Below are positions 1 to 64,000 of a DNA stretch of 64,000 nucleotides, piece after piece; the first letter of the stretch is position 1; the number at the start of each line of letters is the position of its first letter. The stretch is from a virus. The notes beneath the pieces are model-generated. The model was not told the origin of the DNA and searched no databases. It was given only the letters and a program-made list of their open reading frames with translations. Both the position numbers and the translations under genes were made by a program. Location of the stretch: the IMG/VR virus record IMGVR_UViG_3300030419_001484, positions 9,795 to 73,794 of that record; one strand, given 5' to 3'.

Positions 1-2
1 GG

Positions 3-1859
3 TTAGAAGATGAAGGTCGTAGAGAAACTTGGAGTGAAACTATAGAAAGGTACTTCAACTTTTTTGAAGAACATTTACAGGAAACGTGTGATTACAAATT
101 AGACAAAGAAACTAAAAATGTATTGGAACGTGCAATACTAGAACAGAAGGTAATGCCCTCTATGAGATGTTTGATGACCGCTGGAGAGGCGTTGAAAAGA
201 GAGAATATCGCTGGGTATAACTGTTCCTATGTCGCAGTAGACAGAGTTGCAGCTTTTGATGAAATACTTTATGTGTTGATGAATGGAACTGGTGTTGGAT
301 TCTCAGTAGAAAGACAATTCACTGCAAAACTACCTGTAGTCGCAGAGGAGTTCTTTCACTCAGACACCATGATACAAGTTGCAGATAGTAAACTAGGTTG
401 GGCGAAAGCACTCAAAGAATTAGTTGGTATGTTATATATTGGTCAAATACCAAGATGGGATTTATCAAAAATACGACCAGCAGGAACACCACTTAAAACA
501 TTTGGTGGTCGTGCATCTGGGCCAGAACCACTAGAAAGATTATTTGAGTTCTGTGTTACCACATTCCAAAACTCAAAAGGTAGAAAACTATCATCAATAG
601 AATGTCACGATATCGTGTGTAAGATTGCAGAGATCGTTGTGGTCGGTGGTGTAAGAAGAAGTGCATTGATATCACTATCTAATTTATCAGATGATAGAAT
701 GAGACACGCAAAGTCTGGTCAATGGTGGGAACATAATGGACAAAGAGCACTTGCAAATAACTCTGCGTGTTATACAGAAAAACCAGACATGGGAATATTC
801 ATGGATGAGTGGAAATCACTTTACGAGTCTAAATCTGGAGAACGTGGTATATTTAATCGTGCATCTGCAAACATGATGGCAGAGAAAACTGGACGTAGAG
901 AAATAGAAGGTCATGAGTTTGGAACGAACCCATGTTCAGAAATTATACTCAGAGATAGAGAGTTTTGTAATTTATCAGAATGTGTGGTAAGACCAACAGA
1001 CACCAGAGAAACATTACTCAAGAAAGTAGAACTTGCAACTATCATAGGAACATTTCAATCAACACTTACAAACTTCAAGTATGTTTCAAGTGCATGGAAA
1101 AAGAATTGTGAAGAAGAAAGATTACTTGGTGTATCACTCACAGGTATCATGGATAATAAACTTACAAATGGTAAACAAGGTGGAGCTGCACTCAGAGGAT
1201 TACTTAATGATTTGAAAGAAAGAGCAGTAGAAACAAATAAGGTATGGGCGAAGAAACTAGGTATCAATCAATCAGTATCAATCACTTGTGTTAAACCATC
1301 TGGAACAGTATCACAGTTAGTAGATGCGGCCTCTGGTATTCACGCAAGACATAATCCATATTACATTCGAACTGTTCGTGGTGACAAGAAAGATCCATTG
1401 ACTCAGATGATGACAGATGCTGGATTTCCAGTAGAAGATGATGTGATGAATCCAAGTCATACGGCTGTGTTTTCATTCCCAATGAAAGTAGACAAGGGTG
1501 CAGTATTTAGAACTGATATGACTGCGATTGAACAACTAAGATTGTGGTTGGAGTATCAAAAACACTGGTGTGAACATAAACCATCTGTAACCATTTCAGT
1601 AAAAGAACATGAGTGGTTAGAGGTCGGTGCATGGGTGTATGAACACTTTGATTATATGTCTGGTGTATCATTCTTACCATTCAGTGAACACACATATAAA
1701 CAAGCACCTTATCAAGATTGTGATAAAGAAAAGTATGAGGAGATTTTACAATCAATGCCCACCAATGTAGATTGGTCAAAACTTGGTGAGTATGAAACCA
1801 AAGACATGACTACGAGTTCACAAGAACTTGCGTGTGTTGCTGGTGGTTGTGAAATTTAA
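3..1859 (+). CDS. nrdJ: Class II (adenosylcobalamin-dependent) ribonucleotide reductase, 5' truncated by window edge
   Basis: Frame open from window start (LEDEGRRETWSETIERY); motifs PSMR, NCSY, GTGVGFSVE, GTNPCSEI, CNLSE, TCVKPSGTVSQL and C-terminal LACVAGGCEI. Confidence 0.92.
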   Translation, partial: LEDEGRRETWSETIERYFNFFEEHLQETCDYKLDKETKNVLERAILEQKVMPSMRCLMTAGEALKRENIAGYNCSYVAVDRVAAFDEILYVLMNGTGVGFSVERQFTAKLPVVAEEFFHSDTMIQVADSKLGWAKALKELVGMLYIGQIPRWDLSKIRPAGTPLKTFGGRASGPEPLERLFEFCVTTFQNSKGRKLSSIECHDIVCKIAEIVVVGGVRRSALISLSNLSDDRMRHAKSGQWWEHNGQRALANNSACYTEKPDMGIFMDEWKSLYESKSGERGIFNRASANMMAEKTGRREIEGHEFGTNPCSEIILRDREFCNLSECVVRPTDTRETLLKKVELATIIGTFQSTLTNFKYVSSAWKKNCEEERLLGVSLTGIMDNKLTNGKQGGAALRGLLNDLKERAVETNKVWAKKLGINQSVSITCVKPSGTVSQLVDAASGIHARHNPYYIRTVRGDKKDPLTQMMTDAGFPVEDDVMNPSHTAVFSFPMKVDKGAVFRTDMTAIEQLRLWLEYQKHWCEHKPSVTISVKEHEWLEVGAWVYEHFDYMSGVSFLPFSEHTYKQAPYQDCDKEKYEEILQSMPTNVDWSKLGEYETKDMTTSSQELACVAGGCEI

Positions 1860-2014
1860 TGAAAAAATTAGTGTACTGTGAGTCGTGTGATGCAGAGTTT
1901 CGTATAACACACAATATGGACAAACGACTATATAAAATAGAACATTGTCCTTTTTGTGGTGACGATTTAACTGAGGAAAACGAGGACTTATTAGAGGAGT
2001 ATGAAGATGAGTAA
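1859..2014 (+). CDS. Small Zn-ribbon protein (51 aa, not in ORF track)
   Basis: ATG overlaps nrdJ stop; MKKLVYCESCDAEF...HCPFCG with acidic tail. Confidence 0.7.
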   Translation: MKKLVYCESCDAEFRITHNMDKRLYKIEHCPFCGDDLTEENEDLLEEYEDE

Positions 2015-2186
2015 TTGTCAAAACTGTGGTCGTGACTCACATTGTGGAACACCTTTACATGGTGTCGCAGAAGGTTTTATAAGTGAAAATTATGGAGAGG
2101 GTAAAACTATAAAGATATGTGATAGTTGTCGTTGTGAGGAGTGCAAGGAAAATGAAAATAGATATTCAAATGAAAGTATTGTATGA
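2007..2186 (+). CDS. Small Cys-rich hypothetical protein
   Basis: CxxC...HC...CxxCxC; overlaps neighbours. Confidence 0.55.
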   Translation: MSNCQNCGRDSHCGTPLHGVAEGFISENYGEGKTIKICDSCRCEECKENENRYSNESIV

Positions 2187-2521
2187 AAACCCAAAGTGCA
2201 AAGGCTAAGGGTCGCAGATTTCAACAATGGGTTCGTGACAAACTCATAGAGACACTTGGTGTCCATCCAGAGGATATTGAGTCAAGGTCTATGGGTGCTG
2301 GTGGTGAGGATTTGATAATGGCAAGAGCTGCAAGAGAAAAGTTTCCATATTCGGTTGAGTGTAAGAATCAAGAGAGATTAAATCTATGGGAGGCGTATAG
2401 TCAAGCAGAGTCAAACTGTGGTGACTATCAACCCATAGTGTTTTTAAAGAAGAACAACCATAAACCTCTAGTATTGGTAGATGCAGACTATTTTGTGGGG
2501 TTACACAAGGACGAAAAATGA
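2183..2521 (+). CDS. PD-(D/E)XK endonuclease / Holliday-junction-resolvase-like protein
   Basis: MKTQSAKAKGRRFQ...GEDL...SVECKN pattern. Confidence 0.7.
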   Translation: MKTQSAKAKGRRFQQWVRDKLIETLGVHPEDIESRSMGAGGEDLIMARAAREKFPYSVECKNQERLNLWEAYSQAESNCGDYQPIVFLKKNNHKPLVLVDADYFVGLHKDEK

Positions 2522-2724
2522 TAACTGCTTTCATTTCAGTGTTTGAGGAAAGATTGGATAAACTCAAAAAATCCCTCAAAAAAGAACTACAACTCACAAA
2601 ATCTGAACGTAGAAAGGATGTAATGAAAAGATTGGTCAAAGATGCAAAGTCATTACAGAAAACAATAAATGGGGTTAAAAAAGAAAATGCAAAAGTTTGT
2701 CCACACTGTGGTGGAGAACTATAG
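2518..2724 (+). CDS. Hypothetical protein, basic coiled coil with CPHC
   Basis: ATGA overlap with upstream gene. Confidence 0.55.
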   Translation: MITAFISVFEERLDKLKKSLKKELQLTKSERRKDVMKRLVKDAKSLQKTINGVKKENAKVCPHCGGEL

Positions 2725-2868
2725 TCTAATATTAGTTAGCCCAATAATATCTTATTTCCTTAGTATCTTTATAGTTGCAACTTTTGGTGAATTTGTAAGT
2801 CAAGACAAGTATATATTAGGTGAACTCATAGTTATACAAATTGTAATTCTTTTTCTAATATTACTTTA

Positions 2869-2876
2869 TATAAATA
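2869..2876 (+). promoter_or_regulatory. T4-type late promoter
   Basis: TATAAATA upstream of ORF 2928. Confidence 0.6.
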
Positions 2877-2927
2877 AGGGGGTAAAGAGAGATAAGTAAG
2901 TCTCTCTTTTTTTATGAAGGAAAAAAG

Positions 2928-3272
2928 ATGAAAAAACTACTAGCATCACTTTTCATCATGTTCGCATTTACAGTTCCAGCATCTGCATGGGATTTTGGAA
3001 ATAGCGTAGAAGCGAAATATAATGTAGATCAAAAACTAACTACAATTACTATGGAATCTGGAGTTACCCAAAACCTAAGTGACAATCTTGTTTTTAATAT
3101 AAATGCTGATTTTAATCTAAAAGAAATCAACAATACATCTGGTCTATATCAAGGTTTAGATATAGGAGTAGATTACAATATTGCTGATAACGTAATGTTC
3201 GAAGTTGACACTGGAATCGACACCGATTGGAAGAGAGAGGATATCTCTGTTTCTATGACTTGGACTTTCTAA
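2928..3272 (+). CDS. Small outer-membrane beta-barrel-like protein
   Basis: Signal peptide ending ASA, amphipathic beta-strand pattern, C-terminal WTF. Confidence 0.6.
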   Translation: MKKLLASLFIMFAFTVPASAWDFGNSVEAKYNVDQKLTTITMESGVTQNLSDNLVFNINADFNLKEINNTSGLYQGLDIGVDYNIADNVMFEVDTGIDTDWKREDISVSMTWTF

Positions 3273-3315
3273 AAACGAATCACCTTTAAATTATCTACTA
3301 TATTAAAATATTTTG

Positions 3316-3355
3316 AACCCTTGTAAGTCATTGATTTGCAAGGGTTTATTTTTTT
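3316..3355 (+). terminator. Intrinsic terminator hairpin containing an IHF-like site
   Basis: AACCCTTGTAAGTCA-T-TGATTTGCAAGGGTT followed by T-rich tract. Confidence 0.65.
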
Positions 3356-3357
3356 AC

Positions 3358-3386
3358 TTGACAAAGAAAGAATAGTATGATACTTT
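3358..3386 (+). promoter_or_regulatory. Sigma70-type early promoter
   Basis: TTGACA-N17-TACTTT with TG extension; AGAGAGA RBS downstream. Confidence 0.65.
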
Positions 3387-3420
3387 AATGGTAGAGTTAA
3401 TAAAAAAGAGAGAATCATAT

Positions 3421-3636
3421 ATGACAAATACAACATTTTCAACTTCTATCAATTTCGTCAATTTAGACGAAGATGGTATATTAGTATGTGATAATGCGAT
3501 TGTTTCTCTGGGTAACATCAGAGGTACTACAAGAGCAGAATCAGAAGCTGCAGCTATTTCAACCTTTGAGGTATTAGGGTTGTCTGCTGACCAATTGGTG
3601 TCGATTGAAACAACTAAGATAAAAAATAGTACTTGA
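3421..3636 (+). CDS. Hypothetical early protein
   Basis: ATG 3421 after AGAGAGA RBS. Confidence 0.6.
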   Translation: MTNTTFSTSINFVNLDEDGILVCDNAIVSLGNIRGTTRAESEAAAISTFEVLGLSADQLVSIETTKIKNST

Positions 3637-3678
3637 CATATTCTGTCAATGTGTTACTATAATAGTGTAAGTGATTCG
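3633..3678 (+). promoter_or_regulatory. Sigma70-type early promoter cassette with TTGACA/TGTCAA inverted repeat and downstream TGATTCG
   Basis: TTGACA 3633, TACTATAAT, TGATTCG 3672; near-copy at 32115. Confidence 0.75.
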
Positions 3679-3700
3679 TTAATAATATAGAGAGGTAAAT

Positions 3701-4096
3701 ATGGCTTATATTTCACAACAAGATAAAAAAGACCTTGCTCCTGCGATCAAGGCAGTTCTTAAAAACTATGGTATGAAAGGTACTATTTCGATAAATCATC
3801 ACAGTTCATTAGTTGTTACTGTTCAATCTGGTGTTCTAGATTTCAGTGGACATTTTAGTCATGGTGATGGTTACATTCAAGTTAACACTTATCACATAGA
3901 CAATTGGTATTCTGGAACTATCAGAAATTTTCTTAAAGACCTTGTAAAGGCAATGAAAGGAAACAAGTGGTATGACAAATCAGATGCAATGGTTGATTAT
4001 TTTGATACTGCATACTATGTTGATATTAATATTGGAAAATGGAATAAACCTTATGTCCAAACAAAAACTAATCCTCATGTAAAGGTGGCTGCATGA
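3701..4096 (+). CDS. Hypothetical early phage protein ending in VAA
   Basis: GAGAGG RBS, clean ORF. Confidence 0.75.
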   Translation: MAYISQQDKKDLAPAIKAVLKNYGMKGTISINHHSSLVVTVQSGVLDFSGHFSHGDGYIQVNTYHIDNWYSGTIRNFLKDLVKAMKGNKWYDKSDAMVDYFDTAYYVDINIGKWNKPYVQTKTNPHVKVAA

Positions 4097-4380
4097 TTGA
4101 TAGTATAATCAAAGCAAAGATAAAGGGGGATATAAGTATGTCAGTTCCTTTATATTTGATGATGAGTTATGCATATTACGAAGAAGATAAACCGATTGCA
4201 ACTGATGGCACTTTTGATGAGGTTTCAAAATTAATGTTAAAGAATTGGAAAAAGATAAAACACCATCACAAAGAACTAATAAATCTTGATAATCTAAAGG
4301 CTGGAACTTACTTGGGTAAATATCCAACAATAGTAAAAGATACTTTAGAAATGGTAAGAAAGAGATATAACAATGATTAG
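4093..4380 (+). CDS. Stand-alone protein resembling NAD-dependent DNA ligase subdomain Ia
   Basis: AYY-x2-D-x-P-x3-D-x2-FD motif. Confidence 0.5.
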   Translation: MIDSIIKAKIKGDISMSVPLYLMMSYAYYEEDKPIATDGTFDEVSKLMLKNWKKIKHHHKELINLDNLKAGTYLGKYPTIVKDTLEMVRKRYNND

Positions 4381-4483
4381 ACTTGCAATGTTTTTAATAG
4401 GGTTATATATTAGAGTTCTTATAGGTGCAACAGTGTTTATTTGGGGAAGTCTGATTATAATACATTTTTTAGGAATAATTTAG
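4373..4483 (+). CDS. Small membrane peptide (36 aa)
   Basis: MIRLAMFLIGLYIRVLIGATVFIWGSLIIIHFLGII fills the gap. Confidence 0.45.
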   Translation: MIRLAMFLIGLYIRVLIGATVFIWGSLIIIHFLGII

Positions 4484-4498
4484 AGAGGTATAAATATT

Positions 4499-4885
4499 AT
4501 GGTGAAAATAAAACGTAGAAGAAAACCAATGACTCCAGAACAACGTGCGGCCGCAGTTGAACGTCTTGCAAAGGCAAGAGAAGCAAAAGGGCCTGCACAA
4601 CATCAAAATATACATCCAGAGGTTCTTGCAAGACCAGACGACCATTTTCTATCTTTAAAAAATGTTAGGTCTTGGATAAAGAGTAACAAAGAACAATTGA
4701 GTTCACTCAGAGGTGAGGTCAGACGAGATGTAAAGGGCGCTAAGGCGAAGTTTCATAGTGTAGAGGGTTATATAAGACATATGCAACACTATCTCAAACA
4801 TGGTGATTGGATAGATAATGCATATGGAGAACATCAAGAAAAGAGTGTTAAATGGGTGACGATAAAGGCCAGTGGAGTAATATAA
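4499..4885 (+). CDS. Hypothetical basic phage protein
   Basis: GAGAGG RBS; KRRRKPMTPEQRAAAVERLAKAR. Confidence 0.75.
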   Translation: MVKIKRRRKPMTPEQRAAAVERLAKAREAKGPAQHQNIHPEVLARPDDHFLSLKNVRSWIKSNKEQLSSLRGEVRRDVKGAKAKFHSVEGYIRHMQHYLKHGDWIDNAYGEHQEKSVKWVTIKASGVI

Positions 4886-5250
4886 TCATAGGGCCATGGG
4901 AGTCTAAAACTCCCAAAGGTGGTAAGAATAGAGATCAGATAATCAAAGAAGAAATGGATGCGATTGATGAACTCTCTCAAAAAGCTATGATTAAATTAAT
5001 AGAAGTCCTTAAAGAATATGAGGTGAATATAACTTCAAAGGATTTCTATAGACATATTGGTTTTATGAATGAAACACTCAAAGCAAAACTATTTAAAGAA
5101 ATGGGTTATGAACACCCATTGTCTGATTTAGTAAATCATATAATAATCCCATCAATGACTAAGGATAAGAGGGATATATACACAAAGTTTAGAGCTGACT
5201 TAGTTCATGAACTTGTAGAATATTTGGAGCAAGATTTTGAAGAAGAGTGA
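4852..5250 (+). CDS. Hypothetical protein
   Basis: ORF in operon; start uncertain. Confidence 0.6.
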   Translation: MGDDKGQWSNIIIGPWESKTPKGGKNRDQIIKEEMDAIDELSQKAMIKLIEVLKEYEVNITSKDFYRHIGFMNETLKAKLFKEMGYEHPLSDLVNHIIIPSMTKDKRDIYTKFRADLVHELVEYLEQDFEEE

Positions 5251-5920
5251 AGTTAATTTTATTACACCATTTAGTCCGACTATTATGCAGACAGAGGTGC
5301 CAGATAAATTTATTAAACTAATTAATAAGATTGGTGATGAAGTTTTAAGTGATGATAAAAAATCTACACAATTTGATTGGTCAGATCATCTAGTAGGAAA
5401 AGTTCATAAAGAAGTTCAGATACCAATGATAAACCCAAACGATGCTAATTATTGTAAATCAATTTTAAAAGAAAATTGTCTTATGTATTTAAAAGAACTT
5501 ATTAATAAAGGTCGTGCATACATAGATAACATGATTTTACATCATCCAACAAAAGGTAACTTACATCCAACAGAATCTAATATTAACATAAGTCAATCTT
5601 GGATAGTAAGTCAATATAAGGGTGAGTACAACCCATGGCATCAACACAGTGGACATCTATCAGCAGTCATATATCTTAAAGTACCAAAGGGTATGGATGA
5701 GTTCTTTGAGAAAGAGGGTGAAGACCATTATCCTGTTGGTGGTGCAATACAGTTTATGCAAGGTGATAAACAAAACTTTAGAAACGATACATTAACATTT
5801 AGACCAGAGGTTGGTAAGATGTTAATATTCCCATCGTGGTTGAAACATTCAGTTTATCCTTTTGATGTAGACGGAGAAAGAAGAAGTATGAGTTTCAATG
5901 CATATTATGTGAGTAGATGA
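5237..5920 (+). CDS. 2OG-Fe(II) oxygenase-like protein (TIGR02466-like, HxH)
   Basis: YNPWHQH...SAVIYL...FPSWLKHSV...RRSMSFN. Confidence 0.8.
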   Translation: MKKSEVNFITPFSPTIMQTEVPDKFIKLINKIGDEVLSDDKKSTQFDWSDHLVGKVHKEVQIPMINPNDANYCKSILKENCLMYLKELINKGRAYIDNMILHHPTKGNLHPTESNINISQSWIVSQYKGEYNPWHQHSGHLSAVIYLKVPKGMDEFFEKEGEDHYPVGGAIQFMQGDKQNFRNDTLTFRPEVGKMLIFPSWLKHSVYPFDVDGERRSMSFNAYYVSR

Positions 5921-6423
5921 TGAAAATAATAGACAACATTCTAAGTAAAAAAGAACTTGATTATATAAAAACTAAAATGATGCATAATCAAGAAATGCCT
6001 TGGTACTTTAATGATGCGATAGCAACGGATCGTGAAAATGACCCCATGTATTATTTTACCCACAACTTTTTTCTTTCAAGAGGTAGCACTGATCAGTTTA
6101 AATATGAAAAGTCTGATTGGTTTCATATAATACGTTCAATATTGGATTTTATAAAACCTAAAGTATTGATTAGGTCTAAAGGGAATATGTATCCATCAAC
6201 TCCAACAATCGTTCATCATGATAGCCATATTGATCTTCCATATGAACATAAAGGTGCGATATTCTATGTTAATACAAATAATGGTATGACAGTGTTAGAG
6301 GATGGAACTGAAGTTGAAAGTATAGAAAATAGACTACTTCTTTTTGACTCTAGTAAAAAACACAATAGCACATCTTGTACAGATGCGAAAGTAAGAGTAA
6401 ATATTAATTTTAATTATTTTTAA
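5917..6423 (+). CDS. 2OG-Fe(II) oxygenase-like protein (HxD)
   Basis: HID...H...RVNINFNY. Confidence 0.7.
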   Translation: MMKIIDNILSKKELDYIKTKMMHNQEMPWYFNDAIATDRENDPMYYFTHNFFLSRGSTDQFKYEKSDWFHIIRSILDFIKPKVLIRSKGNMYPSTPTIVHHDSHIDLPYEHKGAIFYVNTNNGMTVLEDGTEVESIENRLLLFDSSKKHNSTSCTDAKVRVNINFNYF

Positions 6424-6434
6424 ATGAGACAGAT

Positions 6435-7274
6435 ATGATACTAATTGATATGAATCAGATTGCATTAGCAAATCTGATGATGAACATGAAAATGAATAAT
6501 AATAAAACCATAGATGAAAATATGGTTAGACACATGATACTTAATTCTATTCGTATGTATAGAAAAGAGCATCATAATGAATATGGTGAGGTGGTTCTTA
6601 CTTGGGACTCAAAACATTCATGGAGAAGAGATTATTTTCCAGAGTACAAGGCCAGTCGTAGAAAAGGTCGAGAAGAGTCAGACTTAAATTGGGAAGACAT
6701 TTTTGGAACTCTCAATAAGATACGAAATGAAATCAAACAAAACTTTCCATACAAATATATTGAGGTTTTCGGTGCAGAAGCAGATGACATCATAGGATTT
6801 TTGTGTGAAGAAAACAGAGATGAAAAGATTATGATAATCTCTGGTGATAAAGATTTTATTCAACTACAAAAATATCCAAATGTTACACAGTGGAGTCCTA
6901 TTACAAAGAAACAAGTCAACGGATTTGACCCCACTATATATTTAAAAGAACATATTTTAAAAGGTGATACAAGTGATGGTGTACCGAATGTACTGTCACC
7001 AGATAACACTTTTTCAGATGGATTAAGACAACGACCTTTGAGTAGAAAGAAAATACAATCTTGGCTCAATAGTGTAGAGGATTGTAATGATGAGGTGAAA
7101 AGAAATTATCAAAGAAACTTAACTCTGATTGACTTATCAAAGACACCAGAGGAACTAAAAAATCAAATCAGATTAGAATACAATAACGCACCACATGGTG
7201 ATCGTAGTAAACTCTTAAATTATTTTATGATATATAAACTCAAAGAGTTAACTGAAAACATTGGAGAATTTTAA
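6435..7274 (+). CDS. rnh: T4-type RNase H / 5'-3' exonuclease
   Basis: ILIDMNQI, WRRDYFPEYKASR, EADDII, SGDKDFIQLQ, GDTSDGVPN. Confidence 0.93.
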   Translation: MILIDMNQIALANLMMNMKMNNNKTIDENMVRHMILNSIRMYRKEHHNEYGEVVLTWDSKHSWRRDYFPEYKASRRKGREESDLNWEDIFGTLNKIRNEIKQNFPYKYIEVFGAEADDIIGFLCEENRDEKIMIISGDKDFIQLQKYPNVTQWSPITKKQVNGFDPTIYLKEHILKGDTSDGVPNVLSPDNTFSDGLRQRPLSRKKIQSWLNSVEDCNDEVKRNYQRNLTLIDLSKTPEELKNQIRLEYNNAPHGDRSKLLNYFMIYKLKELTENIGEF

Positions 7275-7275
7275 A

Positions 7276-7722
7276 ATGCCAGGAAATACATTATTATTTT
7301 CAGAAGTCCTTGATAAAGTACATAAGGCGAAAACAAAAGACCAAAAGGTCAAAATACTAAAAGAACACAATACACCAGCATTGAGGTCAGTATTAAAATC
7401 ATCTTTTGACCCAAACATCAAGTGGGTTTTACCAGAGGGTGAAGTTCCTTATAGAAAGAACGATGCACCTATTGGAACTGAACATACAACACTTGCAACA
7501 GAATCAAGTAAGTTATGGCACTTTATTAAAGGTGGTGACGGACAGACTCCTCAATGGAAAAAAGAACAGATGTTTGTTCAGATGTTAGAGGGTTTACATC
7601 AAACAGAAGCAGATCTTTTGATTAATGCAAAAGACAAAAAGTTACATCAAGTTTACAAAGGTTTATCTACAAACGTAGTGATGGAAGCTTTTGGTTGGAA
7701 TGAGGAATTTAAACTACCATGA
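7276..7722 (+). CDS. Conserved T4-like hypothetical protein
   Basis: LPEGEVPY...KEQMFVQMLEGLH; follows rnh. Confidence 0.7.
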   Translation: MPGNTLLFSEVLDKVHKAKTKDQKVKILKEHNTPALRSVLKSSFDPNIKWVLPEGEVPYRKNDAPIGTEHTTLATESSKLWHFIKGGDGQTPQWKKEQMFVQMLEGLHQTEADLLINAKDKKLHQVYKGLSTNVVMEAFGWNEEFKLP

Positions 7723-7937
7723 TGACAGATGAAGAAATAGAAACCGCAATTAAAAATATTGAAAATGGTAAGAGTATTAACTTTAATGATCAGTTTAAAA
7801 TACTTGCAACAATTTACAAAAAAATTAAACAGTTACATCAACAAACATATAGTCCACCAACAAACAATGATTTAAATAAATCTATAAATGATCTTGCAAG
7901 TCGTATTAGTATCATAGAGGGTAAGTTAAAAGGATGA
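7719..7937 (+). CDS. Hypothetical protein
   Basis: Overlapping start/stop junctions. Confidence 0.55.
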   Translation: MMTDEEIETAIKNIENGKSINFNDQFKILATIYKKIKQLHQQTYSPPTNNDLNKSINDLASRISIIEGKLKG

Positions 7938-8308
7938 ATATTGATGTTAATAAAAGGTTAGCGTCAAAAGAACAATACGAGTATTTAAAAAATTTACATT
8001 ATCAACCTTGTAATTTACCAAATGTTGGTGTGCATTATGGAGATATCAGATCAATCTGTATAAACAAAGAGTCATCAGCCCATGTGAGTGAAGGACACAT
8101 GAAATCTTTTACTCAACAATATAATAATAAAGTGGTACAAAATGATATACCAATTAATCAACCAACAGAAATAATAAATGAAACAGCGAGAAAAGTTTAT
8201 CTTATTTTAGATGGCTGTATGTTATTAGATGAAAAGATTGGTGATTACACCATACGTTTTAAAAAAGGTGTAGACCCAGATATAAAAAAAATAAGTGTTG
8301 ACAATTGA
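7934..8308 (+). CDS. Hypothetical protein
   Basis: Overlapping start/stop junction. Confidence 0.55.
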   Translation: MNIDVNKRLASKEQYEYLKNLHYQPCNLPNVGVHYGDIRSICINKESSAHVSEGHMKSFTQQYNNKVVQNDIPINQPTEIINETARKVYLILDGCMLLDEKIGDYTIRFKKGVDPDIKKISVDN

Positions 8309-8326
8309 AACGAATCAGTGTATATT
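8298..8326 (+). promoter_or_regulatory. Sigma70-type promoter with CGAATCA box in spacer
   Basis: TTGACA-N7-CGAATCA-N3-TATATT. Confidence 0.8.
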
Positions 8327-8360
8327 AGTAGTATAGTTAATAATAAAGAGAGAGAATATT

Positions 8361-8732
8361 ATGATAGTAGAACAAAGTGCGACAACATTAGAAGATGGAA
8401 TTGATACCCTAATTAATTCTGCAAAAGCAGATTATGTTAAAAGATATGGTAGTGATGTCAACTCAGATGTTGCAAAGAAAATGATAGGTCAGTTTAACGA
8501 TGGATTTGTTGTTAAGTCTGGTTCAAAGTATGTAAAAATTATGTGTGGTAATGGTGGAACGCCTGGTGGTTCATGCTGGGGGTTTGTTGTGAAAGAAGAC
8601 ACACCAAAATTTAAAAAGGGTGACATTTTAAAACCTGCTGGTTGGAATAAACCTGCTACTAACGCAGCTAGAGGTAATGTGTTAGATGGTAATTACGAAA
8701 TACATTGGACAGGGCCTGTATATCTGTCCTAA
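8361..8732 (+). CDS. Hypothetical early protein
   Basis: AGAGAGAG RBS; FKKGDILKPAGWNKPA. Confidence 0.75.
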   Translation: MIVEQSATTLEDGIDTLINSAKADYVKRYGSDVNSDVAKKMIGQFNDGFVVKSGSKYVKIMCGNGGTPGGSCWGFVVKEDTPKFKKGDILKPAGWNKPATNAARGNVLDGNYEIHWTGPVYLS

Positions 8733-8738
8733 AGGAAC

Positions 8739-8797
8739 ACGACCTATATGACGTACCTCTCTCAAACTCGCAAAACTCAAAAAGTCATATAGGTCGT
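8739..8797 (+). repeat. Perfect 14-bp inverted repeat with 31-nt loop (RNA hairpin)
   Basis: ACGACCTATATGAC...GTCATATAGGTCGT. Confidence 0.85.
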
Positions 8798-8808
8798 ACA
8801 GAGAGAAT

Positions 8809-9000
8809 ATGAAACACAGAACAAAATTATTTTATATAAACATAGATGGTGAAGATACTTATCTAATCGCAGAGGGTGAAGATGAGGGTAAGGCTGCACA
8901 AAACGCTGTAAAAGAATTTCAGAAAATACAAAAGATATACGGAGAACAAAATCTTCCCATAACGAATATAACTCGTATGGATAAAATAGTTGACAATTAA
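8809..9000 (+). CDS. Hypothetical protein
   Basis: AGAGAG RBS. Confidence 0.6.
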   Translation: MKHRTKLFYINIDGEDTYLIAEGEDEGKAAQNAVKEFQKIQKIYGEQNLPITNITRMDKIVDN

Positions 9001-9018
9001 AACGAATCAGTGTATAAT
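8990..9018 (+). promoter_or_regulatory. Sigma70-type promoter with CGAATCA box
   Basis: TTGACA-N7-CGAATCA-N3-TATAAT. Confidence 0.85.
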
Positions 9019-9039
9019 ATAAACATAATAGAGAGAGAT

Positions 9040-9423
9040 ATGTTTATAGAATTTAGAAATACCAATAAAAAAAGACAACGAACCATTGAGGATGCTCTTT
9101 GGTTCGCAAAGTCGTATCTGTTACCTAGACACAAGATTGATGAAATTGAGATTGAGTCTGTAAATGGTTTACATGCAGATGGTGATTGTTATGATGCAGA
9201 TGATAGATCATTCATCATAAGAGTGAATAAAGACTTATCAAAAGAAGATTTACTTACCACAATCTTTCATGAATTTGTTCATATTAAGCAATTTATCAAA
9301 AAAGAGTATGGTGATATATTTGCAATAAATAACGATGAGGTCGCATACTTAGACAGACCTTACGAAATAGAGGCGTTTAAATTAGAAAAGGAACTATTAG
9401 AGGAGTACAACAATGTTACTTGA
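9040..9423 (+). CDS. HExxH metallopeptidase-like protein
   Basis: TIFHEFVHIKQ...PYEIEA. Confidence 0.7.
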   Translation: MFIEFRNTNKKRQRTIEDALWFAKSYLLPRHKIDEIEIESVNGLHADGDCYDADDRSFIIRVNKDLSKEDLLTTIFHEFVHIKQFIKKEYGDIFAINNDEVAYLDRPYEIEAFKLEKELLEEYNNVT

Positions 9424-9856
9424 AACTGCATTTATGTGTCTTGCACTTAACACATATCATGAGGCTAAGAACCAATCAATGATAGGTCAAGTTGCAACTG
9501 CACAAGTGGTTATGAACAGAGTTAAAGATAGTCGATTTCCAAATACAATTTGTGAGGTCGTTAAACAAGGCCCACACAGACCATCTTGGGAAGACCCAAA
9601 CAAAGAATATCCTATTCGACACAAGTGCCAGTTTAGTTGGTACTGTGACGGCAAAAGTGATGAACCAAGAAGAAATAGTAAAGAATGGTTTAAAGCACAA
9701 GAGTATGCAAGAATAGTTTTATCTGGCAGAATAGTGCTTGATGTTACAGAGGGTGCTACACACTACCATGCAACTTATGTAAGACCAGCATGGGCAAAAA
9801 CAAAAACAAGAACGACTCGAATAGAGTCACATATATTTTATAGGTGGGAGAAGTAA
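9413..9856 (+). CDS. Cell wall hydrolase (SleB/Hydrolase_2 family)
   Basis: CLALNTYHEA, VVMNRV, CQFSWYCDG, GATHYHA. Confidence 0.9.
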   Translation: MLLETAFMCLALNTYHEAKNQSMIGQVATAQVVMNRVKDSRFPNTICEVVKQGPHRPSWEDPNKEYPIRHKCQFSWYCDGKSDEPRRNSKEWFKAQEYARIVLSGRIVLDVTEGATHYHATYVRPAWAKTKTRTTRIESHIFYRWEK

Positions 9857-10437
9857 TGGATAAAGTGATGCCTCTCTTTCATTGCGACTTATTCATAAAA
9901 GAAGATGTCGGTACTGATGAACAAAGAGAAGATTTAAAGAAACAAATACTTCAAGCGAAAGAAGATAACAGAGGTGGAGTAGGTGGTGGTAATCCAGGCT
10001 GTTGGAGATCAACTGCAACTTATAACATGGATTGGTTATATGAGTCAATGCGAGTATTATCAAACGAAGCAAACAAAATTTATTTTGAGGGTGATAGAGT
10101 ATTTAAATCACTACTTGACAACTGCAACAATAGAGACTATAATATATGGACAAACGTAAATGAAGTAGGTTCAAAGAATGTATTACATACACATACAACA
10201 GATGCATGGGCTGGTATCTACTATCTTCAAGCAGAGGGAACTGGAAATCTAGTGTTTACAAATCCAGCAAATCTATTATTACAGTGTAATACTAAATCAC
10301 CTTATACAAGAAAAACTGGTATTAAACCAAAAGATGGTATGTTAGTATTGTGGCCAGGTTGGGTGCCACATGAGGTTATGGAAAATAAATCTAACCAACA
10401 AAGAATAAACTTGGCATGGGGTATAAATTACAACTAA
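9856..10437 (+). CDS. 2OG-Fe(II) oxygenase-like protein (HxH)
   Basis: HTH...GIYYL...PGWVPHEV...RINLA. Confidence 0.8.
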   Translation: MDKVMPLFHCDLFIKEDVGTDEQREDLKKQILQAKEDNRGGVGGGNPGCWRSTATYNMDWLYESMRVLSNEANKIYFEGDRVFKSLLDNCNNRDYNIWTNVNEVGSKNVLHTHTTDAWAGIYYLQAEGTGNLVFTNPANLLLQCNTKSPYTRKTGIKPKDGMLVLWPGWVPHEVMENKSNQQRINLAWGINYN

Positions 10438-10994
10438 TGAATATATTTTATCTACACGAAGATCCAGAAATATCTGCAAAGATGCATTGTGATAAGCACG
10501 TTGTCAAAATGATAATCGAATATGCACAGATGTTATCCACTGCACATAGAATGTTAGATGGAAAACTGACAAAGAAACCAAGTAAGTCTGGTAAGACTAT
10601 GATTAAACATTATGATTTATTTGAGGGTGCAGATGACTTAGAAGCAGAATATACTTACTACAAGGCTGTTCATTATAATCACCCATGTAATATTTGGGTT
10701 AGAGAATCAAATGAAAATTATCACTATCTTTACAAAATGTTTTATCATTTATGTGAGGAATATCGACATAGGTATGGTAAATTTCATATGACAGATAATA
10801 AATTGAGATCTGCACTATGGACATTTCCTAGAAATATACCCCATAAACCCTTTTCACCACCCCCACAAGCGATGCCAGAGTACTGTAAAAGACCAGACGT
10901 AAAGGATGCATACAGAACATACTATATAAAAGAGAAGAAAAGTTTTGCAAAGTGGACTAAAAGACAAATTCCATATTGGTTCTGGGCTGCATGA
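10437..10994 (+). CDS. Pyrimidine-dimer DNA glycosylase-like protein
   Basis: MNIFYL...HCDKHVVKMIIEYAQMLSTAH, NHPC, PPQAMP. Confidence 0.75.
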   Translation: MNIFYLHEDPEISAKMHCDKHVVKMIIEYAQMLSTAHRMLDGKLTKKPSKSGKTMIKHYDLFEGADDLEAEYTYYKAVHYNHPCNIWVRESNENYHYLYKMFYHLCEEYRHRYGKFHMTDNKLRSALWTFPRNIPHKPFSPPPQAMPEYCKRPDVKDAYRTYYIKEKKSFAKWTKRQIPYWFWAA

Positions 10995-11001
10995 GGTAAA
11001 A

Positions 11002-11592
11002 ATGGATAGAGATTGGATAAAAATAGAAAATTTTCTCACTAGAGATATTGCTGATTTACTTTATGGTTATGTGTTACTTGCAGATCGAAGATTAAGAGTT
11101 TTAAAAGAGAATGATATAAATTCTTCATTACCTCATCTTGGAACTATTGGTGATAGTCAATCAGATTGTAATTTTAGTTGTTATGGGGATTTAATTTTTG
11201 ATACAGTCCTTTTGGGAAAGGTTACTGAACTACAAAATGTAACAGGACTAGGGCTGATACCACAGTACACATATTACAGATTATATTCAAATGGTTCTGA
11301 ACTAAAAAAACATAAGGACAGACCATCATGTGAAATATCTGGTACAATGTGTCTTGGTTATGAATCACATTACAACTGGCCAATATTTTTCACAGATAAA
11401 AATGGACAAGATATTTCAGTAGAATTAAATCCAGGCGACTTGGTAATGTATAAAGGAACTGAATTGACACACTGGAGAGAACCATTTGAAGGAACTAACC
11501 ACGCACAAGTTTTTCTTCACTACACGAATAAGGATGGACAATATAATGATTACAAATTTGATCATAGAATTGGATTGGGTGTGCAACTGTGA
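11002..11592 (+). CDS. 2OG-Fe(II) oxygenase-like protein (HxD)
   Basis: LKKHKDRPSCEIS...HWRE...QVFLHY. Confidence 0.75.
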   Translation: MDRDWIKIENFLTRDIADLLYGYVLLADRRLRVLKENDINSSLPHLGTIGDSQSDCNFSCYGDLIFDTVLLGKVTELQNVTGLGLIPQYTYYRLYSNGSELKKHKDRPSCEISGTMCLGYESHYNWPIFFTDKNGQDISVELNPGDLVMYKGTELTHWREPFEGTNHAQVFLHYTNKDGQYNDYKFDHRIGLGVQL

Positions 11593-12206
11593 GTAGTGAA
11601 TTAATACCATTTCACGCATTACCTATTTACAAAGAATCAACTGATTTTGTCTTGACAGATGAAGAGAGGTCTGTTATATTGGATGGTGAATTTCGTAAGG
11701 CACTATCTAAACAAGGTAATGCAATATCAAAAAGTGCAGAGGTATTAGATGATGAAAGATTAGTAAGACTCAAGACACACATACTTACTGTGTTCAATGA
11801 TTATATAACAAATCATTTACAAATAGAAAATCAATTTTATCTTACACAGAGTTGGACAGCAGTGAATCACAAAGGTGATGCACATCACTCACATATACAC
11901 CCCAATACAGTTTTTAGTTGTGTATATTATGTACAAGCAAATAGTGGTGATTTACAAATTAAGATGCCTGTCAGTAGAATACAAGAGGGATATAATTTAT
12001 CATATAAAGTAATACAACAGAATATTTTTAATGCAAGAACAATTAACTTATCAGTAAAAACTGGTGATGTAGTAATCTTTCCAGGCTGGTGTGAACATCA
12101 AGCATTACCTAATGAAGATGACTCACCAAGAATAATTTTAGGAACAAATTATTTTGTTACAGGTTCGTTTGGTGATTATGATAACAAAGATTTAATACAG
12201 ATATGA
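11589..12206 (+). CDS. 2OG-Fe(II) oxygenase-like protein (HxH)
   Basis: HIHPN...SCVYY...FPGWCEH...R. Confidence 0.8.
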   Translation: MSSELIPFHALPIYKESTDFVLTDEERSVILDGEFRKALSKQGNAISKSAEVLDDERLVRLKTHILTVFNDYITNHLQIENQFYLTQSWTAVNHKGDAHHSHIHPNTVFSCVYYVQANSGDLQIKMPVSRIQEGYNLSYKVIQQNIFNARTINLSVKTGDVVIFPGWCEHQALPNEDDSPRIILGTNYFVTGSFGDYDNKDLIQI

Positions 12207-12484
12207 GTGATGAAGAACCAGAGAGATATCACGAATGGATTTTATGGAAATTTAAACAGGAGAAAAAAATGTCTGAAGAACAATTACAACTTAATTTTTT
12301 TGATAGTCCTCATGGTGGTATATCATCATCTGATTCTATAATTAGACGAGAGATGTATGAGATGCAGAAACATATTCATGCATTACAGATTCGTGTTAAA
12401 GAACTCGCAGATGAAAACTATGAACTAAGAAAAAAAATTATACCTGATTTGTCAGACAAAATACCAGAGGTCACTGGAAAATAG
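12203..12484 (+). CDS. Hypothetical coiled-coil protein
   Basis: ORF in operon. Confidence 0.55.
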   Translation: MSDEEPERYHEWILWKFKQEKKMSEEQLQLNFFDSPHGGISSSDSIIRREMYEMQKHIHALQIRVKELADENYELRKKIIPDLSDKIPEVTGK

Positions 12485-12485
12485 A

Positions 12486-13058
12486 ATGAGTTCTAAATTA
12501 AATCTATTTTTCCCAATACCGATTATGCAAGATACGATTGAATCTGATCTTACAGATTATGTTCTTGATATGGTTGGTTCACAAGAAGGTGTTAAACTAT
12601 CAAACAGAGGTGGTTTTCAATCACAACACTTTTTTAAACCAGAGAAAGAGTTTCAAGAACTGTGGGAACAAATAGAGGTGAAATTAAATAAGTTTCATGA
12701 AGAAGTTGCACTCAAGGGTTATGTTCAAATAAATGAATGGTGGTTCAATGTTAATTATAAAGGGTGTATGAACAGACAACATCAACATCCAAATAGTATA
12801 CACTCTGGTGTATATTATATAAAAGCACCAGAAAATTGTGGTAATATATGTTTTCCAAACCCAAACCAAACTCTTATGTGGGGTTGGCCTAGTGGTATTA
12901 CAAAAACTTCTAACTCAACTAATTCTGAAATCGCAACTTTAAAACCAGTAAAAAACTTATTATATATATTTCCTAGTTGGACAAATCACTCAGTAGATGC
13001 AAACGAGTCAGATGAACCAAGAATAAGTTTATCATTTAACACAGGATTAATACAATAA
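12486..13058 (+). CDS. 2OG-Fe(II) oxygenase-like protein (HxH)
   Basis: HQHPN...SGVYY...FPSWTNHSV...RISLSFN. Confidence 0.85.
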   Translation: MSSKLNLFFPIPIMQDTIESDLTDYVLDMVGSQEGVKLSNRGGFQSQHFFKPEKEFQELWEQIEVKLNKFHEEVALKGYVQINEWWFNVNYKGCMNRQHQHPNSIHSGVYYIKAPENCGNICFPNPNQTLMWGWPSGITKTSNSTNSEIATLKPVKNLLYIFPSWTNHSVDANESDEPRISLSFNTGLIQ

Positions 13059-13402
13059 TGCCAACATACATACTAAGAAATAAAAAGACACATATAACAT
13101 ATGAAATATTCTGTAAGTATCCAGAATTACAAGAGATGTTAGAAAATGACCCAGATCTAGTTCAGATGTTAACTGCACCAGCAATAGTTGGTGACCATAT
13201 TGTTAAACAAGGTGATGGTAGAATGGATGGTGGTATGAAAGAAGTTTTTAGTCGTGTTGCAGAGGCTCACCCCAATAGTCCTCTTGCAGATAGGTTTGGT
13301 AGTGGTCAAACTTCTGCACAAAAGAAAGTGCAAGAGGTAGGAAAAAAACATGGTTTAGTTCGTAAGAGTGGTGGACAAAATATGAGTAAAGTTAAACTAT
13401 AG
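13058..13402 (+). CDS. Conserved T4-like hypothetical protein (MPTY N-terminus)
   Basis: MPTY start; position upstream of phoH. Confidence 0.65.
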   Translation: MPTYILRNKKTHITYEIFCKYPELQEMLENDPDLVQMLTAPAIVGDHIVKQGDGRMDGGMKEVFSRVAEAHPNSPLADRFGSGQTSAQKKVQEVGKKHGLVRKSGGQNMSKVKL

Positions 13403-13419
13403 ATAGATAATAAATACTA

Positions 13420-13481
13420 CTGTGCAGACTTCAATTTAATTGAGTGTGTACAGGGGGAAACCAGTTGGGTCGGTTTCCCCC
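13420..13481 (+). other. Tandem hairpins in phoH leader
   Basis: CTGTGCA...TGTACAG and GGGGGAAACC/GGTTTCCCCC. Confidence 0.6.
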
Positions 13482-13503
13482 ACTATAACGAAATGGAAAT
13501 ATT

Positions 13504-14205
13504 ATGGCAAAGAAAGATATTACAAATACAGACTTAGTAAAAATAGAACCAATCACAGACAATCAGAAATTAGTATTTGACTCTTATGCAAAAGGTCAAC
13601 ATCAATTTATGTTTGGTAGTGCTGGTACAGGAAAAACTTTTGTATCACTTTATCTCGCACTATCAGAAGTGTTAAGAGATGACACCAAGTTTGACAAAGT
13701 GGTTTTGGTTCGTTCACTTATACCAACAAGAGAGATAGGTTTTCTTCCAGGCGATGAAGAGGACAAGGCTGCACTTTATCAAGTACCATATCAGAACATG
13801 GTTAAGTTCATGTTTAAACAAGCAAATGAACAAGCGTTCTCCATGTTATATGATAGGTTAAAACAACAGGGCAGTTTCTATTTCCTATCAACATCATTCC
13901 TCAGAGGTTTGACATTTGATAACTCAATCATCATAGTAGATGAGTGTCAGAACTTAAACTTCCACGAACTTGATACCATAGTGACCAGAGTAGGTCAAGA
14001 CTCCAAGATAATGTTCTGTGGTGATTTCATGCAGAGTGATTTATCAAAACTATCTGAGAAAAATGGTCTACATGACTTCCTAAGAATACTTGAGGAGATG
14101 GAGGAATTTAACTGTGTAGAGTTTAATATAGGTGACATAGTACGTTCTGGTTTTGTAAGAAACTATCTGATACAGAAAACTAAGTTAGGTATCGGAGTAG
14201 AATAA
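13504..14205 (+). CDS. phoH: PhoH-like ATPase
   Basis: GSAGTGKT, GFLPG, LRGLTF, IVDECQN, GD, DIVRSG. Confidence 0.93.
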   Translation: MAKKDITNTDLVKIEPITDNQKLVFDSYAKGQHQFMFGSAGTGKTFVSLYLALSEVLRDDTKFDKVVLVRSLIPTREIGFLPGDEEDKAALYQVPYQNMVKFMFKQANEQAFSMLYDRLKQQGSFYFLSTSFLRGLTFDNSIIIVDECQNLNFHELDTIVTRVGQDSKIMFCGDFMQSDLSKLSEKNGLHDFLRILEEMEEFNCVEFNIGDIVRSGFVRNYLIQKTKLGIGVE

Positions 14206-14814
14206 TTGTTTAAAAGTGAATATTTCTCATCACCCATTTATCATGAGGATAAATCAGAATGGTTGAACAAATTAGATAACTTGTGTGACCCATATATCAA
14301 AACTGCTAGAAGTGAACATCAAATTCAAGACGAAGTTGGTGTGGTTTATCACTCCACTAATTTATACAAAGACCCAGAATTTAATTTTTTCCATGATTAT
14401 ATTTTAAATAAATCTCACTGGTTATTAGATGACATGGGTTATGATGTTAACCATTACAATCTTATCTTTACTGAAAGTTGGGTACAAGAGTTTTCTTTTA
14501 ATGGTTGTGGACATCATTGGTTTCATACTCACTCAAACAATCATGTATCTGGATTTTACTTTTTAAAATCTAGTCCAAAAACTTCTAAACCTATGTTTCA
14601 AGATCCCAGAGTTGCACATGCAGCTTTAAAAATAAAAGAAAAAGATGAGTCAACTATAACAAATTCTAATGACTTTATTCATTATCAAGCACCCAGAGGT
14701 ACATTTATATTTTTTCCAGCATACTTATCTCATTCATATAAAGTAGATCATGGGATAGAACCATTTAGATTTATTCATTTTAATTTAAGAGCAGTAGAAA
14801 GATATTTGAATTGA
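14206..14814 (+). CDS. 2OG-Fe(II) oxygenase-like protein (HxH)
   Basis: HTH...SGFYFL...FPAYLSH...RFIHFN. Confidence 0.8.
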   Translation: MFKSEYFSSPIYHEDKSEWLNKLDNLCDPYIKTARSEHQIQDEVGVVYHSTNLYKDPEFNFFHDYILNKSHWLLDDMGYDVNHYNLIFTESWVQEFSFNGCGHHWFHTHSNNHVSGFYFLKSSPKTSKPMFQDPRVAHAALKIKEKDESTITNSNDFIHYQAPRGTFIFFPAYLSHSYKVDHGIEPFRFIHFNLRAVERYLN

Positions 14815-15413
14815 TAGGAGTTCGTGCAGTTTTTCAAATACCAATGGCTCATTATGAGAATAAAGAACTTACAAATATTTTGAGTGGGTATATTCTATCA
14901 AAAGAAACAAAGGGTATAGAGTCTGAAGTTGCAACTGGTATTAAACATAATCTAGTTGAATCAAAATTTGATTTTCTTTATGGTAATGCACTTATTGTTA
15001 AAGATACTAAAGAATGGATTGATAAATGTTTGAAAGAAACAATCAATACAATTCAAATGGAGGATATAGATTATGATATCACTTATAATGAAAGTTGGTA
15101 TCATGTAACAAAAACTAATGGTATGCACGAACCACATATACACCCAAGTTGTAGTTGGTGTGGTATATATTATTTGAAGGCTGGGAATGATGATAGTGGA
15201 CATACAGTGTTTGAAAATCCAACAAAATCTACATATATAGATCGTGGAAATTTATTCCTAAATAATATGAGTACAATAAGAATAAAACCACAAGATGGAT
15301 TATTAGTTTTGTTTCCATCTTATTTAAGTCACTATCAGGCTTTATACAAGGGAACTGAAGATAGAATAGTAGTAGCATTTAATGCTAGTATAGACAAATT
15401 AGGAGATAACTAA
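14811..15413 (+). CDS. 2OG-Fe(II) oxygenase-like protein (HxH)
   Basis: HIHP...CGIYY...FPSYLSH...RIVVAFN. Confidence 0.8.
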   Translation: MIGVRAVFQIPMAHYENKELTNILSGYILSKETKGIESEVATGIKHNLVESKFDFLYGNALIVKDTKEWIDKCLKETINTIQMEDIDYDITYNESWYHVTKTNGMHEPHIHPSCSWCGIYYLKAGNDDSGHTVFENPTKSTYIDRGNLFLNNMSTIRIKPQDGLLVLFPSYLSHYQALYKGTEDRIVVAFNASIDKLGDN

Positions 15414-15934
15414 TGGAAAAAAATTACCAACAATGTTTAGAGATGATATTACATCACGAAGGTGGATATGTGAATCATCCAGAAGATCCAGGCGGCGCCA
15501 CAAATCTAGGCGTAACTTTACGAGTTTACCAAGAATGGATTGGTAGAAAAGTAACTACAGATATGATGGAACGATTACAAGTATCTGATGTTGCACCCAT
15601 CTATAAAAAGAATTACTGGAATCGTATAAAGGGTGACCAACTACCATCTGGTCTTGACCTTTGTGTTTTTGATTTTGGAGTGAACGCTGGAACTGGAAGA
15701 GCTGCAAAGTATCTACAAAAAATGGTCGGTGCAACAGCAGATGGTGCGATAGGCCCTGCAACTTTGGCTGCAGTAAATACATATGTGCAACAAGAGGGTC
15801 ACAAAGGTGCGATTGAAAAGTATCAAAAAGACCGACTTGCATACTACAAAAAACTGAAACATTTTAAAACATTTGGAAAGGGTTGGACTCGCAGAAACAA
15901 AGAAACCACTGCAGCTGCAAAGAAGATGATATAA
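15413..15934 (+). CDS. Endolysin, glycoside hydrolase family 108 with peptidoglycan-binding domain
   Basis: HEGGYVNHPEDPGGATNLGVT; DGAIGPAT; FGKGWTRR. Confidence 0.9.
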   Translation: MEKNYQQCLEMILHHEGGYVNHPEDPGGATNLGVTLRVYQEWIGRKVTTDMMERLQVSDVAPIYKKNYWNRIKGDQLPSGLDLCVFDFGVNAGTGRAAKYLQKMVGATADGAIGPATLAAVNTYVQQEGHKGAIEKYQKDRLAYYKKLKHFKTFGKGWTRRNKETTAAAKKMI

Positions 15935-15937
15935 TGA

Positions 15938-16396
15938 ATGTTTCATAATGTTTTGACTAATGATCATGTTAATGAATTAATTGAGATAGGACAATTTGAG
16001 GTAAAGTATTTTAGGTGTAATAATGTATGGGGTCATCAATCCTTTGCAGACATGAATAAAAAATATGCACACATTAAAAGTGTAAGTGACTTAGTAACTA
16101 TATTAGAGAGTTTATATAGAATTACATTTAACAAACATTGTGAGGTAATAAAATTATGGTTTAATATTGTGAAACAAGATAGGGAGGGTTACGATTGGCA
16201 CACTCACTCTAATACGACAGCGATATATTATTTATTCAATACAGAAAATTCTGGGACTTTGATAGATAATGAAAAAGTTTATCAAGTAGATAGTATTGAC
16301 AATTCTTTATTGTTTTTACAACCTAATATTAAACATAAAACACCAGATTGGAAAGGAAAAGATCGCATAACAATTGCGATAAATTTTAATGATTGA
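15938..16396 (+). CDS. 2OG-Fe(II) oxygenase-like protein (HxH)
   Basis: WHTH...AIYY...H...RITIAIN. Confidence 0.65.
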   Translation: MFHNVLTNDHVNELIEIGQFEVKYFRCNNVWGHQSFADMNKKYAHIKSVSDLVTILESLYRITFNKHCEVIKLWFNIVKQDREGYDWHTHSNTTAIYYLFNTENSGTLIDNEKVYQVDSIDNSLLFLQPNIKHKTPDWKGKDRITIAINFND

Positions 16397-16398
16397 TT

Positions 16399-17061
16399 AT
16401 GAAAAAATTTATACACAAAACTATACATCTTGAAGACCTAAATACCAAAACCATAGATAAAAAAAGGTTCTATGAAACTCCAGAGGGTGAACTGTATCCG
16501 TCTATTACTACAGTTCTATCCGTAAGGAATAAAAAAGGATTATTTGAATGGCGTAAACGAGTTGGTGATGATGTTGCAAATTATGTTGCAAGAACAGCTG
16601 CAAATCGTGGAACTGCCGTTCATCATATGTGTGAGGACTATTTAAACAATGACTTTGATGAAGAAAAACACAAAAAGAAATTTCTCCCCTACTGCCTTTT
16701 CAACCAGTTACGAAAAGAAACTTTGGACAATGTTGACAATATTCATGCTCAAGAGTGTGGGTTATATTCGGACAAATACAAAGTCGCAGGGCGAGTAGAT
16801 TGTATCGCAGAATATAATGGTGAACTTTCCATCATTGATTTCAAGACTTCTTCTAAAGAACGAAGTGATGAGTGGAATGAAAACTATTACATACAAGCAT
16901 CTGCATACGCAGAGATGTTTGAAGAGCGAACTGGAAAACCGATTGAACAAGTCGTTATTCTGGTTGTTACTGAAGATGGAGTAGTACAAGAGTTTATTAA
17001 AAAGAAACATGATTACCTACCCATGTTAGAGAATGTTATAGAGGAGTTTAATGGAGTATAA
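16399..17061 (+). CDS. PD-(D/E)XK exonuclease
   Basis: YPSITTVL, RGTAVH, AGRVDCI, IDFKTS, YYIQASAY. Confidence 0.85.
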   Translation: MKKFIHKTIHLEDLNTKTIDKKRFYETPEGELYPSITTVLSVRNKKGLFEWRKRVGDDVANYVARTAANRGTAVHHMCEDYLNNDFDEEKHKKKFLPYCLFNQLRKETLDNVDNIHAQECGLYSDKYKVAGRVDCIAEYNGELSIIDFKTSSKERSDEWNENYYIQASAYAEMFEERTGKPIEQVVILVVTEDGVVQEFIKKKHDYLPMLENVIEEFNGV

Positions 17062-17659
17062 CTTAGATGATTTTATAGGTGTATTTGATGGAGCATTCGA
17101 TAAAGAATATTGTGATAGTTTAATTGATAAGTTTGAGTTTTTATCAAAAATGGGTAAAACTAAAAGTAGGGCAGAGTTTTCTGGTAACCCCCAATTAATT
17201 TTAGACAACAATATATATTTTGCAATGTCTGACATGACAGATACACAAACAATGGGGTCTAACTTTACTTGGCTTCAAGAATTTAATATAAAAATGTGGG
17301 AGTGTTATAATATATACACAAAAAAATATGGGACATTAAATAGTGTACAAAGACATCAACTTAACCCAGATGTAAAAATACAAAAAACGAAACCTAGTGA
17401 GGGTTATCATGTTTGGCATTGTGAGAATGGAAATTTAAGTGATGCATCAAGATTAATACTTGTCATGTTGTATTTAAATGATATTGAAGAGGGTGGAGAA
17501 ACAGAATTTTTATATCAAAGTAGAAGAGTGCAACCAAAAATGGGAAGATTAGTTTTTTGTCCAACATCTTTTACACATACACATAGAGGAAACCCACCAC
17601 TCAAAGGAGACAAATATATGTTAAATGGTTGGTTACAATACTATCATGAGATATCATAA
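17051..17659 (+). CDS. 2OG-Fe(II) oxygenase (prolyl-4-hydroxylase-like)
   Basis: YHVWHCE, YLND, GGETEF, HRG, KY. Confidence 0.85.
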   Translation: MEYNLDDFIGVFDGAFDKEYCDSLIDKFEFLSKMGKTKSRAEFSGNPQLILDNNIYFAMSDMTDTQTMGSNFTWLQEFNIKMWECYNIYTKKYGTLNSVQRHQLNPDVKIQKTKPSEGYHVWHCENGNLSDASRLILVMLYLNDIEEGGETEFLYQSRRVQPKMGRLVFCPTSFTHTHRGNPPLKGDKYMLNGWLQYYHEIS

Positions 17660-17913
17660 TGTTAGATAAATTTTTTATAATAGTTACAATGGTCACTGTA
17701 AATCCAGAGTTAGGAACTGATCTATATGCATTTAAAAAACCATATGATACAAAAGAAGTTTGTGTAAAAAATTTAGAGTTAAATTATAATAAATACTTTA
17801 CAGCCGCATATAATAATTATAAAGGAAAACTAAGTCCAGATAAAGCATATTGTATATCTGGTGAACTATTAAAACAAGTATTCGAAGGTAACATAACAAG
17901 TAACGATATATGA
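17659..17913 (+). CDS. Small exported two-Cys protein
   Basis: Hydrophobic N-terminus, YDTKEVC...AYC. Confidence 0.55.
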   Translation: MLDKFFIIVTMVTVNPELGTDLYAFKKPYDTKEVCVKNLELNYNKYFTAAYNNYKGKLSPDKAYCISGELLKQVFEGNITSNDI

Positions 17914-18221
17914 TAACATTAACTGAAAACGCAAAAGAATATCTAACAGATATGGTATCCAAGTCAGATGATACATATGCAAGATTATCTGTCAAGGGTG
18001 GTGGTTGTGCTGGTTTCGAATACAAGTGGGAAACTACAGACACAACCGAAAAAGGAACACTCATAGATGATGTCTTGGTGTTAGATACTATGGCTGAGAT
18101 GTTTCTACTTGGTTGCACTGTGGACTACATAAAAGAATTTGGTGGTTCTTACTTAACAGTTAAGAATCCTAACGCACACTCCTCATGTGGGTGTGGAACA
18201 AGTTTCTCAATTAAGACTTGA
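17910..18221 (+). CDS. iscA: A-type Fe-S cluster carrier (IscA/HesB family)
   Basis: GGGCAGFEY and SSCGCGTSF. Confidence 0.9.
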   Translation: MITLTENAKEYLTDMVSKSDDTYARLSVKGGGCAGFEYKWETTDTTEKGTLIDDVLVLDTMAEMFLLGCTVDYIKEFGGSYLTVKNPNAHSSCGCGTSFSIKT

Positions 18222-18248
18222 CAAACGGAACGAATCATGTTATAAATA
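18218..18248 (+). promoter_or_regulatory. tmRNA promoter: sigma70-type with CGAATCA box, overlapping a late promoter
   Basis: TTGACA-N7-CGAATCA-N3-TATAAATA. Confidence 0.8.
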
Positions 18249-18319
18249 TAGTATAGTTCGTTGATACGGATTGAAAGATGGACAGGACTTGGGTGCGATA
18301 CCCAACACCTCCACCAAAC

Positions 18320-18434
18320 ACTCGTCCAGTACAACGCCTTTGTAGTCGTAATGCACATGGTAAATTACTCACGGCAGATCGAACACGAATGGTAAGACAT
18401 TTTAGGATTTATCTGGTGTGGCGACCAGACGAGT
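18320..18434 (+). ncRNA. Putative structured RNA inside the tmRNA intervening segment
   Basis: Closing ACTCGT/ACGAGT, four internal stems, complementary loops CGCC/GGCG. Confidence 0.55.
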
Positions 18435-18456
18435 ACCTCGCTAAAAGGAGATTAAT

Positions 18457-18525
18457 ATGATTTTAGATAATACAATAATGGGGGGTCAAGACGATGAAGA
18501 ACCCTCTAGTGCAAACAATAAGTAA
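18457..18525 (+). CDS. 22-aa ORF in tmRNA intervening segment
   Basis: AAGGAG RBS; MILDNTIMGGQDDEEPSSANNK. Confidence 0.35.
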   Translation: MILDNTIMGGQDDEEPSSANNK

Positions 18526-18610
18526 GTGGATGTTTAGAGCCTACATTGCATGGAGCATATGTGCAGACATCATAGTGATAGGTGGTATCATATACCTAAT
18601 CTTTTTTTAG
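18494..18610 (+). CDS. 38-aa membrane peptide in tmRNA intervening segment
   Basis: MKNPLVQTISKWMFRAYIAWSICADIIVIGGIIYLIFF; stop abuts tmRNA G1. Confidence 0.55.
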   Translation: MKNPLVQTISKWMFRAYIAWSICADIIVIGGIIYLIFF

Positions 18611-18810
18611 GGGGGTGAAATAGGATCGACTGACGTTGAATAGAAAAGTGGAGAACTATCGGTTTACCTCGTATCGGTTAAAAAAACTAAACGCAAACGA
18701 TGATTTTGCACCTGTAGATTACGCACTAGCTGCTTAATCGTACTGAGTTCGGTGGGTACTTGGAAACAGAAACCCACCACAGTTTCAGAGTTTCGCTGAC
18801 GGGCGAAAAC

Positions 18811-18995
18811 GTGTCGTGCAAGGAAGAGATTCTCACCAGAGGGTCGAACTTGATTAGTTAGAGGTGGTACTCAGGCATGGTTGCAGAAATGCGTTGTGTC
18901 ACATCAATCTACCGATTGGAACTAGGTTCTGAAAGTATGAAAGAATGGTATCTTGGTCTTTCAGTTGTAGGTGTTAACCTTAGTCCTACCGACAC
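18811..18995 (+). ncRNA. Putative ~185-nt structured ncRNA
   Basis: GTGTCG/CGACAC closing stem; internal GATTCTC/GAGGGTC, GAAA-capped hairpin, CTGAAAG/CTTTCAG, GTAGG/CCTAC; GC-rich and ORF-free. Confidence 0.6.
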
Positions 18996-19117
18996 AAATT
19001 AATGATGCCTATGCGAATAGGTTCGGTTGAAAAAAATCGGTAAGATCATTAAGGGTCACTACTTAATAAGTGCGTGTGGGGTCATGGTTAACCCCACATC
19101 TTATAAATGGAGTTATT

Positions 19118-19330
19118 ATGCAAAATACAAAGACGTTCTCACTTGAGATTGAAAAGATGGCCCAAGAAAAATCCATAACACACATGGATGCAGTTTTAGA
19201 ATATTGTAAGACAAAAGAATTAGAACCAGAGTCAGTTACAAGACTCATATCAAAAAGTCTAAAAGATAAGATAGAAGCAAACGCAAGAGATTTGAACTAT
19301 CTACCCAATCAAGCAAAGTTACCAATATAG
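19118..19330 (+). CDS. gp33: Late promoter transcription coactivator gp33
   Basis: FSLEIEK...MDAVLEYC...LISKSLKDKIEANA; synteny with gp59 and gp32. Confidence 0.85.
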   Translation: MQNTKTFSLEIEKMAQEKSITHMDAVLEYCKTKELEPESVTRLISKSLKDKIEANARDLNYLPNQAKLPI

Positions 19331-19333
19331 TTA

Positions 19334-19924
19334 ATGTCACAATCAATAGATATCTATCTAACCTATTGTGCAATGAAGGCTCACTTTGGAAAAGGTGACT
19401 ATGACTTTGTTAAGTTCAATGGTAAGACAAAGGTATCAAGAGACTCTTTCTGGAAAAGAAAAGACAGAGTATGGTTCGTGATGTTGGGTAGAAAGTATAA
19501 CTCATCTCTCATAGAGAGTGTTGAAGATTATCTACTCGCAAACTTCTTGGTAGACAACAAAGGATATATAGGTAATTTTAATGACCAGAATTATTTTGAT
19601 TGGATGACTAGAATGTCAAGATTAGAAACATTATTTAAAAACGAAGCAACTAAATTATTTGAGGATGGGAGTTTAGACGTATTGAATGTTCCAGACAACT
19701 CTCACCCAAAACTTCTCAAAGAATATCTTGGTAAAAGAATATCACTAGAAACTATGGTGATACTAGATGGTATCTTTGACTACAGTTCAAAGTGGGATAA
19801 GAAAATGAATGATGATATCATGTGGCCTGATGTAAAAAAACTTATAGAAAATTATAAAAAGTTCTTGACATATCCACATGATTCGTGTAAGATGGTAGTA
19901 TTAAATTTAACAAAAATGGAGTAG
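19334..19924 (+). CDS. gp59: Helicase loader gp59
   Basis: YCAMKAHF...YDFVKFNGK...KRKD; ISLET. Confidence 0.85.
   Translation: MSQSIDIYLTYCAMKAHFGKGDYDFVKFNGKTKVSRDSFWKRKDRVWFVMLGRKYNSSLIESVEDYLLANFLVDNKGYIGNFNDQNYFDWMTRMSRLETLFKNEATKLFEDGSLDVLNVPDNSHPKLLKEYLGKRISLETMVILDGIFDYSSKWDKKMNDDIMWPDVKKLIENYKKFLTYPHDSCKMVVLNLTKME
19865..19893 (+). promoter_or_regulatory. Sigma70-type promoter with TGATTCG box
   Basis: TTGACA-N8-TGATTCG-N2-TAAGAT. Confidence 0.7.
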
Positions 19925-19928
19925 TGGT

Positions 19929-20120
19929 ATGGAAATGCCAGACAAATTAGTCATAGAACAACTCAGAGGTCAAATCAAAGGGTTGCAATATGACTGTGCA
20001 GAATTACAAAAGAAAAATGACGAACTTGCAGAAAGATGTAAGAAACTTGCATCTCGTCAACCAACTTGGCCCAAAGGGTATTCACCCAGAAGGTATACAC
20101 CGAAACATAAACATACATGA
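19929..20120 (+). CDS. Hypothetical coiled-coil protein
   Basis: GGAG RBS. Confidence 0.6.
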   Translation: MEMPDKLVIEQLRGQIKGLQYDCAELQKKNDELAERCKKLASRQPTWPKGYSPRRYTPKHKHT

Positions 20121-20911
20121 GAACGATAGTCTACGGAAACGGAAAGTCACGCCTGAAATGGAATGTGAATAATGGTTTGATACCAAACTCTGTTGTCACA
20201 TGGGGTTGTAACAGAATCTTTAATGGTAATGCAAAAATTGACAATCTTGTTTCCGTAGATTATCATGTGCAACATCTGATATACAAATCTGGATATGCAC
20301 ATGAGAATAAATGTTGGTTCAGTGATTGGAATATTCTACCAAGTAATGTTCCCTACATTGATATTACATTTGGTGGACAAAAACCTAATCTACCAATTAC
20401 AGAGAATGACAGAGGTGATAGACAAAACTTGGTAGTCAATGGTAAATTTACGAAACCAAATGAAGGATTATATATAACTTGGGTTGATGATGAGGACATG
20501 GTTGAAAGTATAGATTTTCCTAGAGAATGGAGTTCTGGAACAACTGCTATACACCTTGCGTGTCAGAATGGTGCAACAGAAGTATATCTCATGGGATTTG
20601 ATATTAGTGATGACCCAAGACATAACGTATATGAAAAAGAACAGAGTGAGTATCACTCACAAGTTTCTAACTTCAGTTTAAGACTTGACTGGGCTAGAGA
20701 ATTGAAAGTTGTATTTAATGAATTTAAAGATGTGCAATTTATATGGGCAGAACCAAATAAATCTATGAATAGATTTATGGAGTCATGTAATTCATCTGAT
20801 TTAAATGCACTTATAAATAAGTCAGTGACAGGTCACGATAGACTTATATTTGATAATGATAATTTAACATACGATACATACGAAAACATAAGGAGAAAAA
20901 TATGTCGTTAG
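20117..20911 (+). CDS. Conserved hypothetical protein, Maf/DUF115-like nucleotide-binding fold suspected
   Basis: YGNGKSR, WGCN, SSGTTAIHLA, VYLMGFD. Confidence 0.55.
   Translation: MRTIVYGNGKSRLKWNVNNGLIPNSVVTWGCNRIFNGNAKIDNLVSVDYHVQHLIYKSGYAHENKCWFSDWNILPSNVPYIDITFGGQKPNLPITENDRGDRQNLVVNGKFTKPNEGLYITWVDDEDMVESIDFPREWSSGTTAIHLACQNGATEVYLMGFDISDDPRHNVYEKEQSEYHSQVSNFSLRLDWARELKVVFNEFKDVQFIWAEPNKSMNRFMESCNSSDLNALINKSVTGHDRLIFDNDNLTYDTYENIRRKICR
20812..20819 (+). promoter_or_regulatory. T4-type late promoter upstream of gp32
   Basis: TATAAATA. Confidence 0.55.
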
Positions 20912-21786
20912 ATACGCTAAAGAGAAGTAATTCTCTAGATAAATTACTCAACGCAGTAAAAGAGGACAATGCACCTCAAGAGAAAAAATCATACATTGAT
21001 GAAAGACTATGGAAACCAGAACTGGATAAATCTGGGAATGGTTATGCAGTTATTCGTTTTCTTCCATCACCAGAGGGTGAGGACTTGCCTTGGGCGAAAG
21101 TTTGGAATCATGCATTTCAAGGCCCAACAGGTCAATGGTATATTGAAAACTCACTTACAACAATCGGTCAGAAAGACCCTGTGTCAGAGTACAACTCAAA
21201 GTTGTGGAACTCTGGTGTAGAGTCTGACAAAGAGATTGCAAGGAAACAGAAAAGGAAACTACAATACTTTTCTAACATTCTTGTAGTGAGTGACCCAAAA
21301 CACCCAGAGAACGAAGGTAAAGTATTTCTGTTTAGATACGGAAAGAAAATCTTTGATAAAATGATGGAAGCGATGCAACCAGCATTTGAAGATGAAACAC
21401 CTATCAATCCATTTGATTTTTGGGAAGGTGCAGACTTCAAACTAAAAATCCGAAAGGTAGATGGTTTCTGGAACTATGATAAATCAGAGTTCGCAGCTAC
21501 ATCACCTATCGCAGATGATGAGTCTAAAATTGAAACTATTTGGAAATCACAGTATTCTCTTGCAGAGAAACTTGATGCAAGTAACTTCAAATCTTATGAT
21601 GAGTTATCTACTCGTTTTCATGCAGTGATTTCTGGTACTACCAAAGTTGGTAACGTATCTGAAGAGATGGATGATGAACCGATTGCAACACCAGTTGTTG
21701 ATACTAAACCAGTGGAGTCACCTGTAACCTCAAAAGAGGAAGAGGATGACACTATGGATTATTTTTCAAAACTCGCAAACGGATAA
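20902..21786 (+). CDS. gp32: Single-stranded DNA-binding protein gp32
   Basis: GNGYAVIRFLP, WYIENSLTT, FDFWEGADFKLKI, acidic tail. Confidence 0.95.
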   Translation: MSLDTLKRSNSLDKLLNAVKEDNAPQEKKSYIDERLWKPELDKSGNGYAVIRFLPSPEGEDLPWAKVWNHAFQGPTGQWYIENSLTTIGQKDPVSEYNSKLWNSGVESDKEIARKQKRKLQYFSNILVVSDPKHPENEGKVFLFRYGKKIFDKMMEAMQPAFEDETPINPFDFWEGADFKLKIRKVDGFWNYDKSEFAATSPIADDESKIETIWKSQYSLAEKLDASNFKSYDELSTRFHAVISGTTKVGNVSEEMDDEPIATPVVDTKPVESPVTSKEEEDDTMDYFSKLANG

Positions 21787-21793
21787 TGGTTTC

Positions 21794-21869
21794 GCTGGTG
21801 TAGCTCAATTGGTAGAGCAACTGATTTGTAATCAGTAGGTTGGGAGTTCGAGTCTCTTCACCAGCACCA
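21794..21869 (+). tRNA. tRNA-Thr (anticodon TGT)
   Basis: Cloverleaf GCTGGTG...TTCGAGT...CACCAGC-A-CCA; anticodon loop TTTGTAA. Confidence 0.95.
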
Positions 21870-23789
21870 TTAGTTGTTGGCAGTGTTTGCAACTTCATTT
21901 GCAAATCTATCTTCTAAGTATAATAGATTTGTTTTACTGATTTTGTCACCTTGAACAGTTGTATCCCCACCATTGTAAATATTAACTCCAGAACTCTCTA
22001 CATTTCTTCCACCAAACTTTATGAACGCTGAAAATGCGTTTGCAAACTTTTCTAATATACCACCAGACACATCAACATTGTCTGCTTCTATCTTGACAGT
22101 TGGTTTTGCAATCCCTTTACCACCAAGTTTTTGAATACCAATATCTAGTTCTGGGTCAAATGCACCCATTATGCCTGGTGCAGATGGAGCGCCAGGATAA
22201 TATCGGCTCTTGGATTCAAAAGGATTTCTGCCTGCAAATGAAAATCTATTGAATATAGGAAGATCTAAATCACGCATTTGTGTTCCCAATGCGGCCTTAC
22301 CAGCTCCTAGTGGTGCAACATCTTTTACTGTCATTTGACCACCACTTACTGTTTTTCCAGGCTTTTCTCCAGTTCCATTAAACAATTTGTTTATGTCATA
22401 CCCACCTAAGATCTGTGGTATTAATTTTGGAAATGATTTTACATCCATACCAAGTGCAAATTCAGCAATACCAGCTGCAAGTTTTTTTCCTACTGCTTCA
22501 CCAGCAAAATAACCAATTACTCCACCACCAGCAGATCCAATGAGAGTACTAAGACCAAATGTTGGTACTGCACCTATTGAACCTATTATTCCTCCAAGTA
22601 TTGCCCCTAAAGCACCACCACCAAGACCAGTAAGAATACCAGTTAATTGTTCAAACTTCTCTTGTTTAGTTCCCTCAGAACCAAAGATACTAATCAAATC
22701 TTGTATTGCAAAAAATTGTGCTAAGAGAGGAACTCTTCTAACCACTCCCTTTAAAGTTTTGAGAAATGTACCACCTCTACCAGTAACCAATTTGGTCTGA
22801 CCTTTACTCAACTGCCCCTCTTCTGCAAGTTGTCGTATGAGTTTATCTTGGTCTGGTGCTTTACCAGCAATCAATTTGCCATCTGCACCTACTCTTCTTA
22901 ACTCACCTTTATCACTTAATCTAAATGTTTCACCACTTTTTAATTTAAAATCCTTATCTTTTTTAATACCTATATCTTTTGCAGTCAATTTTGTTTGTGA
23001 TAGACCTTTTCCATACCCACCACCAGCACCAAGTAACAACCTTGCGGCTAAAGTTGAAACTGTCGCAACTGTCGCTGCCAGTGCATTAGTTAAATTAAAT
23101 ACTGCATCTTTCATATTTTGCACTATGTTCTCTGGTTTAAAATCTGCAATCGCATCTATTATATCATCAAATAAATCACTTCTTAAAAACTTAATAACTG
23201 CACCTATAGCAACAAGACCAGCAAGTCTACCAAAAGTAAAGCCAGGAAGAACTTTACCTATACCTTTGTTGATAAAACCAGCAACAGTTGTCAGTGGATT
23301 TATGATAGGTGCAAATGCAAGTTTTAAACTATCTACTTGTGCTTGTCTTAAATCCTTGTTTATCTCTTTTTTCTGAGATGGAGATGCTTCTCGTTTTCTT
23401 AGTTCAAGTTCTTGTATTTGTATTTTATTATTTCGTTTTAGGAACGCAAGATTTTCCTCTGCTTTACCACCATTTGCTTCTATTCTTTTTGCAATCTCTG
23501 CCTGTGCTTCTTTTTGGTCTTTGATGAATTGTGCTTCTTTACTGAGTTTTATTCTATCTTGTCTTCTCTCATCTCGATCTAGTTTAATTTGTATTTTTTG
23601 TGCTTGTAATGATTTCTTTTCAGTACCAGATGCAGTCTTGAGTTGATCTGAAATCTTCTTTAACGTAGCTTGTTCTTTACCAAATCTTATATCTTCTTGT
23701 CTTTCTGATTTAGCGGTTTCTTCATTACGTCTTTCCTCCATGTTCTGGAGAACTTTCATAAAATCTTTTGTGGTTACTCCCTCTGCCAT
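21870..23789 (-). CDS. Tail tape-measure-like / gp29-position protein
   Basis: Coiled-coil N-terminus, Gly-rich hydrophobic segments; position downstream of gp26/gp51. Confidence 0.55.
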   Translation of the reverse strand: MAEGVTTKDFMKVLQNMEERRNEETAKSERQEDIRFGKEQATLKKISDQLKTASGTEKKSLQAQKIQIKLDRDERRQDRIKLSKEAQFIKDQKEAQAEIAKRIEANGGKAEENLAFLKRNNKIQIQELELRKREASPSQKKEINKDLRQAQVDSLKLAFAPIINPLTTVAGFINKGIGKVLPGFTFGRLAGLVAIGAVIKFLRSDLFDDIIDAIADFKPENIVQNMKDAVFNLTNALAATVATVSTLAARLLLGAGGGYGKGLSQTKLTAKDIGIKKDKDFKLKSGETFRLSDKGELRRVGADGKLIAGKAPDQDKLIRQLAEEGQLSKGQTKLVTGRGGTFLKTLKGVVRRVPLLAQFFAIQDLISIFGSEGTKQEKFEQLTGILTGLGGGALGAILGGIIGSIGAVPTFGLSTLIGSAGGGVIGYFAGEAVGKKLAAGIAEFALGMDVKSFPKLIPQILGGYDINKLFNGTGEKPGKTVSGGQMTVKDVAPLGAGKAALGTQMRDLDLPIFNRFSFAGRNPFESKSRYYPGAPSAPGIMGAFDPELDIGIQKLGGKGIAKPTVKIEADNVDVSGGILEKFANAFSAFIKFGGRNVESSGVNIYNGGDTTVQGDKISKTNLLYLEDRFANEVANTANN

Positions 23790-23793
23790 TTAC

Positions 23794-24129
23794 TTACTTC
23801 TTTTTATCTACATATGCGTTTGCACCAAAATAGGCTGCAACTAACGCTGAGATTGCAACAAAATATGTCGGTGCGATATCTCCAATAATCTTTGCAGTTC
23901 CCTCATATCCTAACATTGATGTAACTAAAATTCCTAATGGATATAACAACATACCCATCAATGCAAACCATGTCATTTTTCGCATTGCATCTCTACGGGC
24001 ATCTGCATCTTCAAGTTCTTTTCTTTTAAATTCCAAATTCATCTCCATTTCTTCTTGTGAAATGTGACCATCACCATTTCTGTCAACTTTTCTTGCGACC
24101 TCTGGGTCAACTGTTACTTCAACGGCCAT
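23794..24129 (-). CDS. Two-TM membrane protein with N-terminal EF-hand loop
   Basis: DRNGDGHISQEE; two hydrophobic helices; GAGAGGA RBS. Confidence 0.7.
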   Translation of the reverse strand: MAVEVTVDPEVARKVDRNGDGHISQEEMEMNLEFKRKELEDADARRDAMRKMTWFALMGMLLYPLGILVTSMLGYEGTAKIIGDIAPTYFVAISALVAAYFGANAYVDKKK

Positions 24130-24141
24130 ATTGTGTCCTCT

Positions 24142-24282
24142 CTACTGTTTGTGTTTTGCCTTTTCTTTCTCTAATCTCTCATTCTCTTCTTTAATCCACT
24201 TCATGAGTAAACCCATGTATATTTCTCTTTCCCAAGGCATCATATCCTCTAACTCTGTTAAAGAATATTTATGGTGTTGCAT
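24142..24282 (-). CDS. gp51: Baseplate hub assembly protein gp51-like (frame open to 24345; possibly made by -1 frameshift from gp26)
   Basis: NYYKTNFALMQHHKYSLTELEDMMPWEREIY; not in ORF track. Confidence 0.8.
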   Translation of the reverse strand: MQHHKYSLTELEDMMPWEREIYMGLLMKWIKEENERLEKEKAKHKQ

Positions 24283-24332
24283 CAATGCAAAATTAGTTTT
24301 ATAGTAATTATAAACTGTATCATGAGAAAGAC

Positions 24333-25037
24333 TTATCCTAAAAAACTTTGGAGGCCCTCCAATACAACCTCACTCTTTACTTTTGTCTTTGGATTTGTTA
24401 CTTCAACTGTGTGACTAAGTTTGGGCATGGTATTAAAAAATTGTGTTATACTCTCAAATTGTTCAGTTGTAAGTTGGTCTATAAATTCTTCAATTTCTTT
24501 ATCTGAAATATCAATCCTACTAAAAACGTCATCACCAAAATGTATTTCAGATATACATCTATACATCAGTTTGAATATACCATCACTACTTTCTACATCT
24601 CCAACTCTAGTTACGTCTGACATAGTGGGATATCTTAATATCATTTTTATTTTATCATTTATTTGTATTATGTTATTATGATTATCTTTTACTTGCAGAT
24701 TTATATCATCTAAATTTAATTTTACTGGAACAGTTGTGACCTCATCATCTGGACAGGTGATTTGCATATCAACACTTTCACCAGCAGACTTTGATCTTAT
24801 TTTTAAGAAAAGGTATTCAACGTCAAATGTTGGTAAGTTTTGAATATCAATTTTATTAAAAGTACAAGAGGTCACCAATCTTATTAGTGCATCTGTCGTT
24901 TGTTTTATATCATTACTCTCTTGAGCGATCATAATGATTTTTTGCTCCTTTACTAAGAAAGGTCTGAATTGAATTTCTTGTCCTGTTGATGGGAGTTTTG
25001 TTTGATACGTTGGTGTATCAATTCTGGGTAAAACCAT
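24333..25037 (-). CDS. gp26: Baseplate hub assembly protein gp26-like
   Basis: MVLPRIDTPTY...FRPFLVKEQK...IRSKSAGE...LEGLQSF. Confidence 0.88.
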   Translation of the reverse strand: MVLPRIDTPTYQTKLPSTGQEIQFRPFLVKEQKIIMIAQESNDIKQTTDALIRLVTSCTFNKIDIQNLPTFDVEYLFLKIRSKSAGESVDMQITCPDDEVTTVPVKLNLDDINLQVKDNHNNIIQINDKIKMILRYPTMSDVTRVGDVESSDGIFKLMYRCISEIHFGDDVFSRIDISDKEIEEFIDQLTTEQFESITQFFNTMPKLSHTVEVTNPKTKVKSEVVLEGLQSFLG

Positions 25038-25064
25038 AATTTATCATCCTTTATAATTATAAAA

Positions 25065-25805
25065 TTATCTACCACCTAAAAGTCTACTAACTGATGGTAT
25101 TTGTGAGGCTATTTTTCTCACCGCTTGATCCTTAAATTGTTCAATTATTCTATCACCTAACGCTTGTGGTAGGCTCGCTTCTGTTCCAAGATTTGTCCAA
25201 TATCTATATGAGAATGTTACTGATATCTTCAATTGTTCATTTATCGTTCCATAGTTCAAAACTTGTTGTTCCAAAGTTTTTGGAAAACATTCCCAAATTT
25301 TTACACCATATCTTCTATTGTCTTGTTCATCTAATAAGTATATTTGTATTTCACCTATGTAATCATTATAAAATTGCATCGCCCATGTCTGTGCATTAAA
25401 AGATGCTTTTTGCCAGTTTTCAAAAAACTCTTTTTCTTTCAAGTCAGAACTACACTGAAATGTTGCAGTTATATCTGCAAACGAAAACCCTGTTGCAATC
25501 TCTCTGGTTGGGCCATAAATGTTAGTATCTGGTGTTGTATCTATGTTTCTGCCTGGAAAAGCTATACTCTCACATTTGAGTGATACATCTCTGGAACTTC
25601 CAATACTGGTCAGTAAAGATGTAAATGGATTTGTAGGACTTCCACTAGGTGGAAGTATCACCACTTCATAACGTGATGGTCTTGCAATCCCATCTTTGGT
25701 TCTATATCCTGCTAAAACTTCATTTATGGTTGCAAATGCAATTCCTGATACTGCACTTCCAAATGGATTACCTATCGCACCCTGTATTATACTTCCTAGT
25801 GACAT
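25065..25805 (-). CDS. Baseplate-tail tube initiator gp54-like (tail-tube fold)
   Basis: RPSRYEV, CESIAFPG, VTFSYRYW; synteny. Confidence 0.65.
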   Translation of the reverse strand: MSLGSIIQGAIGNPFGSAVSGIAFATINEVLAGYRTKDGIARPSRYEVVILPPSGSPTNPFTSLLTSIGSSRDVSLKCESIAFPGRNIDTTPDTNIYGPTREIATGFSFADITATFQCSSDLKEKEFFENWQKASFNAQTWAMQFYNDYIGEIQIYLLDEQDNRRYGVKIWECFPKTLEQQVLNYGTINEQLKISVTFSYRYWTNLGTEASLPQALGDRIIEQFKDQAVRKIASQIPSVSRLLGGR

Positions 25806-26362
25806 TATAACATTCTCCTACTATCACTCCATACTGCACTTGCAGTCGCTTTCTTAAATCTTTGCACAGGTAAGAGTGTTGCAATTACAAACTCGTCTGC
25901 ATCTATTCTACGAAAACGTGATCTTACATAACCAGATAGATATTTGTGTATGGTTGGTTTTACTGACTTTAGATTTTTTACATCATTATAACTAACTCGT
26001 AAAAATGTTGACTCATCAAACTTAGTATTATTACTAAAGTCTGTAAGTCTATCTAACAATCTTATTCTCAAAGGTATTGGTAAGTAGTGTAGGTTGATAC
26101 CCAGAAAACCATCTGAGTATGACTCTATTGGTAGTACTAGAGGAAAGGTATCATAGTATGGTAACTTCCTTGCAAACTTGGGTGCATAGACAAACATATT
26201 CAACACACCATCAAAGGGTGACTTTGCTTGTTTACCATCACGAATAAGGTCAAGAGCTTTAGGTGTACCAAACTCTTTAATTTTATCTTTGTACCACTCT
26301 GTAGATTTTGGTCTACCTCTTGCAGCTTGTTGTACCTGTTGTATGAAATTCTTGATTGCCAT
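25805..26362 (-). CDS. gp2: DNA end protector gp2
   Basis: LPYYDTFPLV, GINLHYLP; start MAIKN after minus-strand TATAAATA at 26368-26375. Confidence 0.85.
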   Translation of the reverse strand: MAIKNFIQQVQQAARGRPKSTEWYKDKIKEFGTPKALDLIRDGKQAKSPFDGVLNMFVYAPKFARKLPYYDTFPLVLPIESYSDGFLGINLHYLPIPLRIRLLDRLTDFSNNTKFDESTFLRVSYNDVKNLKSVKPTIHKYLSGYVRSRFRRIDADEFVIATLLPVQRFKKATASAVWSDSRRML

Positions 26363-26366
26363 GTAA

Positions 26367-26813
26367 TTATTTATACTTTGGAAACAGATGGTCTTCTGTA
26401 AAAATCTTAAACTCCATACCATGATCTTTACAGAACTCTTCTGCTGATTTCCACTTTGCTTGATTGACTGCATAGGTAAACACCTCGTTCAACCATTTTT
26501 TAGTTCTGCGTTTTGGGTTCTTAACAGGTTCTTTACATTGTGCTTTGGGTTTGACTTCAATGATAAACTTTTTGTGTGTACCATCTGTCTGTTTAACTTT
26601 CATATAGAAATCTGGAAAGTATCTATGTATTCTATTATCTTTTGGTGAACGATATGGTATGATAATTTCTTCACTTCCCCACTCAACTACAGATTTGTTC
26701 TTATCACAATAGACCATAAGTTTTCGTTCCCAGAGTGAACGATATACTACTTGAGATGGGTCACCCCTATATTTCTTGGGGTTCATTGGATTATACTTAC
26801 CTTTATACGACAT
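26367..26813 (-). CDS. gp4: Head completion nuclease gp4
   Basis: YRSLWERK, WGSEEI, HRYFPDF, IEVKP, NQAKW. Confidence 0.92.
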   Translation of the reverse strand: MSYKGKYNPMNPKKYRGDPSQVVYRSLWERKLMVYCDKNKSVVEWGSEEIIIPYRSPKDNRIHRYFPDFYMKVKQTDGTHKKFIIEVKPKAQCKEPVKNPKRRTKKWLNEVFTYAVNQAKWKSAEEFCKDHGMEFKIFTEDHLFPKYK

Positions 26814-26817
26814 TGTG

Positions 26818-26831
26818 TATAAATACTTATA
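26818..26831. promoter_or_regulatory. Divergent late promoters
   Basis: TATAAATA on plus strand and TATAAGTA on minus strand between gp4 and gp48. Confidence 0.65.
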
Positions 26832-26852
26832 AAGATTATAGGAGATGTTATA

Positions 26853-28133
26853 ATGGTTCAAGAGTATCCACCACCATCAACTGGATTTAGTAAAGTTACA
26901 CCTCAAATGTTGGGGAATATTCAACCCAAATTAAAAAGTGGTTATGTTGCTGGTGGTGATTTCTTTGGTGAAGAAACCTTAGGCCCACTAGGAACAAAAA
27001 ATGGTCAAACAAGTCCTGCTCCTCGTTCTGGAGGAACAATACTTGAATTTCCCATGAATGTTGCATCTGGTGATGCAGCTCTTGGTAATCATGGTCACTA
27101 TATTATGTTTTATATTAACGAACAGGATAAAGCACAATTATCCATGAGTGATAGGGCAACTGGTGGTAGTATCGCAGACAATCTTGCAGAACCATACAAT
27201 ATTCCATCTTTTGTACGAGAGTATGATGCTAAAAGTAAAAGTTATCAAAGTCAAAGAAACCCCAAACTAGACAAAAAAAATGTAAATGATAATATACCAG
27301 AGAATCAAACTATTGATGAGATGCGATTAGGTAGAGGAAGAACAGCACAACAAGACACTCAAGAAAAAACACTAAATGTTCAACAAAACCTTGTAGGTCA
27401 ACAAAAAGTTGCAAGTGGTTCTACAGTTAGAGTAAAAAGAAAACCCACTAAAAGACTTAAAACATCTATCGCAATGTATATGCCACAATCAGTACAAGTT
27501 ACATATGGTGCTCAATATCAAGACACACAGATTGGTGCAATATCAGAGGAAGCACTTAACGTATATAATAGTTTAGTCGAGGGTAGAGCTGGTGCAAGAG
27601 CAGAATTAAAACAAGCGGGTAAAAATGTTGCAGATAGTTTACAACAATTTCTTCTTACATCGGTTGGTGTGATACCAGGCCTAGGTGGTCTAAGAGAAAC
27701 TGCTGAAATGAAAACTGGTAATGTGATTGCAGATAGACTTGAACTTGCATTTAAGGGTATTAATAAAAGAAACTTTCAATATACATTTAAGATGACACCT
27801 AAAGATAGAAAAGAAGTTGAGATGATAAGAAAAATCATATTTGCATTCAAATCAAATATGATGCCAGAGTTTGTTGGTGGAAATAGAGGTGGTAGAAGAT
27901 TATTAGTTCCAAATACTTTTGATATTGCTTATATGTACACTGGAAATCAAAATTTGCATTTACATAATATATCAACTTGCGTGTTAGAGAATATGACTGT
28001 TTCATATGGTGGGGATAGATATAGGACATTTGAGGCAGATGCAGAGGGAGCGCAACCAGTGGAGACAACTATAACTCTTGCATTTAAAGAAATGGAACTT
28101 ATTACTAGAGAAAGAATTTTTGAGGGTTACTAA
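26853..28133 (+). CDS. gp48: Baseplate tail tube cap gp48
   Basis: IAMYMP, ELAFKG...RNFQYTFKMTPK, TCVLENMTVSY, LAFKEMEL. Confidence 0.85.
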   Translation: MVQEYPPPSTGFSKVTPQMLGNIQPKLKSGYVAGGDFFGEETLGPLGTKNGQTSPAPRSGGTILEFPMNVASGDAALGNHGHYIMFYINEQDKAQLSMSDRATGGSIADNLAEPYNIPSFVREYDAKSKSYQSQRNPKLDKKNVNDNIPENQTIDEMRLGRGRTAQQDTQEKTLNVQQNLVGQQKVASGSTVRVKRKPTKRLKTSIAMYMPQSVQVTYGAQYQDTQIGAISEEALNVYNSLVEGRAGARAELKQAGKNVADSLQQFLLTSVGVIPGLGGLRETAEMKTGNVIADRLELAFKGINKRNFQYTFKMTPKDRKEVEMIRKIIFAFKSNMMPEFVGGNRGGRRLLVPNTFDIAYMYTGNQNLHLHNISTCVLENMTVSYGGDRYRTFEADAEGAQPVETTITLAFKEMELITRERIFEGY

Positions 28134-28681
28134 TGTATTTTTCATCTTTTCCAAAAATAGTGTATGACTCAAAAGGTCAAGGTAATATAAAGGTTGTTAC
28201 TAATCTTTTGAAGAGGGTTGCAGTAAGATCTAAAGTAAAAGATAGTGCGATGTTATATGATACATATGATATTAAAAATGGTGACACTCCAGAAAGTCTT
28301 GCAGACCAATTGTATAATGACCCCCAACTTCATTGGGTAATATTATTAACAAATGATATTACAGATCGTTATCATGAGTGGCCAATGATGGAACAACAAT
28401 TTAATACTTTTGTAAATGAGAAATATTCTGACCCAGATGGTGTACATCATTATGAGATTGCACAAAGTTCTGGTGATACCTCAACAAAATTAGAAGTGTA
28501 TAATTCGTCTGCACTTTATAGTGGAGATACAGATTTTTACAGTTCTGCAACTACAGTCACTAATAGAGAATATGAGGAAAGTGAACAAGACAAGAAGAGA
28601 AAGATAAAGTTGCTTGATCCAAGTTTTGTTGGTCAATTTGTTCAAGAGTTTGATTTACTTATGAAAGAAAGTCCTTTATAA
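28133..28681 (+). CDS. gp53: Baseplate wedge protein gp53
   Basis: MYFSSFP, GDTPESLA...LHWVILLTN, WPM, HHYE. Confidence 0.9.
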   Translation: MYFSSFPKIVYDSKGQGNIKVVTNLLKRVAVRSKVKDSAMLYDTYDIKNGDTPESLADQLYNDPQLHWVILLTNDITDRYHEWPMMEQQFNTFVNEKYSDPDGVHHYEIAQSSGDTSTKLEVYNSSALYSGDTDFYSSATTVTNREYEESEQDKKRKIKLLDPSFVGQFVQEFDLLMKESPL

Positions 28682-30066
28682 TGCAGAATGAAGTTCAGTA
28701 CGCTGGTGATTTCGAAGTTGTTGAACTAAAAATGATTTTACCCACAGGTCAAATATTAAGTTTAGACGAAGATTTTGCTCTATCAGAGGTAAACATTTTT
28801 GAAGATTTATTTTCACACTCTGTTATGGGTAATGTTATAGTTGCAGACACCAGAGAACTGATAACAAAAGGTGCATTTATTGGTCAAGAAAAATTGACAC
28901 TTAAAATACAAACACCATCTCCAGATTTTAAAACAAAGTTCAGTGACGGAACAACAAAGTTGATAGACTTTACCGAAGCACCTTTAACAATATACAAGAT
29001 ACCCTTGAGGACAGGGATAAGTAGTGGTGCTCAATTGTATGAACTACAATTCATATCAAGTCACGCAATAGTAAATTCAACAAAAAGAGTATCTAAATCA
29101 TATGTTAAATCCAAATCTAATATTGGTGAGATGGTAAAAGATTTATTAATCACAGAATTAGGTATTCCATCTGATAGAGTAACAAAAAATGTTGAAGGGA
29201 CTTTAGGTCGTAGGTCACTATTAGTGCAGAACGCAAATCCACTTGCATTTATTTCAAGATTATCTAAAGAAGCTATATCACAAGAAAATCATTCCTCTGA
29301 GTATGTATTTTTTGCAAACAAAAATGGAGTGCATTTCAGAACTTTACAGAGTTTATTTGAAAGAGAACCTAGAGGTTTATTTCACGATGGTGATAAAGGT
29401 TTTGATGAAAAATATTCAAACGACGTAGACTCTGGTAAGATGACACAAAGTTATAGAAGAATATTAGATTTTGAATTATTACAAGGTCATGACTTATTGT
29501 TTAACACTTATAGTGGAATGATAGGTGGTAAAGTTGTAGAACATAATCTTTATCGTAAAAAGTTAGAAACAAAAACATTCAACTATTTTGACGATGAAAG
29601 TTATAAAAGTAATGAAAGAATAGATAAAGAAAGAATATATGTTCGTGATGCTCTTGAGGTATCTGACGATGATTTGACAAACACAAATATAAGTGTGATA
29701 TCAAACTCTAAGAATAAAGTAGAACAAGATATGTGGTTTGAACTTAAAAAAGATGCAAATCAGAGAAATAAAACCATACTTAGAAGACAATCTAAGTTTT
29801 CAGAAATACGAAAAGGTATAAGTATTAAGATGGAAGTCACAGGATACACCGCTCTAACTGTTGGAGATATGATATTTGTAAACCTACAAAGTATAGGTGG
29901 TGATGACAGTGATCCAGACAATAACAAATTTTATTCTGGTCTTTATCTCATACAAACACTCAGACATAAATTTTCATATCCAACCAAAACGCACACTATG
30001 GGAATGACTGTTGTTAAAGATGGTGTACCTTTCCCATTAGAACCAGATAAGACTGCGTTTATTTAG
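28681..30066 (+). CDS. Baseplate hub protein (gp27-like by synteny)
   Basis: IFEDLFS, YVFFAN, SGLYLIQTLRH; follows gp53. Confidence 0.6.
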   Translation: MQNEVQYAGDFEVVELKMILPTGQILSLDEDFALSEVNIFEDLFSHSVMGNVIVADTRELITKGAFIGQEKLTLKIQTPSPDFKTKFSDGTTKLIDFTEAPLTIYKIPLRTGISSGAQLYELQFISSHAIVNSTKRVSKSYVKSKSNIGEMVKDLLITELGIPSDRVTKNVEGTLGRRSLLVQNANPLAFISRLSKEAISQENHSSEYVFFANKNGVHFRTLQSLFEREPRGLFHDGDKGFDEKYSNDVDSGKMTQSYRRILDFELLQGHDLLFNTYSGMIGGKVVEHNLYRKKLETKTFNYFDDESYKSNERIDKERIYVRDALEVSDDDLTNTNISVISNSKNKVEQDMWFELKKDANQRNKTILRRQSKFSEIRKGISIKMEVTGYTALTVGDMIFVNLQSIGGDDSDPDNNKFYSGLYLIQTLRHKFSYPTKTHTMGMTVVKDGVPFPLEPDKTAFI

Positions 30067-30079
30067 AAAGGAGTAATAC

Positions 30080-30442
30080 ATGACAAACATTACCTCTTCA
30101 ACAAACTTGAACTTAACCGCTTCAGATAATGTTAATCTAAGTGGAGGAGCCACTTTTAGTGTGCAACATATTACTGGGCCAGGTGCAATTAATTTAACAG
30201 ACACAGTAACAATGATGACAACAACTGGTGCAAATGCTTATACATTAGCAGATGGTACAGCAGAAGGTCAACTTAAAATAATCATAATGAAGGTAGACGG
30301 CGGCAATGCTACTGTTACTCCAGATAACTATATAAACGGAACATCAATTTTATTCAATAATGTTAATGACACCATTGTATTGATGTGGCAATCCACTGGT
30401 TGGGTTCAATTAGCACGACAAAATGCAACTGTTCAAGGATAA
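30080..30442 (+). CDS. Hypothetical beta-rich, probably virion-associated protein
   Basis: AAGGAG RBS; TLADGT-EGQLKIII. Confidence 0.6.
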   Translation: MTNITSSTNLNLTASDNVNLSGGATFSVQHITGPGAINLTDTVTMMTTTGANAYTLADGTAEGQLKIIIMKVDGGNATVTPDNYINGTSILFNNVNDTIVLMWQSTGWVQLARQNATVQG

Positions 30443-30530
30443 TCACTTCAACAGGCAACAAAAATAAGTTAAAAGAAAGGAGATTCTATATCTTTGTAAT
30501 GAACAATTCATAATAAGGAGCAACAAATAC

Positions 30531-30710
30531 ATGACAAATAAATCCAGAATGAAACTAAAGAAGTTTAATTTTTTAAGTCAACATAGGAATACTACACCAG
30601 AGATTGCACCAACGAAACAGATTACTAAATATAGAATAAGAAGAAAAGAGCCACAGGATGAAAACATACTCACAATTATTAGAGGGAGTCAACGACCCCA
30701 ATATATTTAA
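30531..30710 (+). CDS. Small basic hypothetical protein (59 aa)
   Basis: AAGGAG RBS; overlaps next gene. Confidence 0.4.
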   Translation: MTNKSRMKLKKFNFLSQHRNTTPEIAPTKQITKYRIRRKEPQDENILTIIRGSQRPQYI

Positions 30711-31344
30711 AGCATTCTTCCTTGCGGGTGGGCCAGGCAGTGGTAAGTCCTACGTTGTTAGGAAAACCACTGGTGGTCTTGGAATGAGAATAGTGAACTC
30801 AGATGATGCGTTTGAGAAAAAACTAAAAGATGCTGGACACTCTCTCGATATCAGAGCGATGGATAATATAGAGAGAGATAGAATTAGAGATGTCGCAAAA
30901 CGAATTACAAAGAAGAGACAAGCAAACTACATTGAAGGTAGACTTGGACTTATCATTGATGGTACAGGTAAAGATTTTGAAAAGATAACAAGACAGGCAA
31001 GAAACCTAGAAGCATTAGGTTACGATACACACATGATATTTGTGAACACATCACTTGATGTCGCATTACAGAGAAACGCAGAGAGAGCTAGAAAACTTGC
31101 AGAACCTATTGTTGTTCAGTCTTGGAATGATGTTCAGAAAAACATAGGTAAGTTCAATAATTACTTCAAAGGCAATTTCATAATCATTGATAACAATGAT
31201 GCAAAAGAAGATGTGTTTACACAAGTATTCAAAAGAGTCAAATCACTTGCGAACAGAAAGATACAAAACAAGAGAGCGCAACAGTGGATTGACAACGAAC
31301 TCAAAATGAGAAACATCACCAAGTTCAAAAGAAGAGTTGTTTAA
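30658..31344 (+). CDS. P-loop kinase (AAA_33/zeta-like)
   Basis: AGGPGSGKS, VNSD, IIDGTG, RNAERAR. Confidence 0.75.
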   Translation: MKTYSQLLEGVNDPNIFKAFFLAGGPGSGKSYVVRKTTGGLGMRIVNSDDAFEKKLKDAGHSLDIRAMDNIERDRIRDVAKRITKKRQANYIEGRLGLIIDGTGKDFEKITRQARNLEALGYDTHMIFVNTSLDVALQRNAERARKLAEPIVVQSWNDVQKNIGKFNNYFKGNFIIIDNNDAKEDVFTQVFKRVKSLANRKIQNKRAQQWIDNELKMRNITKFKRRVV

Positions 31345-31443
31345 TCTGCATATACACTATGCATTTAGTTTAGAGGTAAACTACTATAAATAGTTCTGTG
31401 TCCATTCAAGGACATATCATTTCAGAAAATAAGAGGTAAAAGA

Positions 31444-31716
31444 ATGTCAGTTGCAAGTACTGTGTATGATAGCACCTGTGTGGTGTGTGATTATGTTAAC
31501 AATGTAGTAAGAAGAATGTGGTTAGGAATGCAGAGATCCAGACAATTATCTGCAAACTACAAGATATATGAGGAAATAAAAAGATTTGATGAAGATGCTG
31601 GTTACCATCTCGCAAATATGAACGACAATACGAACAAACATTATGAAATAGAGATGTCCAAGACAAAACGAATCACTTGGGCGTGGGATATGAAAAACGA
31701 CATAGACAACGAATAG
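31444..31716 (+). CDS. Hypothetical late protein
   Basis: TATAAATA at 31385, GAGG RBS. Confidence 0.6.
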   Translation: MSVASTVYDSTCVVCDYVNNVVRRMWLGMQRSRQLSANYKIYEEIKRFDEDAGYHLANMNDNTNKHYEIEMSKTKRITWAWDMKNDIDNE

Positions 31717-31754
31717 AATATCTACGAATTTCACCAATAAAAACAATGACTTAG

Positions 31755-31792
31755 AAAAAGGGGTTGACAAGCCCCTTTTTTTGTTGTATATT
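31755..31792 (+). promoter_or_regulatory. Terminator hairpin with the -35 of an early promoter in its loop
   Basis: AAAAGGGG-TTGACAAG-CCCCTTTT; TTGACA-N17-TATATT. Confidence 0.75.
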
Positions 31793-31824
31793 AATAGTAT
31801 AGTTAATAAGAGAGAGAAAAAAAT

Positions 31825-32106
31825 ATGACAAACGAAACAGTTTTTATTGAAGCAGAAAATGGTGGTATTGGTGTTTACATCGGTGCTGGTAACAAAGTTG
31901 GTTGGGCAAAGACCGCCAAGACGTTAAAGTACATACTAGACACTAAGAACATTAATGTGTTTGAAGATAGATTGTTTTTCACAAGTTCTATGGATTTTGC
32001 AGATGAGTATGGGTTTGAAACTCATGATGGTGGAAAAGAGATTTTCTACTCTGCACAGAATATGATACAAGATGAGATAATTGCAAACGGACAATTCGAT
32101 GGATAA
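31825..32106 (+). CDS. Hypothetical early protein
   Basis: AGAGAGA RBS. Confidence 0.7.
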   Translation: MTNETVFIEAENGGIGVYIGAGNKVGWAKTAKTLKYILDTKNINVFEDRLFFTSSMDFADEYGFETHDGGKEIFYSAQNMIQDEIIANGQFDG

Positions 32107-32114
32107 AAAAACAC

Positions 32115-32160
32115 TTGACATTATTTGTCATTGTGATATTATAATAGTGTAAGTGATTCG
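32115..32160 (+). promoter_or_regulatory. Early promoter cassette, near-copy of 3633-3678
   Basis: TTGACA-N5-TGTCA...TATAATAGTGTAAGTGATTCG. Confidence 0.75.
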
Positions 32161-32185
32161 TTTTTAATAAAAAAGAGAGGTTATT

Positions 32186-32353
32186 ATGAAAAGAAGTAAA
32201 ATACAAGAATTACAAGCTTTAGTTGAAGATATGTATTGGGAATACGATAGAGTATCTTCTAGTGGTCAAAAGACCTTAGATAAAATTGCAAAATTAGTTG
32301 GTGTTGCAACTGAGGCTGAGATGAACGAAGTAATTGAAGGAAGTGGATCATAA
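32186..32353 (+). CDS. Hypothetical early protein (55 aa)
   Basis: GAGAGG RBS; MKRSKIQEL...YWEYDRVSSSG. Confidence 0.65.
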   Translation: MKRSKIQELQALVEDMYWEYDRVSSSGQKTLDKIAKLVGVATEAEMNEVIEGSGS

Positions 32354-32517
32354 TGGATTTAGAAACACTACAAGAAATAAAGTGGAGATTAGAAAGTGCA
32401 TCTAGGTTGTACCTAGAAGGTAACCACTCAGCATCGTCTTGGGCTGTACATGAGGTTATGGGTATATTGAAAGTAGTAGAAGAAAAACTACTTGACTCTG
32501 AAAACGAATCATGTTAG
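32353..32517 (+). CDS. Hypothetical protein (54 aa)
   Basis: TAATG coupling. Confidence 0.5.
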   Translation: MDLETLQEIKWRLESASRLYLEGNHSASSWAVHEVMGILKVVEEKLLDSENESC

Positions 32518-32520
32518 TAT
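32492..32520 (+). promoter_or_regulatory. Sigma70-type promoter with CGAATCA box
   Basis: TTGACT-N7-CGAATCA-N3-TAGTAT. Confidence 0.75.
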
Positions 32521-32546
32521 GTAAGTGAAGTTAAAAGAGAGAGAAT

Positions 32547-32732
32547 ATGAAAACATTAGATACAAATTTGAAAAAAGTAAAAGACTTGTACATGACATAC
32601 AGTGCAATTCTTGCTGGTAATTGGATTGGTGATTTAGATGCAATCGAAGATCAGATTGCTGATTTATGTGAAAAATCAAATATAGATTTGTTAGAAGTCA
32701 TTGCAAAAATTGACAATGAAAATTTAAATTAG
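32547..32732 (+). CDS. Hypothetical early protein
   Basis: AGAGAGAG RBS. Confidence 0.6.
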   Translation: MKTLDTNLKKVKDLYMTYSAILAGNWIGDLDAIEDQIADLCEKSNIDLLEVIAKIDNENLN

Positions 32733-32746
32733 AGAGAAGGTATATT

Positions 32747-33001
32747 ATGAATAAATTATCAAAAATAAATGATCAACTTATGGGCCTATCGGTTTCGGAG
32801 TTAGGTCAAGTTTCGAGGATGATTGATAGTATCAAGACTTTGAAAAGTAAATCAAGTCTATTCGTTGGACAGAACGTGTTTGTTGTTCAGAAAACAAAGA
32901 AAACGCCTGGAGTGGTTGAGAAAATCAATCAGACTAGAGCACTTGTTAAAATGCGAGGTACATTGTTTAATGTTCCTTTCACAATGTTGGAGGCTGCGTA
33001 A
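32747..33001 (+). CDS. Hypothetical protein, SH3-like C-terminus, ends EAA
   Basis: RBS; VGQNVFVV...GVVEKIN. Confidence 0.65.
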   Translation: MNKLSKINDQLMGLSVSELGQVSRMIDSIKTLKSKSSLFVGQNVFVVQKTKKTPGVVEKINQTRALVKMRGTLFNVPFTMLEAA

Positions 33002-33126
33002 TGAAAATGTCAGAAGCAATTGCAATTATTTTAGAAAACCCCTTGACATCTTTGATGGAATTTGTTACACTATCCATGATGTTCACTTGTTTTTATTTTG
33101 CGTTAATTATATTTTAGGAGAGAGAA

Positions 33127-33438
33127 ATGAATAAGAAGTTATTAGATAATTATGATAAGATGGTAGTAAAGGACACTGTTGCAGTGATACATTGTGCGTT
33201 TGGTGATACACCACATACAGTTGCAATGGTATCAGTAGATAAAGGATTATTAGATACAGAGAAATGTGATAAAGCGTTCATGTTGACAAATTCAATAGAC
33301 AATGCATGGTGGAAGAACAAAGAAGTTACACCCATGTTTCCTAACGATGGTTGTCGATCAACGAGTGTAGGTGACCAAGTATTAGTTGGTAATACAAAGT
33401 ATGAGTGTTCACCTTATGGTTGGGAAATAGTTACTTAA
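33127..33438 (+). CDS. Hypothetical protein
   Basis: AGGAG RBS; RSTSVGD motif. Confidence 0.65.
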   Translation: MNKKLLDNYDKMVVKDTVAVIHCAFGDTPHTVAMVSVDKGLLDTEKCDKAFMLTNSIDNAWWKNKEVTPMFPNDGCRSTSVGDQVLVGNTKYECSPYGWEIVT

Positions 33439-33448
33439 TGGAGATGAT

Positions 33449-33649
33449 ATGATTACAGAATATATTGCAAAACCAAACCTAAATAATAACATAGGATTAA
33501 AGACTTTCACGTTAGAGTCTGATGCGATTAAGTATCTTGAAGAATATACGGGCTACGAGATGTCGTTTGAAAAGAACAAGAAGACGGGCGAAAAGTATTC
33601 TGATTGGTATCTTATTGATAAGTTGATTAAGGTGGATAAGACAGCATGA
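33449..33649 (+). CDS. Hypothetical protein
   Basis: GGAG RBS. Confidence 0.55.
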   Translation: MITEYIAKPNLNNNIGLKTFTLESDAIKYLEEYTGYEMSFEKNKKTGEKYSDWYLIDKLIKVDKTA

Positions 33650-33837
33650 AATCATGGGTGTTAATAACAACCATTTTATTTACGACTCCAGAGAAAGACT
33701 TTTCTGGTGTTGTTGTATATGAGTTTAAAAATCGTATAGAGTGTGATGTAAGGTTACAGAAAACACAAAATATGGAAATGAAGATTAATGATTTTATGAG
33801 TATGAAAGTAGATAATAGATGTGAGGAGAAAAAATGA
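33646..33837 (+). CDS. Small exported two-Cys protein
   Basis: Hydrophobic N-terminus, FKNRIEC...NRC. Confidence 0.55.
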   Translation: MKSWVLITTILFTTPEKDFSGVVVYEFKNRIECDVRLQKTQNMEMKINDFMSMKVDNRCEEKK

Positions 33838-34049
33838 AAGTATTAAGATTTTTGAGATGGGGATTTAAAGACATGGATACTTATACCATGAGAACACTAA
33901 CTTTTGGTATGGTGGGTCTAGGTGGTTTACTCGTACATAGTCCTTATTGGATGTTAGGTGGTTTATTTTGTATGTGGTTAGATTTTATGTATCAGATTTT
34001 TAAAGATAGATGGGAAGAATTTACAAGGGTAGAAAATGAAAAAAGTTAG
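33834..34049 (+). CDS. Hypothetical membrane protein
   Basis: GAGGAG RBS; hydrophobic core. Confidence 0.55.
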   Translation: MKVLRFLRWGFKDMDTYTMRTLTFGMVGLGGLLVHSPYWMLGGLFCMWLDFMYQIFKDRWEEFTRVENEKS

Positions 34050-34151
34050 AGATATTTTAGACAAATATGGTGAGGGTACTAAGTGGGACTTAGACTATGG
34101 TAAATTAGTTATACTTGGTCTTTGTATTTACATTGCAATAAAGGTATCTTA

Positions 34152-34370
34152 ATGTTCACGATATACACAAAACCAGATTGTAATTTTTGTGTTAAAGCAA
34201 AAGATTTACTCAACTTGAGAGGAGAACCTTTCATGGAAGTTGATATATCTAAGGATACTAGAGCAAAAGACAAACTAAAGAGTCAAGGGTTCAAAACTGT
34301 TCCCCAGATTTTTTATCCAGATGGTAAACACTTTGGTGACTATCTGAAACTGGAGAGCAATTATGTATGA
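34152..34370 (+). CDS. Glutaredoxin
   Basis: IYTKPDCNFC...KTVPQIF. Confidence 0.88.
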   Translation: MFTIYTKPDCNFCVKAKDLLNLRGEPFMEVDISKDTRAKDKLKSQGFKTVPQIFYPDGKHFGDYLKLESNYV

Positions 34371-34758
34371 GTATAAGTGTAAGGTAGTTCACATAGTAGA
34401 TGGTGATACTGTTGACGTAGATATAGATTTAGGGTTTGGAGTGTGGATGCGTAAACAAAGAGTAAGACTCTATGGTATAGATACACCAGAATCAAGAACA
34501 AGTGATGCAGACGAAAAGGTATATGGTCTGGCCGCAAAGGAGTTCTTGACAAAGTGGTTGACCTCTGGTGGAGTATCAATAAGAACACACAAAGATGCGA
34601 AAGGTAAGTTTGGTCGTATACTTGGTGAGATGTGGTGTTTTGACACTAATGTAAATGAGAAGATGATTGAAGAACATCATGCAGTAAGATATCATGGACA
34701 ATCTAAAGATGATATCGCAGAAGAACATTTGAAAAATAGGGAATTAGTTAAAATATGA
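34363..34758 (+). CDS. Thermonuclease (SNase-like)
   Basis: VDGDTVD, RVRLYGIDTPE, GKFGRIL. Confidence 0.88.
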   Translation: MYEYKCKVVHIVDGDTVDVDIDLGFGVWMRKQRVRLYGIDTPESRTSDADEKVYGLAAKEFLTKWLTSGGVSIRTHKDAKGKFGRILGEMWCFDTNVNEKMIEEHHAVRYHGQSKDDIAEEHLKNRELVKI

Positions 34759-35516
34759 CAGAACAAATTATGACACACCCAACATCATTTGAAGTTACAA
34801 AATGGTTTGGGCCACAAACTGCGACAGTGATGTTACCAGATGATGCTTTAAGTACATTAGTTAACATGACAGATGATATCATTAATGATAAAAAATCTAA
34901 AACACATGGTCAAAGTCTTGCTGGAGTGATTGACACTGAATTAAGAATTTACAAATCTGACATGGACAAATGTGGATTTGATCAACTATTTGAATCATGT
35001 GTCAAAAGTTATGTGGTACACTGTGCAAAAACTCATGGATTTTTTAAACCAGATTACAATTTTGAAACGTCAGTAAACTCTGCATGGGTGGTATCACAAT
35101 ACCAAAATGAATATAATCCATTACACAATCACACTGGTTGTGAGTTAAGTGGAGTGATATATTTAAAAACACCAAGTGTAAAAGGTCGTAGAAATCTTGA
35201 GTCTAAAAAGGGTAAAATAGAGGGTGATGGTGATATAAACTTTGTTTACAATGCAGCCTCTCAGAGAAACCAAGACATATTCGAAAAAGGTCTTGTGCAG
35301 ATAACACCCACGCCTGGTTTGATGTTGATGTTTCCGTCATATCTTTTACATACTGTGTATCCATTTGTCGGTGAGGGTGAAAGAAGATGTATTGCATTTA
35401 ATGGAACTTATAGAATAACAGAAACACTTGATGGTGGTTCTGTTAACTTAATCGCTGGTAATATGCAAGGTGTAAAAAATAAACATTTCTATTTGGAGGA
35501 AAAACCAAGTGAGTAG
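34755..35516 (+). CDS. 2OG-Fe(II) oxygenase-like protein (HxH)
   Basis: YNPLHNH...SGVIYL...FPSYLLHTV...RRCIAFN. Confidence 0.82.
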   Translation: MTEQIMTHPTSFEVTKWFGPQTATVMLPDDALSTLVNMTDDIINDKKSKTHGQSLAGVIDTELRIYKSDMDKCGFDQLFESCVKSYVVHCAKTHGFFKPDYNFETSVNSAWVVSQYQNEYNPLHNHTGCELSGVIYLKTPSVKGRRNLESKKGKIEGDGDINFVYNAASQRNQDIFEKGLVQITPTPGLMLMFPSYLLHTVYPFVGEGERRCIAFNGTYRITETLDGGSVNLIAGNMQGVKNKHFYLEEKPSE

Positions 35517-35703
35517 AAGTCAACAAATGAATCATATAAGACATTTAGAGTTTGAGATTAAAGAATTAGAGGGTAGATTGCAACCACATGACACTGGACA
35601 TATCCACACTACAATATCTGTGTTGACAGAAAGACTAGAAGAAATACAAAAAGAATTAGATGAACACAAAGTAGAAGAACCAATAGAAGCTCATGATGGT
35701 TAG
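35509..35703 (+). CDS. Hypothetical protein
   Basis: GGAGG RBS; QPHDTGHIHTTI. Confidence 0.55.
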   Translation: MSRSQQMNHIRHLEFEIKELEGRLQPHDTGHIHTTISVLTERLEEIQKELDEHKVEEPIEAHDG

Positions 35704-35817
35704 ACTATATGTGAAATAGGAGAGTAAAATGATGACATATATTGCACTAGGAGTAGTACTCATAGTATGTTTAGGTTTAGTAGTTTGGTATATTAATAGT
35801 ATCACGAAGAAAATACC

Positions 35818-35997
35818 ATGATCTATGGATTTATTTTAGTCGTTGTATGGATATTACCTAGTGGTGTTGTGACAGGTGATGCGTTGAATTGGTATGATAA
35901 CCCAACCTCTTGTTGGGAAGATGCTATTCGTATGAAAGAGGATAGTGAATTGGGATTTAGTTATGTTTGTGTAGAGGATACAGGAGCATCATCATGA
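35818..35997 (+). CDS. Small exported two-Cys protein (59 aa, not in ORF track)
   Basis: MIYGFILVVVWI...YDNPTSC...YVC. Confidence 0.5.
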   Translation: MIYGFILVVVWILPSGVVTGDALNWYDNPTSCWEDAIRMKEDSELGFSYVCVEDTGASS

Positions 35998-36088
35998 AAA
36001 TAACTGAGGGAACTGCACTTGGAATCATGGTAGTAATCATGGTCACTGGAACACTTGCACTTAATATACTCGTACAAGGATTTATTGG

Positions 36089-36739
36089 TTGAGAGTAGAT
36101 TTAGTAGATAAAATGGGTAGTGACCTTACAGTAGTCAATGCAGCCCGAGTGTCCTTTGCAAAAAAGTCTAATTGGGATGACATACCATTTGCAGAGGGAA
36201 ACGTACTCAAGGACTCAGATACACGACTTATAAAGTATCTTGCAAAACATAATCACTGGAGTCCATTCGCACACGCATCATTACAGTTACACATTAAGGC
36301 ACCCATATTCGTTGCACGACAGTTAGTCAAACACCAAGTCGGTCTGGTGTGGAACGAGATATCTAGAAGATATGTAGACACAGAGCCAGAGTTTTATATT
36401 CCAAAGGTCTGGAGAAAAAGACCAGCGGAGAATATCAAACAAGGGTCGGATGAGTCCGAAACTATCAAGTATGGTATTGATGGTACAATGATGTTTGTAA
36501 AAGAAACGTATCAAAATCTACTGAAAGAAGGAATTGCACCAGAGATGGCGAGGATGGTTCTACCACAGAACCTATATACAGAGTGGTATTGGAGTGGAAC
36601 ACTCTATGCATTTTCAAGAGTGTGTAATCTAAGATGTGCAGAAGACACACAATCGGAAACAAGAGTGATTGCAGACGGAATACAAAAGATATGTGCGAAA
36701 GAGTTTCCGATAAGTTGGAAGGAGTTATATCATGGGTAG
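36089..36739 (+). CDS. thyX: FAD-dependent thymidylate synthase
   Basis: VVNAARVSF, HWSPF, RQLVKHQ...NEISRRY, ARMVLP. Confidence 0.93.
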   Translation: MRVDLVDKMGSDLTVVNAARVSFAKKSNWDDIPFAEGNVLKDSDTRLIKYLAKHNHWSPFAHASLQLHIKAPIFVARQLVKHQVGLVWNEISRRYVDTEPEFYIPKVWRKRPAENIKQGSDESETIKYGIDGTMMFVKETYQNLLKEGIAPEMARMVLPQNLYTEWYWSGTLYAFSRVCNLRCAEDTQSETRVIADGIQKICAKEFPISWKELYHG

Positions 36740-36950
36740 AAAATTAATACACGAACATTGGGGTGATAGTGATAATAATCGAAGTGCAAAGATATATCAT
36801 GTAGAAGATATCATGGATTTCTTTGAGGTTGATTTTTATGAAGATGAACAACTCAAAGAAAGTCGTCAGATGATAACAAACGGAGTTGCACATAGTGAGA
36901 GATACGCTGAAGATGCGGCTGAGAATTGGTGTTTGGGATATATACCTTGA
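36732..36950 (+). CDS. Hypothetical protein
   Basis: AAGGAG RBS; HSERYAEDAAENW. Confidence 0.65.
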   Translation: MGRKLIHEHWGDSDNNRSAKIYHVEDIMDFFEVDFYEDEQLKESRQMITNGVAHSERYAEDAAENWCLGYIP

Positions 36951-37264
36951 TGGATTTGTTTCGACATTTGAGGATACATACGCAGAAGAAACCAGAAGAA
37001 GGCCCAGAGGAGATGGACTTTCCAGAGATGTATCTAATGGGTCTGGGTGCAACAACAGAACTACCAGATAATTTTGAAAGGAAGAAAACTATGAATTGTT
37101 ATCACTGTGAAACAGAGCTTACATGGGGTGGTGACCATGACATAGAAGAAGAATTTGATCATGTGGATGCACACAAGATGGTGACTAATCTCACTTGTCC
37201 GAATTGTGCGACATTTCATTTGGTCTACACACCAAAGTCATTTTTTGAAGAAGGAGAAACATAA
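36950..37264 (+). CDS. Hypothetical protein with C-terminal Zn ribbon
   Basis: CYHC...WGGDHD...CPNC. Confidence 0.55.
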   Translation: MDLFRHLRIHTQKKPEEGPEEMDFPEMYLMGLGATTELPDNFERKKTMNCYHCETELTWGGDHDIEEEFDHVDAHKMVTNLTCPNCATFHLVYTPKSFFEEGET

Positions 37265-37476
37265 TGAACGGATTACACTTTTTATTTATAGGAATTGCAC
37301 TACTGATGATGATGTCAGTAACAGGTTGTAATACACCATACATCACGAAAGATGGTGAGAGATTACTATCAAACTCAGTGGTAGGTTGTGCAGTAGGTCA
37401 AGTATTCTTTGATGATTGTGGAGCAGGAGCTGCAGTGGCTGCTGGTGCAACAATCATTGATGATCAAACAAAATGA
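37264..37476 (+). CDS. Putative lipoprotein
   Basis: Lipobox-like VTGC; Gly/Ala-rich segment. Confidence 0.55.
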   Translation: MNGLHFLFIGIALLMMMSVTGCNTPYITKDGERLLSNSVVGCAVGQVFFDDCGAGAAVAAGATIIDDQTK

Positions 37477-38027
37477 GTTATGCAACTTGGGACTACTGGA
37501 CATACAGAGATTATATCCCACATTACATATGTGATGAGTTAATAAAAAACCACAATAATTTTGATCATGGAACTTTACGAGGTGGTACGATAGATGAAGA
37601 CATGAGAAGGAGTGGTGTATGTTGGATAAATTCATCATTCTGGATAAATTTATTTTTTGATATAATTCTAAGAGCAAATCAAGAATCTGAGTTGAATTAT
37701 AATATAGTTGGTATGGAGGATTTACAACTCACTAGATATGTCGCACCAGATGGACATTATGATTTTCACATTGATGGAGATGGACACACAAGAAAAAATG
37801 TTGATGACAATGTAAGAAAACTATCAATGAGTTGTTTACTTACAGACCCAAAAGAATTTGAGGGTGGAAAGTTTCAGTGTCAAAATGGTGGTGAACCATA
37901 TGATGTAGAACTCAACAAGGGTGATATTGTCGTATTCCCATCCTATACTTTACATAGAGTTTCCCCTGTAACAAAGGGAGAACGATATTCATTAGTCGCA
38001 TGGGCCAATGGAAAGGCATTTACATGA
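37473..38027 (+). CDS. 2OG-Fe(II) oxygenase (PKHD-type)
   Basis: YDFHID, RKLSMS, FEGG, FPSYTLHRV, RYSLVAW. Confidence 0.88.
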   Translation: MSYATWDYWTYRDYIPHYICDELIKNHNNFDHGTLRGGTIDEDMRRSGVCWINSSFWINLFFDIILRANQESELNYNIVGMEDLQLTRYVAPDGHYDFHIDGDGHTRKNVDDNVRKLSMSCLLTDPKEFEGGKFQCQNGGEPYDVELNKGDIVVFPSYTLHRVSPVTKGERYSLVAWANGKAFT

Positions 38028-38215
38028 AAACACTTGCGTGGGTATTGGTTATACTCAATCAATCACAGACAATTAGTGATGATGAGTTGATATATCCAAG
38101 TCTACAGAAGTGTGAAATGTACGAAAAACAAATCAATCGACCACTTCAAAAAATACAAACATATACATTTTCTGCGTACTGTAAACCCACAGTAATCGAC
38201 AGAGTAGAAGAATAG
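38024..38215 (+). CDS. Small exported two-Cys protein
   Basis: MKTLAWVLVIL...YPSLQKC...AYC. Confidence 0.55.
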   Translation: MKTLAWVLVILNQSQTISDDELIYPSLQKCEMYEKQINRPLQKIQTYTFSAYCKPTVIDRVEE

Positions 38216-38754
38216 TGAGAATAATCCACTTCAATGAGCCATGGCAGCATTTTGAGGTGTATGATTTTATATCATATAATGAACATAAAGAGATAAAAAA
38301 ACTATTTAAAACTTTCCCAGATCCACGTTCAACTAATGATAGAATAAGTCACAAGATAGAAAATGAAATGTTGAGAGAAAGATTTAAAGAATTACTTAGA
38401 TTATTAAACGTGGAGTGGAACGAGAATAAACACTCAATACACATGGAATTAGACAAAATATCACCTAAATTCAAGTTTCAAATACACACAGATATATGGA
38501 CAAAGGTGTTGTCTCTCATCATACATATATCAGAGACAGGACATGGAACAAGGTTATATTCACCACATAAGTCATTTGATGAGTGGCGAACACTGGTTAG
38601 AACAATGAACTGGACACCAAGAGGTGGTGGTGGGTTTTTAAGAACAGATGAAACTTATCATAGTTTTGACACAATAGAGGACAATATGATGAGACAGACG
38701 ATACTACTAACACTAAGACAAAATAAAAACTGGATGACAGGAGAAGACAATTGA
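38215..38754 (+). CDS. 2OG-Fe(II) oxygenase-like protein (HxD)
   Basis: IHTD...GTRLY...TYHS...R. Confidence 0.6.
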   Translation: MRIIHFNEPWQHFEVYDFISYNEHKEIKKLFKTFPDPRSTNDRISHKIENEMLRERFKELLRLLNVEWNENKHSIHMELDKISPKFKFQIHTDIWTKVLSLIIHISETGHGTRLYSPHKSFDEWRTLVRTMNWTPRGGGGFLRTDETYHSFDTIEDNMMRQTILLTLRQNKNWMTGEDN

Positions 38755-39314
38755 AAAAAACTACATTATTTGACATACCAATATGGACAAACAAGATAGA
38801 TAATTTCTATTCAGTGAGGAAACAATTAGAGGATGAATTTAATAAATTTCCAGACACGAAGAATGAAATCAATCAAAGTGAGTATCAAAAGTTTTATACA
38901 AACAGACAAAAAGATAGACCTGGCCTAACACAAAAATTCACAAATATAATATCAAAAGAGATACAAAATTTAGTTTCTGACATAAACAAAAACAGTGATA
39001 TAAAGATAAAAGATTTGACTGTCAAAGATGTTTGGTCAGTGACTTATCAGACAGGGGATTATCAGTCTATACACAATCATGGTTCAACAGGTTTGTCTGG
39101 TTTATTATTCTTGGATAGTCCTATAGACGGCCCAAATTTGACCATAGTACAACCTTATAATAATTGGATGACGGACACTACTCGTTCTTTTTGTGCAAAG
39201 TTTGAAGAGGGTGCGATGGTTGTATTTCCTAGTTTCTTATTACATTCAAGTGACCCAAACAGATCACACAGACAAAAAAGAGTTATCAGTTGGGATATGG
39301 AGATAGTTCTCTGA
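38751..39314 (+). CDS. 2OG-Fe(II) oxygenase-like protein (HxH)
   Basis: HNHG...SGLLFL...FPSFLLH...RVISW. Confidence 0.8.
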   Translation: MKKTTLFDIPIWTNKIDNFYSVRKQLEDEFNKFPDTKNEINQSEYQKFYTNRQKDRPGLTQKFTNIISKEIQNLVSDINKNSDIKIKDLTVKDVWSVTYQTGDYQSIHNHGSTGLSGLLFLDSPIDGPNLTIVQPYNNWMTDTTRSFCAKFEEGAMVVFPSFLLHSSDPNRSHRQKRVISWDMEIVL

Positions 39315-40072
39315 TGTTCTTCAGAAAGAAGAAAACTGACGATATAATTCTTGATTGTTATACCTATAATCCTTATGCGTATAACTTTGCAAAAATAAAC
39401 TATGGATATCATTACATTCCAGAGTGGTGGAAAAAGACACCAAAAATTCTAGAAAAAAGAATTGCGACAATCAAAAACTGTCCAGCATTTGTTGAGTATT
39501 ACACGAAAGGTATTGTCTTACCGATGTGGTGTGAACTTATAATACAGATTGAACCAAAGGGAAGTGAACAATTATTTACTTGGAAAAGTTCGCATAAAAA
39601 GTTCGGTATCAATCCCCATATACAAGAACAATTTAAAGGGTTTTCAAAAGAGGATGGACATAATCTAAAAATGGTGTCGCCTTGGTATATAAAGTGTAAA
39701 GAGGAGATTTCTTTTACATATACACAACCAACTTGGAATCAGAGAGATACAATATTCGACCTTATATTACAACCAGGCGTGTTAAGTTTCAAATCAAATA
39801 TGCAGACAAATCTAAATTACTTCTTTCAACAAAAAAACACACAACAGAACATACACATACAACCATTAACACCAATGGTGATTATGCATCCAATATCAGA
39901 GAGAAAAGTAAAACTCAGACATCACTTTTTGACAAGTAAAGAAGACGAAGATGGAGCTCTATCTGGAATTAACAACGGAATGTTATTTGATAATTATCCA
40001 GAAAATGTACATAAAAAGGCAAAGAAATTATTTGAAAAAATAGATGAAGTAGATGGAGGGATATACAAATAA
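39314..40072 (+). CDS. Hypothetical protein of marine-phage accessory islands
   Basis: PEWWK...TIKNCP...SPW...PG. Confidence 0.6.
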   Translation: MFFRKKKTDDIILDCYTYNPYAYNFAKINYGYHYIPEWWKKTPKILEKRIATIKNCPAFVEYYTKGIVLPMWCELIIQIEPKGSEQLFTWKSSHKKFGINPHIQEQFKGFSKEDGHNLKMVSPWYIKCKEEISFTYTQPTWNQRDTIFDLILQPGVLSFKSNMQTNLNYFFQQKNTQQNIHIQPLTPMVIMHPISERKVKLRHHFLTSKEDEDGALSGINNGMLFDNYPENVHKKAKKLFEKIDEVDGGIYK

Positions 40073-41253
40073 TGAAACTTGCTGTAATTGGAAAGGGAAC
40101 TGTTGGTTCTTTGGCAGTTTTACATTTTCTAACATATACTGATTGGGATATAGATTGGGTATCTGACCCAAACACTCCAACCACTGCTGTTGGTGAAGGA
40201 ACTACAATTCGTGTTCCGTCTGCTCTTGCAAACTCTATATTAGAATTTTCTCATGATGATTTGATTGCAATGAATGGAACTCCAAAGGTGGGTATTTGGA
40301 AAGAAAATTGGGGTGGTGGAAAAAAGTATTTACATCCATTTCCCATTGATTTAAGTGGATTACATTTCAATGCGATTGAGTTTCAGAACAAAGTATTTGA
40401 GATGTTACAAGGTAATCAAAGAATTACAATGGTCAACGAGAGAGTGACAGATCCACAATCATATTCTGCTGATTACGTCATGGTGTGTTCTGGTTCTCCT
40501 AAAGATCTAGATGAGTATAATATACTTGACTCCATTGTGGTGAACTCTGCATATGTTACTCAATGTTTCTGGGATACACCGACCTTTAATTATACACTCA
40601 CACTTGCAAGGCCATGGGGTTGGGTATTCGGTATTCCTCTTCAGAACAGATGTTCAATCGGTTACGTTTATAATTCTGATTTTGTGTCTCTGAATGAAAT
40701 TAAAGAGGATGTGAAGAACGTATTTCAACAGTATAACTTGACACCAAGTGATACCACAAATCATCTGGAATTTAAGAACTATGTACGAAAGAATAATTTT
40801 ACTTCAAAAGTGGTCTATAATGGTAACGCATCATTCTTTTTAGAACCACTCGAAGCGACATCAACAACTACCTCTGATGACGTTTCACGTTTCGCATATG
40901 ATATGTGGAATGGTAATATAAGTGTAGATGAAGCGAACAGAAAACACTTACACAATATTGAAGAAGTACTTGATATGATCGCTCTACATTATTGTAACAA
41001 TATCGTCTATCGAAATGATTTCTGGGATAATGCAATACGGATTTCCTGTAACAGAATCAAAAACTCTTTAGACACTAATCCTGATTTTCAAAACCTTATT
41101 CATAATTCCATACAAGGAACAGAGAATATGTTATCTGTATTCGGATTGAGTGATCCTGTACATTATGGTACATGGTCTTGGAAATCTTGGAATATCAATG
41201 TAAAAAATCTTCAAATAAAAAGAACACTCAAATATTTAATGGGAGAGAAATAA
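40072..41253 (+). CDS. Flavin-dependent halogenase-like (tryptophan halogenase family) protein
   Basis: GxGxxG, VGEGT, GWVFGIPL, FLEPLEATS. Confidence 0.8.
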   Translation: MKLAVIGKGTVGSLAVLHFLTYTDWDIDWVSDPNTPTTAVGEGTTIRVPSALANSILEFSHDDLIAMNGTPKVGIWKENWGGGKKYLHPFPIDLSGLHFNAIEFQNKVFEMLQGNQRITMVNERVTDPQSYSADYVMVCSGSPKDLDEYNILDSIVVNSAYVTQCFWDTPTFNYTLTLARPWGWVFGIPLQNRCSIGYVYNSDFVSLNEIKEDVKNVFQQYNLTPSDTTNHLEFKNYVRKNNFTSKVVYNGNASFFLEPLEATSTTTSDDVSRFAYDMWNGNISVDEANRKHLHNIEEVLDMIALHYCNNIVYRNDFWDNAIRISCNRIKNSLDTNPDFQNLIHNSIQGTENMLSVFGLSDPVHYGTWSWKSWNINVKNLQIKRTLKYLMGEK

Positions 41254-41493
41254 ATGGGATTATTCAGTTGGGGTGGAAAACCCATAAAAGTAGAAACATT
41301 AGAACAAACACACAGGAAACTAGAAAGAGATATACTTACGTTAGAGAAGATGAACAAGGTATCAAACGTACATGAACATGAGATTAAAGAGAAGAAAAAA
41401 CAGAAACTTGCAATCAAAGATGAACTGGAACGTATGAAAAAGAACTTCAATGGTAAGACCTATGTAAAAGACGGAATAGAGAGTGACTTCTAG
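41254..41493 (+). CDS. Small coiled-coil protein (DUF465-like)
   Basis: LEQTHRKLE...KKQKLAIKDEL. Confidence 0.55.
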   Translation: MGLFSWGGKPIKVETLEQTHRKLERDILTLEKMNKVSNVHEHEIKEKKKQKLAIKDELERMKKNFNGKTYVKDGIESDF

Positions 41494-41686
41494 ATACGAA
41501 CTATTTAAAGGACATTACAAGATACTGAGAGAACAACGCAGACGAGAATCGATTTTTCGGACATTAGTTTCTGTATATCCATCTGGTCTATATCATCCTG
41601 TTTATTCTATGTGGAACTGTATGATATGGGCATGGAGTAATAGTGGAACACACAATTTAGATGGTAAAGGAAAGATAAGAAAGTGA
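41483..41686 (+). CDS. Hypothetical protein
   Basis: ORF in operon. Confidence 0.45.
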   Translation: MTSRYELFKGHYKILREQRRRESIFRTLVSVYPSGLYHPVYSMWNCMIWAWSNSGTHNLDGKGKIRK

Positions 41687-41855
41687 ACCACTATTCAACA
41701 ACATCATATAGAGAGTATTTTCGTATGAAAACCCATGACGAGAGATGGGTAAAACGTATGATGGAGAAGTATAATTTATCAATACATTATCCACGATGTG
41801 TAGAGTACGTTCTTAGAAGAGAGGCTTATCTAGAGTGGTTACAAGGAGGATATCT

Positions 41856-42473
41856 ATGAACGTGTTACCTTTATTTTCATCACCTGTCACAATGGATATG
41901 TATGAGTTAGACAGAGATGAAATAGAACTCATTAAGAGAGAACCATTTCACTCACACACATATGACCTTGATGGTTTGTCTAGTGATAATCGTAATATAC
42001 TTACAAAAACACCAAACTTATTTCATGTTGTTCATTCACATATAAAGAAATCACTGTATGATAATTTAAAAATAGTGGATAATATAGGATATAAAGTAAC
42101 ATCTTCTTGGTTGAATAATCATCCACCAAGACATTCTGCACATGGACATTCTCATGTGAATAGTATGTTTACAGGAGTATTATATGTAGATTGTCCTCAA
42201 GACAGTGGAGAACTTATATTCGTGATGCCCTATACAACACCCACATGGAACACAGGAACAATACAACCAAACATAAAAGAACATAACATATTCAATAGTA
42301 GAGAGTGGAGATTACCAACACCAACAGGTATGTGTATATTATTTCCATCACATTTACGACATGGAGTGACTACAAATGAAAGTGACCATAATAGATATTC
42401 AATAGGATTTAATATCATGTTGGAGGGTCACATAGGTGTAAGTGATGAAACAATTAATATAAGATTACTATGA
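41856..42473 (+). CDS. 2OG-Fe(II) oxygenase-like protein (HxH)
   Basis: HSHVN...GVLY...FPSHLRHGV...RYSIGFN. Confidence 0.85.
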   Translation: MNVLPLFSSPVTMDMYELDRDEIELIKREPFHSHTYDLDGLSSDNRNILTKTPNLFHVVHSHIKKSLYDNLKIVDNIGYKVTSSWLNNHPPRHSAHGHSHVNSMFTGVLYVDCPQDSGELIFVMPYTTPTWNTGTIQPNIKEHNIFNSREWRLPTPTGMCILFPSHLRHGVTTNESDHNRYSIGFNIMLEGHIGVSDETINIRLL

Positions 42474-42661
42474 CATATCCAGAAACAATCATATATACAG
42501 ATAAAGAAAGAATATACTGTAATGGTGACTTTGGAAACGATCACCCAAGAGTATATTATTCAGTACCCACAGAAGGGTTTGTAGTTTGTGGTTATTGTGA
42601 TACAAAGTATACTAGAGATGATAACTTTAAAGACTATACTAATACTTACGACTCTGAGTAA
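42470..42661 (+). CDS. zf-CHCC zinc-finger protein
   Basis: CNG...HPRVY...CGYC. Confidence 0.8.
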   Translation: MTYPETIIYTDKERIYCNGDFGNDHPRVYYSVPTEGFVVCGYCDTKYTRDDNFKDYTNTYDSE

Positions 42662-42949
42662 TCTATTCATAGTAGATGACGACCTAGTGAGAACAAGACC
42701 GATAGGGGGATATCGGAAAGAATATGGTACTTGATGGGAATGTATGGTATTTTCGGACACTATTTAAAAAGGTATAAAAAAACATAGAGTTGTTGTGTTC
42801 TTACTTTGTAGTCTATCGTCAGAATTACCCCACAGTCCCCCAGATTTTACCACAGACAGACAGTAGAAACGAATCAGTTGACAGGTATCAAGTGATAGTA
42901 TAGAGTATCAAGTCCTGTAAGTCTTTGATTCTAAAGGGAAATAAAACAC

Positions 42950-42978
42950 TTGACAACCACACGAATCTCTGATACATT
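42950..42978 (+). promoter_or_regulatory. Sigma70-type promoter with GAATC in spacer
   Basis: TTGACA-N17-TACATT, CGAATCT at 42962. Confidence 0.7.
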
Positions 42979-42982
42979 ATAA

Positions 42983-43183
42983 GTGTAGTTAGTAAAAAGG
43001 TTAAAGACAGACATTAGGCATGTGTTGATACTAACTTGTTGGTCACTCATTAACTGTCGTAAAAGCCCTCCTTTTTACTTTCTACACAATGGGTGTCCGA
43101 TCATGAGGACTCAAACAAACACATAACAAAAACTTAACCCAGACTGATGAGCGGTGGCATAACAAGTAGGTCTGGGTTTTTTT
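42983..43183 (+). ncRNA. Candidate ~200-nt small RNA
   Basis: Own promoter, 16-bp closing stem 42983-43000/43070-43087, terminator 43136-43183, no ORF. Confidence 0.55.
43136..43183 (+). terminator. Intrinsic terminator
   Basis: AACCCAGAC...GTCTGGGTT plus T tract. Confidence 0.65.
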
Positions 43184-43196
43184 GTGTCGAAAAGAC

Positions 43197-43225
43197 TTGA
43201 CAAGTATTACAGATTCGTGTATACT
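43197..43225 (+). promoter_or_regulatory. Sigma70-type promoter with GATTCG in spacer
   Basis: TTGACA-N8-AGATTCG-N2-TATACT. Confidence 0.75.
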
Positions 43226-43586
43226 TATAGTGTAGTTAATAGAGAGGTGATTCGATATGGTGTAAAAGGAAACGGAGATAGACACCCTCAACCTTTGGGA
43301 AGTTTATCGTTTGGAGAGATTATGGAGTTCGGAGTTCCAGCCTAGGATCGTTAGTGTAAAAGGTTACAACCCCAGATGAGGTGGGTCATTCGATAAAGGA
43401 GTGATTCATAAGAGTAGTCTGGGGTTGACTTGTATCTGGGGTAGGTGATTCGTTTCGGCCTTATACCCCCCTTAAATCTGTGATTCGTTTTGTAATCTAT
43501 AAATGTAATAAGTATCCAGAGAGATTTTTCAGAGTACCCCCCCCCAAAACTGAGCGGCTTTTATTTTCACTTCCCTAGATAAATAC

Positions 43587-43615
43587 TTGACACATATACC
43601 GAATCATGTTATAGT
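43587..43615 (+). promoter_or_regulatory. Sigma70-type promoter with CGAATCA box
   Basis: TTGACA-N7-CGAATCA-N3-TATAGT. Confidence 0.8.
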
Positions 43616-43757
43616 AAGAATATGAGATTAATGACTGACGATTATATTATGAATATAACAAGTGTTCCTATATGGAGTGAGTGGACTCCGTAAGGGGCCG
43701 CAGTAGACTTGAAGTTTCTTTCATTGTTTCATATGAATAAATTATTAGGAGTATATT

Positions 43758-43976
43758 ATGAATAAAGATAAAAGTATAATTAAGAATGTTAGGTTGGCTC
43801 TAAAAATTCTTGGTAAACCTAGTCTATCTAGTACAATAGGAAAAGTGATAAGAAAACTAGACCCTACTGATGATGGATATAGATTTAGATGGATACTATC
43901 ACAATCTGGTCACTTTGATTATGATAGACAACTATCCACACCTAAAAAGTATTATTGGATTGACCCTAATGTATAA
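43758..43976 (+). CDS. Hypothetical protein
   Basis: AGGAG RBS. Confidence 0.6.
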   Translation: MNKDKSIIKNVRLALKILGKPSLSSTIGKVIRKLDPTDDGYRFRWILSQSGHFDYDRQLSTPKKYYWIDPNV

Positions 43977-44181
43977 TCGTAGTGAACAACGTGAGAGGAA
44001 ACTTGCGATAAGACCACTCATAGAATTAGAAGATGAACTGTGGCAACTCAACCAATTGTCAAAGTTAAACAAAGATACACGCAATCGTAAAGCTCGTCTG
44101 GAGCGAGTAGTCGCAGTTAAGAGATTTGCATTACAGAAAGTACAAGAGAAGATTGCAAAAGAAGTTGAGAAAAGTAAATGA
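43969..44181 (+). CDS. Hypothetical basic coiled-coil protein
   Basis: ATG 43969 overlapping upstream gene. Confidence 0.55.
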   Translation: MYNRSEQRERKLAIRPLIELEDELWQLNQLSKLNKDTRNRKARLERVVAVKRFALQKVQEKIAKEVEKSK

Positions 44182-44414
44182 AAAAAAATATTGAAGAAAT
44201 GCATAAACAGTTCTTCATACTTGTAAGAATGTTAACAAAGGATGGACACGACCCACTTGCAATAGCTGGGTGTATGTTAGCAGGTGCAGTACAAATATAT
44301 CAAAAAGAGTTGGGTATGGAAACGACACAGGATTTGTTAGATCAGATTGCAAATGGTGGTGATGATGATTTAGATAGTTTAGAGGATATGAAAGATCCAG
44401 ATACCTATCATTGA
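44178..44414 (+). CDS. Hypothetical protein
   Basis: ATGA overlap. Confidence 0.6.
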   Translation: MKKNIEEMHKQFFILVRMLTKDGHDPLAIAGCMLAGAVQIYQKELGMETTQDLLDQIANGGDDDLDSLEDMKDPDTYH

Positions 44415-44429
44415 CATGGAGATTATATT

Positions 44430-44762
44430 ATGGGTTTGATGCCAATATATTATACGACTACCAAACTGAGTGGTAGAAGAAAGGTTTCTGTTCGTGAGAG
44501 AAGGTTGAGAGAGAATCATGAGAAATGGTTAAAGACTATGGGTATAGATAAGCCTTGGAAACCAAAGAAAGAGGTGTTAAAATTAGCGAGCGAAAAAAAG
44601 GAGAGATATTCGAGTGTAGGGAATGGTATCGGTAATGGTTTCGTTAAGACTTCTTCTGTGTTAAGTGGTGAGTATATCATAGGTCAAGCATACAACAAAG
44701 GTAATCTAGTTGTGTTAAGTAAAGAGGACGCAAAGGACGAGAGTACTGGAAAGAGAAGATGA
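44430..44762 (+). CDS. Hypothetical basic protein
   Basis: GGAG RBS; GQAYNKGNLVV. Confidence 0.65.
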   Translation: MGLMPIYYTTTKLSGRRKVSVRERRLRENHEKWLKTMGIDKPWKPKKEVLKLASEKKERYSSVGNGIGNGFVKTSSVLSGEYIIGQAYNKGNLVVLSKEDAKDESTGKRR

Positions 44763-45307
44763 CAAGAGAAGTCAGACTCAGCACAGTAGGTTTAATTGAA
44801 CGTGTTGAAGGTCATGATGTATTCAAAAAATATATGTTGAATTACATTGATGATAAACCCCTAAACAGATTGATTGAAAGAAACACTGATGTGTCACATA
44901 CTGATTGGGATGAGAGTGGTAACGAGAATAGAGAATATGTAAACAAATTTACATCACTCATAAGTTATAACATGAAGACTATAACGAATAGATTGTCTTT
45001 GTCTTACATGGATATAACTGATGTGTGGTTTCAACAATACTCAAGAAACGCGGAACATTCATGGCATGGTCATTTCGGAAGTGACTGGGCTGGTATCTAT
45101 TATGTTGAGATGCCTAATGAAAAAGATAAAACATTATTGTGGGATTATCATTCATCTAAGATAGTGGATGATATAGATTTACATGAGGGTGATATGTTTG
45201 TGTTTCCATCAACTATTTTACATTGTTCACCACTCAATATTACTGACATAAGAAAAACAGTTATTTCATTTAACATGAAAGTAGGAGATGTTACAAGACT
45301 TTACTAA
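44759..45307 (+). CDS. 2OG-Fe(II) oxygenase-like protein (HxH)
   Basis: WFQQY...HGH...GIYY...FPSTILH...KTVISFN. Confidence 0.8.
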   Translation: MTREVRLSTVGLIERVEGHDVFKKYMLNYIDDKPLNRLIERNTDVSHTDWDESGNENREYVNKFTSLISYNMKTITNRLSLSYMDITDVWFQQYSRNAEHSWHGHFGSDWAGIYYVEMPNEKDKTLLWDYHSSKIVDDIDLHEGDMFVFPSTILHCSPLNITDIRKTVISFNMKVGDVTRLY

Positions 45308-45360
45308 ACAATTCGTAAAGTATGTCGTTTATATAAATAGATAGAACAAAGGATAGAGAG

Positions 45361-45618
45361 ATGCAAATAGGTACAGTTACAAATCAGTACATCAATAACT
45401 ACCACTATCAAGGTGTGCAACAAGCAAATCAACAATCTATAACAAGAGAGATTGAGGATTTATCAGACACACGACTTATGGAATATAGACAAGAACAACA
45501 ACGTGAACAACACAGATGGTTAGCATATATTATGATGATGCAGTTTTTTGCTAAGAACCAGATGTGGAATTTGTTAGATCAAATGCGTATCCAGAGGACT
45601 CTCAACATCACTGCCTGA
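45361..45618 (+). CDS. Gln-rich hypothetical late protein
   Basis: TATAAATA at 45332. Confidence 0.55.
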   Translation: MQIGTVTNQYINNYHYQGVQQANQQSITREIEDLSDTRLMEYRQEQQREQHRWLAYIMMMQFFAKNQMWNLLDQMRIQRTLNITA

Positions 45619-45827
45619 TGGGCAGATTTACTAAAAAAGAAGTAGACTATTTACCAGACGGGCCTATCATGTCTTGTCTGAGAGAACCACAACTTATGGT
45701 TGCAGAGTGGCGTGAGAGAAGTGCATTCTCTAAAAACTTACAACACAACAATGATATTAACAGAGAGTGGAGAAAGAAACTCTCTAAGACAACTTGTTGT
45801 GGACGATATATAAAAGAATGCAAATAG
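45618..45827 (+). CDS. Hypothetical protein
   Basis: TGATG coupling. Confidence 0.45.
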   Translation: MGRFTKKEVDYLPDGPIMSCLREPQLMVAEWRERSAFSKNLQHNNDINREWRKKLSKTTCCGRYIKECK

Positions 45828-46435
45828 AAAAATATTATGAACCCTTTCCATACATTATCATAGATGATTATTATGAGAAAGATGAACTAAGTCTTATCTG
45901 GGAAGAACTTGAGTTTTTGACTCATCCACAAAAATTACGCCGTGCAACTAAAGAAAGTGGTGGAGCTCAGAAAGATGGTAAACTACTTAAATATAACTAT
46001 CACAGATACTTAGATAATTTATATGAAGATAGAAATATGTCTAACATATTATCTGTGAATAGAAAGTTGTTTGACCAAGATATATTTAAAACAAATGAAA
46101 GTTGGTTTTTCCAAAACGTAACAAATACCATAAACATGGATTTCACTCAAGTGGGATACTATGAGAATAATGATGAGTATGGGTTACACCATGATCATTC
46201 AGTTGTAACTTCTTTAACTTGGTTGTACAAAGAACCAAAAAAATTCACAGGCGGTGATTTGTATATCGGTGATAGTGAAATAAAAATTGAGTGTGTAAAT
46301 AATAGAACATTAGTATTTCCATCAATGATAAAACACAAAGTGAATACCATTCACATGGAAGAAGAACATTTAAATCAAAGACTTGGTAGATATTGTATAT
46401 CTCAGTTTGCATTGACATCAATATATAAACCATGA
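45818..46435 (+). CDS. 2OG-Fe(II) oxygenase (prolyl-hydroxylase-like)
   Basis: HHD...FTGGDL...FPS...H...GRYCISQF. Confidence 0.8.
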   Translation: MQIEKYYEPFPYIIIDDYYEKDELSLIWEELEFLTHPQKLRRATKESGGAQKDGKLLKYNYHRYLDNLYEDRNMSNILSVNRKLFDQDIFKTNESWFFQNVTNTINMDFTQVGYYENNDEYGLHHDHSVVTSLTWLYKEPKKFTGGDLYIGDSEIKIECVNNRTLVFPSMIKHKVNTIHMEEEHLNQRLGRYCISQFALTSIYKP

Positions 46436-46631
46436 TATTTAATTATATTGTATATACATCACTTCTTATTATTGTGACACAATTGTTATACATTGGAAAC
46501 AAATTAGAAAAGATAACATGGCAAGAGTATTATGTTATATGGGGAATAATTTTATATACATTGTTTAGTTAACTATTTTTCTCTAAGTCGTTATTATAAA
46601 TAGTATTGCGAGTTAGAGAGAGGTACGTTTA

Positions 46632-47114
46632 ATGATTGATCCAGTAACAGCACTAGGTGTTGCAACCACAGCGTTCAACGCAATCAAGACAGGTTTCCAA
46701 GCAGGGAGAGATGTTGAGGGTATGGCAGGCGACCTATCCAGATGGATGGGTGCAGTCAGTGACATCAAGAAGGCAGAAGAATACAACCAAAAACCACCAT
46801 TGTTTAAAAAACTATTTGCGGCTGGTTCTGTAGAAGAGGAGGCGTTGCAAACACTTATGGCAAAAAAGAAAACTGAGGATATGAGAGATCAGCTCAAGAA
46901 TATTATTATGTTTTCCAGAGGTCATGGTGCTTGGGAGGAGCTTTTGAGAACTGAAGGCGAGATTAGAAAAAAACGACAGAAGATGATTTATGACCAAGAG
47001 GAACGATGGAGAAAAATCTGGGAGTGGGTTGGTCTTGGTTTTCTAGGAGTGGTGGTTACAGGTTTTATCGTGTTTCTCTTTTATCTTTATCTATCCACAA
47101 GAGGTTACATCTAA
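46632..47114 (+). CDS. Hypothetical membrane-anchored late protein
   Basis: TATAAATA at 46595; C-terminal TM helix. Confidence 0.7.
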   Translation: MIDPVTALGVATTAFNAIKTGFQAGRDVEGMAGDLSRWMGAVSDIKKAEEYNQKPPLFKKLFAAGSVEEEALQTLMAKKKTEDMRDQLKNIIMFSRGHGAWEELLRTEGEIRKKRQKMIYDQEERWRKIWEWVGLGFLGVVVTGFIVFLFYLYLSTRGYI

Positions 47115-47297
47115 GTGTTAGACGTAATAGAGTATTTTATCGAATACTTTGATATGTATTATTATCTTTTTGTGCCTTGGGATTTTCACAATACAGTATG
47201 GGTTATACTTGGTCTTATATGGTATCTAAACAGATTGAACACACGATATGTCATTTCAGAAAAAACACAAACATCTTTCTACTATCCAGATATTTAA
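47115..47297 (+). CDS. Small hydrophobic hypothetical protein
   Basis: Fills gap. Confidence 0.4.
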   Translation: MLDVIEYFIEYFDMYYYLFVPWDFHNTVWVILGLIWYLNRLNTRYVISEKTQTSFYYPDI

Positions 47298-47685
47298 TAT
47301 CTATGCGTGGGTAATCGTATATCTAACAATTTTCGCACAACCACTTCTTGCAGAAAAGAATCGTTATGGTCAAGAAGAAAAACACCCCAACATCATACAA
47401 TGTTTTTCATGTTACCTAAAGAAGTTTTCTGATTGGACTTGGGAACAAGAGAAACGATTAGGTAAACGTGAAGACCCTAAGTATATAACCTGTCGAAGAT
47501 ACAAAAGAGTTCAAGCAAAGAACGGACAACAAGTCTGCATCTACAAAGGTGCAAACAACACTTACACATTAGTTGTCGAAGGCCAGTGTCCGAGTGAATA
47601 TCGTTGTAAGTATGACCCACATGGAAAAGAACCAAACATAGATAGTGTGGTGGATTCTCTTAACGACTCATTCAAAAAGAAGTAA
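47248..47685 (+). CDS. Exported Cys-containing hypothetical protein
   Basis: Signal-like segment; six Cys. Confidence 0.55.
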   Translation: MSFQKKHKHLSTIQIFNIYAWVIVYLTIFAQPLLAEKNRYGQEEKHPNIIQCFSCYLKKFSDWTWEQEKRLGKREDPKYITCRRYKRVQAKNGQQVCIYKGANNTYTLVVEGQCPSEYRCKYDPHGKEPNIDSVVDSLNDSFKKK

Positions 47686-47710
47686 TAAATAACTCGTAAG
47701 GAGTTTATTT

Positions 47711-49831
47711 ATGCAAAACTTTATGGGTATGGATGGTTTCGTCTGGTTTACTGGAGTCGTAGAAGATAGAGGTGACCCATCAAAACTTGGTCGTGTAAGA
47801 GTTCGTTGTGTAGGACATCATACAGACGATAAGAATAAAATACCAACAGCAGATCTGCCTTGGGCTCATGTCATGCACCCTGTTACAGACCCATCTATGA
47901 ATGGTATGGGTCATACTCCATCATTCATGGTTGAGGGAACATGGGTGATTGGTTTCTTTATGGATGCAGAAGATAAACAACAACCTGTTATTATAGGAAC
48001 ACTACCTGGCGTTCCAGATGAAAAACCCAACCCATCAAAAGGTTTTTATGACCCAAATGGTGTTTATCCCAAATCAGATTTCCTAGATGAGTCAGATACC
48101 AATCGTCTTGCAAGAGGTGAAACAGACAATACTATCGTCCCTTTGAAAAAGAGCAGTAGACTAAAAAATATAACACTCGCAGATGGAACAGAGTGGGATG
48201 AACCAGAAACAACTTATGATGCAAAATATCCAAGTAATCATGTGTTCGAGTCTGAAGCTGGACATATAGTAGAACTTGATGACACATCTGGTGCAGAGAG
48301 ATTGCATGAGTATTCTAGTTCTGGTACGTTCTATGAGATAGATAAAGATGGAAATAGACACGCAAGAGTTATTGGTGATAACAAAGAAATAATAAATGGC
48401 AGTAACTTCAATTTTACACAAAAAGATTTCAACCTCACAGTCGCTGGAACTCTCAACATTAAATGTAAAAATTTAAATATAGAGGTTGAAGAAGATTACA
48501 TAGATGAGATTGAGGGAGATAGAATAAGTTATATTCTAGGACAAAAGACTTTAGATATTACAGGTGCAGTTACAGAAAACTATGGTTCTACCATTACTCG
48601 TTCTGTAAGTGGTATCACAACAAACAATCATGATGCAAATGTTTTAAATTATATTGATGGTGACTTTGAAGTTCATACATCAGCTGCAGTTGATATATTT
48701 GCAAAGACCACAGTAAATATTGATACTGCATCTTTTGATGTTGATGCAGAAACAGTTGCAACCATAACTTCTGCAACATCAACAATCAATGGTTCTACAG
48801 CTGCAAATCTAAGAGGTGCGACTATAGATATAAGCGATACCTCTGTAGGATCTCCATCTGTTACTGACCCAACTGAACCTACAATTACAGAACCGACTGA
48901 ACCAACCATATTACTTTCAACACCATCGGCTGCAAACATTGGTGGTGGGTTAGAAGAAGAGCCGACTGACTTAACAACAGGACAAAAATTCAAATCAGAA
49001 TCAGGCGCTCCCTTTGCTGGTTCTAATTCACAGGATAATGAATTTGATAACTCAGACCTAGACCCACCAACAAGTACAAGTTGTACAAGAAAAGATTTAG
49101 GAACAGTATCAGCACAGGAAGAATCAAATAAAGATGCTGGTGCGTTAGGTTGGGATAGTGGAGGAGGTTACTCATACGGAACATATCAAGTTGCATCTGG
49201 TAATGGTCGAACTGATATTGATGGGCCAAAAGGTTCGAGTATGGTTTCTTTTGCAAAATTTTTAAGAAATGAAAAGAATGGATACAGGGATTTTTATACG
49301 ATACTTGGAGGTGACAATATTCCAAAGGATGCAGCTGCGAGTAATAATGCAACATTTGTTGGTCAAGGTGGAACTCCACCAGCAGGAACTTTTCAGAGAA
49401 AATGGAGTGACCTTGCCAAAGATCCAGTAAATGGTGAGAGGTTTAAACAAGCACAACATGATTGGGTACAAAGAACTCACTACGATAGAGCAGTTAGTAA
49501 AATTAAAAACTCAACAGGTATTGACCTTTGTGATAATTTTCATAGTTCTGGTATTCAAGATGCGATATGGAGTACGGCAGTTCAACATGGGCCTGGTGGT
49601 GCGAATACTATCTTTAAGGAAGCACTAAGAAAAACTGGAAAGACAATAGACACAGTTACAGATGAAGAATTGATTAATGCAATATATGATGAAAGAGAAC
49701 TAAAAATAAAAGAGGGTGGTTTAACATCAAGTGAGAAAACAGCAGTTTTAAATAGATACGATAGGGAAAGACCGAAGGCACTCGCATTAAATACTAATAC
49801 TGAGTTCAATGTTACGTCTATCGGCCCATAG
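47711..49831 (+). CDS. gp5: Baseplate central spike gp5 with C-terminal peptidoglycan-hydrolase-like domain
   Basis: OB-fold WFTGVVEDRGDP...GRVRVR, YPSNHV, beta-helix repeats, C-terminal SYGTYQ / WSTAVQHG. Confidence 0.9.
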   Translation: MQNFMGMDGFVWFTGVVEDRGDPSKLGRVRVRCVGHHTDDKNKIPTADLPWAHVMHPVTDPSMNGMGHTPSFMVEGTWVIGFFMDAEDKQQPVIIGTLPGVPDEKPNPSKGFYDPNGVYPKSDFLDESDTNRLARGETDNTIVPLKKSSRLKNITLADGTEWDEPETTYDAKYPSNHVFESEAGHIVELDDTSGAERLHEYSSSGTFYEIDKDGNRHARVIGDNKEIINGSNFNFTQKDFNLTVAGTLNIKCKNLNIEVEEDYIDEIEGDRISYILGQKTLDITGAVTENYGSTITRSVSGITTNNHDANVLNYIDGDFEVHTSAAVDIFAKTTVNIDTASFDVDAETVATITSATSTINGSTAANLRGATIDISDTSVGSPSVTDPTEPTITEPTEPTILLSTPSAANIGGGLEEEPTDLTTGQKFKSESGAPFAGSNSQDNEFDNSDLDPPTSTSCTRKDLGTVSAQEESNKDAGALGWDSGGGYSYGTYQVASGNGRTDIDGPKGSSMVSFAKFLRNEKNGYRDFYTILGGDNIPKDAAASNNATFVGQGGTPPAGTFQRKWSDLAKDPVNGERFKQAQHDWVQRTHYDRAVSKIKNSTGIDLCDNFHSSGIQDAIWSTAVQHGPGGANTIFKEALRKTGKTIDTVTDEELINAIYDERELKIKEGGLTSSEKTAVLNRYDRERPKALALNTNTEFNVTSIGP

Positions 49832-49865
49832 AGTATAAATAATATAAAATAAGGAGTCTATATAA

Positions 49866-50291
49866 ATGGGATTTTATGATGCACAAGCAAATAATACTGC
49901 AAGAGCAACACGACAGTATACAGATTTAGATTTATTTTTTGGAAAAAAATCATCTAATAATGATGTCAGACAAGTAACAGATGTTCAAGCAGTTAAGAGA
50001 TCTATTCGTAATCTTGTGCAACTTAATACATACGAAAAACCTTTTCATCCAGAAATCTCTGGTGGTGTAAGAGAGTTATTGTTTGAACCTATGTCTCCAA
50101 TTACAGCAGTTGTAGTCGCAAGAAAAATAGAAGATGTGATTAACAACTTTGAACCAAGAGCTCGTCTGGTTTCTGTTCGTTCAATACCAGACTTAGATCG
50201 TAATGCATATGAAGTGTCAGTAGAATTTTATATTGTGAATGCTCCAACAGAACTTGTGGACTTCTCCATCATGTTAGAAAGATTACGATAA
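49866..50291 (+). CDS. gp25: Baseplate wedge protein gp25
   Basis: AVKRSIRNL...EKPFHP...FEPR; TATAAATA at 49834. Confidence 0.92.
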   Translation: MGFYDAQANNTARATRQYTDLDLFFGKKSSNNDVRQVTDVQAVKRSIRNLVQLNTYEKPFHPEISGGVRELLFEPMSPITAVVVARKIEDVINNFEPRARLVSVRSIPDLDRNAYEVSVEFYIVNAPTELVDFSIMLERLR

Positions 50292-52222
50292 TGGCAGTAA
50301 ATGAAAAAAGACTCAATGTTACAGAATTTGATTTTGATGACATAAAAGATAATTTAAAAGTTTTTCTGAAAGGTCAATCAGAATTTAAAGACTATGATTT
50401 TGAGGGTTCTGGTATGAGTACGTTATTAGATGTGCTTGCATATAACACTCACTATCTAGGTTTTAATGCAAATATGTTAGCAAATGAAATGTTCCTTGAT
50501 AGTGCATCTCTTAGGTCAAGTGTTGTATCACACGCAAAGACTTTAGGGTATGAGGTGACTTCTGCAAGAGCTCCAATTGCAACAGTAAATGTTGCACTTA
50601 CCACAACAAGTTCTTCAAAAACAATGTCTGCTGGAACTGCGTTCTCCACTACAGTAGATGATGTGAGTTATCAGTTTGTCACTATTGCAGACGTAACTGA
50701 AACTAACAGTGGTGGGTTTGTAACTTTTAATAACGTAAGTATATATGAGGGTACTTATCTAACTTCAAAGTACCTTGTCGATACATCTGATGCAGCTCAA
50801 AGATTTCTGTTACCAGATAGTCGTATAGATACATCAACATTAAAGGTACAAGTTCAAAACTCTGCATCTGATTCAACAGTTACAACTTACACTAAAGCGA
50901 CAGACATATCTCAACTATCTTCAACAAGTTCAGTTTATTATTTACAAGAAGTTGAAAATGGTAGACATGAAGTATACTTTGGTGATGGTAATGTTAGTAA
51001 AGCATTGTCTGATGGAAACATTGTTATATTTAATTATGTTGTTACAAACAAAACTGCATCTAATGGAGCATCATCTTTCTCTAGTCCGTCAACAATTGAT
51101 GGTGTGAGTGACATTACAGTTACCACAGTTGCAGATGCATCTGGTGGGGCAGAACCAGAAAGTCTTGCATCTATAAAACTACAGGCACCACTTGATTATG
51201 CATCACAAGGTCGTGCAGTTACCACAGACGATTATGTAACGTATACCAAAAAACTTTTTGCAAACACACAGGCCGTTTCTGTTTGGGGTGGAGAAGATGG
51301 TGGATATGACCCAGCAACAGGTATCACCTCAGTTCCAGAATATGGTAAAGTTTTTATTTCTGTAAGAAGTACTACAGGACAAAATCTTACGGACACAGAG
51401 AAAACACAATTAGTAAATGACTTTTCAAAATATAAAGTGGGGTCTATAACTCCTGTGATTGTTAATCCAGAAACAACATTCCTCATACTTGGTGTAACAT
51501 TTCAGTACAACTCAAACACAACAACAAAAACAAATACTGATTTAGAAACATTAGTTAATGCAACAATATCAGATTACAATACTGATAACCTAAAAGATTT
51601 TAACAGACCATTTAGACACTCACAACTAACAGGTTTAATTGATGATACTGATACATCAATATTAAGTAACGTGACTACAGTTACACTTGCAAAGTTGATT
51701 ACACCAACAACAACAGCTGAAACTGCATACACACTAAGTTTTAACAATGCATTTTATAATCCACATTCTGGACATAAGGCGACTGATGGTGGTATAGTAG
51801 CATCAACTGGTTTTTTTATAGATGGTGCATCTACAGAGTATTTCTTTGATGAAGATGGTGAAGGTAATCTTAGAATATATTATCTAGTTGCTGGTGTTCG
51901 AACATATTATGATGCTCTTGCTGGAACAATAGATTATACTAATGGAATAATAAAAATCAATCCTGTAAAAATAACAAGTGTGTCTGATGTTGATGATTCT
52001 TCATCTACACAGTTTAGATTAACAGTTATACCAAACTCCAACGATATCGTGCCTGTTAGAAATCAATTAATAGAACTTGATTTAACTAATACAACTGTAA
52101 CTGGTTCTGTTGATACAACTGCAACCACAGGAAAAGGTTATACTGTAAAAACAACTGGAACAACAAGTACAACAACTGTAACTACGACTGCATCGACAAC
52201 ACCGACCACATCTGGTTACTAA
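50291..52222 (+). CDS. gp6: Baseplate wedge protein gp6
   Basis: DYDFEGS...LAYNTHY...EMFLDSA; RAVTTDDY; YGKVFIS. Confidence 0.93.
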   Translation: MAVNEKRLNVTEFDFDDIKDNLKVFLKGQSEFKDYDFEGSGMSTLLDVLAYNTHYLGFNANMLANEMFLDSASLRSSVVSHAKTLGYEVTSARAPIATVNVALTTTSSSKTMSAGTAFSTTVDDVSYQFVTIADVTETNSGGFVTFNNVSIYEGTYLTSKYLVDTSDAAQRFLLPDSRIDTSTLKVQVQNSASDSTVTTYTKATDISQLSSTSSVYYLQEVENGRHEVYFGDGNVSKALSDGNIVIFNYVVTNKTASNGASSFSSPSTIDGVSDITVTTVADASGGAEPESLASIKLQAPLDYASQGRAVTTDDYVTYTKKLFANTQAVSVWGGEDGGYDPATGITSVPEYGKVFISVRSTTGQNLTDTEKTQLVNDFSKYKVGSITPVIVNPETTFLILGVTFQYNSNTTTKTNTDLETLVNATISDYNTDNLKDFNRPFRHSQLTGLIDDTDTSILSNVTTVTLAKLITPTTTAETAYTLSFNNAFYNPHSGHKATDGGIVASTGFFIDGASTEYFFDEDGEGNLRIYYLVAGVRTYYDALAGTIDYTNGIIKINPVKITSVSDVDDSSSTQFRLTVIPNSNDIVPVRNQLIELDLTNTTVTGSVDTTATTGKGYTVKTTGTTSTTTVTTTASTTPTTSGY

Positions 52223-52232
52223 TGAGTAAACA

Positions 52233-55200
52233 ATGAGTAAGAATGAAACTAAACTTACCACTAAGGTATCCTCACTTATTTCTGGTCAAGTGCCTGAGTT
52301 TGTTGAATCGGATCATTCTTTATTCGTAAAATTTTTAAAAGATTATTACAAATTTTTAGAAGCAGGACAATTAACTGTAACTGCAACTATACAAAATATA
52401 ATTCAAGAAACAGTAACCACAAGTTACATCTTACAAGAGGATGGTGAAAGAACTCTTGCAGAAAGTTCATCTGGTAAGTTTATAAACGGAGAAACTATTA
52501 CAGGTGGAACATCTAATGCGACTGCAACTGTTCTTATAGAAGATTCTAGAAATAGTCGCCTTTATATTACATCTCAACAATTATTCATAACAGGAGAAAC
52601 CATAACAGGTTCTACATCTAGTTCTACTGCGACTGTAGATGAGTATCGTGCAAACCCTGTTCAGAACATACAACAACTTCTTGAGTATGGTAATACAGAT
52701 ACAACTATTCACGACTTTCTTGAAAAACTTAGATTATCATTTATGGCTGGAATACCTAACAGTCTTGCATCTGGAACATCAAAAAGAAATCTTATAAAAA
52801 ATATAAAAGATTTATATGCGGCTAAAGGAACAAGTGAAGCAACTAAACTTTTTAGTAGATTGTTTCTAGGGGAAGAAGCTGGAGTTCTATATCCCAATCA
52901 ATATATTATGAAACCCTCACATGGTGACTTTAGACAAAAAACAGTTCTTAGAGCATCTGCTGATTCTGGTGTTTTTGGTAGTGAAGTTATAGGACAAGTT
53001 ATCACTGGTGCATCATCTGGTGCAACTGCTGTTATTGAGGCAAGTGTTGATTTCCAACAAGCTGGTGTTGCTATATCAGAACTACAAATTGCAAACTTAG
53101 TTGGAACATTTACTGATGGTGAGAAGTTTACTGCAACATCAACTACAAAAGATTTAGAGGTTGGGTTTACAATTAGAGCCATAGTATCTTCTGGAACTAT
53201 AGTTAATGATGGTATACTTCATGATGATAATGAGGATATAACATTAGAGTCAATCGGTAATGAAAATGCAACTGTAAAAGTTGGTGGAATTAAAAGAGGT
53301 TCAGTAAGTGGAGTTGAGATTGATGATGTAGGTCAGAAATATGAAGTTGGTGATGCTATTACTTTTACAGCGGTCAGTGCAGATACAGATGTTGAGTCTG
53401 CTGTAGGTTTTGTTAGTATGGTTGGTGGTGGTATCCAGTTAGAAACTGGAACACTGGACGACTCAAGTTTGACTGATGATGCAATTATATTGGAGTCTGG
53501 TTCAACAACACACTTAGAACCTTTTAGTATTATACTTGAACAAATTACTACCGATACTTTTAAAGGTGATGGTGATACAACAGTATTCACTCTAACCAAT
53601 CTAAGTACAAGCACAGACTCAGACATAACAGTTTATCTTGACAATATAAAACAGACAACCACTAACAAAGATGGAACTACTAACTTTACACTGAGTGGAA
53701 CAACACTTACATTCACAACTGCACCAGAAGATAGAGCAAATATAAGACTTGAGGGTGCAGCCAATGATGCGTTAGTTTTGGATGGAACAAATTCATCATC
53801 TCTAGATGCTGGACATAACATCACAACTGAAGAGGGTCTTGACTTTGAACAGAAAGATGCACATACAACATCTACAGACCAAATTGTTTTAGAGTTTGAT
53901 ACCTTTGAGAACTTAGGTGAAACAGCAGAGAATGGTTCTATACAAAAGATACACATATCTGATGGTGGTGGTTCTTACACAGATTTACCAACATTAGGTA
54001 TTACAACCACAACTGGTACAGGTGCAAAGATTGTTGGAGTTACAAATGACATAGGTGCGTTAACAGATATTAATATACAAGACTCTGGGTTTGCATACTC
54101 TGAATCTAATCCACCAGAAATGACACCACAAGCTCACTTTGTTCTGAAAGATGTAACAGGAACTTTTGCAAGTGGTAATACTTTAACAACTCATGTGGGA
54201 ACAGTCAAGGGTTGGGATAGTACAAAGAATATTCTTGATACAACATTTGAAAATGTAATTAGAGTAGAACAGGAATCTTCAAGTACATATCAAGAGGGTA
54301 TTCAGTTAGAAGATTACACTGTAATATCTGAAGATATTGCAGAAGGTTTTCTATTAGAAGATACACAAGATTTTGAACCAGATGAAGGTGACTCAATAGT
54401 TCTTGAGGGAACTGAAGTTGTCACACCACCAGCAGACTTTGTAACTCTTGTAGTTAAGGTTGTTAGAAACGCTGATGATACTGCTAATATTTTTGAGATA
54501 GATGGTGTTAATCAACCTACACTTGCACTTACTCAAGGAAACACATATTACTTTGATTTGTCTGACAGTTCTTTATATAATGCAGATACGTCAGAGAACC
54601 ATCAACTAAAATTTTCAACAACCTCAGACGGAACACATGGTAGTGGTTCTGCATATACAACTGGTGTTACATCATCTGCGGCTTATATTGATATAGGAAC
54701 ATCTGGTGCATATATTCAAATAGTTGTTGCGACTGATGCTCCAGACTTGTATTATTATTGTGTCAATCACTCTGGTATGGGTGGAGCAATTCGATCAAAA
54801 GAAGTACAAACATTTGTAAAAGATGAAGGTTCTAATTTAGTATTAGATGGAAGTGCGACTACTATCTTTGGATTACAATTAGAGGACTCTTTAGGTAATG
54901 GTTTCATACGAGAGGAAGGACTCACATTAACAAGAGCATCTCGTATATCTTTAGATGGTGAAAACACAGATAGTGATTTTGGTCTAAGTGATGGTGACAT
55001 ATTATTAGAGGATGGCTCTAATGATGGTGATACTTCTTTTATTCTAAAAGAGGGTAGTGACACTCATGAAACAACAGGTGTAGAAGATACTTTTGGTGGA
55101 ACAATATTGCTTGAGATGTCAACACTTGATGGTCTTGTTGGTCAAACCTCAGATACAGTTGGTGGTTTCTTTGTTCAAGATGATGGTGCTAAGTTACTCA

Positions 55201-57554
55201 TCAATAGGTTTCAAGAGGACAGTACAGTTGCAAAATTATTACTTGATGGTACTGACTCAAGTAGTACAAACGCTGGACAACAACTCGCAACAGAAAATGC
55301 TGGTGATAGTTTAATACTTAATAGTACAGATGGTTCAGATAATGCAAACGATAAAATTCTTTTTGAAGATGAAACAGGAAGTGGTGATATATTACTGGAC
55401 GGAACTGACTCTTCATCAACAGATGCTGGTGATAATATTATCAATCAAGATGCAATTGACTTCAGTAATAAGAATGTAACGATTACAGACTCAAGTGGTG
55501 CAAGTGGTACAATCGTCAAGGCAGACATTGGAACTATTACAAGTTCAGTTTCAGTCACACAAACAGATCAAGGTTCATATGATAATATCCAAAGTCTTAT
55601 GGGTGAGGACTTAAATCGTATTCAAGACTCATATTATTATCAAGATTATTCTTATGAGGTACAGGTCGGTGTATCTCTTGGAGATTATCTAAACGAATTA
55701 CAGAAGGCAGTTCACCCAACAGGATTTAAACCATTTGGTAAAGTGTCTATTGCAAGTTCAATATCAGTTGCAGTATCGACAACTGCGTCTGGTGTTGGTG
55801 ATTATACAGGTGATGATACGTTTACACCAGAACTTGCATCTACACTTATTAACATCTTTCAAGTTGAACTTCAAAGAAGAACGGAAGCTCCAATATATAA
55901 TTTGGGTGATACTGATGATCAGATATTATTTGAAAATGGTCTTGTTCCAGGCGATAAGATTATTCTTGATGGTAAATCATCAACTGCATCATCAACAACC
56001 AATACAGACTTTTCGATACTTCTAGAGGATAATTTACAACCATCTGGTTATGATTATGATGTTGCGTATTTGGTTTTAGATTCAAGTGCGGCTGGATTTG
56101 CAGACGAACATAGTAAGGTTGATTTAGAATCTTTTGCTATAGTAGGAGAGTTTGATAGTCTGTTATTAGAAGCACCACTTCTTGCAGTCTCCGATGCAAC
56201 ATTTGATACTGCTGTGATACTGAGTGATACCGATGGTTCAGAATCTACAATCGGTGCATTGACTTTCACAACCAGTTTTGAACTAGGAGGATTTGAATCA
56301 CAAACTTTAGAAAATGTCGTATTTACTGATAACATTGAACAACCAGGCAGTGAAGCAGTTCTTCTTGAAGATGCGTTTGTTACAACTGGTGATAATATAC
56401 TACTGGAAGATTTACCTGTAACTGGAACTGGTAGATTAATGTCAGAGAGTGCTCCACTTGTTGCAAGTGGTAATGCAGAACTGGCGTTTTTAAAAGAAAC
56501 AGAAGTAAGACTTGCATCTAGACCAATACCAAGAGTGATTAATAGTTTACTAATAGAACTTGCAAAAAATCCATTTGGTGGAGAACCAGATGGAGTACAA
56601 TTAGAAAATGGTGAGATAGGAAAGTTTGAATCTGGTGTTGTAGTGTTAGATGGGTTACCACCATTAGATTTCAACGCACCAATTATATTAGAGGGTGATG
56701 AAGATTTAGACCATGTTATATTAGAAACAGGTAGTAATATATTAATGGAAACTGGACACAGGACACTTAATGAAGATCAAGGTTTTACAACAAGGGGTAT
56801 ATTAGACAGAGTAGAACTTGAAACAGGAGGTATTCTAATCTCAGAAGATGGTCAGTTTGGAGTATCTGATTTTGCATCTGATTTATCTTTTGGTGCTGGT
56901 GATAGAATAGTATTAGAAGATTTTGATAATGTTCTTCCATCACTAAGTGAGATAGGTGATCTTAAATTTGAAGACATACTAAAACCATCTAAGATAATAC
57001 TTAGTGACCCACCACATGACCAGAACAACGCACACGCAGACGAAAACGTAGGAATATTATTAGAGGACTTTGGTAGATTACAACTTGACGGAACTGACTC
57101 AGACTCAAGTGATGCTGGTAGTTTTGTAGCTGCAGAAGAGGATACTAATGTCAAGTTTGTTCTAGAAGAGTCTGGAAGTCTATTGACAGAATCCACATCA
57201 ACTAATACCTTTGATGATTTTGTAGAACTTGAAGATGACTCTGGTGTTGTGAGATATGAAACAGTTACCTTTGATGGTGGTAAAGTTGCACTTGAATCTT
57301 TTGAGTTGATTTTGGAGGAGGGTCAAATACCATTTGAAAATCTAAGACTAAATACTTCACAAAACACAAAAGTTAAAATTGGAACACAACGTATCACTCA
57401 TAGTTCAGTTATAACTGTAAGAGATACAGGACACGTTGTTCTTGAGGATGGTACACAAGACAATGTTGGGGAACAGTTTAGATTAGTATTAAATACCTCT
57501 GCTGATGAAAATGATAACATAAGTTTAGAGGGTGGTACTGGTATTATACCATAA
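52233..57554 (+). CDS. gp7: Large baseplate wedge protein gp7-like
   Basis: FVKFLKDYYKFLE, IKDLYAAKGT, IQDSYYYQDYSYEV, VHPTG; between gp6 and gp8. Confidence 0.75.
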   Translation: MSKNETKLTTKVSSLISGQVPEFVESDHSLFVKFLKDYYKFLEAGQLTVTATIQNIIQETVTTSYILQEDGERTLAESSSGKFINGETITGGTSNATATVLIEDSRNSRLYITSQQLFITGETITGSTSSSTATVDEYRANPVQNIQQLLEYGNTDTTIHDFLEKLRLSFMAGIPNSLASGTSKRNLIKNIKDLYAAKGTSEATKLFSRLFLGEEAGVLYPNQYIMKPSHGDFRQKTVLRASADSGVFGSEVIGQVITGASSGATAVIEASVDFQQAGVAISELQIANLVGTFTDGEKFTATSTTKDLEVGFTIRAIVSSGTIVNDGILHDDNEDITLESIGNENATVKVGGIKRGSVSGVEIDDVGQKYEVGDAITFTAVSADTDVESAVGFVSMVGGGIQLETGTLDDSSLTDDAIILESGSTTHLEPFSIILEQITTDTFKGDGDTTVFTLTNLSTSTDSDITVYLDNIKQTTTNKDGTTNFTLSGTTLTFTTAPEDRANIRLEGAANDALVLDGTNSSSLDAGHNITTEEGLDFEQKDAHTTSTDQIVLEFDTFENLGETAENGSIQKIHISDGGGSYTDLPTLGITTTTGTGAKIVGVTNDIGALTDINIQDSGFAYSESNPPEMTPQAHFVLKDVTGTFASGNTLTTHVGTVKGWDSTKNILDTTFENVIRVEQESSSTYQEGIQLEDYTVISEDIAEGFLLEDTQDFEPDEGDSIVLEGTEVVTPPADFVTLVVKVVRNADDTANIFEIDGVNQPTLALTQGNTYYFDLSDSSLYNADTSENHQLKFSTTSDGTHGSGSAYTTGVTSSAAYIDIGTSGAYIQIVVATDAPDLYYYCVNHSGMGGAIRSKEVQTFVKDEGSNLVLDGSATTIFGLQLEDSLGNGFIREEGLTLTRASRISLDGENTDSDFGLSDGDILLEDGSNDGDTSFILKEGSDTHETTGVEDTFGGTILLEMSTLDGLVGQTSDTVGGFFVQDDGAKLLINRFQEDSTVAKLLLDGTDSSSTNAGQQLATENAGDSLILNSTDGSDNANDKILFEDETGSGDILLDGTDSSSTDAGDNIINQDAIDFSNKNVTITDSSGASGTIVKADIGTITSSVSVTQTDQGSYDNIQSLMGEDLNRIQDSYYYQDYSYEVQVGVSLGDYLNELQKAVHPTGFKPFGKVSIASSISVAVSTTASGVGDYTGDDTFTPELASTLINIFQVELQRRTEAPIYNLGDTDDQILFENGLVPGDKIILDGKSSTASSTTNTDFSILLEDNLQPSGYDYDVAYLVLDSSAAGFADEHSKVDLESFAIVGEFDSLLLEAPLLAVSDATFDTAVILSDTDGSESTIGALTFTTSFELGGFESQTLENVVFTDNIEQPGSEAVLLEDAFVTTGDNILLEDLPVTGTGRLMSESAPLVASGNAELAFLKETEVRLASRPIPRVINSLLIELAKNPFGGEPDGVQLENGEIGKFESGVVVLDGLPPLDFNAPIILEGDEDLDHVILETGSNILMETGHRTLNEDQGFTTRGILDRVELETGGILISEDGQFGVSDFASDLSFGAGDRIVLEDFDNVLPSLSEIGDLKFEDILKPSKIILSDPPHDQNNAHADENVGILLEDFGRLQLDGTDSDSSDAGSFVAAEEDTNVKFVLEESGSLLTESTSTNTFDDFVELEDDSGVVRYETVTFDGGKVALESFELILEEGQIPFENLRLNTSQNTKVKIGTQRITHSSVITVRDTGHVVLEDGTQDNVGEQFRLVLNTSADENDNISLEGGTGIIP

Positions 57555-57586
57555 ATAAACGTATAAATAAAACGAAGGATTAAAAT

Positions 57587-59086
57587 ATGGCCGCAATAAT
57601 CACTGAAAAATTTAGACTGCATAATGCTTCTCAGTTTGTTGAATCATTTTCTGAAGCATCTGCAAGTACTTACTATCTATTCTTAGGAAAGTCAAGTCCT
57701 TTTTCATCTGCAACATCTGGAGGTAGTGATAGTTCTCCACCTACACCAGCAGATGCAGTTGGACAAATAGAATACTATTCTTGGGATTCAATGTTAGGTG
57801 CAAAAAACATATCTTCTTCTGATATAACAAGAACAGTTGTTAGAAGAAACTGGGCAAACGGAACAACGTATGATATGTATGAACATAACATTAGTTCAGA
57901 TAATACAACAACTTCTGGTGCATCTAATCTATACGACTCAACATTCTATTTCCTAACATCTGCAAACAGAGTATACAAAGTTTTGGATAACAATGGTGGA
58001 ACTGCATACTCTGGTTCTGAACCAACTTCAGAATCTACATCACCTTTTGCATTAGGTGGATATGTTCTCAAATATATGTACTCAGTATCTTCTTCTGATG
58101 CAGCCAAGTTTTTAACAACAGACTTCATGCCAGTGTCAACTGACTCAACTGTAAGTGCGGCCGCAACTGATGGTGCAATTGAGTCTTTGATAATTACTGC
58201 TGGTTCTGGATATACAGACGGAACATATTATGCAGCTGTTTACGGAGATGGAACAAGTCAAGGAACTTCATCTGGTGCGATTGTAAGAATAACAGTATCA
58301 GGTGGTGCGATACAATCATTCGGTTTAACCGCTGGTTCTGACACAACAATTCATGATGGAGGAGCCGCATATACATACGGAACAGTTAATCTAGGTTCTA
58401 GTTATACATTCTCTGACTCTGGACTGTCAAGTTCTTCCTCTATGGGAAGTGGAAGTGGTGGTGTAGTTCAAGTAGTTATTAGTCCAAAAGAAGGTCATGG
58501 AAATGATGCAGTCGCAGAATTAGGTGGTCATTACGTTATGACATCAACTACAGTTACACAAGCAGAGGGTGATGACTTTTCAACTGCAAACGATTTTAGA
58601 CAAGTTGGTTTAGTTGTAGATCCCACAACATATGGAACATCAACAGTTGCAAGTTCTTCAACTGCAAGACAGACATATGTTGTCAAAGGGTCTAGTGTAT
58701 CTGGAACTTTTACAGCAGATGAAAAAATTACACAAGCATCAACTGGTGCAGTAGGAAAAGTTGTTGAGTATGATAGTGATAGAAGTTTACTTTACTATCA
58801 ACAAGAAAGGTTCGGTGACTTTGGAACAAGTTCTACAACTGGTGGGTACGTTGCGTTTAGTGGAACTAACGCAATCACTGGTGATAGTTCTAGTGCAACC
58901 TTGACACCATCAAGTACAACTGAATCAGTAACACTTGCAAATAACAATACATTGTCACTTACTTCTGGATATGCAAATCCAGAATTACAACCAGATAGTG
59001 GTCAAATAGTTTATTTAGAAAATAGAAAACCAATATCAAGAGCGTCAGACCAAACAGAAGACATCAAACTTATTATAGAGTTCTAG
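57587..59086 (+). CDS. gp8: Baseplate wedge protein gp8
   Basis: MAAIITEKFR, VYKVLDN, KYMY, ENRKPISRASDQTEDIKLIIEF; TATAAATA at 57562. Confidence 0.9.
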   Translation: MAAIITEKFRLHNASQFVESFSEASASTYYLFLGKSSPFSSATSGGSDSSPPTPADAVGQIEYYSWDSMLGAKNISSSDITRTVVRRNWANGTTYDMYEHNISSDNTTTSGASNLYDSTFYFLTSANRVYKVLDNNGGTAYSGSEPTSESTSPFALGGYVLKYMYSVSSSDAAKFLTTDFMPVSTDSTVSAAATDGAIESLIITAGSGYTDGTYYAAVYGDGTSQGTSSGAIVRITVSGGAIQSFGLTAGSDTTIHDGGAAYTYGTVNLGSSYTFSDSGLSSSSSMGSGSGGVVQVVISPKEGHGNDAVAELGGHYVMTSTTVTQAEGDDFSTANDFRQVGLVVDPTTYGTSTVASSSTARQTYVVKGSSVSGTFTADEKITQASTGAVGKVVEYDSDRSLLYYQQERFGDFGTSSTTGGYVAFSGTNAITGDSSSATLTPSSTTESVTLANNNTLSLTSGYANPELQPDSGQIVYLENRKPISRASDQTEDIKLIIEF

Positions 59087-59087
59087 T

Positions 59088-62000
59088 ATGCCACAAATTA
59101 CAGATTTAAACATTGCGCCTTATTATGATGACTTTGACAAGGATGATAATTTTCATCGTGTTCTCTTTCGTCCTGGCTTTGCCATACAAGCGAGAGAACT
59201 AACATCACTCCAATCAATTATGCAAAACCAAATCGAAAGATTTGGTAGACATATGTTCCAAGAGGGAACAGTTGTTATTCCTGGCCAAGTTACATATTCT
59301 GATATTGTAACTAATGTTCAACTTGCAACCACATTCGCTGGAGAAACTATTGACCCAAAACAATATTATAATGCGACAACTCCAGTTATAATTACAGGTG
59401 TGACAAGTGGTATGAAGGCTGCAGTTATTGGATATCAAGATGCAACTGCAACATCTCAACCAATACTGGTTCTTAGATATCTTAATACTGGTAGTGATAA
59501 TGTAACTGAGTCTTTTGCAGATAGTGAAAATATAACAGCAGATGTTTCAATCACACATACTTCATCATACGCTTCTGAAATTGCATCTGCAACCACACAT
59601 TCAGATGATGCCGCTCAAGTTGGCACTGCTGTAAAGGTAGAAGAGGGTGTATATTTTATTCGTGGACAATTTGTTAGATGTGCAGAACAAACATTATATT
59701 TAAATTATAGTTCCACAGATGTAACATCAAGAGTTGGATTTGCTGTATCAGAGGAACTTATCACACCAGAGTTAGATTCAAGTCTTACTGACAATGCAAC
59801 AGGAACTTCAAACTTTGCAGCCAAGGGTGCTCACAGATTGAAGATTACATTAACACTTACATCAAAAGATGAAGGTTCTTCTGACGACACAGATTTTGTA
59901 GAACTTGTAACTATTAAAGGTGGTAGAGTTTTAGTAAATAAATCAGAAGTAACGAAATATTCTCAAATAGGGGATACTCTTGCAAGAAGAACATTTGATG
60001 AGTCTGGTAACTATACCACTCGTCCATTTCAGTTTGAAGTTAAAGAAAGTATAGATAATTCTGTAAAGACAAAAGAGTTTGAAGGTGTATATACCTCTGG
60101 TGCATCTACAGACGATGGTGCAACTGCTGGAGAAAGTTTACTCACACTTTCAATAACTCCAGGCAAAGCATACGTCAACGGATATGAGATTGAAAAAACT
60201 GCACTTACATTCAAGGATTTAAAGAAGTCCAGAGATTTTGATACAATAAATGCTGGTGTTACAAACTTAGAAATAGGAAACTTTGCAACAATAACAAACG
60301 TCTATGGAACACCAGATATCGCAGACATCTCTGGTGAAACGACTCCATACAACACTATAAAATTATTTCAAAATCCAACAGTAACTAGAGGTAGTTCAAC
60401 TGGTATGGGTAGGAACATGGGAGTTGCAAGAGCTCGGGCTATGGAGTACTCACAAGGTACTTTAGGTAATACAGAGGCAGAACATAAGTTATATCTTTTT
60501 GATATTCAAATGTTTACGAGAATTGAACTTAGTGCAACACCAAGTCCAACTCTTACTGCAACCCATTCAACAGGTGTGAGAGTAAAAGGTAATACTTCCA
60601 ACGCAGTTGGATTTGTATTTAGTACAGAAACAGTTGAAAATGACCCATCTAAAACAGATGCAGTTATCAACCTTGTAAATGTTTCTGGTACTTTTCAATC
60701 TGGTGAAAAAATTATTGCATCTGATAGTGCAGAAACAGGTAAACTTTTAGAGGATAGTACTAATACTGATATAACAATATCTGAAGTGACGAGTTTTAAG
60801 TTTGAAGAAACAAAATCAATGTTTATGGATGATGACGATAGTGGTCAAGACTTTACCGCTGATATGGTTGATACAAAAAATGTTGTGGGAATTGTTAGAC
60901 AAGAAGACTCACTAAGTGGTGGTGGTATATTACTTGAAGATTCTTCTGAGGGAACATTCATAGAGTTACAGTCAGAGGGTATCGCACAATTAAAAAGTCC
61001 AGAAAAAAATTCTGTAATATTTAGATTACCGAAAAAAACAACAAAAACACTTCTAACTGAAGATAACTCTGGTGCGAGTGACTCACAAGTTATACTTAGA
61101 AAACAATTTGTAGGAACAACTAATGCTTCTGGTGCAGTTTCGTTCTCTGCTGGTACAAATGAAACATTTGCAAGTTATGCTGATGCTGATTATTCCATGT
61201 CAATACTAACTGCTGGTGATGGCACTGGTGCTCAAGGGGATTTGGTAGATATAACAGACACCATCTCTGGAACTGGTAGTTCAACAGTTACAATAACAGA
61301 TAGTACAATATTAGGAAATGCAGCTAAAGTTAAATTTATAGGAACTGTTACAAAAACAGCTGTATCTCCAAGAATTAAAACTACTAACCTTTTAAAACAA
61401 GTAAAGGTTATTGCAAGTGACGCTGATGGTGCATATGGTGTAAGAGCAGATGATAAAGAGATATCACTAGGTCGTGCAGACGTTTACAGATTACAAGCAG
61501 TATATGACTCAGAGGATACAAGTACAGATGCATCTGCACCCACTATGGTATTGTCAAGTATATCTGGAACATTTACCAGAGGTGAGAAAATTACAGGTGG
61601 AACTTCTAATGCAAAAGGTAGAGTGTTAACAACAACATCACCAATGTCTTACACACTCAACGGAACTTTTGGTGCAACAGATTTTACAGTAGGAGAAACT
61701 ATAACAGGAGAATCCTCTGGTGCAACTGCAACAGTAGGAACAAAAACTGCTGGTAGTAAAATCATAACACAGAACTTTGAACTAGATACAGGACAAAGAG
61801 ATAACATTTATGATATTGCAAGAATAGTTAGAAAACCAGGCGCAGTAACACCTAGTGGTAGATTACTTGTTGTATTCGACTTTTTCTCACATGGTGCTGG
61901 AGAGTTCTTCTCAGTGGACTCATACAGTGCGGTTGCTGGTCAGATGAACTATGATGATATACCAACATACACAGCTGCAAGAGTTGACCCAGATGATCCA

Positions 62001-64000
62001 GAACCAACAGGTAAATTTGATCTAAGAGATTGTTTAGACTTCAGACCCACAGTAGCAGATATAACTGGTTCATCAACCACTGTGACTGCAACTGATACTA
62101 TTACTGGTAACTCATTTGATTTTTCTGCAAGGTCATTTAGTGGAACTGGTTCGGTTGTGGTTAACACTCCAAAACCAGATAGTGCATCTACACATGATTT
62201 TGAATTTTATTTGGGTAAACTGGCAACTGTATTTTTAACTGGTAAGGGTTTATTTAAAATTGTTGAGGGTGCACCAGCAGAATTTCCACGACCACCAAAA
62301 GATTTAGATGGAGCAATGAAACTTGCATCAATATCTGTTCCACCTTATACATTTAGACCAGATGACGTAAATGTTTCAAGAGTAAGAACACAAAGATTTA
62401 CTATGAGAGATATTGGTAGACTTAAAAGTCGTGTTGAAAATATTGAAGCCGTTACTGCACTTAGTTTACTAGAGAGAGATGCAGAGTCATTTGAAATACA
62501 AGATGCAAACGGATTGAACAGATTTAAGTCTGGATTTATTGTTGATAACTTTGCTGGTCATAGAGTGGGTGATGTTTTACATAAAGATTATCAAAACTCT
62601 ATTGATATGGAAAATAACATATTACGACCTAAGTGTGTTATGAGAAATGCTGTACTTACAGAAGTTGCAACAACTGATACTGCAAGAACAACTGCTGGGT
62701 ATAAAAAAACTGGTGATTTAATTACTCTACCATATACGTCCACATCATTTATCACACAACCTTATGCAACTAGAGTTGAGAATGTCCAAACATATCTAAT
62801 ACATGAGTGGGTTGGTAAAATAACAATGAACCCATCTGGTGATGAATGGTTTGAAACAGAACAAGTTCCAGCGGTTATTGTGAATGTCGAGGGTAACTTC
62901 AATAGTATAGTTGCTGGTTTGAAAAATCAAGGTAGTATGGGAACAGTTTGGAATGCATGGCAAACACAATGGAGTGGGGTTGTTGGAACTACCACAGAAA
63001 CCCATATGGAACAAATCGGTGGGTTTGGGAAAGATGATAAAAATCAAGAATTTAGAACAATTGAAAGAATAATTGAAACTTCTAGAACAGATTTAAAAAG
63101 AACTGGTGTAAGCACAGGTGTGATTGAAAGAGTGGATGAGGAAGTTATTGATGATAGAGTAGTGTCAAGATGTATTATTCCTTTCGTAAGACCAAGAACT
63201 GTGACTGTAACAGGAGAATGTTTTAGACCAGGCATTAGATTGTATGCATACTTTGATGGTAGAGATATGAGTGCATATGTTACACCATCTTCTCAAGATT
63301 ATTCTAACGTAACATCTCCAGTTGAAGGAAGTGCATTAATAACAAATGGAGCTGGTAAAGTTGAGTTTTCTTTTAGAATACCAGAGTATAGGTTTCAAGG
63401 TCAAGAGTCACAACCAGTATTTAGAAGTGGAGAGTTGGAATTTAGACTTACATCTAGTTCAACAAATGATAAAACATCATTACCACTATCTGCTGGTCAA
63501 ACAACTTACATATCATCTGGTGTTATTGAAACTCGACAAGAAACAATAAGAGCAACAAGAAACGCAGAAGTTGTACAGGAAACAGTTAATGAAACAACAA
63601 GTATTTTTGATACATCTGTAAAGGGTACTAGAGTAAGTATCTATGAGGATAGAGGAAGAGATAAAGTTTCAGCTGCTGATGTTAAAGATGAAGTAGTAAA
63701 TGCTGCAACTGGTGCACTATATACAACTGCTGATATAGGGACAACAAAAAATACTGGTGATACATCAATAACACATGAAAGAAGATTTGGGTACTGTCCC
63801 TCAGACCCACTTGCACAAACATTTCTAGTTCAAGAACTTGGTGGTTGTTTTGTAACAAGTGTAGATTTATTCTTTGCATCTAAAGATAATACATTACCTG
63901 TTTGGGTTGAAGTTAGAAATGTTGTTAATGGATATCCAGGCACAAAGTTATTACCTTTTGGAAGAAAGGTCTTAGAACCATCTGATATAAACGTAGATGT
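59088..64000 (+). CDS. Giant virion structural protein (DUF4815-like), 3' truncated by window edge
   Basis: MPQITDLNIAPYYDDFD...VLFRPGFAIQARELT; GKAYVNGYEI; RFKSGFIVDNF; DPLAQTF; absent from ORF track, consistent with no stop before the edge. Confidence 0.85.
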   Translation, partial: MPQITDLNIAPYYDDFDKDDNFHRVLFRPGFAIQARELTSLQSIMQNQIERFGRHMFQEGTVVIPGQVTYSDIVTNVQLATTFAGETIDPKQYYNATTPVIITGVTSGMKAAVIGYQDATATSQPILVLRYLNTGSDNVTESFADSENITADVSITHTSSYASEIASATTHSDDAAQVGTAVKVEEGVYFIRGQFVRCAEQTLYLNYSSTDVTSRVGFAVSEELITPELDSSLTDNATGTSNFAAKGAHRLKITLTLTSKDEGSSDDTDFVELVTIKGGRVLVNKSEVTKYSQIGDTLARRTFDESGNYTTRPFQFEVKESIDNSVKTKEFEGVYTSGASTDDGATAGESLLTLSITPGKAYVNGYEIEKTALTFKDLKKSRDFDTINAGVTNLEIGNFATITNVYGTPDIADISGETTPYNTIKLFQNPTVTRGSSTGMGRNMGVARARAMEYSQGTLGNTEAEHKLYLFDIQMFTRIELSATPSPTLTATHSTGVRVKGNTSNAVGFVFSTETVENDPSKTDAVINLVNVSGTFQSGEKIIASDSAETGKLLEDSTNTDITISEVTSFKFEETKSMFMDDDDSGQDFTADMVDTKNVVGIVRQEDSLSGGGILLEDSSEGTFIELQSEGIAQLKSPEKNSVIFRLPKKTTKTLLTEDNSGASDSQVILRKQFVGTTNASGAVSFSAGTNETFASYADADYSMSILTAGDGTGAQGDLVDITDTISGTGSSTVTITDSTILGNAAKVKFIGTVTKTAVSPRIKTTNLLKQVKVIASDADGAYGVRADDKEISLGRADVYRLQAVYDSEDTSTDASAPTMVLSSISGTFTRGEKITGGTSNAKGRVLTTTSPMSYTLNGTFGATDFTVGETITGESSGATATVGTKTAGSKIITQNFELDTGQRDNIYDIARIVRKPGAVTPSGRLLVVFDFFSHGAGEFFSVDSYSAVAGQMNYDDIPTYTAARVDPDDPEPTGKFDLRDCLDFRPTVADITGSSTTVTATDTITGNSFDFSARSFSGTGSVVVNTPKPDSASTHDFEFYLGKLATVFLTGKGLFKIVEGAPAEFPRPPKDLDGAMKLASISVPPYTFRPDDVNVSRVRTQRFTMRDIGRLKSRVENIEAVTALSLLERDAESFEIQDANGLNRFKSGFIVDNFAGHRVGDVLHKDYQNSIDMENNILRPKCVMRNAVLTEVATTDTARTTAGYKKTGDLITLPYTSTSFITQPYATRVENVQTYLIHEWVGKITMNPSGDEWFETEQVPAVIVNVEGNFNSIVAGLKNQGSMGTVWNAWQTQWSGVVGTTTETHMEQIGGFGKDDKNQEFRTIERIIETSRTDLKRTGVSTGVIERVDEEVIDDRVVSRCIIPFVRPRTVTVTGECFRPGIRLYAYFDGRDMSAYVTPSSQDYSNVTSPVEGSALITNGAGKVEFSFRIPEYRFQGQESQPVFRSGELEFRLTSSSTNDKTSLPLSAGQTTYISSGVIETRQETIRATRNAEVVQETVNETTSIFDTSVKGTRVSIYEDRGRDKVSAADVKDEVVNAATGALYTTADIGTTKNTGDTSITHERRFGYCPSDPLAQTFLVQELGGCFVTSVDLFFASKDNTLPVWVEVRNVVNGYPGTKLLPFGRKVLEPSDINVD

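Follow-up and report, generated by a model that had tools for sequence, protein, structure and literature searches.

GcrA is an alphaproteobacterial RNA polymerase helper that recognises methylated DNA, and to our knowledge a reader of this type is known so far only at cellular cell-cycle promoters. Middle promoters of phage T4 need two phage proteins, MotA and AsiA, and carry a MotA box (TGCTTtA-like) at about -30 that replaces the -35. At Caulobacter crescentus promoters under GcrA/CcrM control, Gm6AATC occupies -22..-18 in PcsM and boxes lie at +4 and +12 in PmipZ (PMC4647560, PMC5887438, PMC9976885); the published GcrA box classes fall at -20±1, -30±2 and +5..+30 (PMC9976885). TGATTCG is the exact sequence present in the crystal of the GcrA DNA-binding domain with DNA, in which all seven bases are contacted (PMC5887438). 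Mascolo 2022 described CtrA sites in phiCbK-like and other phages, a gcrA homologue in phiCbK and ccrM-like genes in rhizobiophages, and also scanned phages with a GcrA matrix, reporting no positional signal (PMC9437464). Within the literature searched, this is the sole study that sought GcrA sites in phages, and a description of the promoter design presented below was not found there.

The DNA analysed here, referred to as the window, is a 64-kb stretch of a contig (G000) of an uncultured marine T4-like phage that has a GC content of 35% and makes up about 48% of a genome. A preliminary description proposed a promoter regulon built on a position-fixed heptamer, CGAATCA/TGATTCG. All 14 exact copies that it listed are borne out to the base, as CGAATCA on the plus strand (3276, 8311, 9003, 18231, 31669, 32505, 42870 and 43600) or on the minus strand (3672, 19879, 32154, 43248, 43446 and 43481), against 4.6 expected; dinucleotide shuffles of the window gave 4.6±2.1 copies with a maximum of 11, and none of 100 reached 14. 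Its promoters were likewise found exactly as described: five with TTGAC(A/T)-N7-CGAATCA-N3-(-10) and -35 starts at 8298, 8990, 18218, 32492 and 43587, three near variants (TGATTCG at N8 in 19865, AGATTCG at N8 in 43197, CGAATCT at N6 in 42950), and two leader copies of TGATTCG (3672 and 32154) behind promoters 3633 and 32115. The boxes and their surroundings are as follows.

3276 to 3282, plus strand: CGAATCA in the spacer between ORFs 2928-3272 and 3388-3636, TTAAAT at N3
3633 to 3678, plus strand: class B promoter, TTGACAtattcTGTCAA inverted repeat, -10 TACTAT/TATAAT, TGATTCG (3672-3678)
3701 to 4096: ORF behind promoter 3633, phrog_10415
8298 to 8326, plus strand: class A promoter, TTGACA, N7, CGAATCA (8311-8317), gtg, TATATT
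8361 to 8732: ORF behind promoter 8298, DUF7717-like
8990 to 9018, plus strand: class A promoter, TTGACA, N7, CGAATCA (9003-9009), gtg, TATAAT
9040 (ATG) to 9423: ORF behind promoter 8990
18218 to 18246, plus strand: class A promoter, TTGACA, N7, CGAATCA (18231-18237), tgt, TATAAA
18255 to 18737/18781: two-piece (alpha-type) tmRNA gene directly behind promoter 18218
18791 to 18999: manA RNA, downstream of promoter 18218 and the tmRNA
19865 to 19893, plus strand: flipped-word promoter, TTGACA, N8, TGATTCG (19879-19885), tg, TAAGAT
19929 to 20120 and 20117 to 20911: two ORFs driven by promoter 19865, then gp32 at 20902 to 21786
31669 to 31675, plus strand: CGAATCA inside ORF 31444-31716, without promoter context
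32115 to 32160, plus strand: class B promoter, TTGACAttattTGTCAt, -10 TATTAT/TATAAT, TGATTCG (32154-32160) in the leader
32492 to 32520, plus strand: class A promoter, TTGACT, N7, CGAATCA (32505-32511), tgt, TAGTAT
From 32547: small ORFs behind promoter 32492
42878 to 42906, plus strand: promoter with its -35 directly abutted by CGAATCA (42870-42876)
42950 to 42978, plus strand: promoter with CGAATCT at N6, in tandem with 42878-42906
43197 to 43225, plus strand: promoter, TTGACA, N8, AGATTCG, tg, TATACT
43248 to 43254: TGATTCG fused to a Shine-Dalgarno-like GAGAGG (GAGAGGTGATTCGatATG), just before ATG 43257
43446 to 43452 and 43481 to 43487: two TGATTCG copies inside non-coding 42661-43757, no promoter hexamers adjoining
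43587 to 43615, plus strand: class A promoter, TTGACA, N7, CGAATCA (43600-43606), tgt, TATAGT

Judged from their sequence, the boxed promoters are of the housekeeping sigma70 type, since TTGAC(A/T), a 17-bp spacer and a TAnnnT -10 precede a ribosome-binding site and a start codon. They serve the tmRNA, the gp32 operon and small early-type genes; promoter 19865 sits within the 3' end of gp59 (19334-19924). Reckoned from the -10 hexamer rather than from mapped start sites, class A promoters carry GAATC at -21..-17 (centre -19), the whole heptamer spanning about -22..-16 of the spacer, the flipped copy of promoter 19865 centres on -18, and the class B leader box lies at about +4..+12 (centre about +6 to +9), which for promoter 3633 is the initial transcribed region. 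The variants CGAATCT and AGATTCG retain GANTC plus one flank. Ten of the 14 copies are within or adjoining a promoter. The claim that all 14 lie near promoters or in the origin-like region needs a small correction; it does not hold for 31669, inside an ORF and with the nearest promoter past it 95 nt on (31764-31792) and box-free, nor for 3276, which has no consensus -35 upstream and may be a weak promoter.

Equal frequency in coding DNA had been named as an outcome that would refute the regulon; the heptamer in fact occurs at 1.00 per kb in intergenic and 0.05 per kb in coding DNA, the corresponding densities of generic GANTC being 3.1 and 2.5 per kb. GANTC as such is mildly depleted in the window (171 seen, 219 expected). 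When the contig is taken together with a relative that is 95% complete (G013), 23 of 32 heptamers are intergenic, in a fraction that makes up 8.9% of the DNA. This places the word third among 7-mers for intergenic enrichment (p about 8e-18), outranked only by two T4 late promoter words.

The preliminary description also spoke of an origin-like region and of a role like that of the MotA box. The former is a 1.1-kb non-coding stretch (42661-43757) with four tandem promoters, and its examination revealed nothing pointing to an origin. In mechanism, the comparison with MotA does not hold, since the promoters have an intact -35 (TTGACA) and the box lies at -19, not at -30; its sequence is also unrelated to the MotA word. 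Searches for MotA_activ and AsiA gave no match in G000, G013 and a further carrier, G006, though control genomes were silent too. Two likenesses to T4 remain: infection begun from strong host-sigma70 promoters with conservation beyond the hexamers, and a box-marked class of promoters that stands apart from the late ones with TATAAATA.

The heptamer fits YGAKTCG, that is, a GANTC core with specific flanks, and the class A and class B positions fall within the GcrA zones -20±1 and +5..+30 (PMC9976885). As at C. crescentus GcrA promoters, the same seven-base word occurs once per promoter, the promoters are sigma70-type and two zones are used, the spacer near -20 and the leader at +5..+30. Unlike those cellular promoters, the present ones are phage-borne, have near-consensus TTGACA/TATAAT hexamers in 35% GC DNA and follow a much stricter geometry (N7/N3); moreover, whereas GcrA activation and CcrM methylation are known in C. 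crescentus, the likeness of the phage promoters is one of sequence. The idea of transcription wired to host cell-cycle factors is shared with the phages of PMC9437464, with the differences that the GcrA-type word is here position-fixed and highly enriched between genes and that the contig is without a regulator gene. Among the points against a GcrA reading, three promoters of G013 carry the word at -7..-1, outside the positions described for GcrA, and in cellular genomes with GcrA, TTGAC-N8-CGAATCA is found merely at the chance rate.

Relatives retrieved via neighbouring proteins, not via the motif, retain the box. For instance, the box of promoter 8298 is kept in L411-L416, fetched via ORF 8361-8732, and in L416 it has slid by 2 bp with the spacer still 17. 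Promoter 18218 is kept in L001 (gp32 identity 92%), the box of promoter 19865 is kept in L001 and L002, with GANTC at equal offset in L075, L076 and L078, and L189 carries the same promoter as 43587. At the orthologous promoter of ORF 3701, the box relocates between spacer and leader: L474 and L475 have it as class B, L482 as class A and L478 as both, and L479 and L481 lack it. The heptamer is kept under selection in relatives and recurs in unrelated marine phages. It is highly improbable that the shared word is a functionless leftover of promoter cassette duplication within the genome: promoters 8298 and 8990 are near-identical over about 30 bp, but the spacer flanks differ among the five promoters around an invariant heptamer, the box survives sliding and relocation, and unrelated phages carry it amid flanks that are themselves unrelated.

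In IMG/VR, the geometry was counted in 17 flank-independent families, versus 8 for the flipped word and 4 for a shifted box; with a looser -10, at least 107 families were found versus 33 for a scrambled word. Two unrelated complete carriers (49 kb, 195 kb; G039 and G006) share the promoter design with G013 and G000, with identical word, offset and orientation, yet no plausible reader protein is common to G039, G006 and G000/G013 (blastp 1e-4). Nor was a PF07750 (gcrA) match found in the contig, about half of its genome, or in 45 carrier contigs. Collectively, these data indicate that the reader of the box is probably a host factor. It is quite unlikely that the word instead serves as operator for an early activator or repressor encoded by the phage and arose, by acquisition or evolution, independently in each lineage. 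Lineage-specific spacer boxes do exist, a different conserved word (AAGACGTCTT) occupying the same spacer place in other phage clades, the class B promoters also overlap an inverted repeat, and the contig covers only half of the genome; such independent origins would nevertheless have had to yield the same word, offset and orientation, and its asymmetry and single copy at each promoter set the word apart from typical dimeric operators.

Neither a phage-encoded GcrA, one of the options first put forward, nor a ccrM-type (PF01555) gene was recovered from this half of the genome. N6_N4 methyltransferases occur in 5 of 45 carrier contigs versus 8 of 45 controls; this lack of enrichment counts against the GcrA reading and also against the idea that GANTC matters as a methylation site without GcrA, through promoter strength, protection or flagging, or a replication-coupled switch. 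Such a GcrA-free role could draw on the 514-aa beta-class N6-adenine methyltransferase encoded by G013 and on the mild depletion of GANTC elsewhere in G000 and G013 (expectation recomputed). However, for either reading the enzyme is no more than a candidate for marking GANTC; it comes from a wide family of orphan phage enzymes, and its top NCBIfam hit, the CcrM model, scores 82 bits with a cut-off of 830. Furthermore, all seven bases are conserved, not merely GANTC, and near variants keep flanks. We consider this role decidedly unlikely.

Our tentative preference, quite possibly correct though far from assured, is that the box is a functional part of early promoters read by a host-supplied GcrA-type cofactor; the data suggest that the phage borrows host GcrA. 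Of the preliminary description, the sigma70 promoters and the GcrA word stand, its origin and MotA role are dropped, and its methylation mark, GcrA reader and coupling to the host cell cycle are kept as conjecture. GcrA would ride on sigma70 region 2, its flexibly tethered DNA-binding domain gripping TGATTCG, normally when the GANTC adenines are methylated, and would help the polymerase to engage and open the promoter. If methylation is required, host CcrM or a phage methyltransferase could supply it. In a host with GcrA, the tmRNA, the gp32 operon and numerous small early genes of the phage would then be transcribed strongly and at once. If true, several unrelated abundant ocean phage lineages start infection via a host epigenetic reader, early transcription is tied to the methylation of DNA and perhaps to host replication phase, and the box could act as a sequence signature from which alphaproteobacterial hosts are predicted for uncultured phages. 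How marine T4-like phages cope without MotA and AsiA would be explained as well.

An extension that we regard as unlikely is that the box acts as an epigenetic timer substituting for the missing MotA/AsiA middle-mode switch of marine T4-like phages, and that many unrelated marine phages would have converged on it. Virion DNA would enter fully GANTC-methylated, having received the mark towards the end of the preceding infection from a phage methyltransferase, as in G013, or from host CcrM, and host GcrA-sigma70 would fire the early promoters at once. Phage replication would then outrun methylation, the boxes would become unmarked, early transcription would fade, and the late promoters would take over.

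The host bears directly on the GcrA reading. A Caulobacter host is ruled out by the 35% GC and by the closest isolates, OM43 phage Melnitz and SAR11 phages. The box is absent from Melnitz (OM43) and from Mosig and HTVC008M (SAR11), whose hosts lie outside the Alphaproteobacteria or reportedly have no GcrA, Pelagibacter being described without CcrM and GcrA (PMC2877005); this counts in favour of the GcrA reading, as does the alpha-type tmRNA carried by the phage. Against that reading, the design is absent from the cultured alphaproteobacterial phages scanned (phiM12 group, P106B, phiM6, SIO1, RDJLphi1 and DSS3phi2). GcrA is present in 262 of 401 sampled alphaproteobacterial genomes, a tally that takes in the unpublished genomes G133 and G326. 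Only one of the 401 matches the phage tmRNA at the DNA level, over 52 nt only, and this 1.3-Mb genome has no GcrA hit, an argument against the GcrA reading.

We know of no other such host factor. It is nonetheless conceivable, if rather doubtful, that another host component, a sigma70-associated factor or the polymerase itself, reads the word in a GcrA-less, OM43- or SAR11-like streamlined bacterium and that the match to GcrA is a coincidence. The nearest isolates, the sole tmRNA match, the -7..-1 class of G013 and the disuse of the architecture by GcrA-positive genomes would all agree with such a reader, as would the carrier fragments binned in Glaciecola and Methylobacillus MAGs, although binning is a weak host guide. 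Against it, a chance match to YGAKTCG (four words, either orientation) is expected at about 8 in 16,384, the positions match two GcrA classes as well (PMC9976885), and the cultured OM43/SAR11 relatives are entirely without the box. Among the carriers, G039 has a terminase closest to those of rhizobiophages, a point in favour of the GcrA reading.

CGAATCA and its reverse complement TGATTCG, which contain GANTC and match YGAKTCG, occur 14 times in the window, against 4.6 ± 2.1 expected, and none of 100 shuffles reached 14. The preliminary description had reported this number and proposed a promoter regulon built on a position-fixed box, and its geometry is reproduced. Five promoters show the exact arrangement TTGAC(A/T)-N7-CGAATCA-N3-(-10), hereafter class A, with a 17-bp spacer; three others carry GANTC one base off this place, and two others, class B, carry TGATTCG in the leader after the -10. 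As proposed, a box promoter precedes the tmRNA and another the gp32 operon. The relevant features are as follows.

8298, 8990, 18218, 32492, 43587: -35 starts of the class A promoters
19865: gp32-operon promoter, GANTC one base off, within the 3' end of gp59, followed by two unknown ORFs and gp32
42950, 43197: promoters with GANTC one base off
3633, 32115: class B promoters
18255-18737/18781: two-piece alphaproteobacterial-type tmRNA
18791-18999: manA RNA
42661-43757: 1.1 kb non-coding stretch with four tandem plus-strand promoters

Among the class A promoters, the other spacer bases vary while the seven box bases are invariant. The heptamer is not equally frequent in coding DNA, with 1.00 per kb in intergenic and 0.05 per kb in coding regions, and generic GANTC is unenriched: 171 sites were observed in the window versus 219 expected, a mild depletion, with densities of 3.1 per kb intergenic and 2.5 per kb coding. 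Observed and expected GANTC counts are 193/238 for the whole contig (G000), 331/449 for its 95%-complete collinear relative G013, and 182/187 and 669/691 for the complete, unrelated carriers of box promoters G039 and G006. An inverted repeat on the -35 overlaps both class B promoters, TTGACAtattcTGTCAA at 3633-3649 and TTGACAttattTGTCAt at 32115-32131, and may represent an operator or a divergent promoter.

When all 7-mers were ranked for intergenic enrichment over G000 and G013, the heptamer came third, 23 of its 32 copies falling in the 8.9% that is intergenic (p ~8e-18). The top two, ATAAATA and TATAAAT, are words of the T4-type late promoter TATAAATA found in the intergenic DNA of both genomes, so this phage clearly has late promoters in addition to the early class that bears the box. 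Since only these late-promoter words rank above the heptamer, which exceeds both the -35 word and the ribosome-binding word AGAGAGA (fourth), the box marks promoters of an early class, served by the host polymerase and separate from the late ones. In this phage family, ribosome-binding sites have the sequence AGAGAGAG(G/A) in place of AGGAGG (e.g. 8346-8354, 9031-9038 and 32531-32539), and such AGAGAGA-type sites could base-pair with CCUUUCU at the very 3' end of 16S rRNA.

To avoid circularity, relatives were collected via neighbouring proteins and not via the motif. The box is retained in front of ORF 8361 homologues that are 94-97% identical; in one locus, L416, it is displaced by two bases (N5 instead of N7), with the spacer still at 17. 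The tmRNA promoter box is kept in the relative L001 and the gp32-operon box in L001 and L002 (92% gp32 identity), and three relatives at 68% have GANTC at the same offset. Upstream of the ORF 3701 homologues, the leader copy is found in the near relatives L474 and L475, L478 has GAATC in the spacer as well as a leader copy, and in L482 (82%) a CGAATCA within the spacer, at N7, takes the place of the leader copy, indicating that the box relocates between two places at one orthologous promoter; L479 and L481 have no box in front of this gene. G013 contains four class A promoters as well as several copies of the box in leaders, and in three promoters (132435, 139922 and 140179; loci L273 and L274) TGATTCG is fused to the -10 (TATAG-TGATTCG, -7..-1). 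Judged from such sequence comparison, the box is under selection. The RNA data consist only of assembled contigs of 90-99% relatives, some of which begin upstream of the predicted start and are therefore uninformative on transcript starts.

In another phage clade, the ORF 8361 homologues have TTGACA promoters with a different word, a conserved palindrome, in the spacer at the CGAATCA place, and phages may quite generally carry spacer boxes specific to their lineage.

L433, L435, L436, L438, L441, L445, L452, L453, L455: spacer word AAGACGTCTT, ~60-100 nt upstream of position 1201

The design extends well beyond these relatives. A scan of IMG/VR for TTGACA-N7-CGAATCA-N3-TAnnnT returned at least 119 stretches, many contigs having 2-4 copies, whereas the scrambled heptamer gave 58 single matches. 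The CGAATCA matches have unrelated flanks and a GC content from 31% to 52%, and nearly all precede a ribosome-binding site and a start codon. In a stricter scan, TATAAT was demanded and the matches were clustered by flanking sequence into independent families; the observed geometry gave 17 families, the box shifted by three bases 4, and the flipped word 8, its 110 raw stretches coming mostly from one oversampled family. A looser scan yielded at least 107 families versus 33 for the scrambled word. One heavily sampled phage family (L541-L650) carries TTGACA-N7-TGATTCG-N3-TATAAT before a gene beginning MKLSD/E.

Four class A promoters are present in G039 (49 kb, 45% GC) and seven in G006 (195 kb, 39% GC), though G039 shares no proteins with G000 or G013 and only two with G006. 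None of 45 carrier contigs encodes gcrA, the gene for the alphaproteobacterial sigma70 cofactor that reads methylated DNA, and a GcrA search showed no enrichment in carrier over control contigs. Given this near absence of shared proteins and the lack of gcrA, a reader borne by the phages themselves seems unlikely and a host factor would be the economical reading. Methyltransferases of the N6_N4 family are likewise unenriched (5/45 carrier versus 8/45 control contigs); the G013 enzyme, a 514-aa protein, is an N6-adenine methyltransferase of the beta class and belongs to a broad family of orphan phage enzymes. No gcrA gene and no gene of the type of ccrM, encoding the GANTC adenine methyltransferase, was found in the contig, which holds about half a genome.

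Among host factors, GcrA, already proposed in the preliminary description, would be the best candidate reader. It reads a subset of methylated GANTC sites with the consensus YGAKTCG, and its DNA-binding domain, crystallised on TGATTCG, contacts all seven bases (PMC5887438). GcrA boxes fall either within the spacer, at -20±1 or -30±2, or between +5 and +30, and both zones work because the protein is a monomer tethered by a flexible linker to sigma70 region 2 (PMC9976885). With positions reckoned from the -10 hexamer, GAATC of the class A promoters is at -21..-17 and the leader copies are centred near +6 to +9. What makes the match specific is the combination of an identical word, agreement in both positional classes, a single box in each promoter and the relocation between zones. 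In contrast, the -7..-1 class of G013 is undescribed for GcrA. In the literature that we searched, only cellular genes are reported to have GcrA-box promoters, and looking up the heptamer brought up nothing but unrelated primer sequences. The single study there that had applied a GcrA matrix to alphaproteobacterial phages described no signal tied to position (PMC9437464).

The phyletic distribution also fits GcrA. The box is absent from the cultured OM43/SAR11 relatives Melnitz, Mosig and HTVC008M, in which the few heptamers all lie within coding sequence, and Pelagibacter belongs to a cluster reported to lack CcrM and GcrA (PMC2877005); this contrast is consistent with reading by GcrA. The G039 terminase is 62% and 59% identical to those of Rhizobium and Sinorhizobium phages, followed by enterobacterial and Vibrio phages at 40-43%, and with the alpha-type tmRNA it may point, weakly, to alphaproteobacterial hosts. 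In our sample of Alphaproteobacteria, 262 of 401 genomes have a GcrA match, a tally that includes the unpublished G133 and G326, on which nothing else stated here depends. The phage tmRNA DNA gave one 52-nt match to these 401 genomes, in the sole genome of its order; ARAGORN did not detect the permuted tmRNA. Hosts were also sought from MAG bins holding carrier fragments, a link that proved too weak. That the box promoters couple infection to the host cell cycle, as had been suggested, is speculation.

In small alphaproteobacterial genomes, with or without a GcrA match, TTGAC-N8-CGAATCA occurs at chance rate, indicating a phage design and not copied host promoters. A scan of bacterial genomes for the architecture was uninformative, its 104 matches being mostly Clostridia consensus promoters at about chance level. 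A G006 promoter used as a short BLAST query gave no match, and the design was not seen in the cultured alphaproteobacterial phages scanned, which comprise SIO1, RDJLphi1, DSS3phi2 and those named below. An IHF-site reading of AATCA was dropped by eye since the TTR arm is missing. Phages of CcrM/GcrA-bearing hosts handle CGAATCR in opposite ways: of the rhizobiophages, P106B (NC_023566.1) has 0 copies and phiM6 (MH700630.1) 1, which suggests avoidance, whereas the phiM12 group (NC_028945.1, NC_027204.1, NC_041929.1) has 109-125, of which only ~4 per genome are in a TTG-N10 context.

The stretch 42661-43757 had been regarded as origin-like, and its content gives no indication for or against an origin. 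Besides the tandem promoters, it has C-rich and G-rich runs and, by eye, a hairpin followed by a T-run at ~43139-43185, which was not among the results of the terminator scan; Rfam yielded no match for the stretch, and its folding is unremarkable (z = 0.21). Its layout rather resembles a group of short early transcripts, which it may encode. The proposed likeness to a MotA box holds only as a parallel in role: these promoters keep their -35, and a profile search found neither MotA nor AsiA, control genomes being likewise silent.

The 73.8 kb contig, of which the window covers 9795-73794, is estimated at 48% of the genome. The window (GC ~35%) encodes a T4-like myovirus gene set (gp32, gp5, gp6, gp8, RNase H, class II ribonucleotide reductase and gp59) and a tRNA-Thr. 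Among isolates, its gp32 comes closest to that of Melnitz, a phage of OM43 (64%), followed by those of Mosig and HTVC008M, which infect SAR11 (~60%), and of cyanomyophages (~60%), and this kinship indicates an uncultured marine phage; the Caulobacter setting of the preliminary description is thus abandoned, as a contig of 35% GC with such a gp32 is no Caulobacter phage. Over 18783-19051, which includes the manA RNA behind the tmRNA, close relatives differ: in their RNA-library contigs, obtained in two runs of a single study, 18782 is joined to 19052 through three other letters, indicating that some strains are without the manA element. A tryptophan-halogenase-family gene (PF04820, E = 2e-33) lies among phage genes at 40072-41253 and may be an auxiliary metabolic gene.

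What the first reader, a model, noticed from the sequence alone, without database searches (positions are those of the whole stretch)
18218..18778. Phage two-piece tmRNA whose 294-nt intervening segment carries cargo (a structured RNA and two ORFs)
Seen: the acceptor piece ends CCA at 18316 and the coding piece starts GGGGGTG at 18611 (G3.U70 intact, tag ANDDFAPVDYALAA). The spacer 18317-18610 holds a folded RNA, a 22-aa ORF with AAGGAG RBS and a 38-aa membrane-peptide ORF whose TAG ends exactly at position -1 of the tmRNA. Established: permuted tmRNAs occur in Alphaproteobacteria, usually with a short discarded spacer removed by tRNA-processing nucleases including RNase P; Caulobacter tmRNA affects replication timing. 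Inference: tmRNA maturation releases a precisely ended cargo RNA or mRNA, so the normally discarded spacer is used as an expression cassette. No smpB is seen in the window, so host SmpB is presumably used.
Basis: partly seen in the sequence, partly recalled or inferred. Interest (0 to 1): 0.85.

Follow-up and report, generated by a model that had tools for sequence, protein, structure and literature searches.

The report
Phage tmRNA spacer carrying conserved cargo
In this uncultured marine T4-like phage, the spacer normally cut out and discarded from a two-piece ribosome-rescue RNA (tmRNA) holds two conserved modules: a structured RNA of an undescribed family and a selected gene for a 38-residue membrane peptide, so a "throw-away" part of a stable RNA is very probably also a messenger.

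Summary
Rfam finds a permuted alpha-type tmRNA: acceptor piece 18255-18316, coding piece 18611-18781, tag ANDDFAPVDYALAA. The 294-nt intervening segment (IVS) is 18317-18610.

All three cargo items pass comparative tests:
- **Structured RNA (18317-18437).** It belongs to a family absent from Rfam. About 98% of pair cells are paired, 19 of 27 pairs show compensatory changes, and a pseudoknot covaries. Elsewhere the family lies in the 5' UTR of an 81-aa gene, beside tRNAs, or alone in tmRNA spacers.
- **38-aa ORF.** It has at least 222 relatives in viral contigs and pN/pS of 0.16. Of 91 copies, 76 sit inside a tmRNA spacer, 3 just upstream of the tmRNA promoter, and 8 are free-standing.
- **22-aa ORF.** It is a conserved overlapping leader ORF whose product is not conserved.

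Spacer copies are closed by a helix. In the window it buries the leader SD, the leader AUG and the stop codon. I therefore think translation occurs on the nascent precursor, not on the released spacer. That step is inferred, not shown.

Phage two-piece tmRNAs are already published (Melnitz, PMC9004378). I found no paper describing protein-coding spacer cargo. Earlier notes of this scan report the same phenomenon on other DNA (65 notes, at least 50 genomes). I class it as a new variant of a known kind, interest 0.65.

The parts
18218..18246 (+). Sigma-70-type early promoter: TTGACA (18218-18223), 17-nt spacer, TGn-TATAAA (18241-18246)
   Evidence: Read from sequence. The same TTGACA-N17-TATAAA(T) stands before the acceptor piece in L088, L121 and L069. 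The RF01849 model aligns over it. The simple scan skipped it only because it demands T at -10 position 6.
18255..18316 (+). tmRNA acceptor piece (T-arm, 3' acceptor strand, encoded CCA)
   Evidence: RF04321 at 100.5 bits and RF01849 at 92.8 bits.
18317..18610 (+). Intervening segment (IVS), 294 nt
   Evidence: Lies between the CCA and G1.
18317..18437 (+). Structured RNA of an undescribed family. P1 is 18320-18326 with 18428-18434; also P2, a variable P3, P4 with loop GUAAGA, P5 with loop GUGGCG, and a CGCC/GGCG pseudoknot
   Evidence: CM R1 scores 113 bits here. Covariation is shown. There is no Rfam match.
18441..18461 (+). 5' strand of the cassette-closing helix; contains the SD AAGGAG (18445-18450) and the ORF1 AUG (18457-18459)
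   Evidence: Present in the MFE and centroid folds. Across the family the duplex averages -11.2 kcal/mol against -5.3 for shuffles.
18457..18525 (+). ORF1, a 22-aa overlapping leader ORF
   Evidence: A leader ORF is present in 49 of 51 distinct spacer versions and 7 of 7 free-standing versions. ORF2 is always in the +1 frame. The N-terminus is not conserved.
18494..18610 (+). ORF2, a 38-aa peptide with a C-terminal transmembrane helix and an invariant WSICAD motif; stop TAG at 18608-18610
   Evidence: At least 222 relatives. pN/pS is 0.16-0.17 in frame against 1.4 and 3.8 in the other frames. Hydropathy reaches 2.2 over residues 18-38.
18587..18610 (+). 3' strand of the cassette-closing helix (end of ORF2 plus its stop codon)
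18611..18781 (+). tmRNA coding piece; tag reading frame 18693-18737 (ANDDFAPVDYALAA*)
18791..18999 (+). manA RNA motif directly after the tmRNA
   Evidence: RF01745 at 66.1 bits, cut-off 55.2. RNA-run contigs join it to the coding piece.
19070..19330 (+). gp33-like late-transcription coactivator gene, the next gene of the unit
   Evidence: PF16805 at 1.2e-17 and phrog_254. Melnitz has the same neighbourhood (PMC9004378).

Best explanation
This is a functional-looking, alpha-type two-piece tmRNA gene of an uncultured marine T4-like (pelagimyophage or Melnitz-like) phage. Its excised spacer has been colonised by two independent, stem-closed modules. One early sigma-70 promoter (18218-18246) most likely makes a single precursor: acceptor piece, structured RNA, leader ORF plus membrane-peptide gene, coding piece, manA RNA, and onward to the gp33-like gene. 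While the spacer is still being transcribed, the strong SD at 18445-18450 is free. A ribosome translates the leader ORF, which opens the start region of the overlapping 38-aa gene, so a short burst of peptide is made. Once the end of the spacer is transcribed, three helices form: the 21-bp closing helix (18441-18461 with 18587-18610), P1 of the structured RNA, and the 7-bp acceptor stem. Together they make a three-way arrangement that brings CCA and G1 together. tRNA-processing nucleases (RNase P at 18610/18611, 3' trimming at 18316) then give the two-piece tmRNA, which works with host SmpB. The excised spacer has its SD, AUG and stop buried, so it is probably translationally silent. Shown here: gene identity, selection on the peptide, conservation of the leader ORF, conservation of the closing helix, and covariation of the RNA. 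Inferred: single precursor, co-transcriptional translation, coupling between the two ORFs, and processing sites. The peptide's role is unknown. My guess is a low-dose, early-expressed membrane effector of the moron type, not strictly tied to tmRNA because free-standing copies exist.
For: tmRNA identity. No room for a separate promoter: in typical relatives the 159-nt spacer starts with AAAGGAG 2 nt after CCA and ends with TGA+T before G1. The peptide is a real gene: pN/pS is 0.17 in frame against 1.4 and 3.8 out of frame, with entropy by codon position 0.38/0.13/0.80; spacer copies alone give 0.16; there are at least 222 relatives; 8 copies are free-standing with their own promoter, and several of these are followed by a hairpin and a T-run that look like a terminator. 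The leader ORF is present in 49/51 and 7/7 versions, always at the +1 offset. The closing helix is specific to spacer copies: -11.2 against -5.3 kcal/mol, with C-G/U-A/U-G variation at one pair; it is absent from free-standing copies; it appears in the window's MFE and centroid folds together with the acceptor stem and P1. The cassette is dispensable for the tmRNA: near-identical tmRNAs carry only the RNA motif in the spacer (L252/L261; an RNA-run contig shows the same joint). The slot is general: 9 of 12 non-family viral spacers of 180 nt or more are at least 72% filled by a sense ORF (p <= 0.005), and the forward ORF is longer than the reverse in 31 cases against 11. A metatranscriptome contig bridges the spacer into the coding piece (X2, 18383-18664; weak, because DNA carry-over is possible). 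Published statements that permuted tmRNA is made as one precursor and cut by tRNA-processing enzymes: PMC11915505 and PMC9004378.
Against: There is no direct evidence of transcription start, RNA ends, translation or peptide. The RNA runs were available only as contigs, which cannot show ends and may contain DNA. Whole-region and single-element folds are not more stable than shuffles (z = -0.85 and -0.44). A weak promoter-like site (CAGACA-16-TATCAT, 18564-18591) lies inside ORF2 at a conserved position. The published analogue, the Coxiella 23S rRNA IVS ORF, appears not to be translated in vivo (PMC4990558 abstract). No SmpB was found, but the record is only about 48% complete.
Confidence: 0.75

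Rival explanations
1. The two tmRNA pieces are transcribed separately. The acceptor piece and the cassette form one transcript, and an internal promoter within the 3' part of ORF2 drives the coding piece. The 'spacer' would then be an ordinary gene lying between two RNA genes.
For: A promoter-like site lies at 18564-18591 (9 of 12 matches, with TG). Its -10-like hexamer sits at the same ORF position in 31 of 41 relatives and is a perfect TATAAT in some of them.
Against: The mean promoter score (8.29) is no higher than after synonymous-codon shuffling (8.34 +/- 0.09; 144 of 200 shuffles reach it). The match is therefore explained by the Gly-Ile-Ile codons. Promoter-like sites in the region are not enriched (8 against 4.6 +/- 2.6). 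Relatives without the cassette have only 9 nt between the RNA motif and G1. An RNA-run contig bridges the junction. The literature describes permuted tmRNA as made from a single precursor.
Confidence: 0.08
2. The spacer ORFs are untranslated passengers, like the Coxiella 23S IVS ORF. On this view the spacer is a selfish or neutral insertion tolerated because it is excised.
For: The spacer is dispensable for the tmRNA (L252/L261). The SD and AUG are buried in the closing helix. In the Coxiella analogue S23p appears not to be made in vivo.
Against: Purifying selection acts on the 41 distinct spacer copies themselves (pN/pS 0.16, against >1 in the other two frames over the whole family). The strong SD and a start codon are kept in 49 of 51 versions. 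There are 36 distinct peptides, all with an invariant WSICAD core.
Confidence: 0.07
3. Cargo and tmRNA are functionally coupled (a stronger version of the first reader's idea). A ribosome terminating at the stop that abuts G1 gates acceptor-stem formation and RNase P access. Alternatively, the RNase P product, an mRNA ending at its stop codon, is a built-in trans-translation substrate. The upstream structured RNA may act as a ligand or condition sensor for this switch.
For: The stop codon lies 0-1 nt from G1 in all 76 spacer copies. The stop is part of the closing helix. The gene also sits directly beside the tmRNA gene when it is outside the spacer (L069, L121, L179). In most other phages the RNA motif lies 14 nt before a start codon, as a cis-regulator would.
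Against: Eight copies are free-standing with no tmRNA within 3 kb. Unrelated ORFs in other spacers end 1-15 nt from G1 without a fixed rule. The RNA motif also occurs with no ORF behind it (L252/L261) and next to tRNAs. Homology alone explains the constant stop position within this family.
Confidence: 0.15

Closest known systems
Phage-encoded two-piece (permuted) tmRNAs of marine myophages: OM43 phage Melnitz, pelagimyophages (Buchholz et al. 2022, PMC9004378)
   Same: An alpha-type permuted ssrA behind an early promoter, followed by a structured RNA and the late-transcription coactivator gene. The phages are marine and T4-like. The only DNA match among cultured phages is Pelagibacter phage Mosig.
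   Different: That paper says nothing about the content of the intervening segment ('intervening' occurs 0 times). It reports a glnA-type riboswitch after ssrA, whereas Rfam here calls manA RNA. Neither ORF2 nor the new RNA motif was found in 50,697 cultured-phage records.
Alphaproteobacterial permuted tmRNA (Rfam RF01849; general model RF04321; tmRNA database paper PMC11915505)
   Same: Gene order, tRNA-like domain, G3-U pair, resume codon region, and an ANDxFA...ALAA-type tag.
   Different: The RF01849 consensus spacer is about 50 nt, and most of the 294 nt here align as an insertion. The database paper singles out one spacer with a tRNA-Ala gene and one with a repetitive element, and mentions no protein-coding spacer ('orf' occurs 0 times).
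Intervening sequences of bacterial 23S rRNA carrying the S23p ORF (Coxiella burnetii; PMC4990558)
   Same: An ORF sits inside a stem-closed segment that is excised from a stable-RNA precursor.
   Different: The host RNA is different (23S helix 45, not tmRNA), and the protein is unrelated (no Pfam hit for ORF2 above cut-off). S23p appears not to be made in vivo, whereas ORF2 shows clear purifying selection in place.
hok/mok-type type I toxin mRNAs (from my own knowledge, not tested by homology)
   Same: A small hydrophobic peptide; an overlapping upstream leader ORF with the strong SD; long-range 5'-3' pairing that buries the translation start.
   Different: There is no sequence relationship and no antisense RNA is shown. 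The one minus-strand promoter-like site (18489 to 18460) lies in unconserved sequence. The 5'-3' pairing is absent from free-standing copies. Toxicity is untested.
Small stable RNAs co-transcribed and co-processed with tRNAs in the phage T4 tRNA cluster (species 1 and 2 RNAs; from my own knowledge)
   Same: The new structured RNA repeatedly abuts tRNA or tmRNA ends: 2 nt after tRNA-Glu or a one-piece tmRNA, and 2-9 nt before tRNA-Trp or tRNA-Leu. tRNA-processing cuts would therefore define its ends.
   Different: No homology was tested. Most copies lie 14 nt upstream of a protein start, which is more typical of a cis-regulator.

Membership tests
Permuted (two-piece) tmRNA, alpha type (RF04321 / RF01849) | Covariance-model score above the curated cut-off, with the acceptor piece upstream of the coding piece | tested here: met
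   100.5 bits (cut-off 47) and 92.8 bits (cut-off 50), both with full model coverage.
Permuted (two-piece) tmRNA, alpha type (RF04321 / RF01849) | 7-bp acceptor stem with a G3-U wobble (alanine identity) and an encoded CCA | tested here: met
   GGGGGTG (18611-18617) pairs with CACCTCC (18306-18312), followed by ACCA.
Permuted (two-piece) tmRNA, alpha type (RF04321 / RF01849) | Tag reading frame with a hydrophobic C-terminal degron and a stop | tested here: met
   18693-18737 reads ANDDFAPVDYALAA*. The same tag occurs in relatives L229 and L252.
Permuted (two-piece) tmRNA, alpha type (RF04321 / RF01849) | Single precursor cut into two base-paired pieces by tRNA-processing enzymes | not testable with these tools
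   Only Logan contigs of RNA runs were available. One contig bridges the spacer and the coding piece, but no ends are visible.
Permuted (two-piece) tmRNA, alpha type (RF04321 / RF01849) | SmpB partner available | tested here: inconclusive
   No PF01668 match in the 73.8-kb record, which is about 48% complete. Host SmpB is presumed.
Protein-coding gene (ORF2 small membrane peptide family) | Purifying selection in the reading frame only | tested here: met
   pN/pS is 0.17 (0.16 in spacer copies) against 1.45 and 3.84 in the shifted frames.
Protein-coding gene (ORF2 small membrane peptide family) | Occurs as an independent gene in other contexts | tested here: met
   Eight copies have their own promoter and SD, and several of these are followed by a terminator-like hairpin. 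Three lie just upstream of the tmRNA promoter.
Protein-coding gene (ORF2 small membrane peptide family) | Membership of a described protein family | tested here: not met
   Pfam gives only DUF2542 at 18 bits, below the cut-off of 25. PHROGs gives E = 0.2. ESM Atlas returns only 'hypothetical protein' clusters.
Structured RNA family (new motif, model R1) | Base pairs maintained by compensatory change | tested here: met
   Viral set: 98.5% paired, 19 of 27 pairs compensatory, 0 of 500 shuffles, slid controls 33-38%. Metagenome set: 97.8% paired, covariation score 0.649 against 0.213, 0 of 500 shuffles. Caveat: both alignments are fitted to the model.
Structured RNA family (new motif, model R1) | Match to any Rfam 15 family | tested here: not met
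   The E <= 10 scans of the window region and of L232 give only RAGATH-12 at 14.8 bits (cut-off 75) and a tRNA.
23S-rRNA-IVS S23p-type element | ORF homologous to S23p, within an rRNA helix | tested here: not met
   No Pfam match of that family, and the host RNA is tmRNA. It is an analogue only.
hok/mok-like type I toxin-antitoxin | Cis-encoded antisense RNA against the leader start; toxicity of the peptide | not tested
   Only an unconserved minus-strand promoter-like match exists. There is no expression or toxicity data.

The most novel reading that the evidence does not exclude
The spacer is not merely a parking slot but a regulatory device. Translation of a peptide gene whose stop codon abuts tmRNA nucleotide G1, preceded by a sensor-like structured RNA, competes with acceptor-stem formation. 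It would then set when the phage's tmRNA matures. Conversely, RNase P cleavage would create a stop-terminal mRNA that the tmRNA system itself handles. This would be a direct mechanistic link between translation status and tmRNA biogenesis.
Probability: 0.15. Interest if true: 0.85.

Novelty: new variant of a known kind. Interest (0 to 1): 0.65.

Why it matters
The intervening segment of permuted tmRNA genes is treated as discarded filler. Here it is a conserved expression slot. In hundreds of marine viral contigs it holds a selected membrane-peptide gene, and in this lineage also a well-supported structured RNA that no database describes.

This matters in four ways:
- It blurs the line between stable-RNA genes and mRNAs.
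- It explains why tmRNA finders such as ARAGORN miss these genes.
- It flags a class of small phage proteins that gene callers and annotators overlook.
- It gives two concrete experimental handles: a small peptide with an invariant WSICAD motif, and a compact pseudoknotted RNA with riboswitch- or ribozyme-like conservation, both in abundant ocean phages.

Tried and rejected
- **ARAGORN** does not report the tmRNA.
- **Single-sequence folding.** Folding of the 5' element and of the whole spacer is no better than shuffles, so thermodynamics alone gives no support.
- **Rfam E <= 10 scans.** They give only noise in the spacer: RAGATH-12 at 14.8 bits, Mu-gpT-DE at 13.4 bits.
- **First DNA pattern.** TTGTAGTCGYAATGCA returned only chance matches.
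- **ORF2 database searches.** PHROGs, Pfam and ESM Atlas are uninformative. tblastn against cultured phages finds nothing. The RNA motif is also absent there.
- **Cellular genomes.** Only two MAG contigs hold ORF2, probably mis-binned phage DNA. No host origin was found.
- **Internal promoter.** The match is explained by codon content.
- **Minus-strand promoter-like site** (18489 to 18460). It lies in unconserved sequence and I did not pursue it.
- **Free-standing copies** lack the closing helix, so I rejected the idea that the helix belongs to the cassette itself.
- **RNA-run contigs.** Stretches without cover and depth differences cannot be interpreted.
- **Original papers.** The two-piece tmRNA papers PMC16621 and PMC516066 are not held.
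- **Other copies.** No other copy of the 126-nt element exists in the phage record.
Full report
**1. What is in the sequence**

The window is part of a 73.8-kb IMG/VR viral record estimated to be 48% complete. It has 34.8% G+C and T4-like genes around the finding:
- an Fe-S biogenesis (IscA/HesB-like) gene at 17910-18221;
- a gp33-like late-transcription coactivator at 19070-19330.

The only DNA match among 50,697 cultured phages is Pelagibacter phage Mosig, over the manA RNA part.

Rfam calls a permuted tmRNA. RF04321 covers 18255-18737 at 100.5 bits, and RF01849 (alpha type) covers 18214-18781 at 92.8 bits. It also calls a manA RNA at 18791-18999. ARAGORN misses the tmRNA.

- The acceptor strand CACCTCC+ACCA ends at 18316.
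- GGGGGTG begins at 18611, with G3 opposite T.
- The tag frame 18693-18737 reads ANDDFAPVDYALAA*.
- A near-consensus extended -10 promoter (TTGACA-17-TGnTATAAA, 18218-18246) precedes the gene. It recurs at the same place in relatives.
- The spacer (IVS) is 18317-18610, 294 nt.

No SmpB gene is in the record.

**2. The 38-aa ORF is a real gene**

A scan of IMG/VR for the conserved start of the coding piece gave 119 viral contigs, with spacers of 4-500 nt. In many of them the 3' 170 nt of our spacer is conserved, and it is conserved as protein. A peptide-pattern scan found at least 222 relatives.

Measures of selection on 46 distinct 38-codon sequences:

| Measure | In frame | Shifted frames |
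|---|---|---|
| Entropy by codon position 1/2/3 | 0.38 / 0.13 / 0.80 | not computed |
| pN/pS | 0.17 | 1.45 and 3.84 |

For the 41 distinct copies that lie inside spacers, pN/pS is 0.16, both inside and outside the closing helix.

The peptide has a polar or amphipathic N-terminus, an invariant W-S-I-C-A-D core and a C-terminal transmembrane stretch (Kyte-Doolittle 2.2). It belongs to no described family. It is essentially absent from cellular genomes: only 2 small MAG contigs among 185,579 species genomes.

**3. Where the gene sits**

Of 91 occurrences in the loci held:
- 76 lie inside a permuted-tmRNA spacer;
- 4 more abut a coding piece at a contig end or where my pattern for the acceptor piece failed;
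- 3 lie immediately upstream of the tmRNA promoter (L069, L121, L179; L121 is the closest homologue at 87% identity);
- 8 are free-standing with their own promoter, and several of these are followed by a terminator-like hairpin.

In the typical relative the spacer is 159 nt. It runs CCA, then AAAGGAG, the leader ORF, the peptide ORF, TGA, T, then G1. The cassette fills the spacer completely and leaves no room for its own promoter. The acceptor piece is therefore the 5' leader of the cassette's mRNA. This is a direct reading of the sequence.

**4. The 22-aa ORF is a leader ORF**

An ORF starts 4-10 nt after the GGAG/GGAA core and overlaps the start of the peptide gene. It is present in 49 of 51 distinct spacer versions and 7 of 7 free-standing versions. 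The peptide gene is always in the +1 frame relative to it.

Its non-overlapping N-terminus varies freely in sequence and length. The conserved G-[DG]-x-D-E-E-P-S-S part is explained by the peptide gene's own SD and first codons. In the window's fold, that second SD pairs with codons 3-5 of the peptide gene (18479-18486 with 18501-18508).

I infer translational coupling: what matters is that the leader is translated, not what it encodes. This is not shown.

**5. The 'folded RNA' is a member of an undescribed structured-RNA family**

Our spacer is longer than usual because 18317-18442 is inserted between the CCA and AAAGGAG. On its own it folds no better than shuffles (z = -0.44).

Two pattern scans found relatives. 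A covariance model built from six copies then found 35 matches (25 distinct) in viral loci and 59 (40 distinct) in marine metagenome contigs.

The structure is:
- P1, 18320-18326 with 18428-18434;
- P2 (YCC/GGR);
- a variable hairpin P3;
- P4 with loop GUAAGA;
- P5 with loop GUGGCG, whose GGCG pairs with an upstream CGCC. This becomes GGCC/GGCC in two lineages.

| Set | Cells paired | Compensatory pairs / covariation score | Shuffles reaching it | Slid controls |
|---|---|---|---|---|
| Viral | 98.5% | 19 of 27 pairs | 0 of 500 | 33-38% |
| Metagenome | 97.8% | score 0.649 against 0.213 | 0 of 500 | 31-40% |

Caveat: both alignments are fitted to the model. Rfam 15 has no match, and cultured phages have none.

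Contexts among about 68 distinct copies:
- 22 lie in the 5' UTR of an 81-aa gene of no known family; where no tRNA intervenes, the motif ends 14 nt before its start codon.
- About 11 abut a tRNA.
- A few start 2 nt after a one-piece tmRNA.
- About 17 lie in permuted-tmRNA spacers. Some are alone (L252, L261, L317: motif, then 9 nt, then G1). At least 14 contigs, including the window, L229, L231 and L286, have the motif followed by the peptide cassette.

So the composite spacer is a stable arrangement of a lineage. The two modules are independent. An RNA-run contig shows the cassette-less joint as well (X1).

**6. Stem-closed architecture**

In spacer copies the SD region (AAAGGAGAYUAR) pairs with the last codons of the peptide gene (YUARUCUUYUUU). 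The mean duplex energy is -11.2 kcal/mol against -5.3 for shuffled partners, and one pair varies as C-G, U-A or U-G. Free-standing copies lack this pairing.

In the window the helix is 18441-18461 with 18587-18610 (14 + 7 bp). It buries the SD, the leader AUG and the stop codon. The MFE and centroid folds place it next to P1 of the RNA motif and the 7-bp acceptor stem. Each module is therefore closed by its own helix, which keeps CCA and G1 close despite the 294 nt between them.

I read this as the price of admission to the spacer, since tmRNA folding must still work. A side effect is that it would silence the excised spacer.

**7. Mechanism proposed, and rivals**

My best reading (confidence 0.75) has four steps:
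- One precursor is made from the early promoter.
- A co-transcriptional burst of leader-coupled peptide synthesis occurs.
- The helices then close.
- RNase P and 3' trimming produce the two-piece tmRNA, which works with host SmpB.

An internal promoter for the coding piece is not supported. The promoter-like site inside ORF2 scores no better than synonymous-codon shuffles.

Untranslated-passenger status, as reported for the Coxiella 23S IVS ORF (PMC4990558), conflicts with the selection seen in spacer copies.

A tighter functional coupling, in which a ribosome at the stop codon gates RNase P or a stop-terminal mRNA becomes a trans-translation substrate, is possible but unsupported. Free-standing copies and cassette-less tmRNAs argue that it is not obligatory.

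The slot is general. Among non-family viral spacers of 180 nt or more, 9 of 12 are at least 72% filled by a sense-strand ORF (p <= 0.005 against shuffles), and many of these ORFs are hydrophobic.

**8. Comparison with what is known**

Phage two-piece tmRNAs are published. Melnitz and pelagimyophages were described, 53 two-piece tmRNAs were counted among cultured phages, and 17 of 47 Melnitz-like contigs carried one (PMC9004378). The tmRNA itself is therefore not new.

That paper does not discuss the spacer. The 2025 tmRNA database paper mentions only a tRNA-Ala gene and a repetitive element in spacers (PMC11915505). My literature searches found no description of protein-coding spacers.

Earlier notes of this scan report the same phenomenon on other DNA: 65 notes in at least 50 genomes. 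They are not independent evidence, but I re-tested their main claims here.

What this window adds:
- the composite spacer with a new structured-RNA family;
- the conserved leader-ORF arrangement;
- the contrast between spacer copies and free-standing copies of the same gene.

**9. Verdict**

It is a new variant of a known kind, with interest 0.65.

Noticed in passing
window 18791-18999: A manA RNA motif (RF01745, 66 bits) directly follows the tmRNA and precedes the gp33-like gene. Buchholz et al. report a glnA-type glutamine riboswitch at the equivalent place in Melnitz. RNA-run contigs join the coding piece to this motif in three studies.
   Followed up: partly
L167, L171, L187 (tmRNA spacers); also L093, L047, L161: A second family of small spacer ORFs (33-35 aa, ending ...NCFxANYRRKCNxxYDDLCM) sits between the CCA and the peptide cassette, or alone in other spacers.
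   Followed up: no
L144 spacer (118 nt before ORF2): A hairpin element with perfect inverted repeats is inserted into the SD region and flanked by a duplicated GGAGATTAGA. It looks like a miniature mobile insertion with a target-site duplication. L148 has a ~220-nt insertion with a similar AAAGGAGATT duplication.
   Followed up: no
L248 / L257 (and L281, L298, L302): The new structured RNA starts 2 nt after the CCA end of a one-piece (standard) tmRNA and is followed by tRNA-Lys. The motif therefore associates with tmRNA 3' ends in unrelated phages too.
   Followed up: partly
L245, L254, L239 and about 20 others, 14 nt downstream of the RNA motif: A conserved 73-81-aa gene (starting MSVDNTTTQENDK..., Cys-rich, no Pfam hit) is the most common downstream neighbour of the motif. 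It is the best candidate for a regulated gene if the RNA is a cis-regulator.
   Followed up: partly
L019 (499-nt spacer), L020, L021, L050, L090, L074, L078: Other long viral tmRNA spacers are 72-95% filled by unrelated ORFs of 63-120 aa, several with predicted membrane helices.
   Followed up: partly
window 18489 to 18460, minus strand: A promoter-like site (TTGACC-18-TAAAAT, 10 of 12) points antisense across the leader ORF start. It would give a Sok-like antisense RNA, but the sequence under it is not conserved in relatives.
   Followed up: partly
L121 1102-1805: In the closest homologue of ORF2 (87% identity) the modules are rearranged: the peptide gene lies upstream of the tmRNA promoter and the structured RNA downstream of the tmRNA, both outside the spacer.
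   Followed up: partly
window 21794-21869: A tRNA-Thr(UGU) gene lies just after the gp32-like ssDNA-binding protein gene (20902-21786).
   Followed up: no
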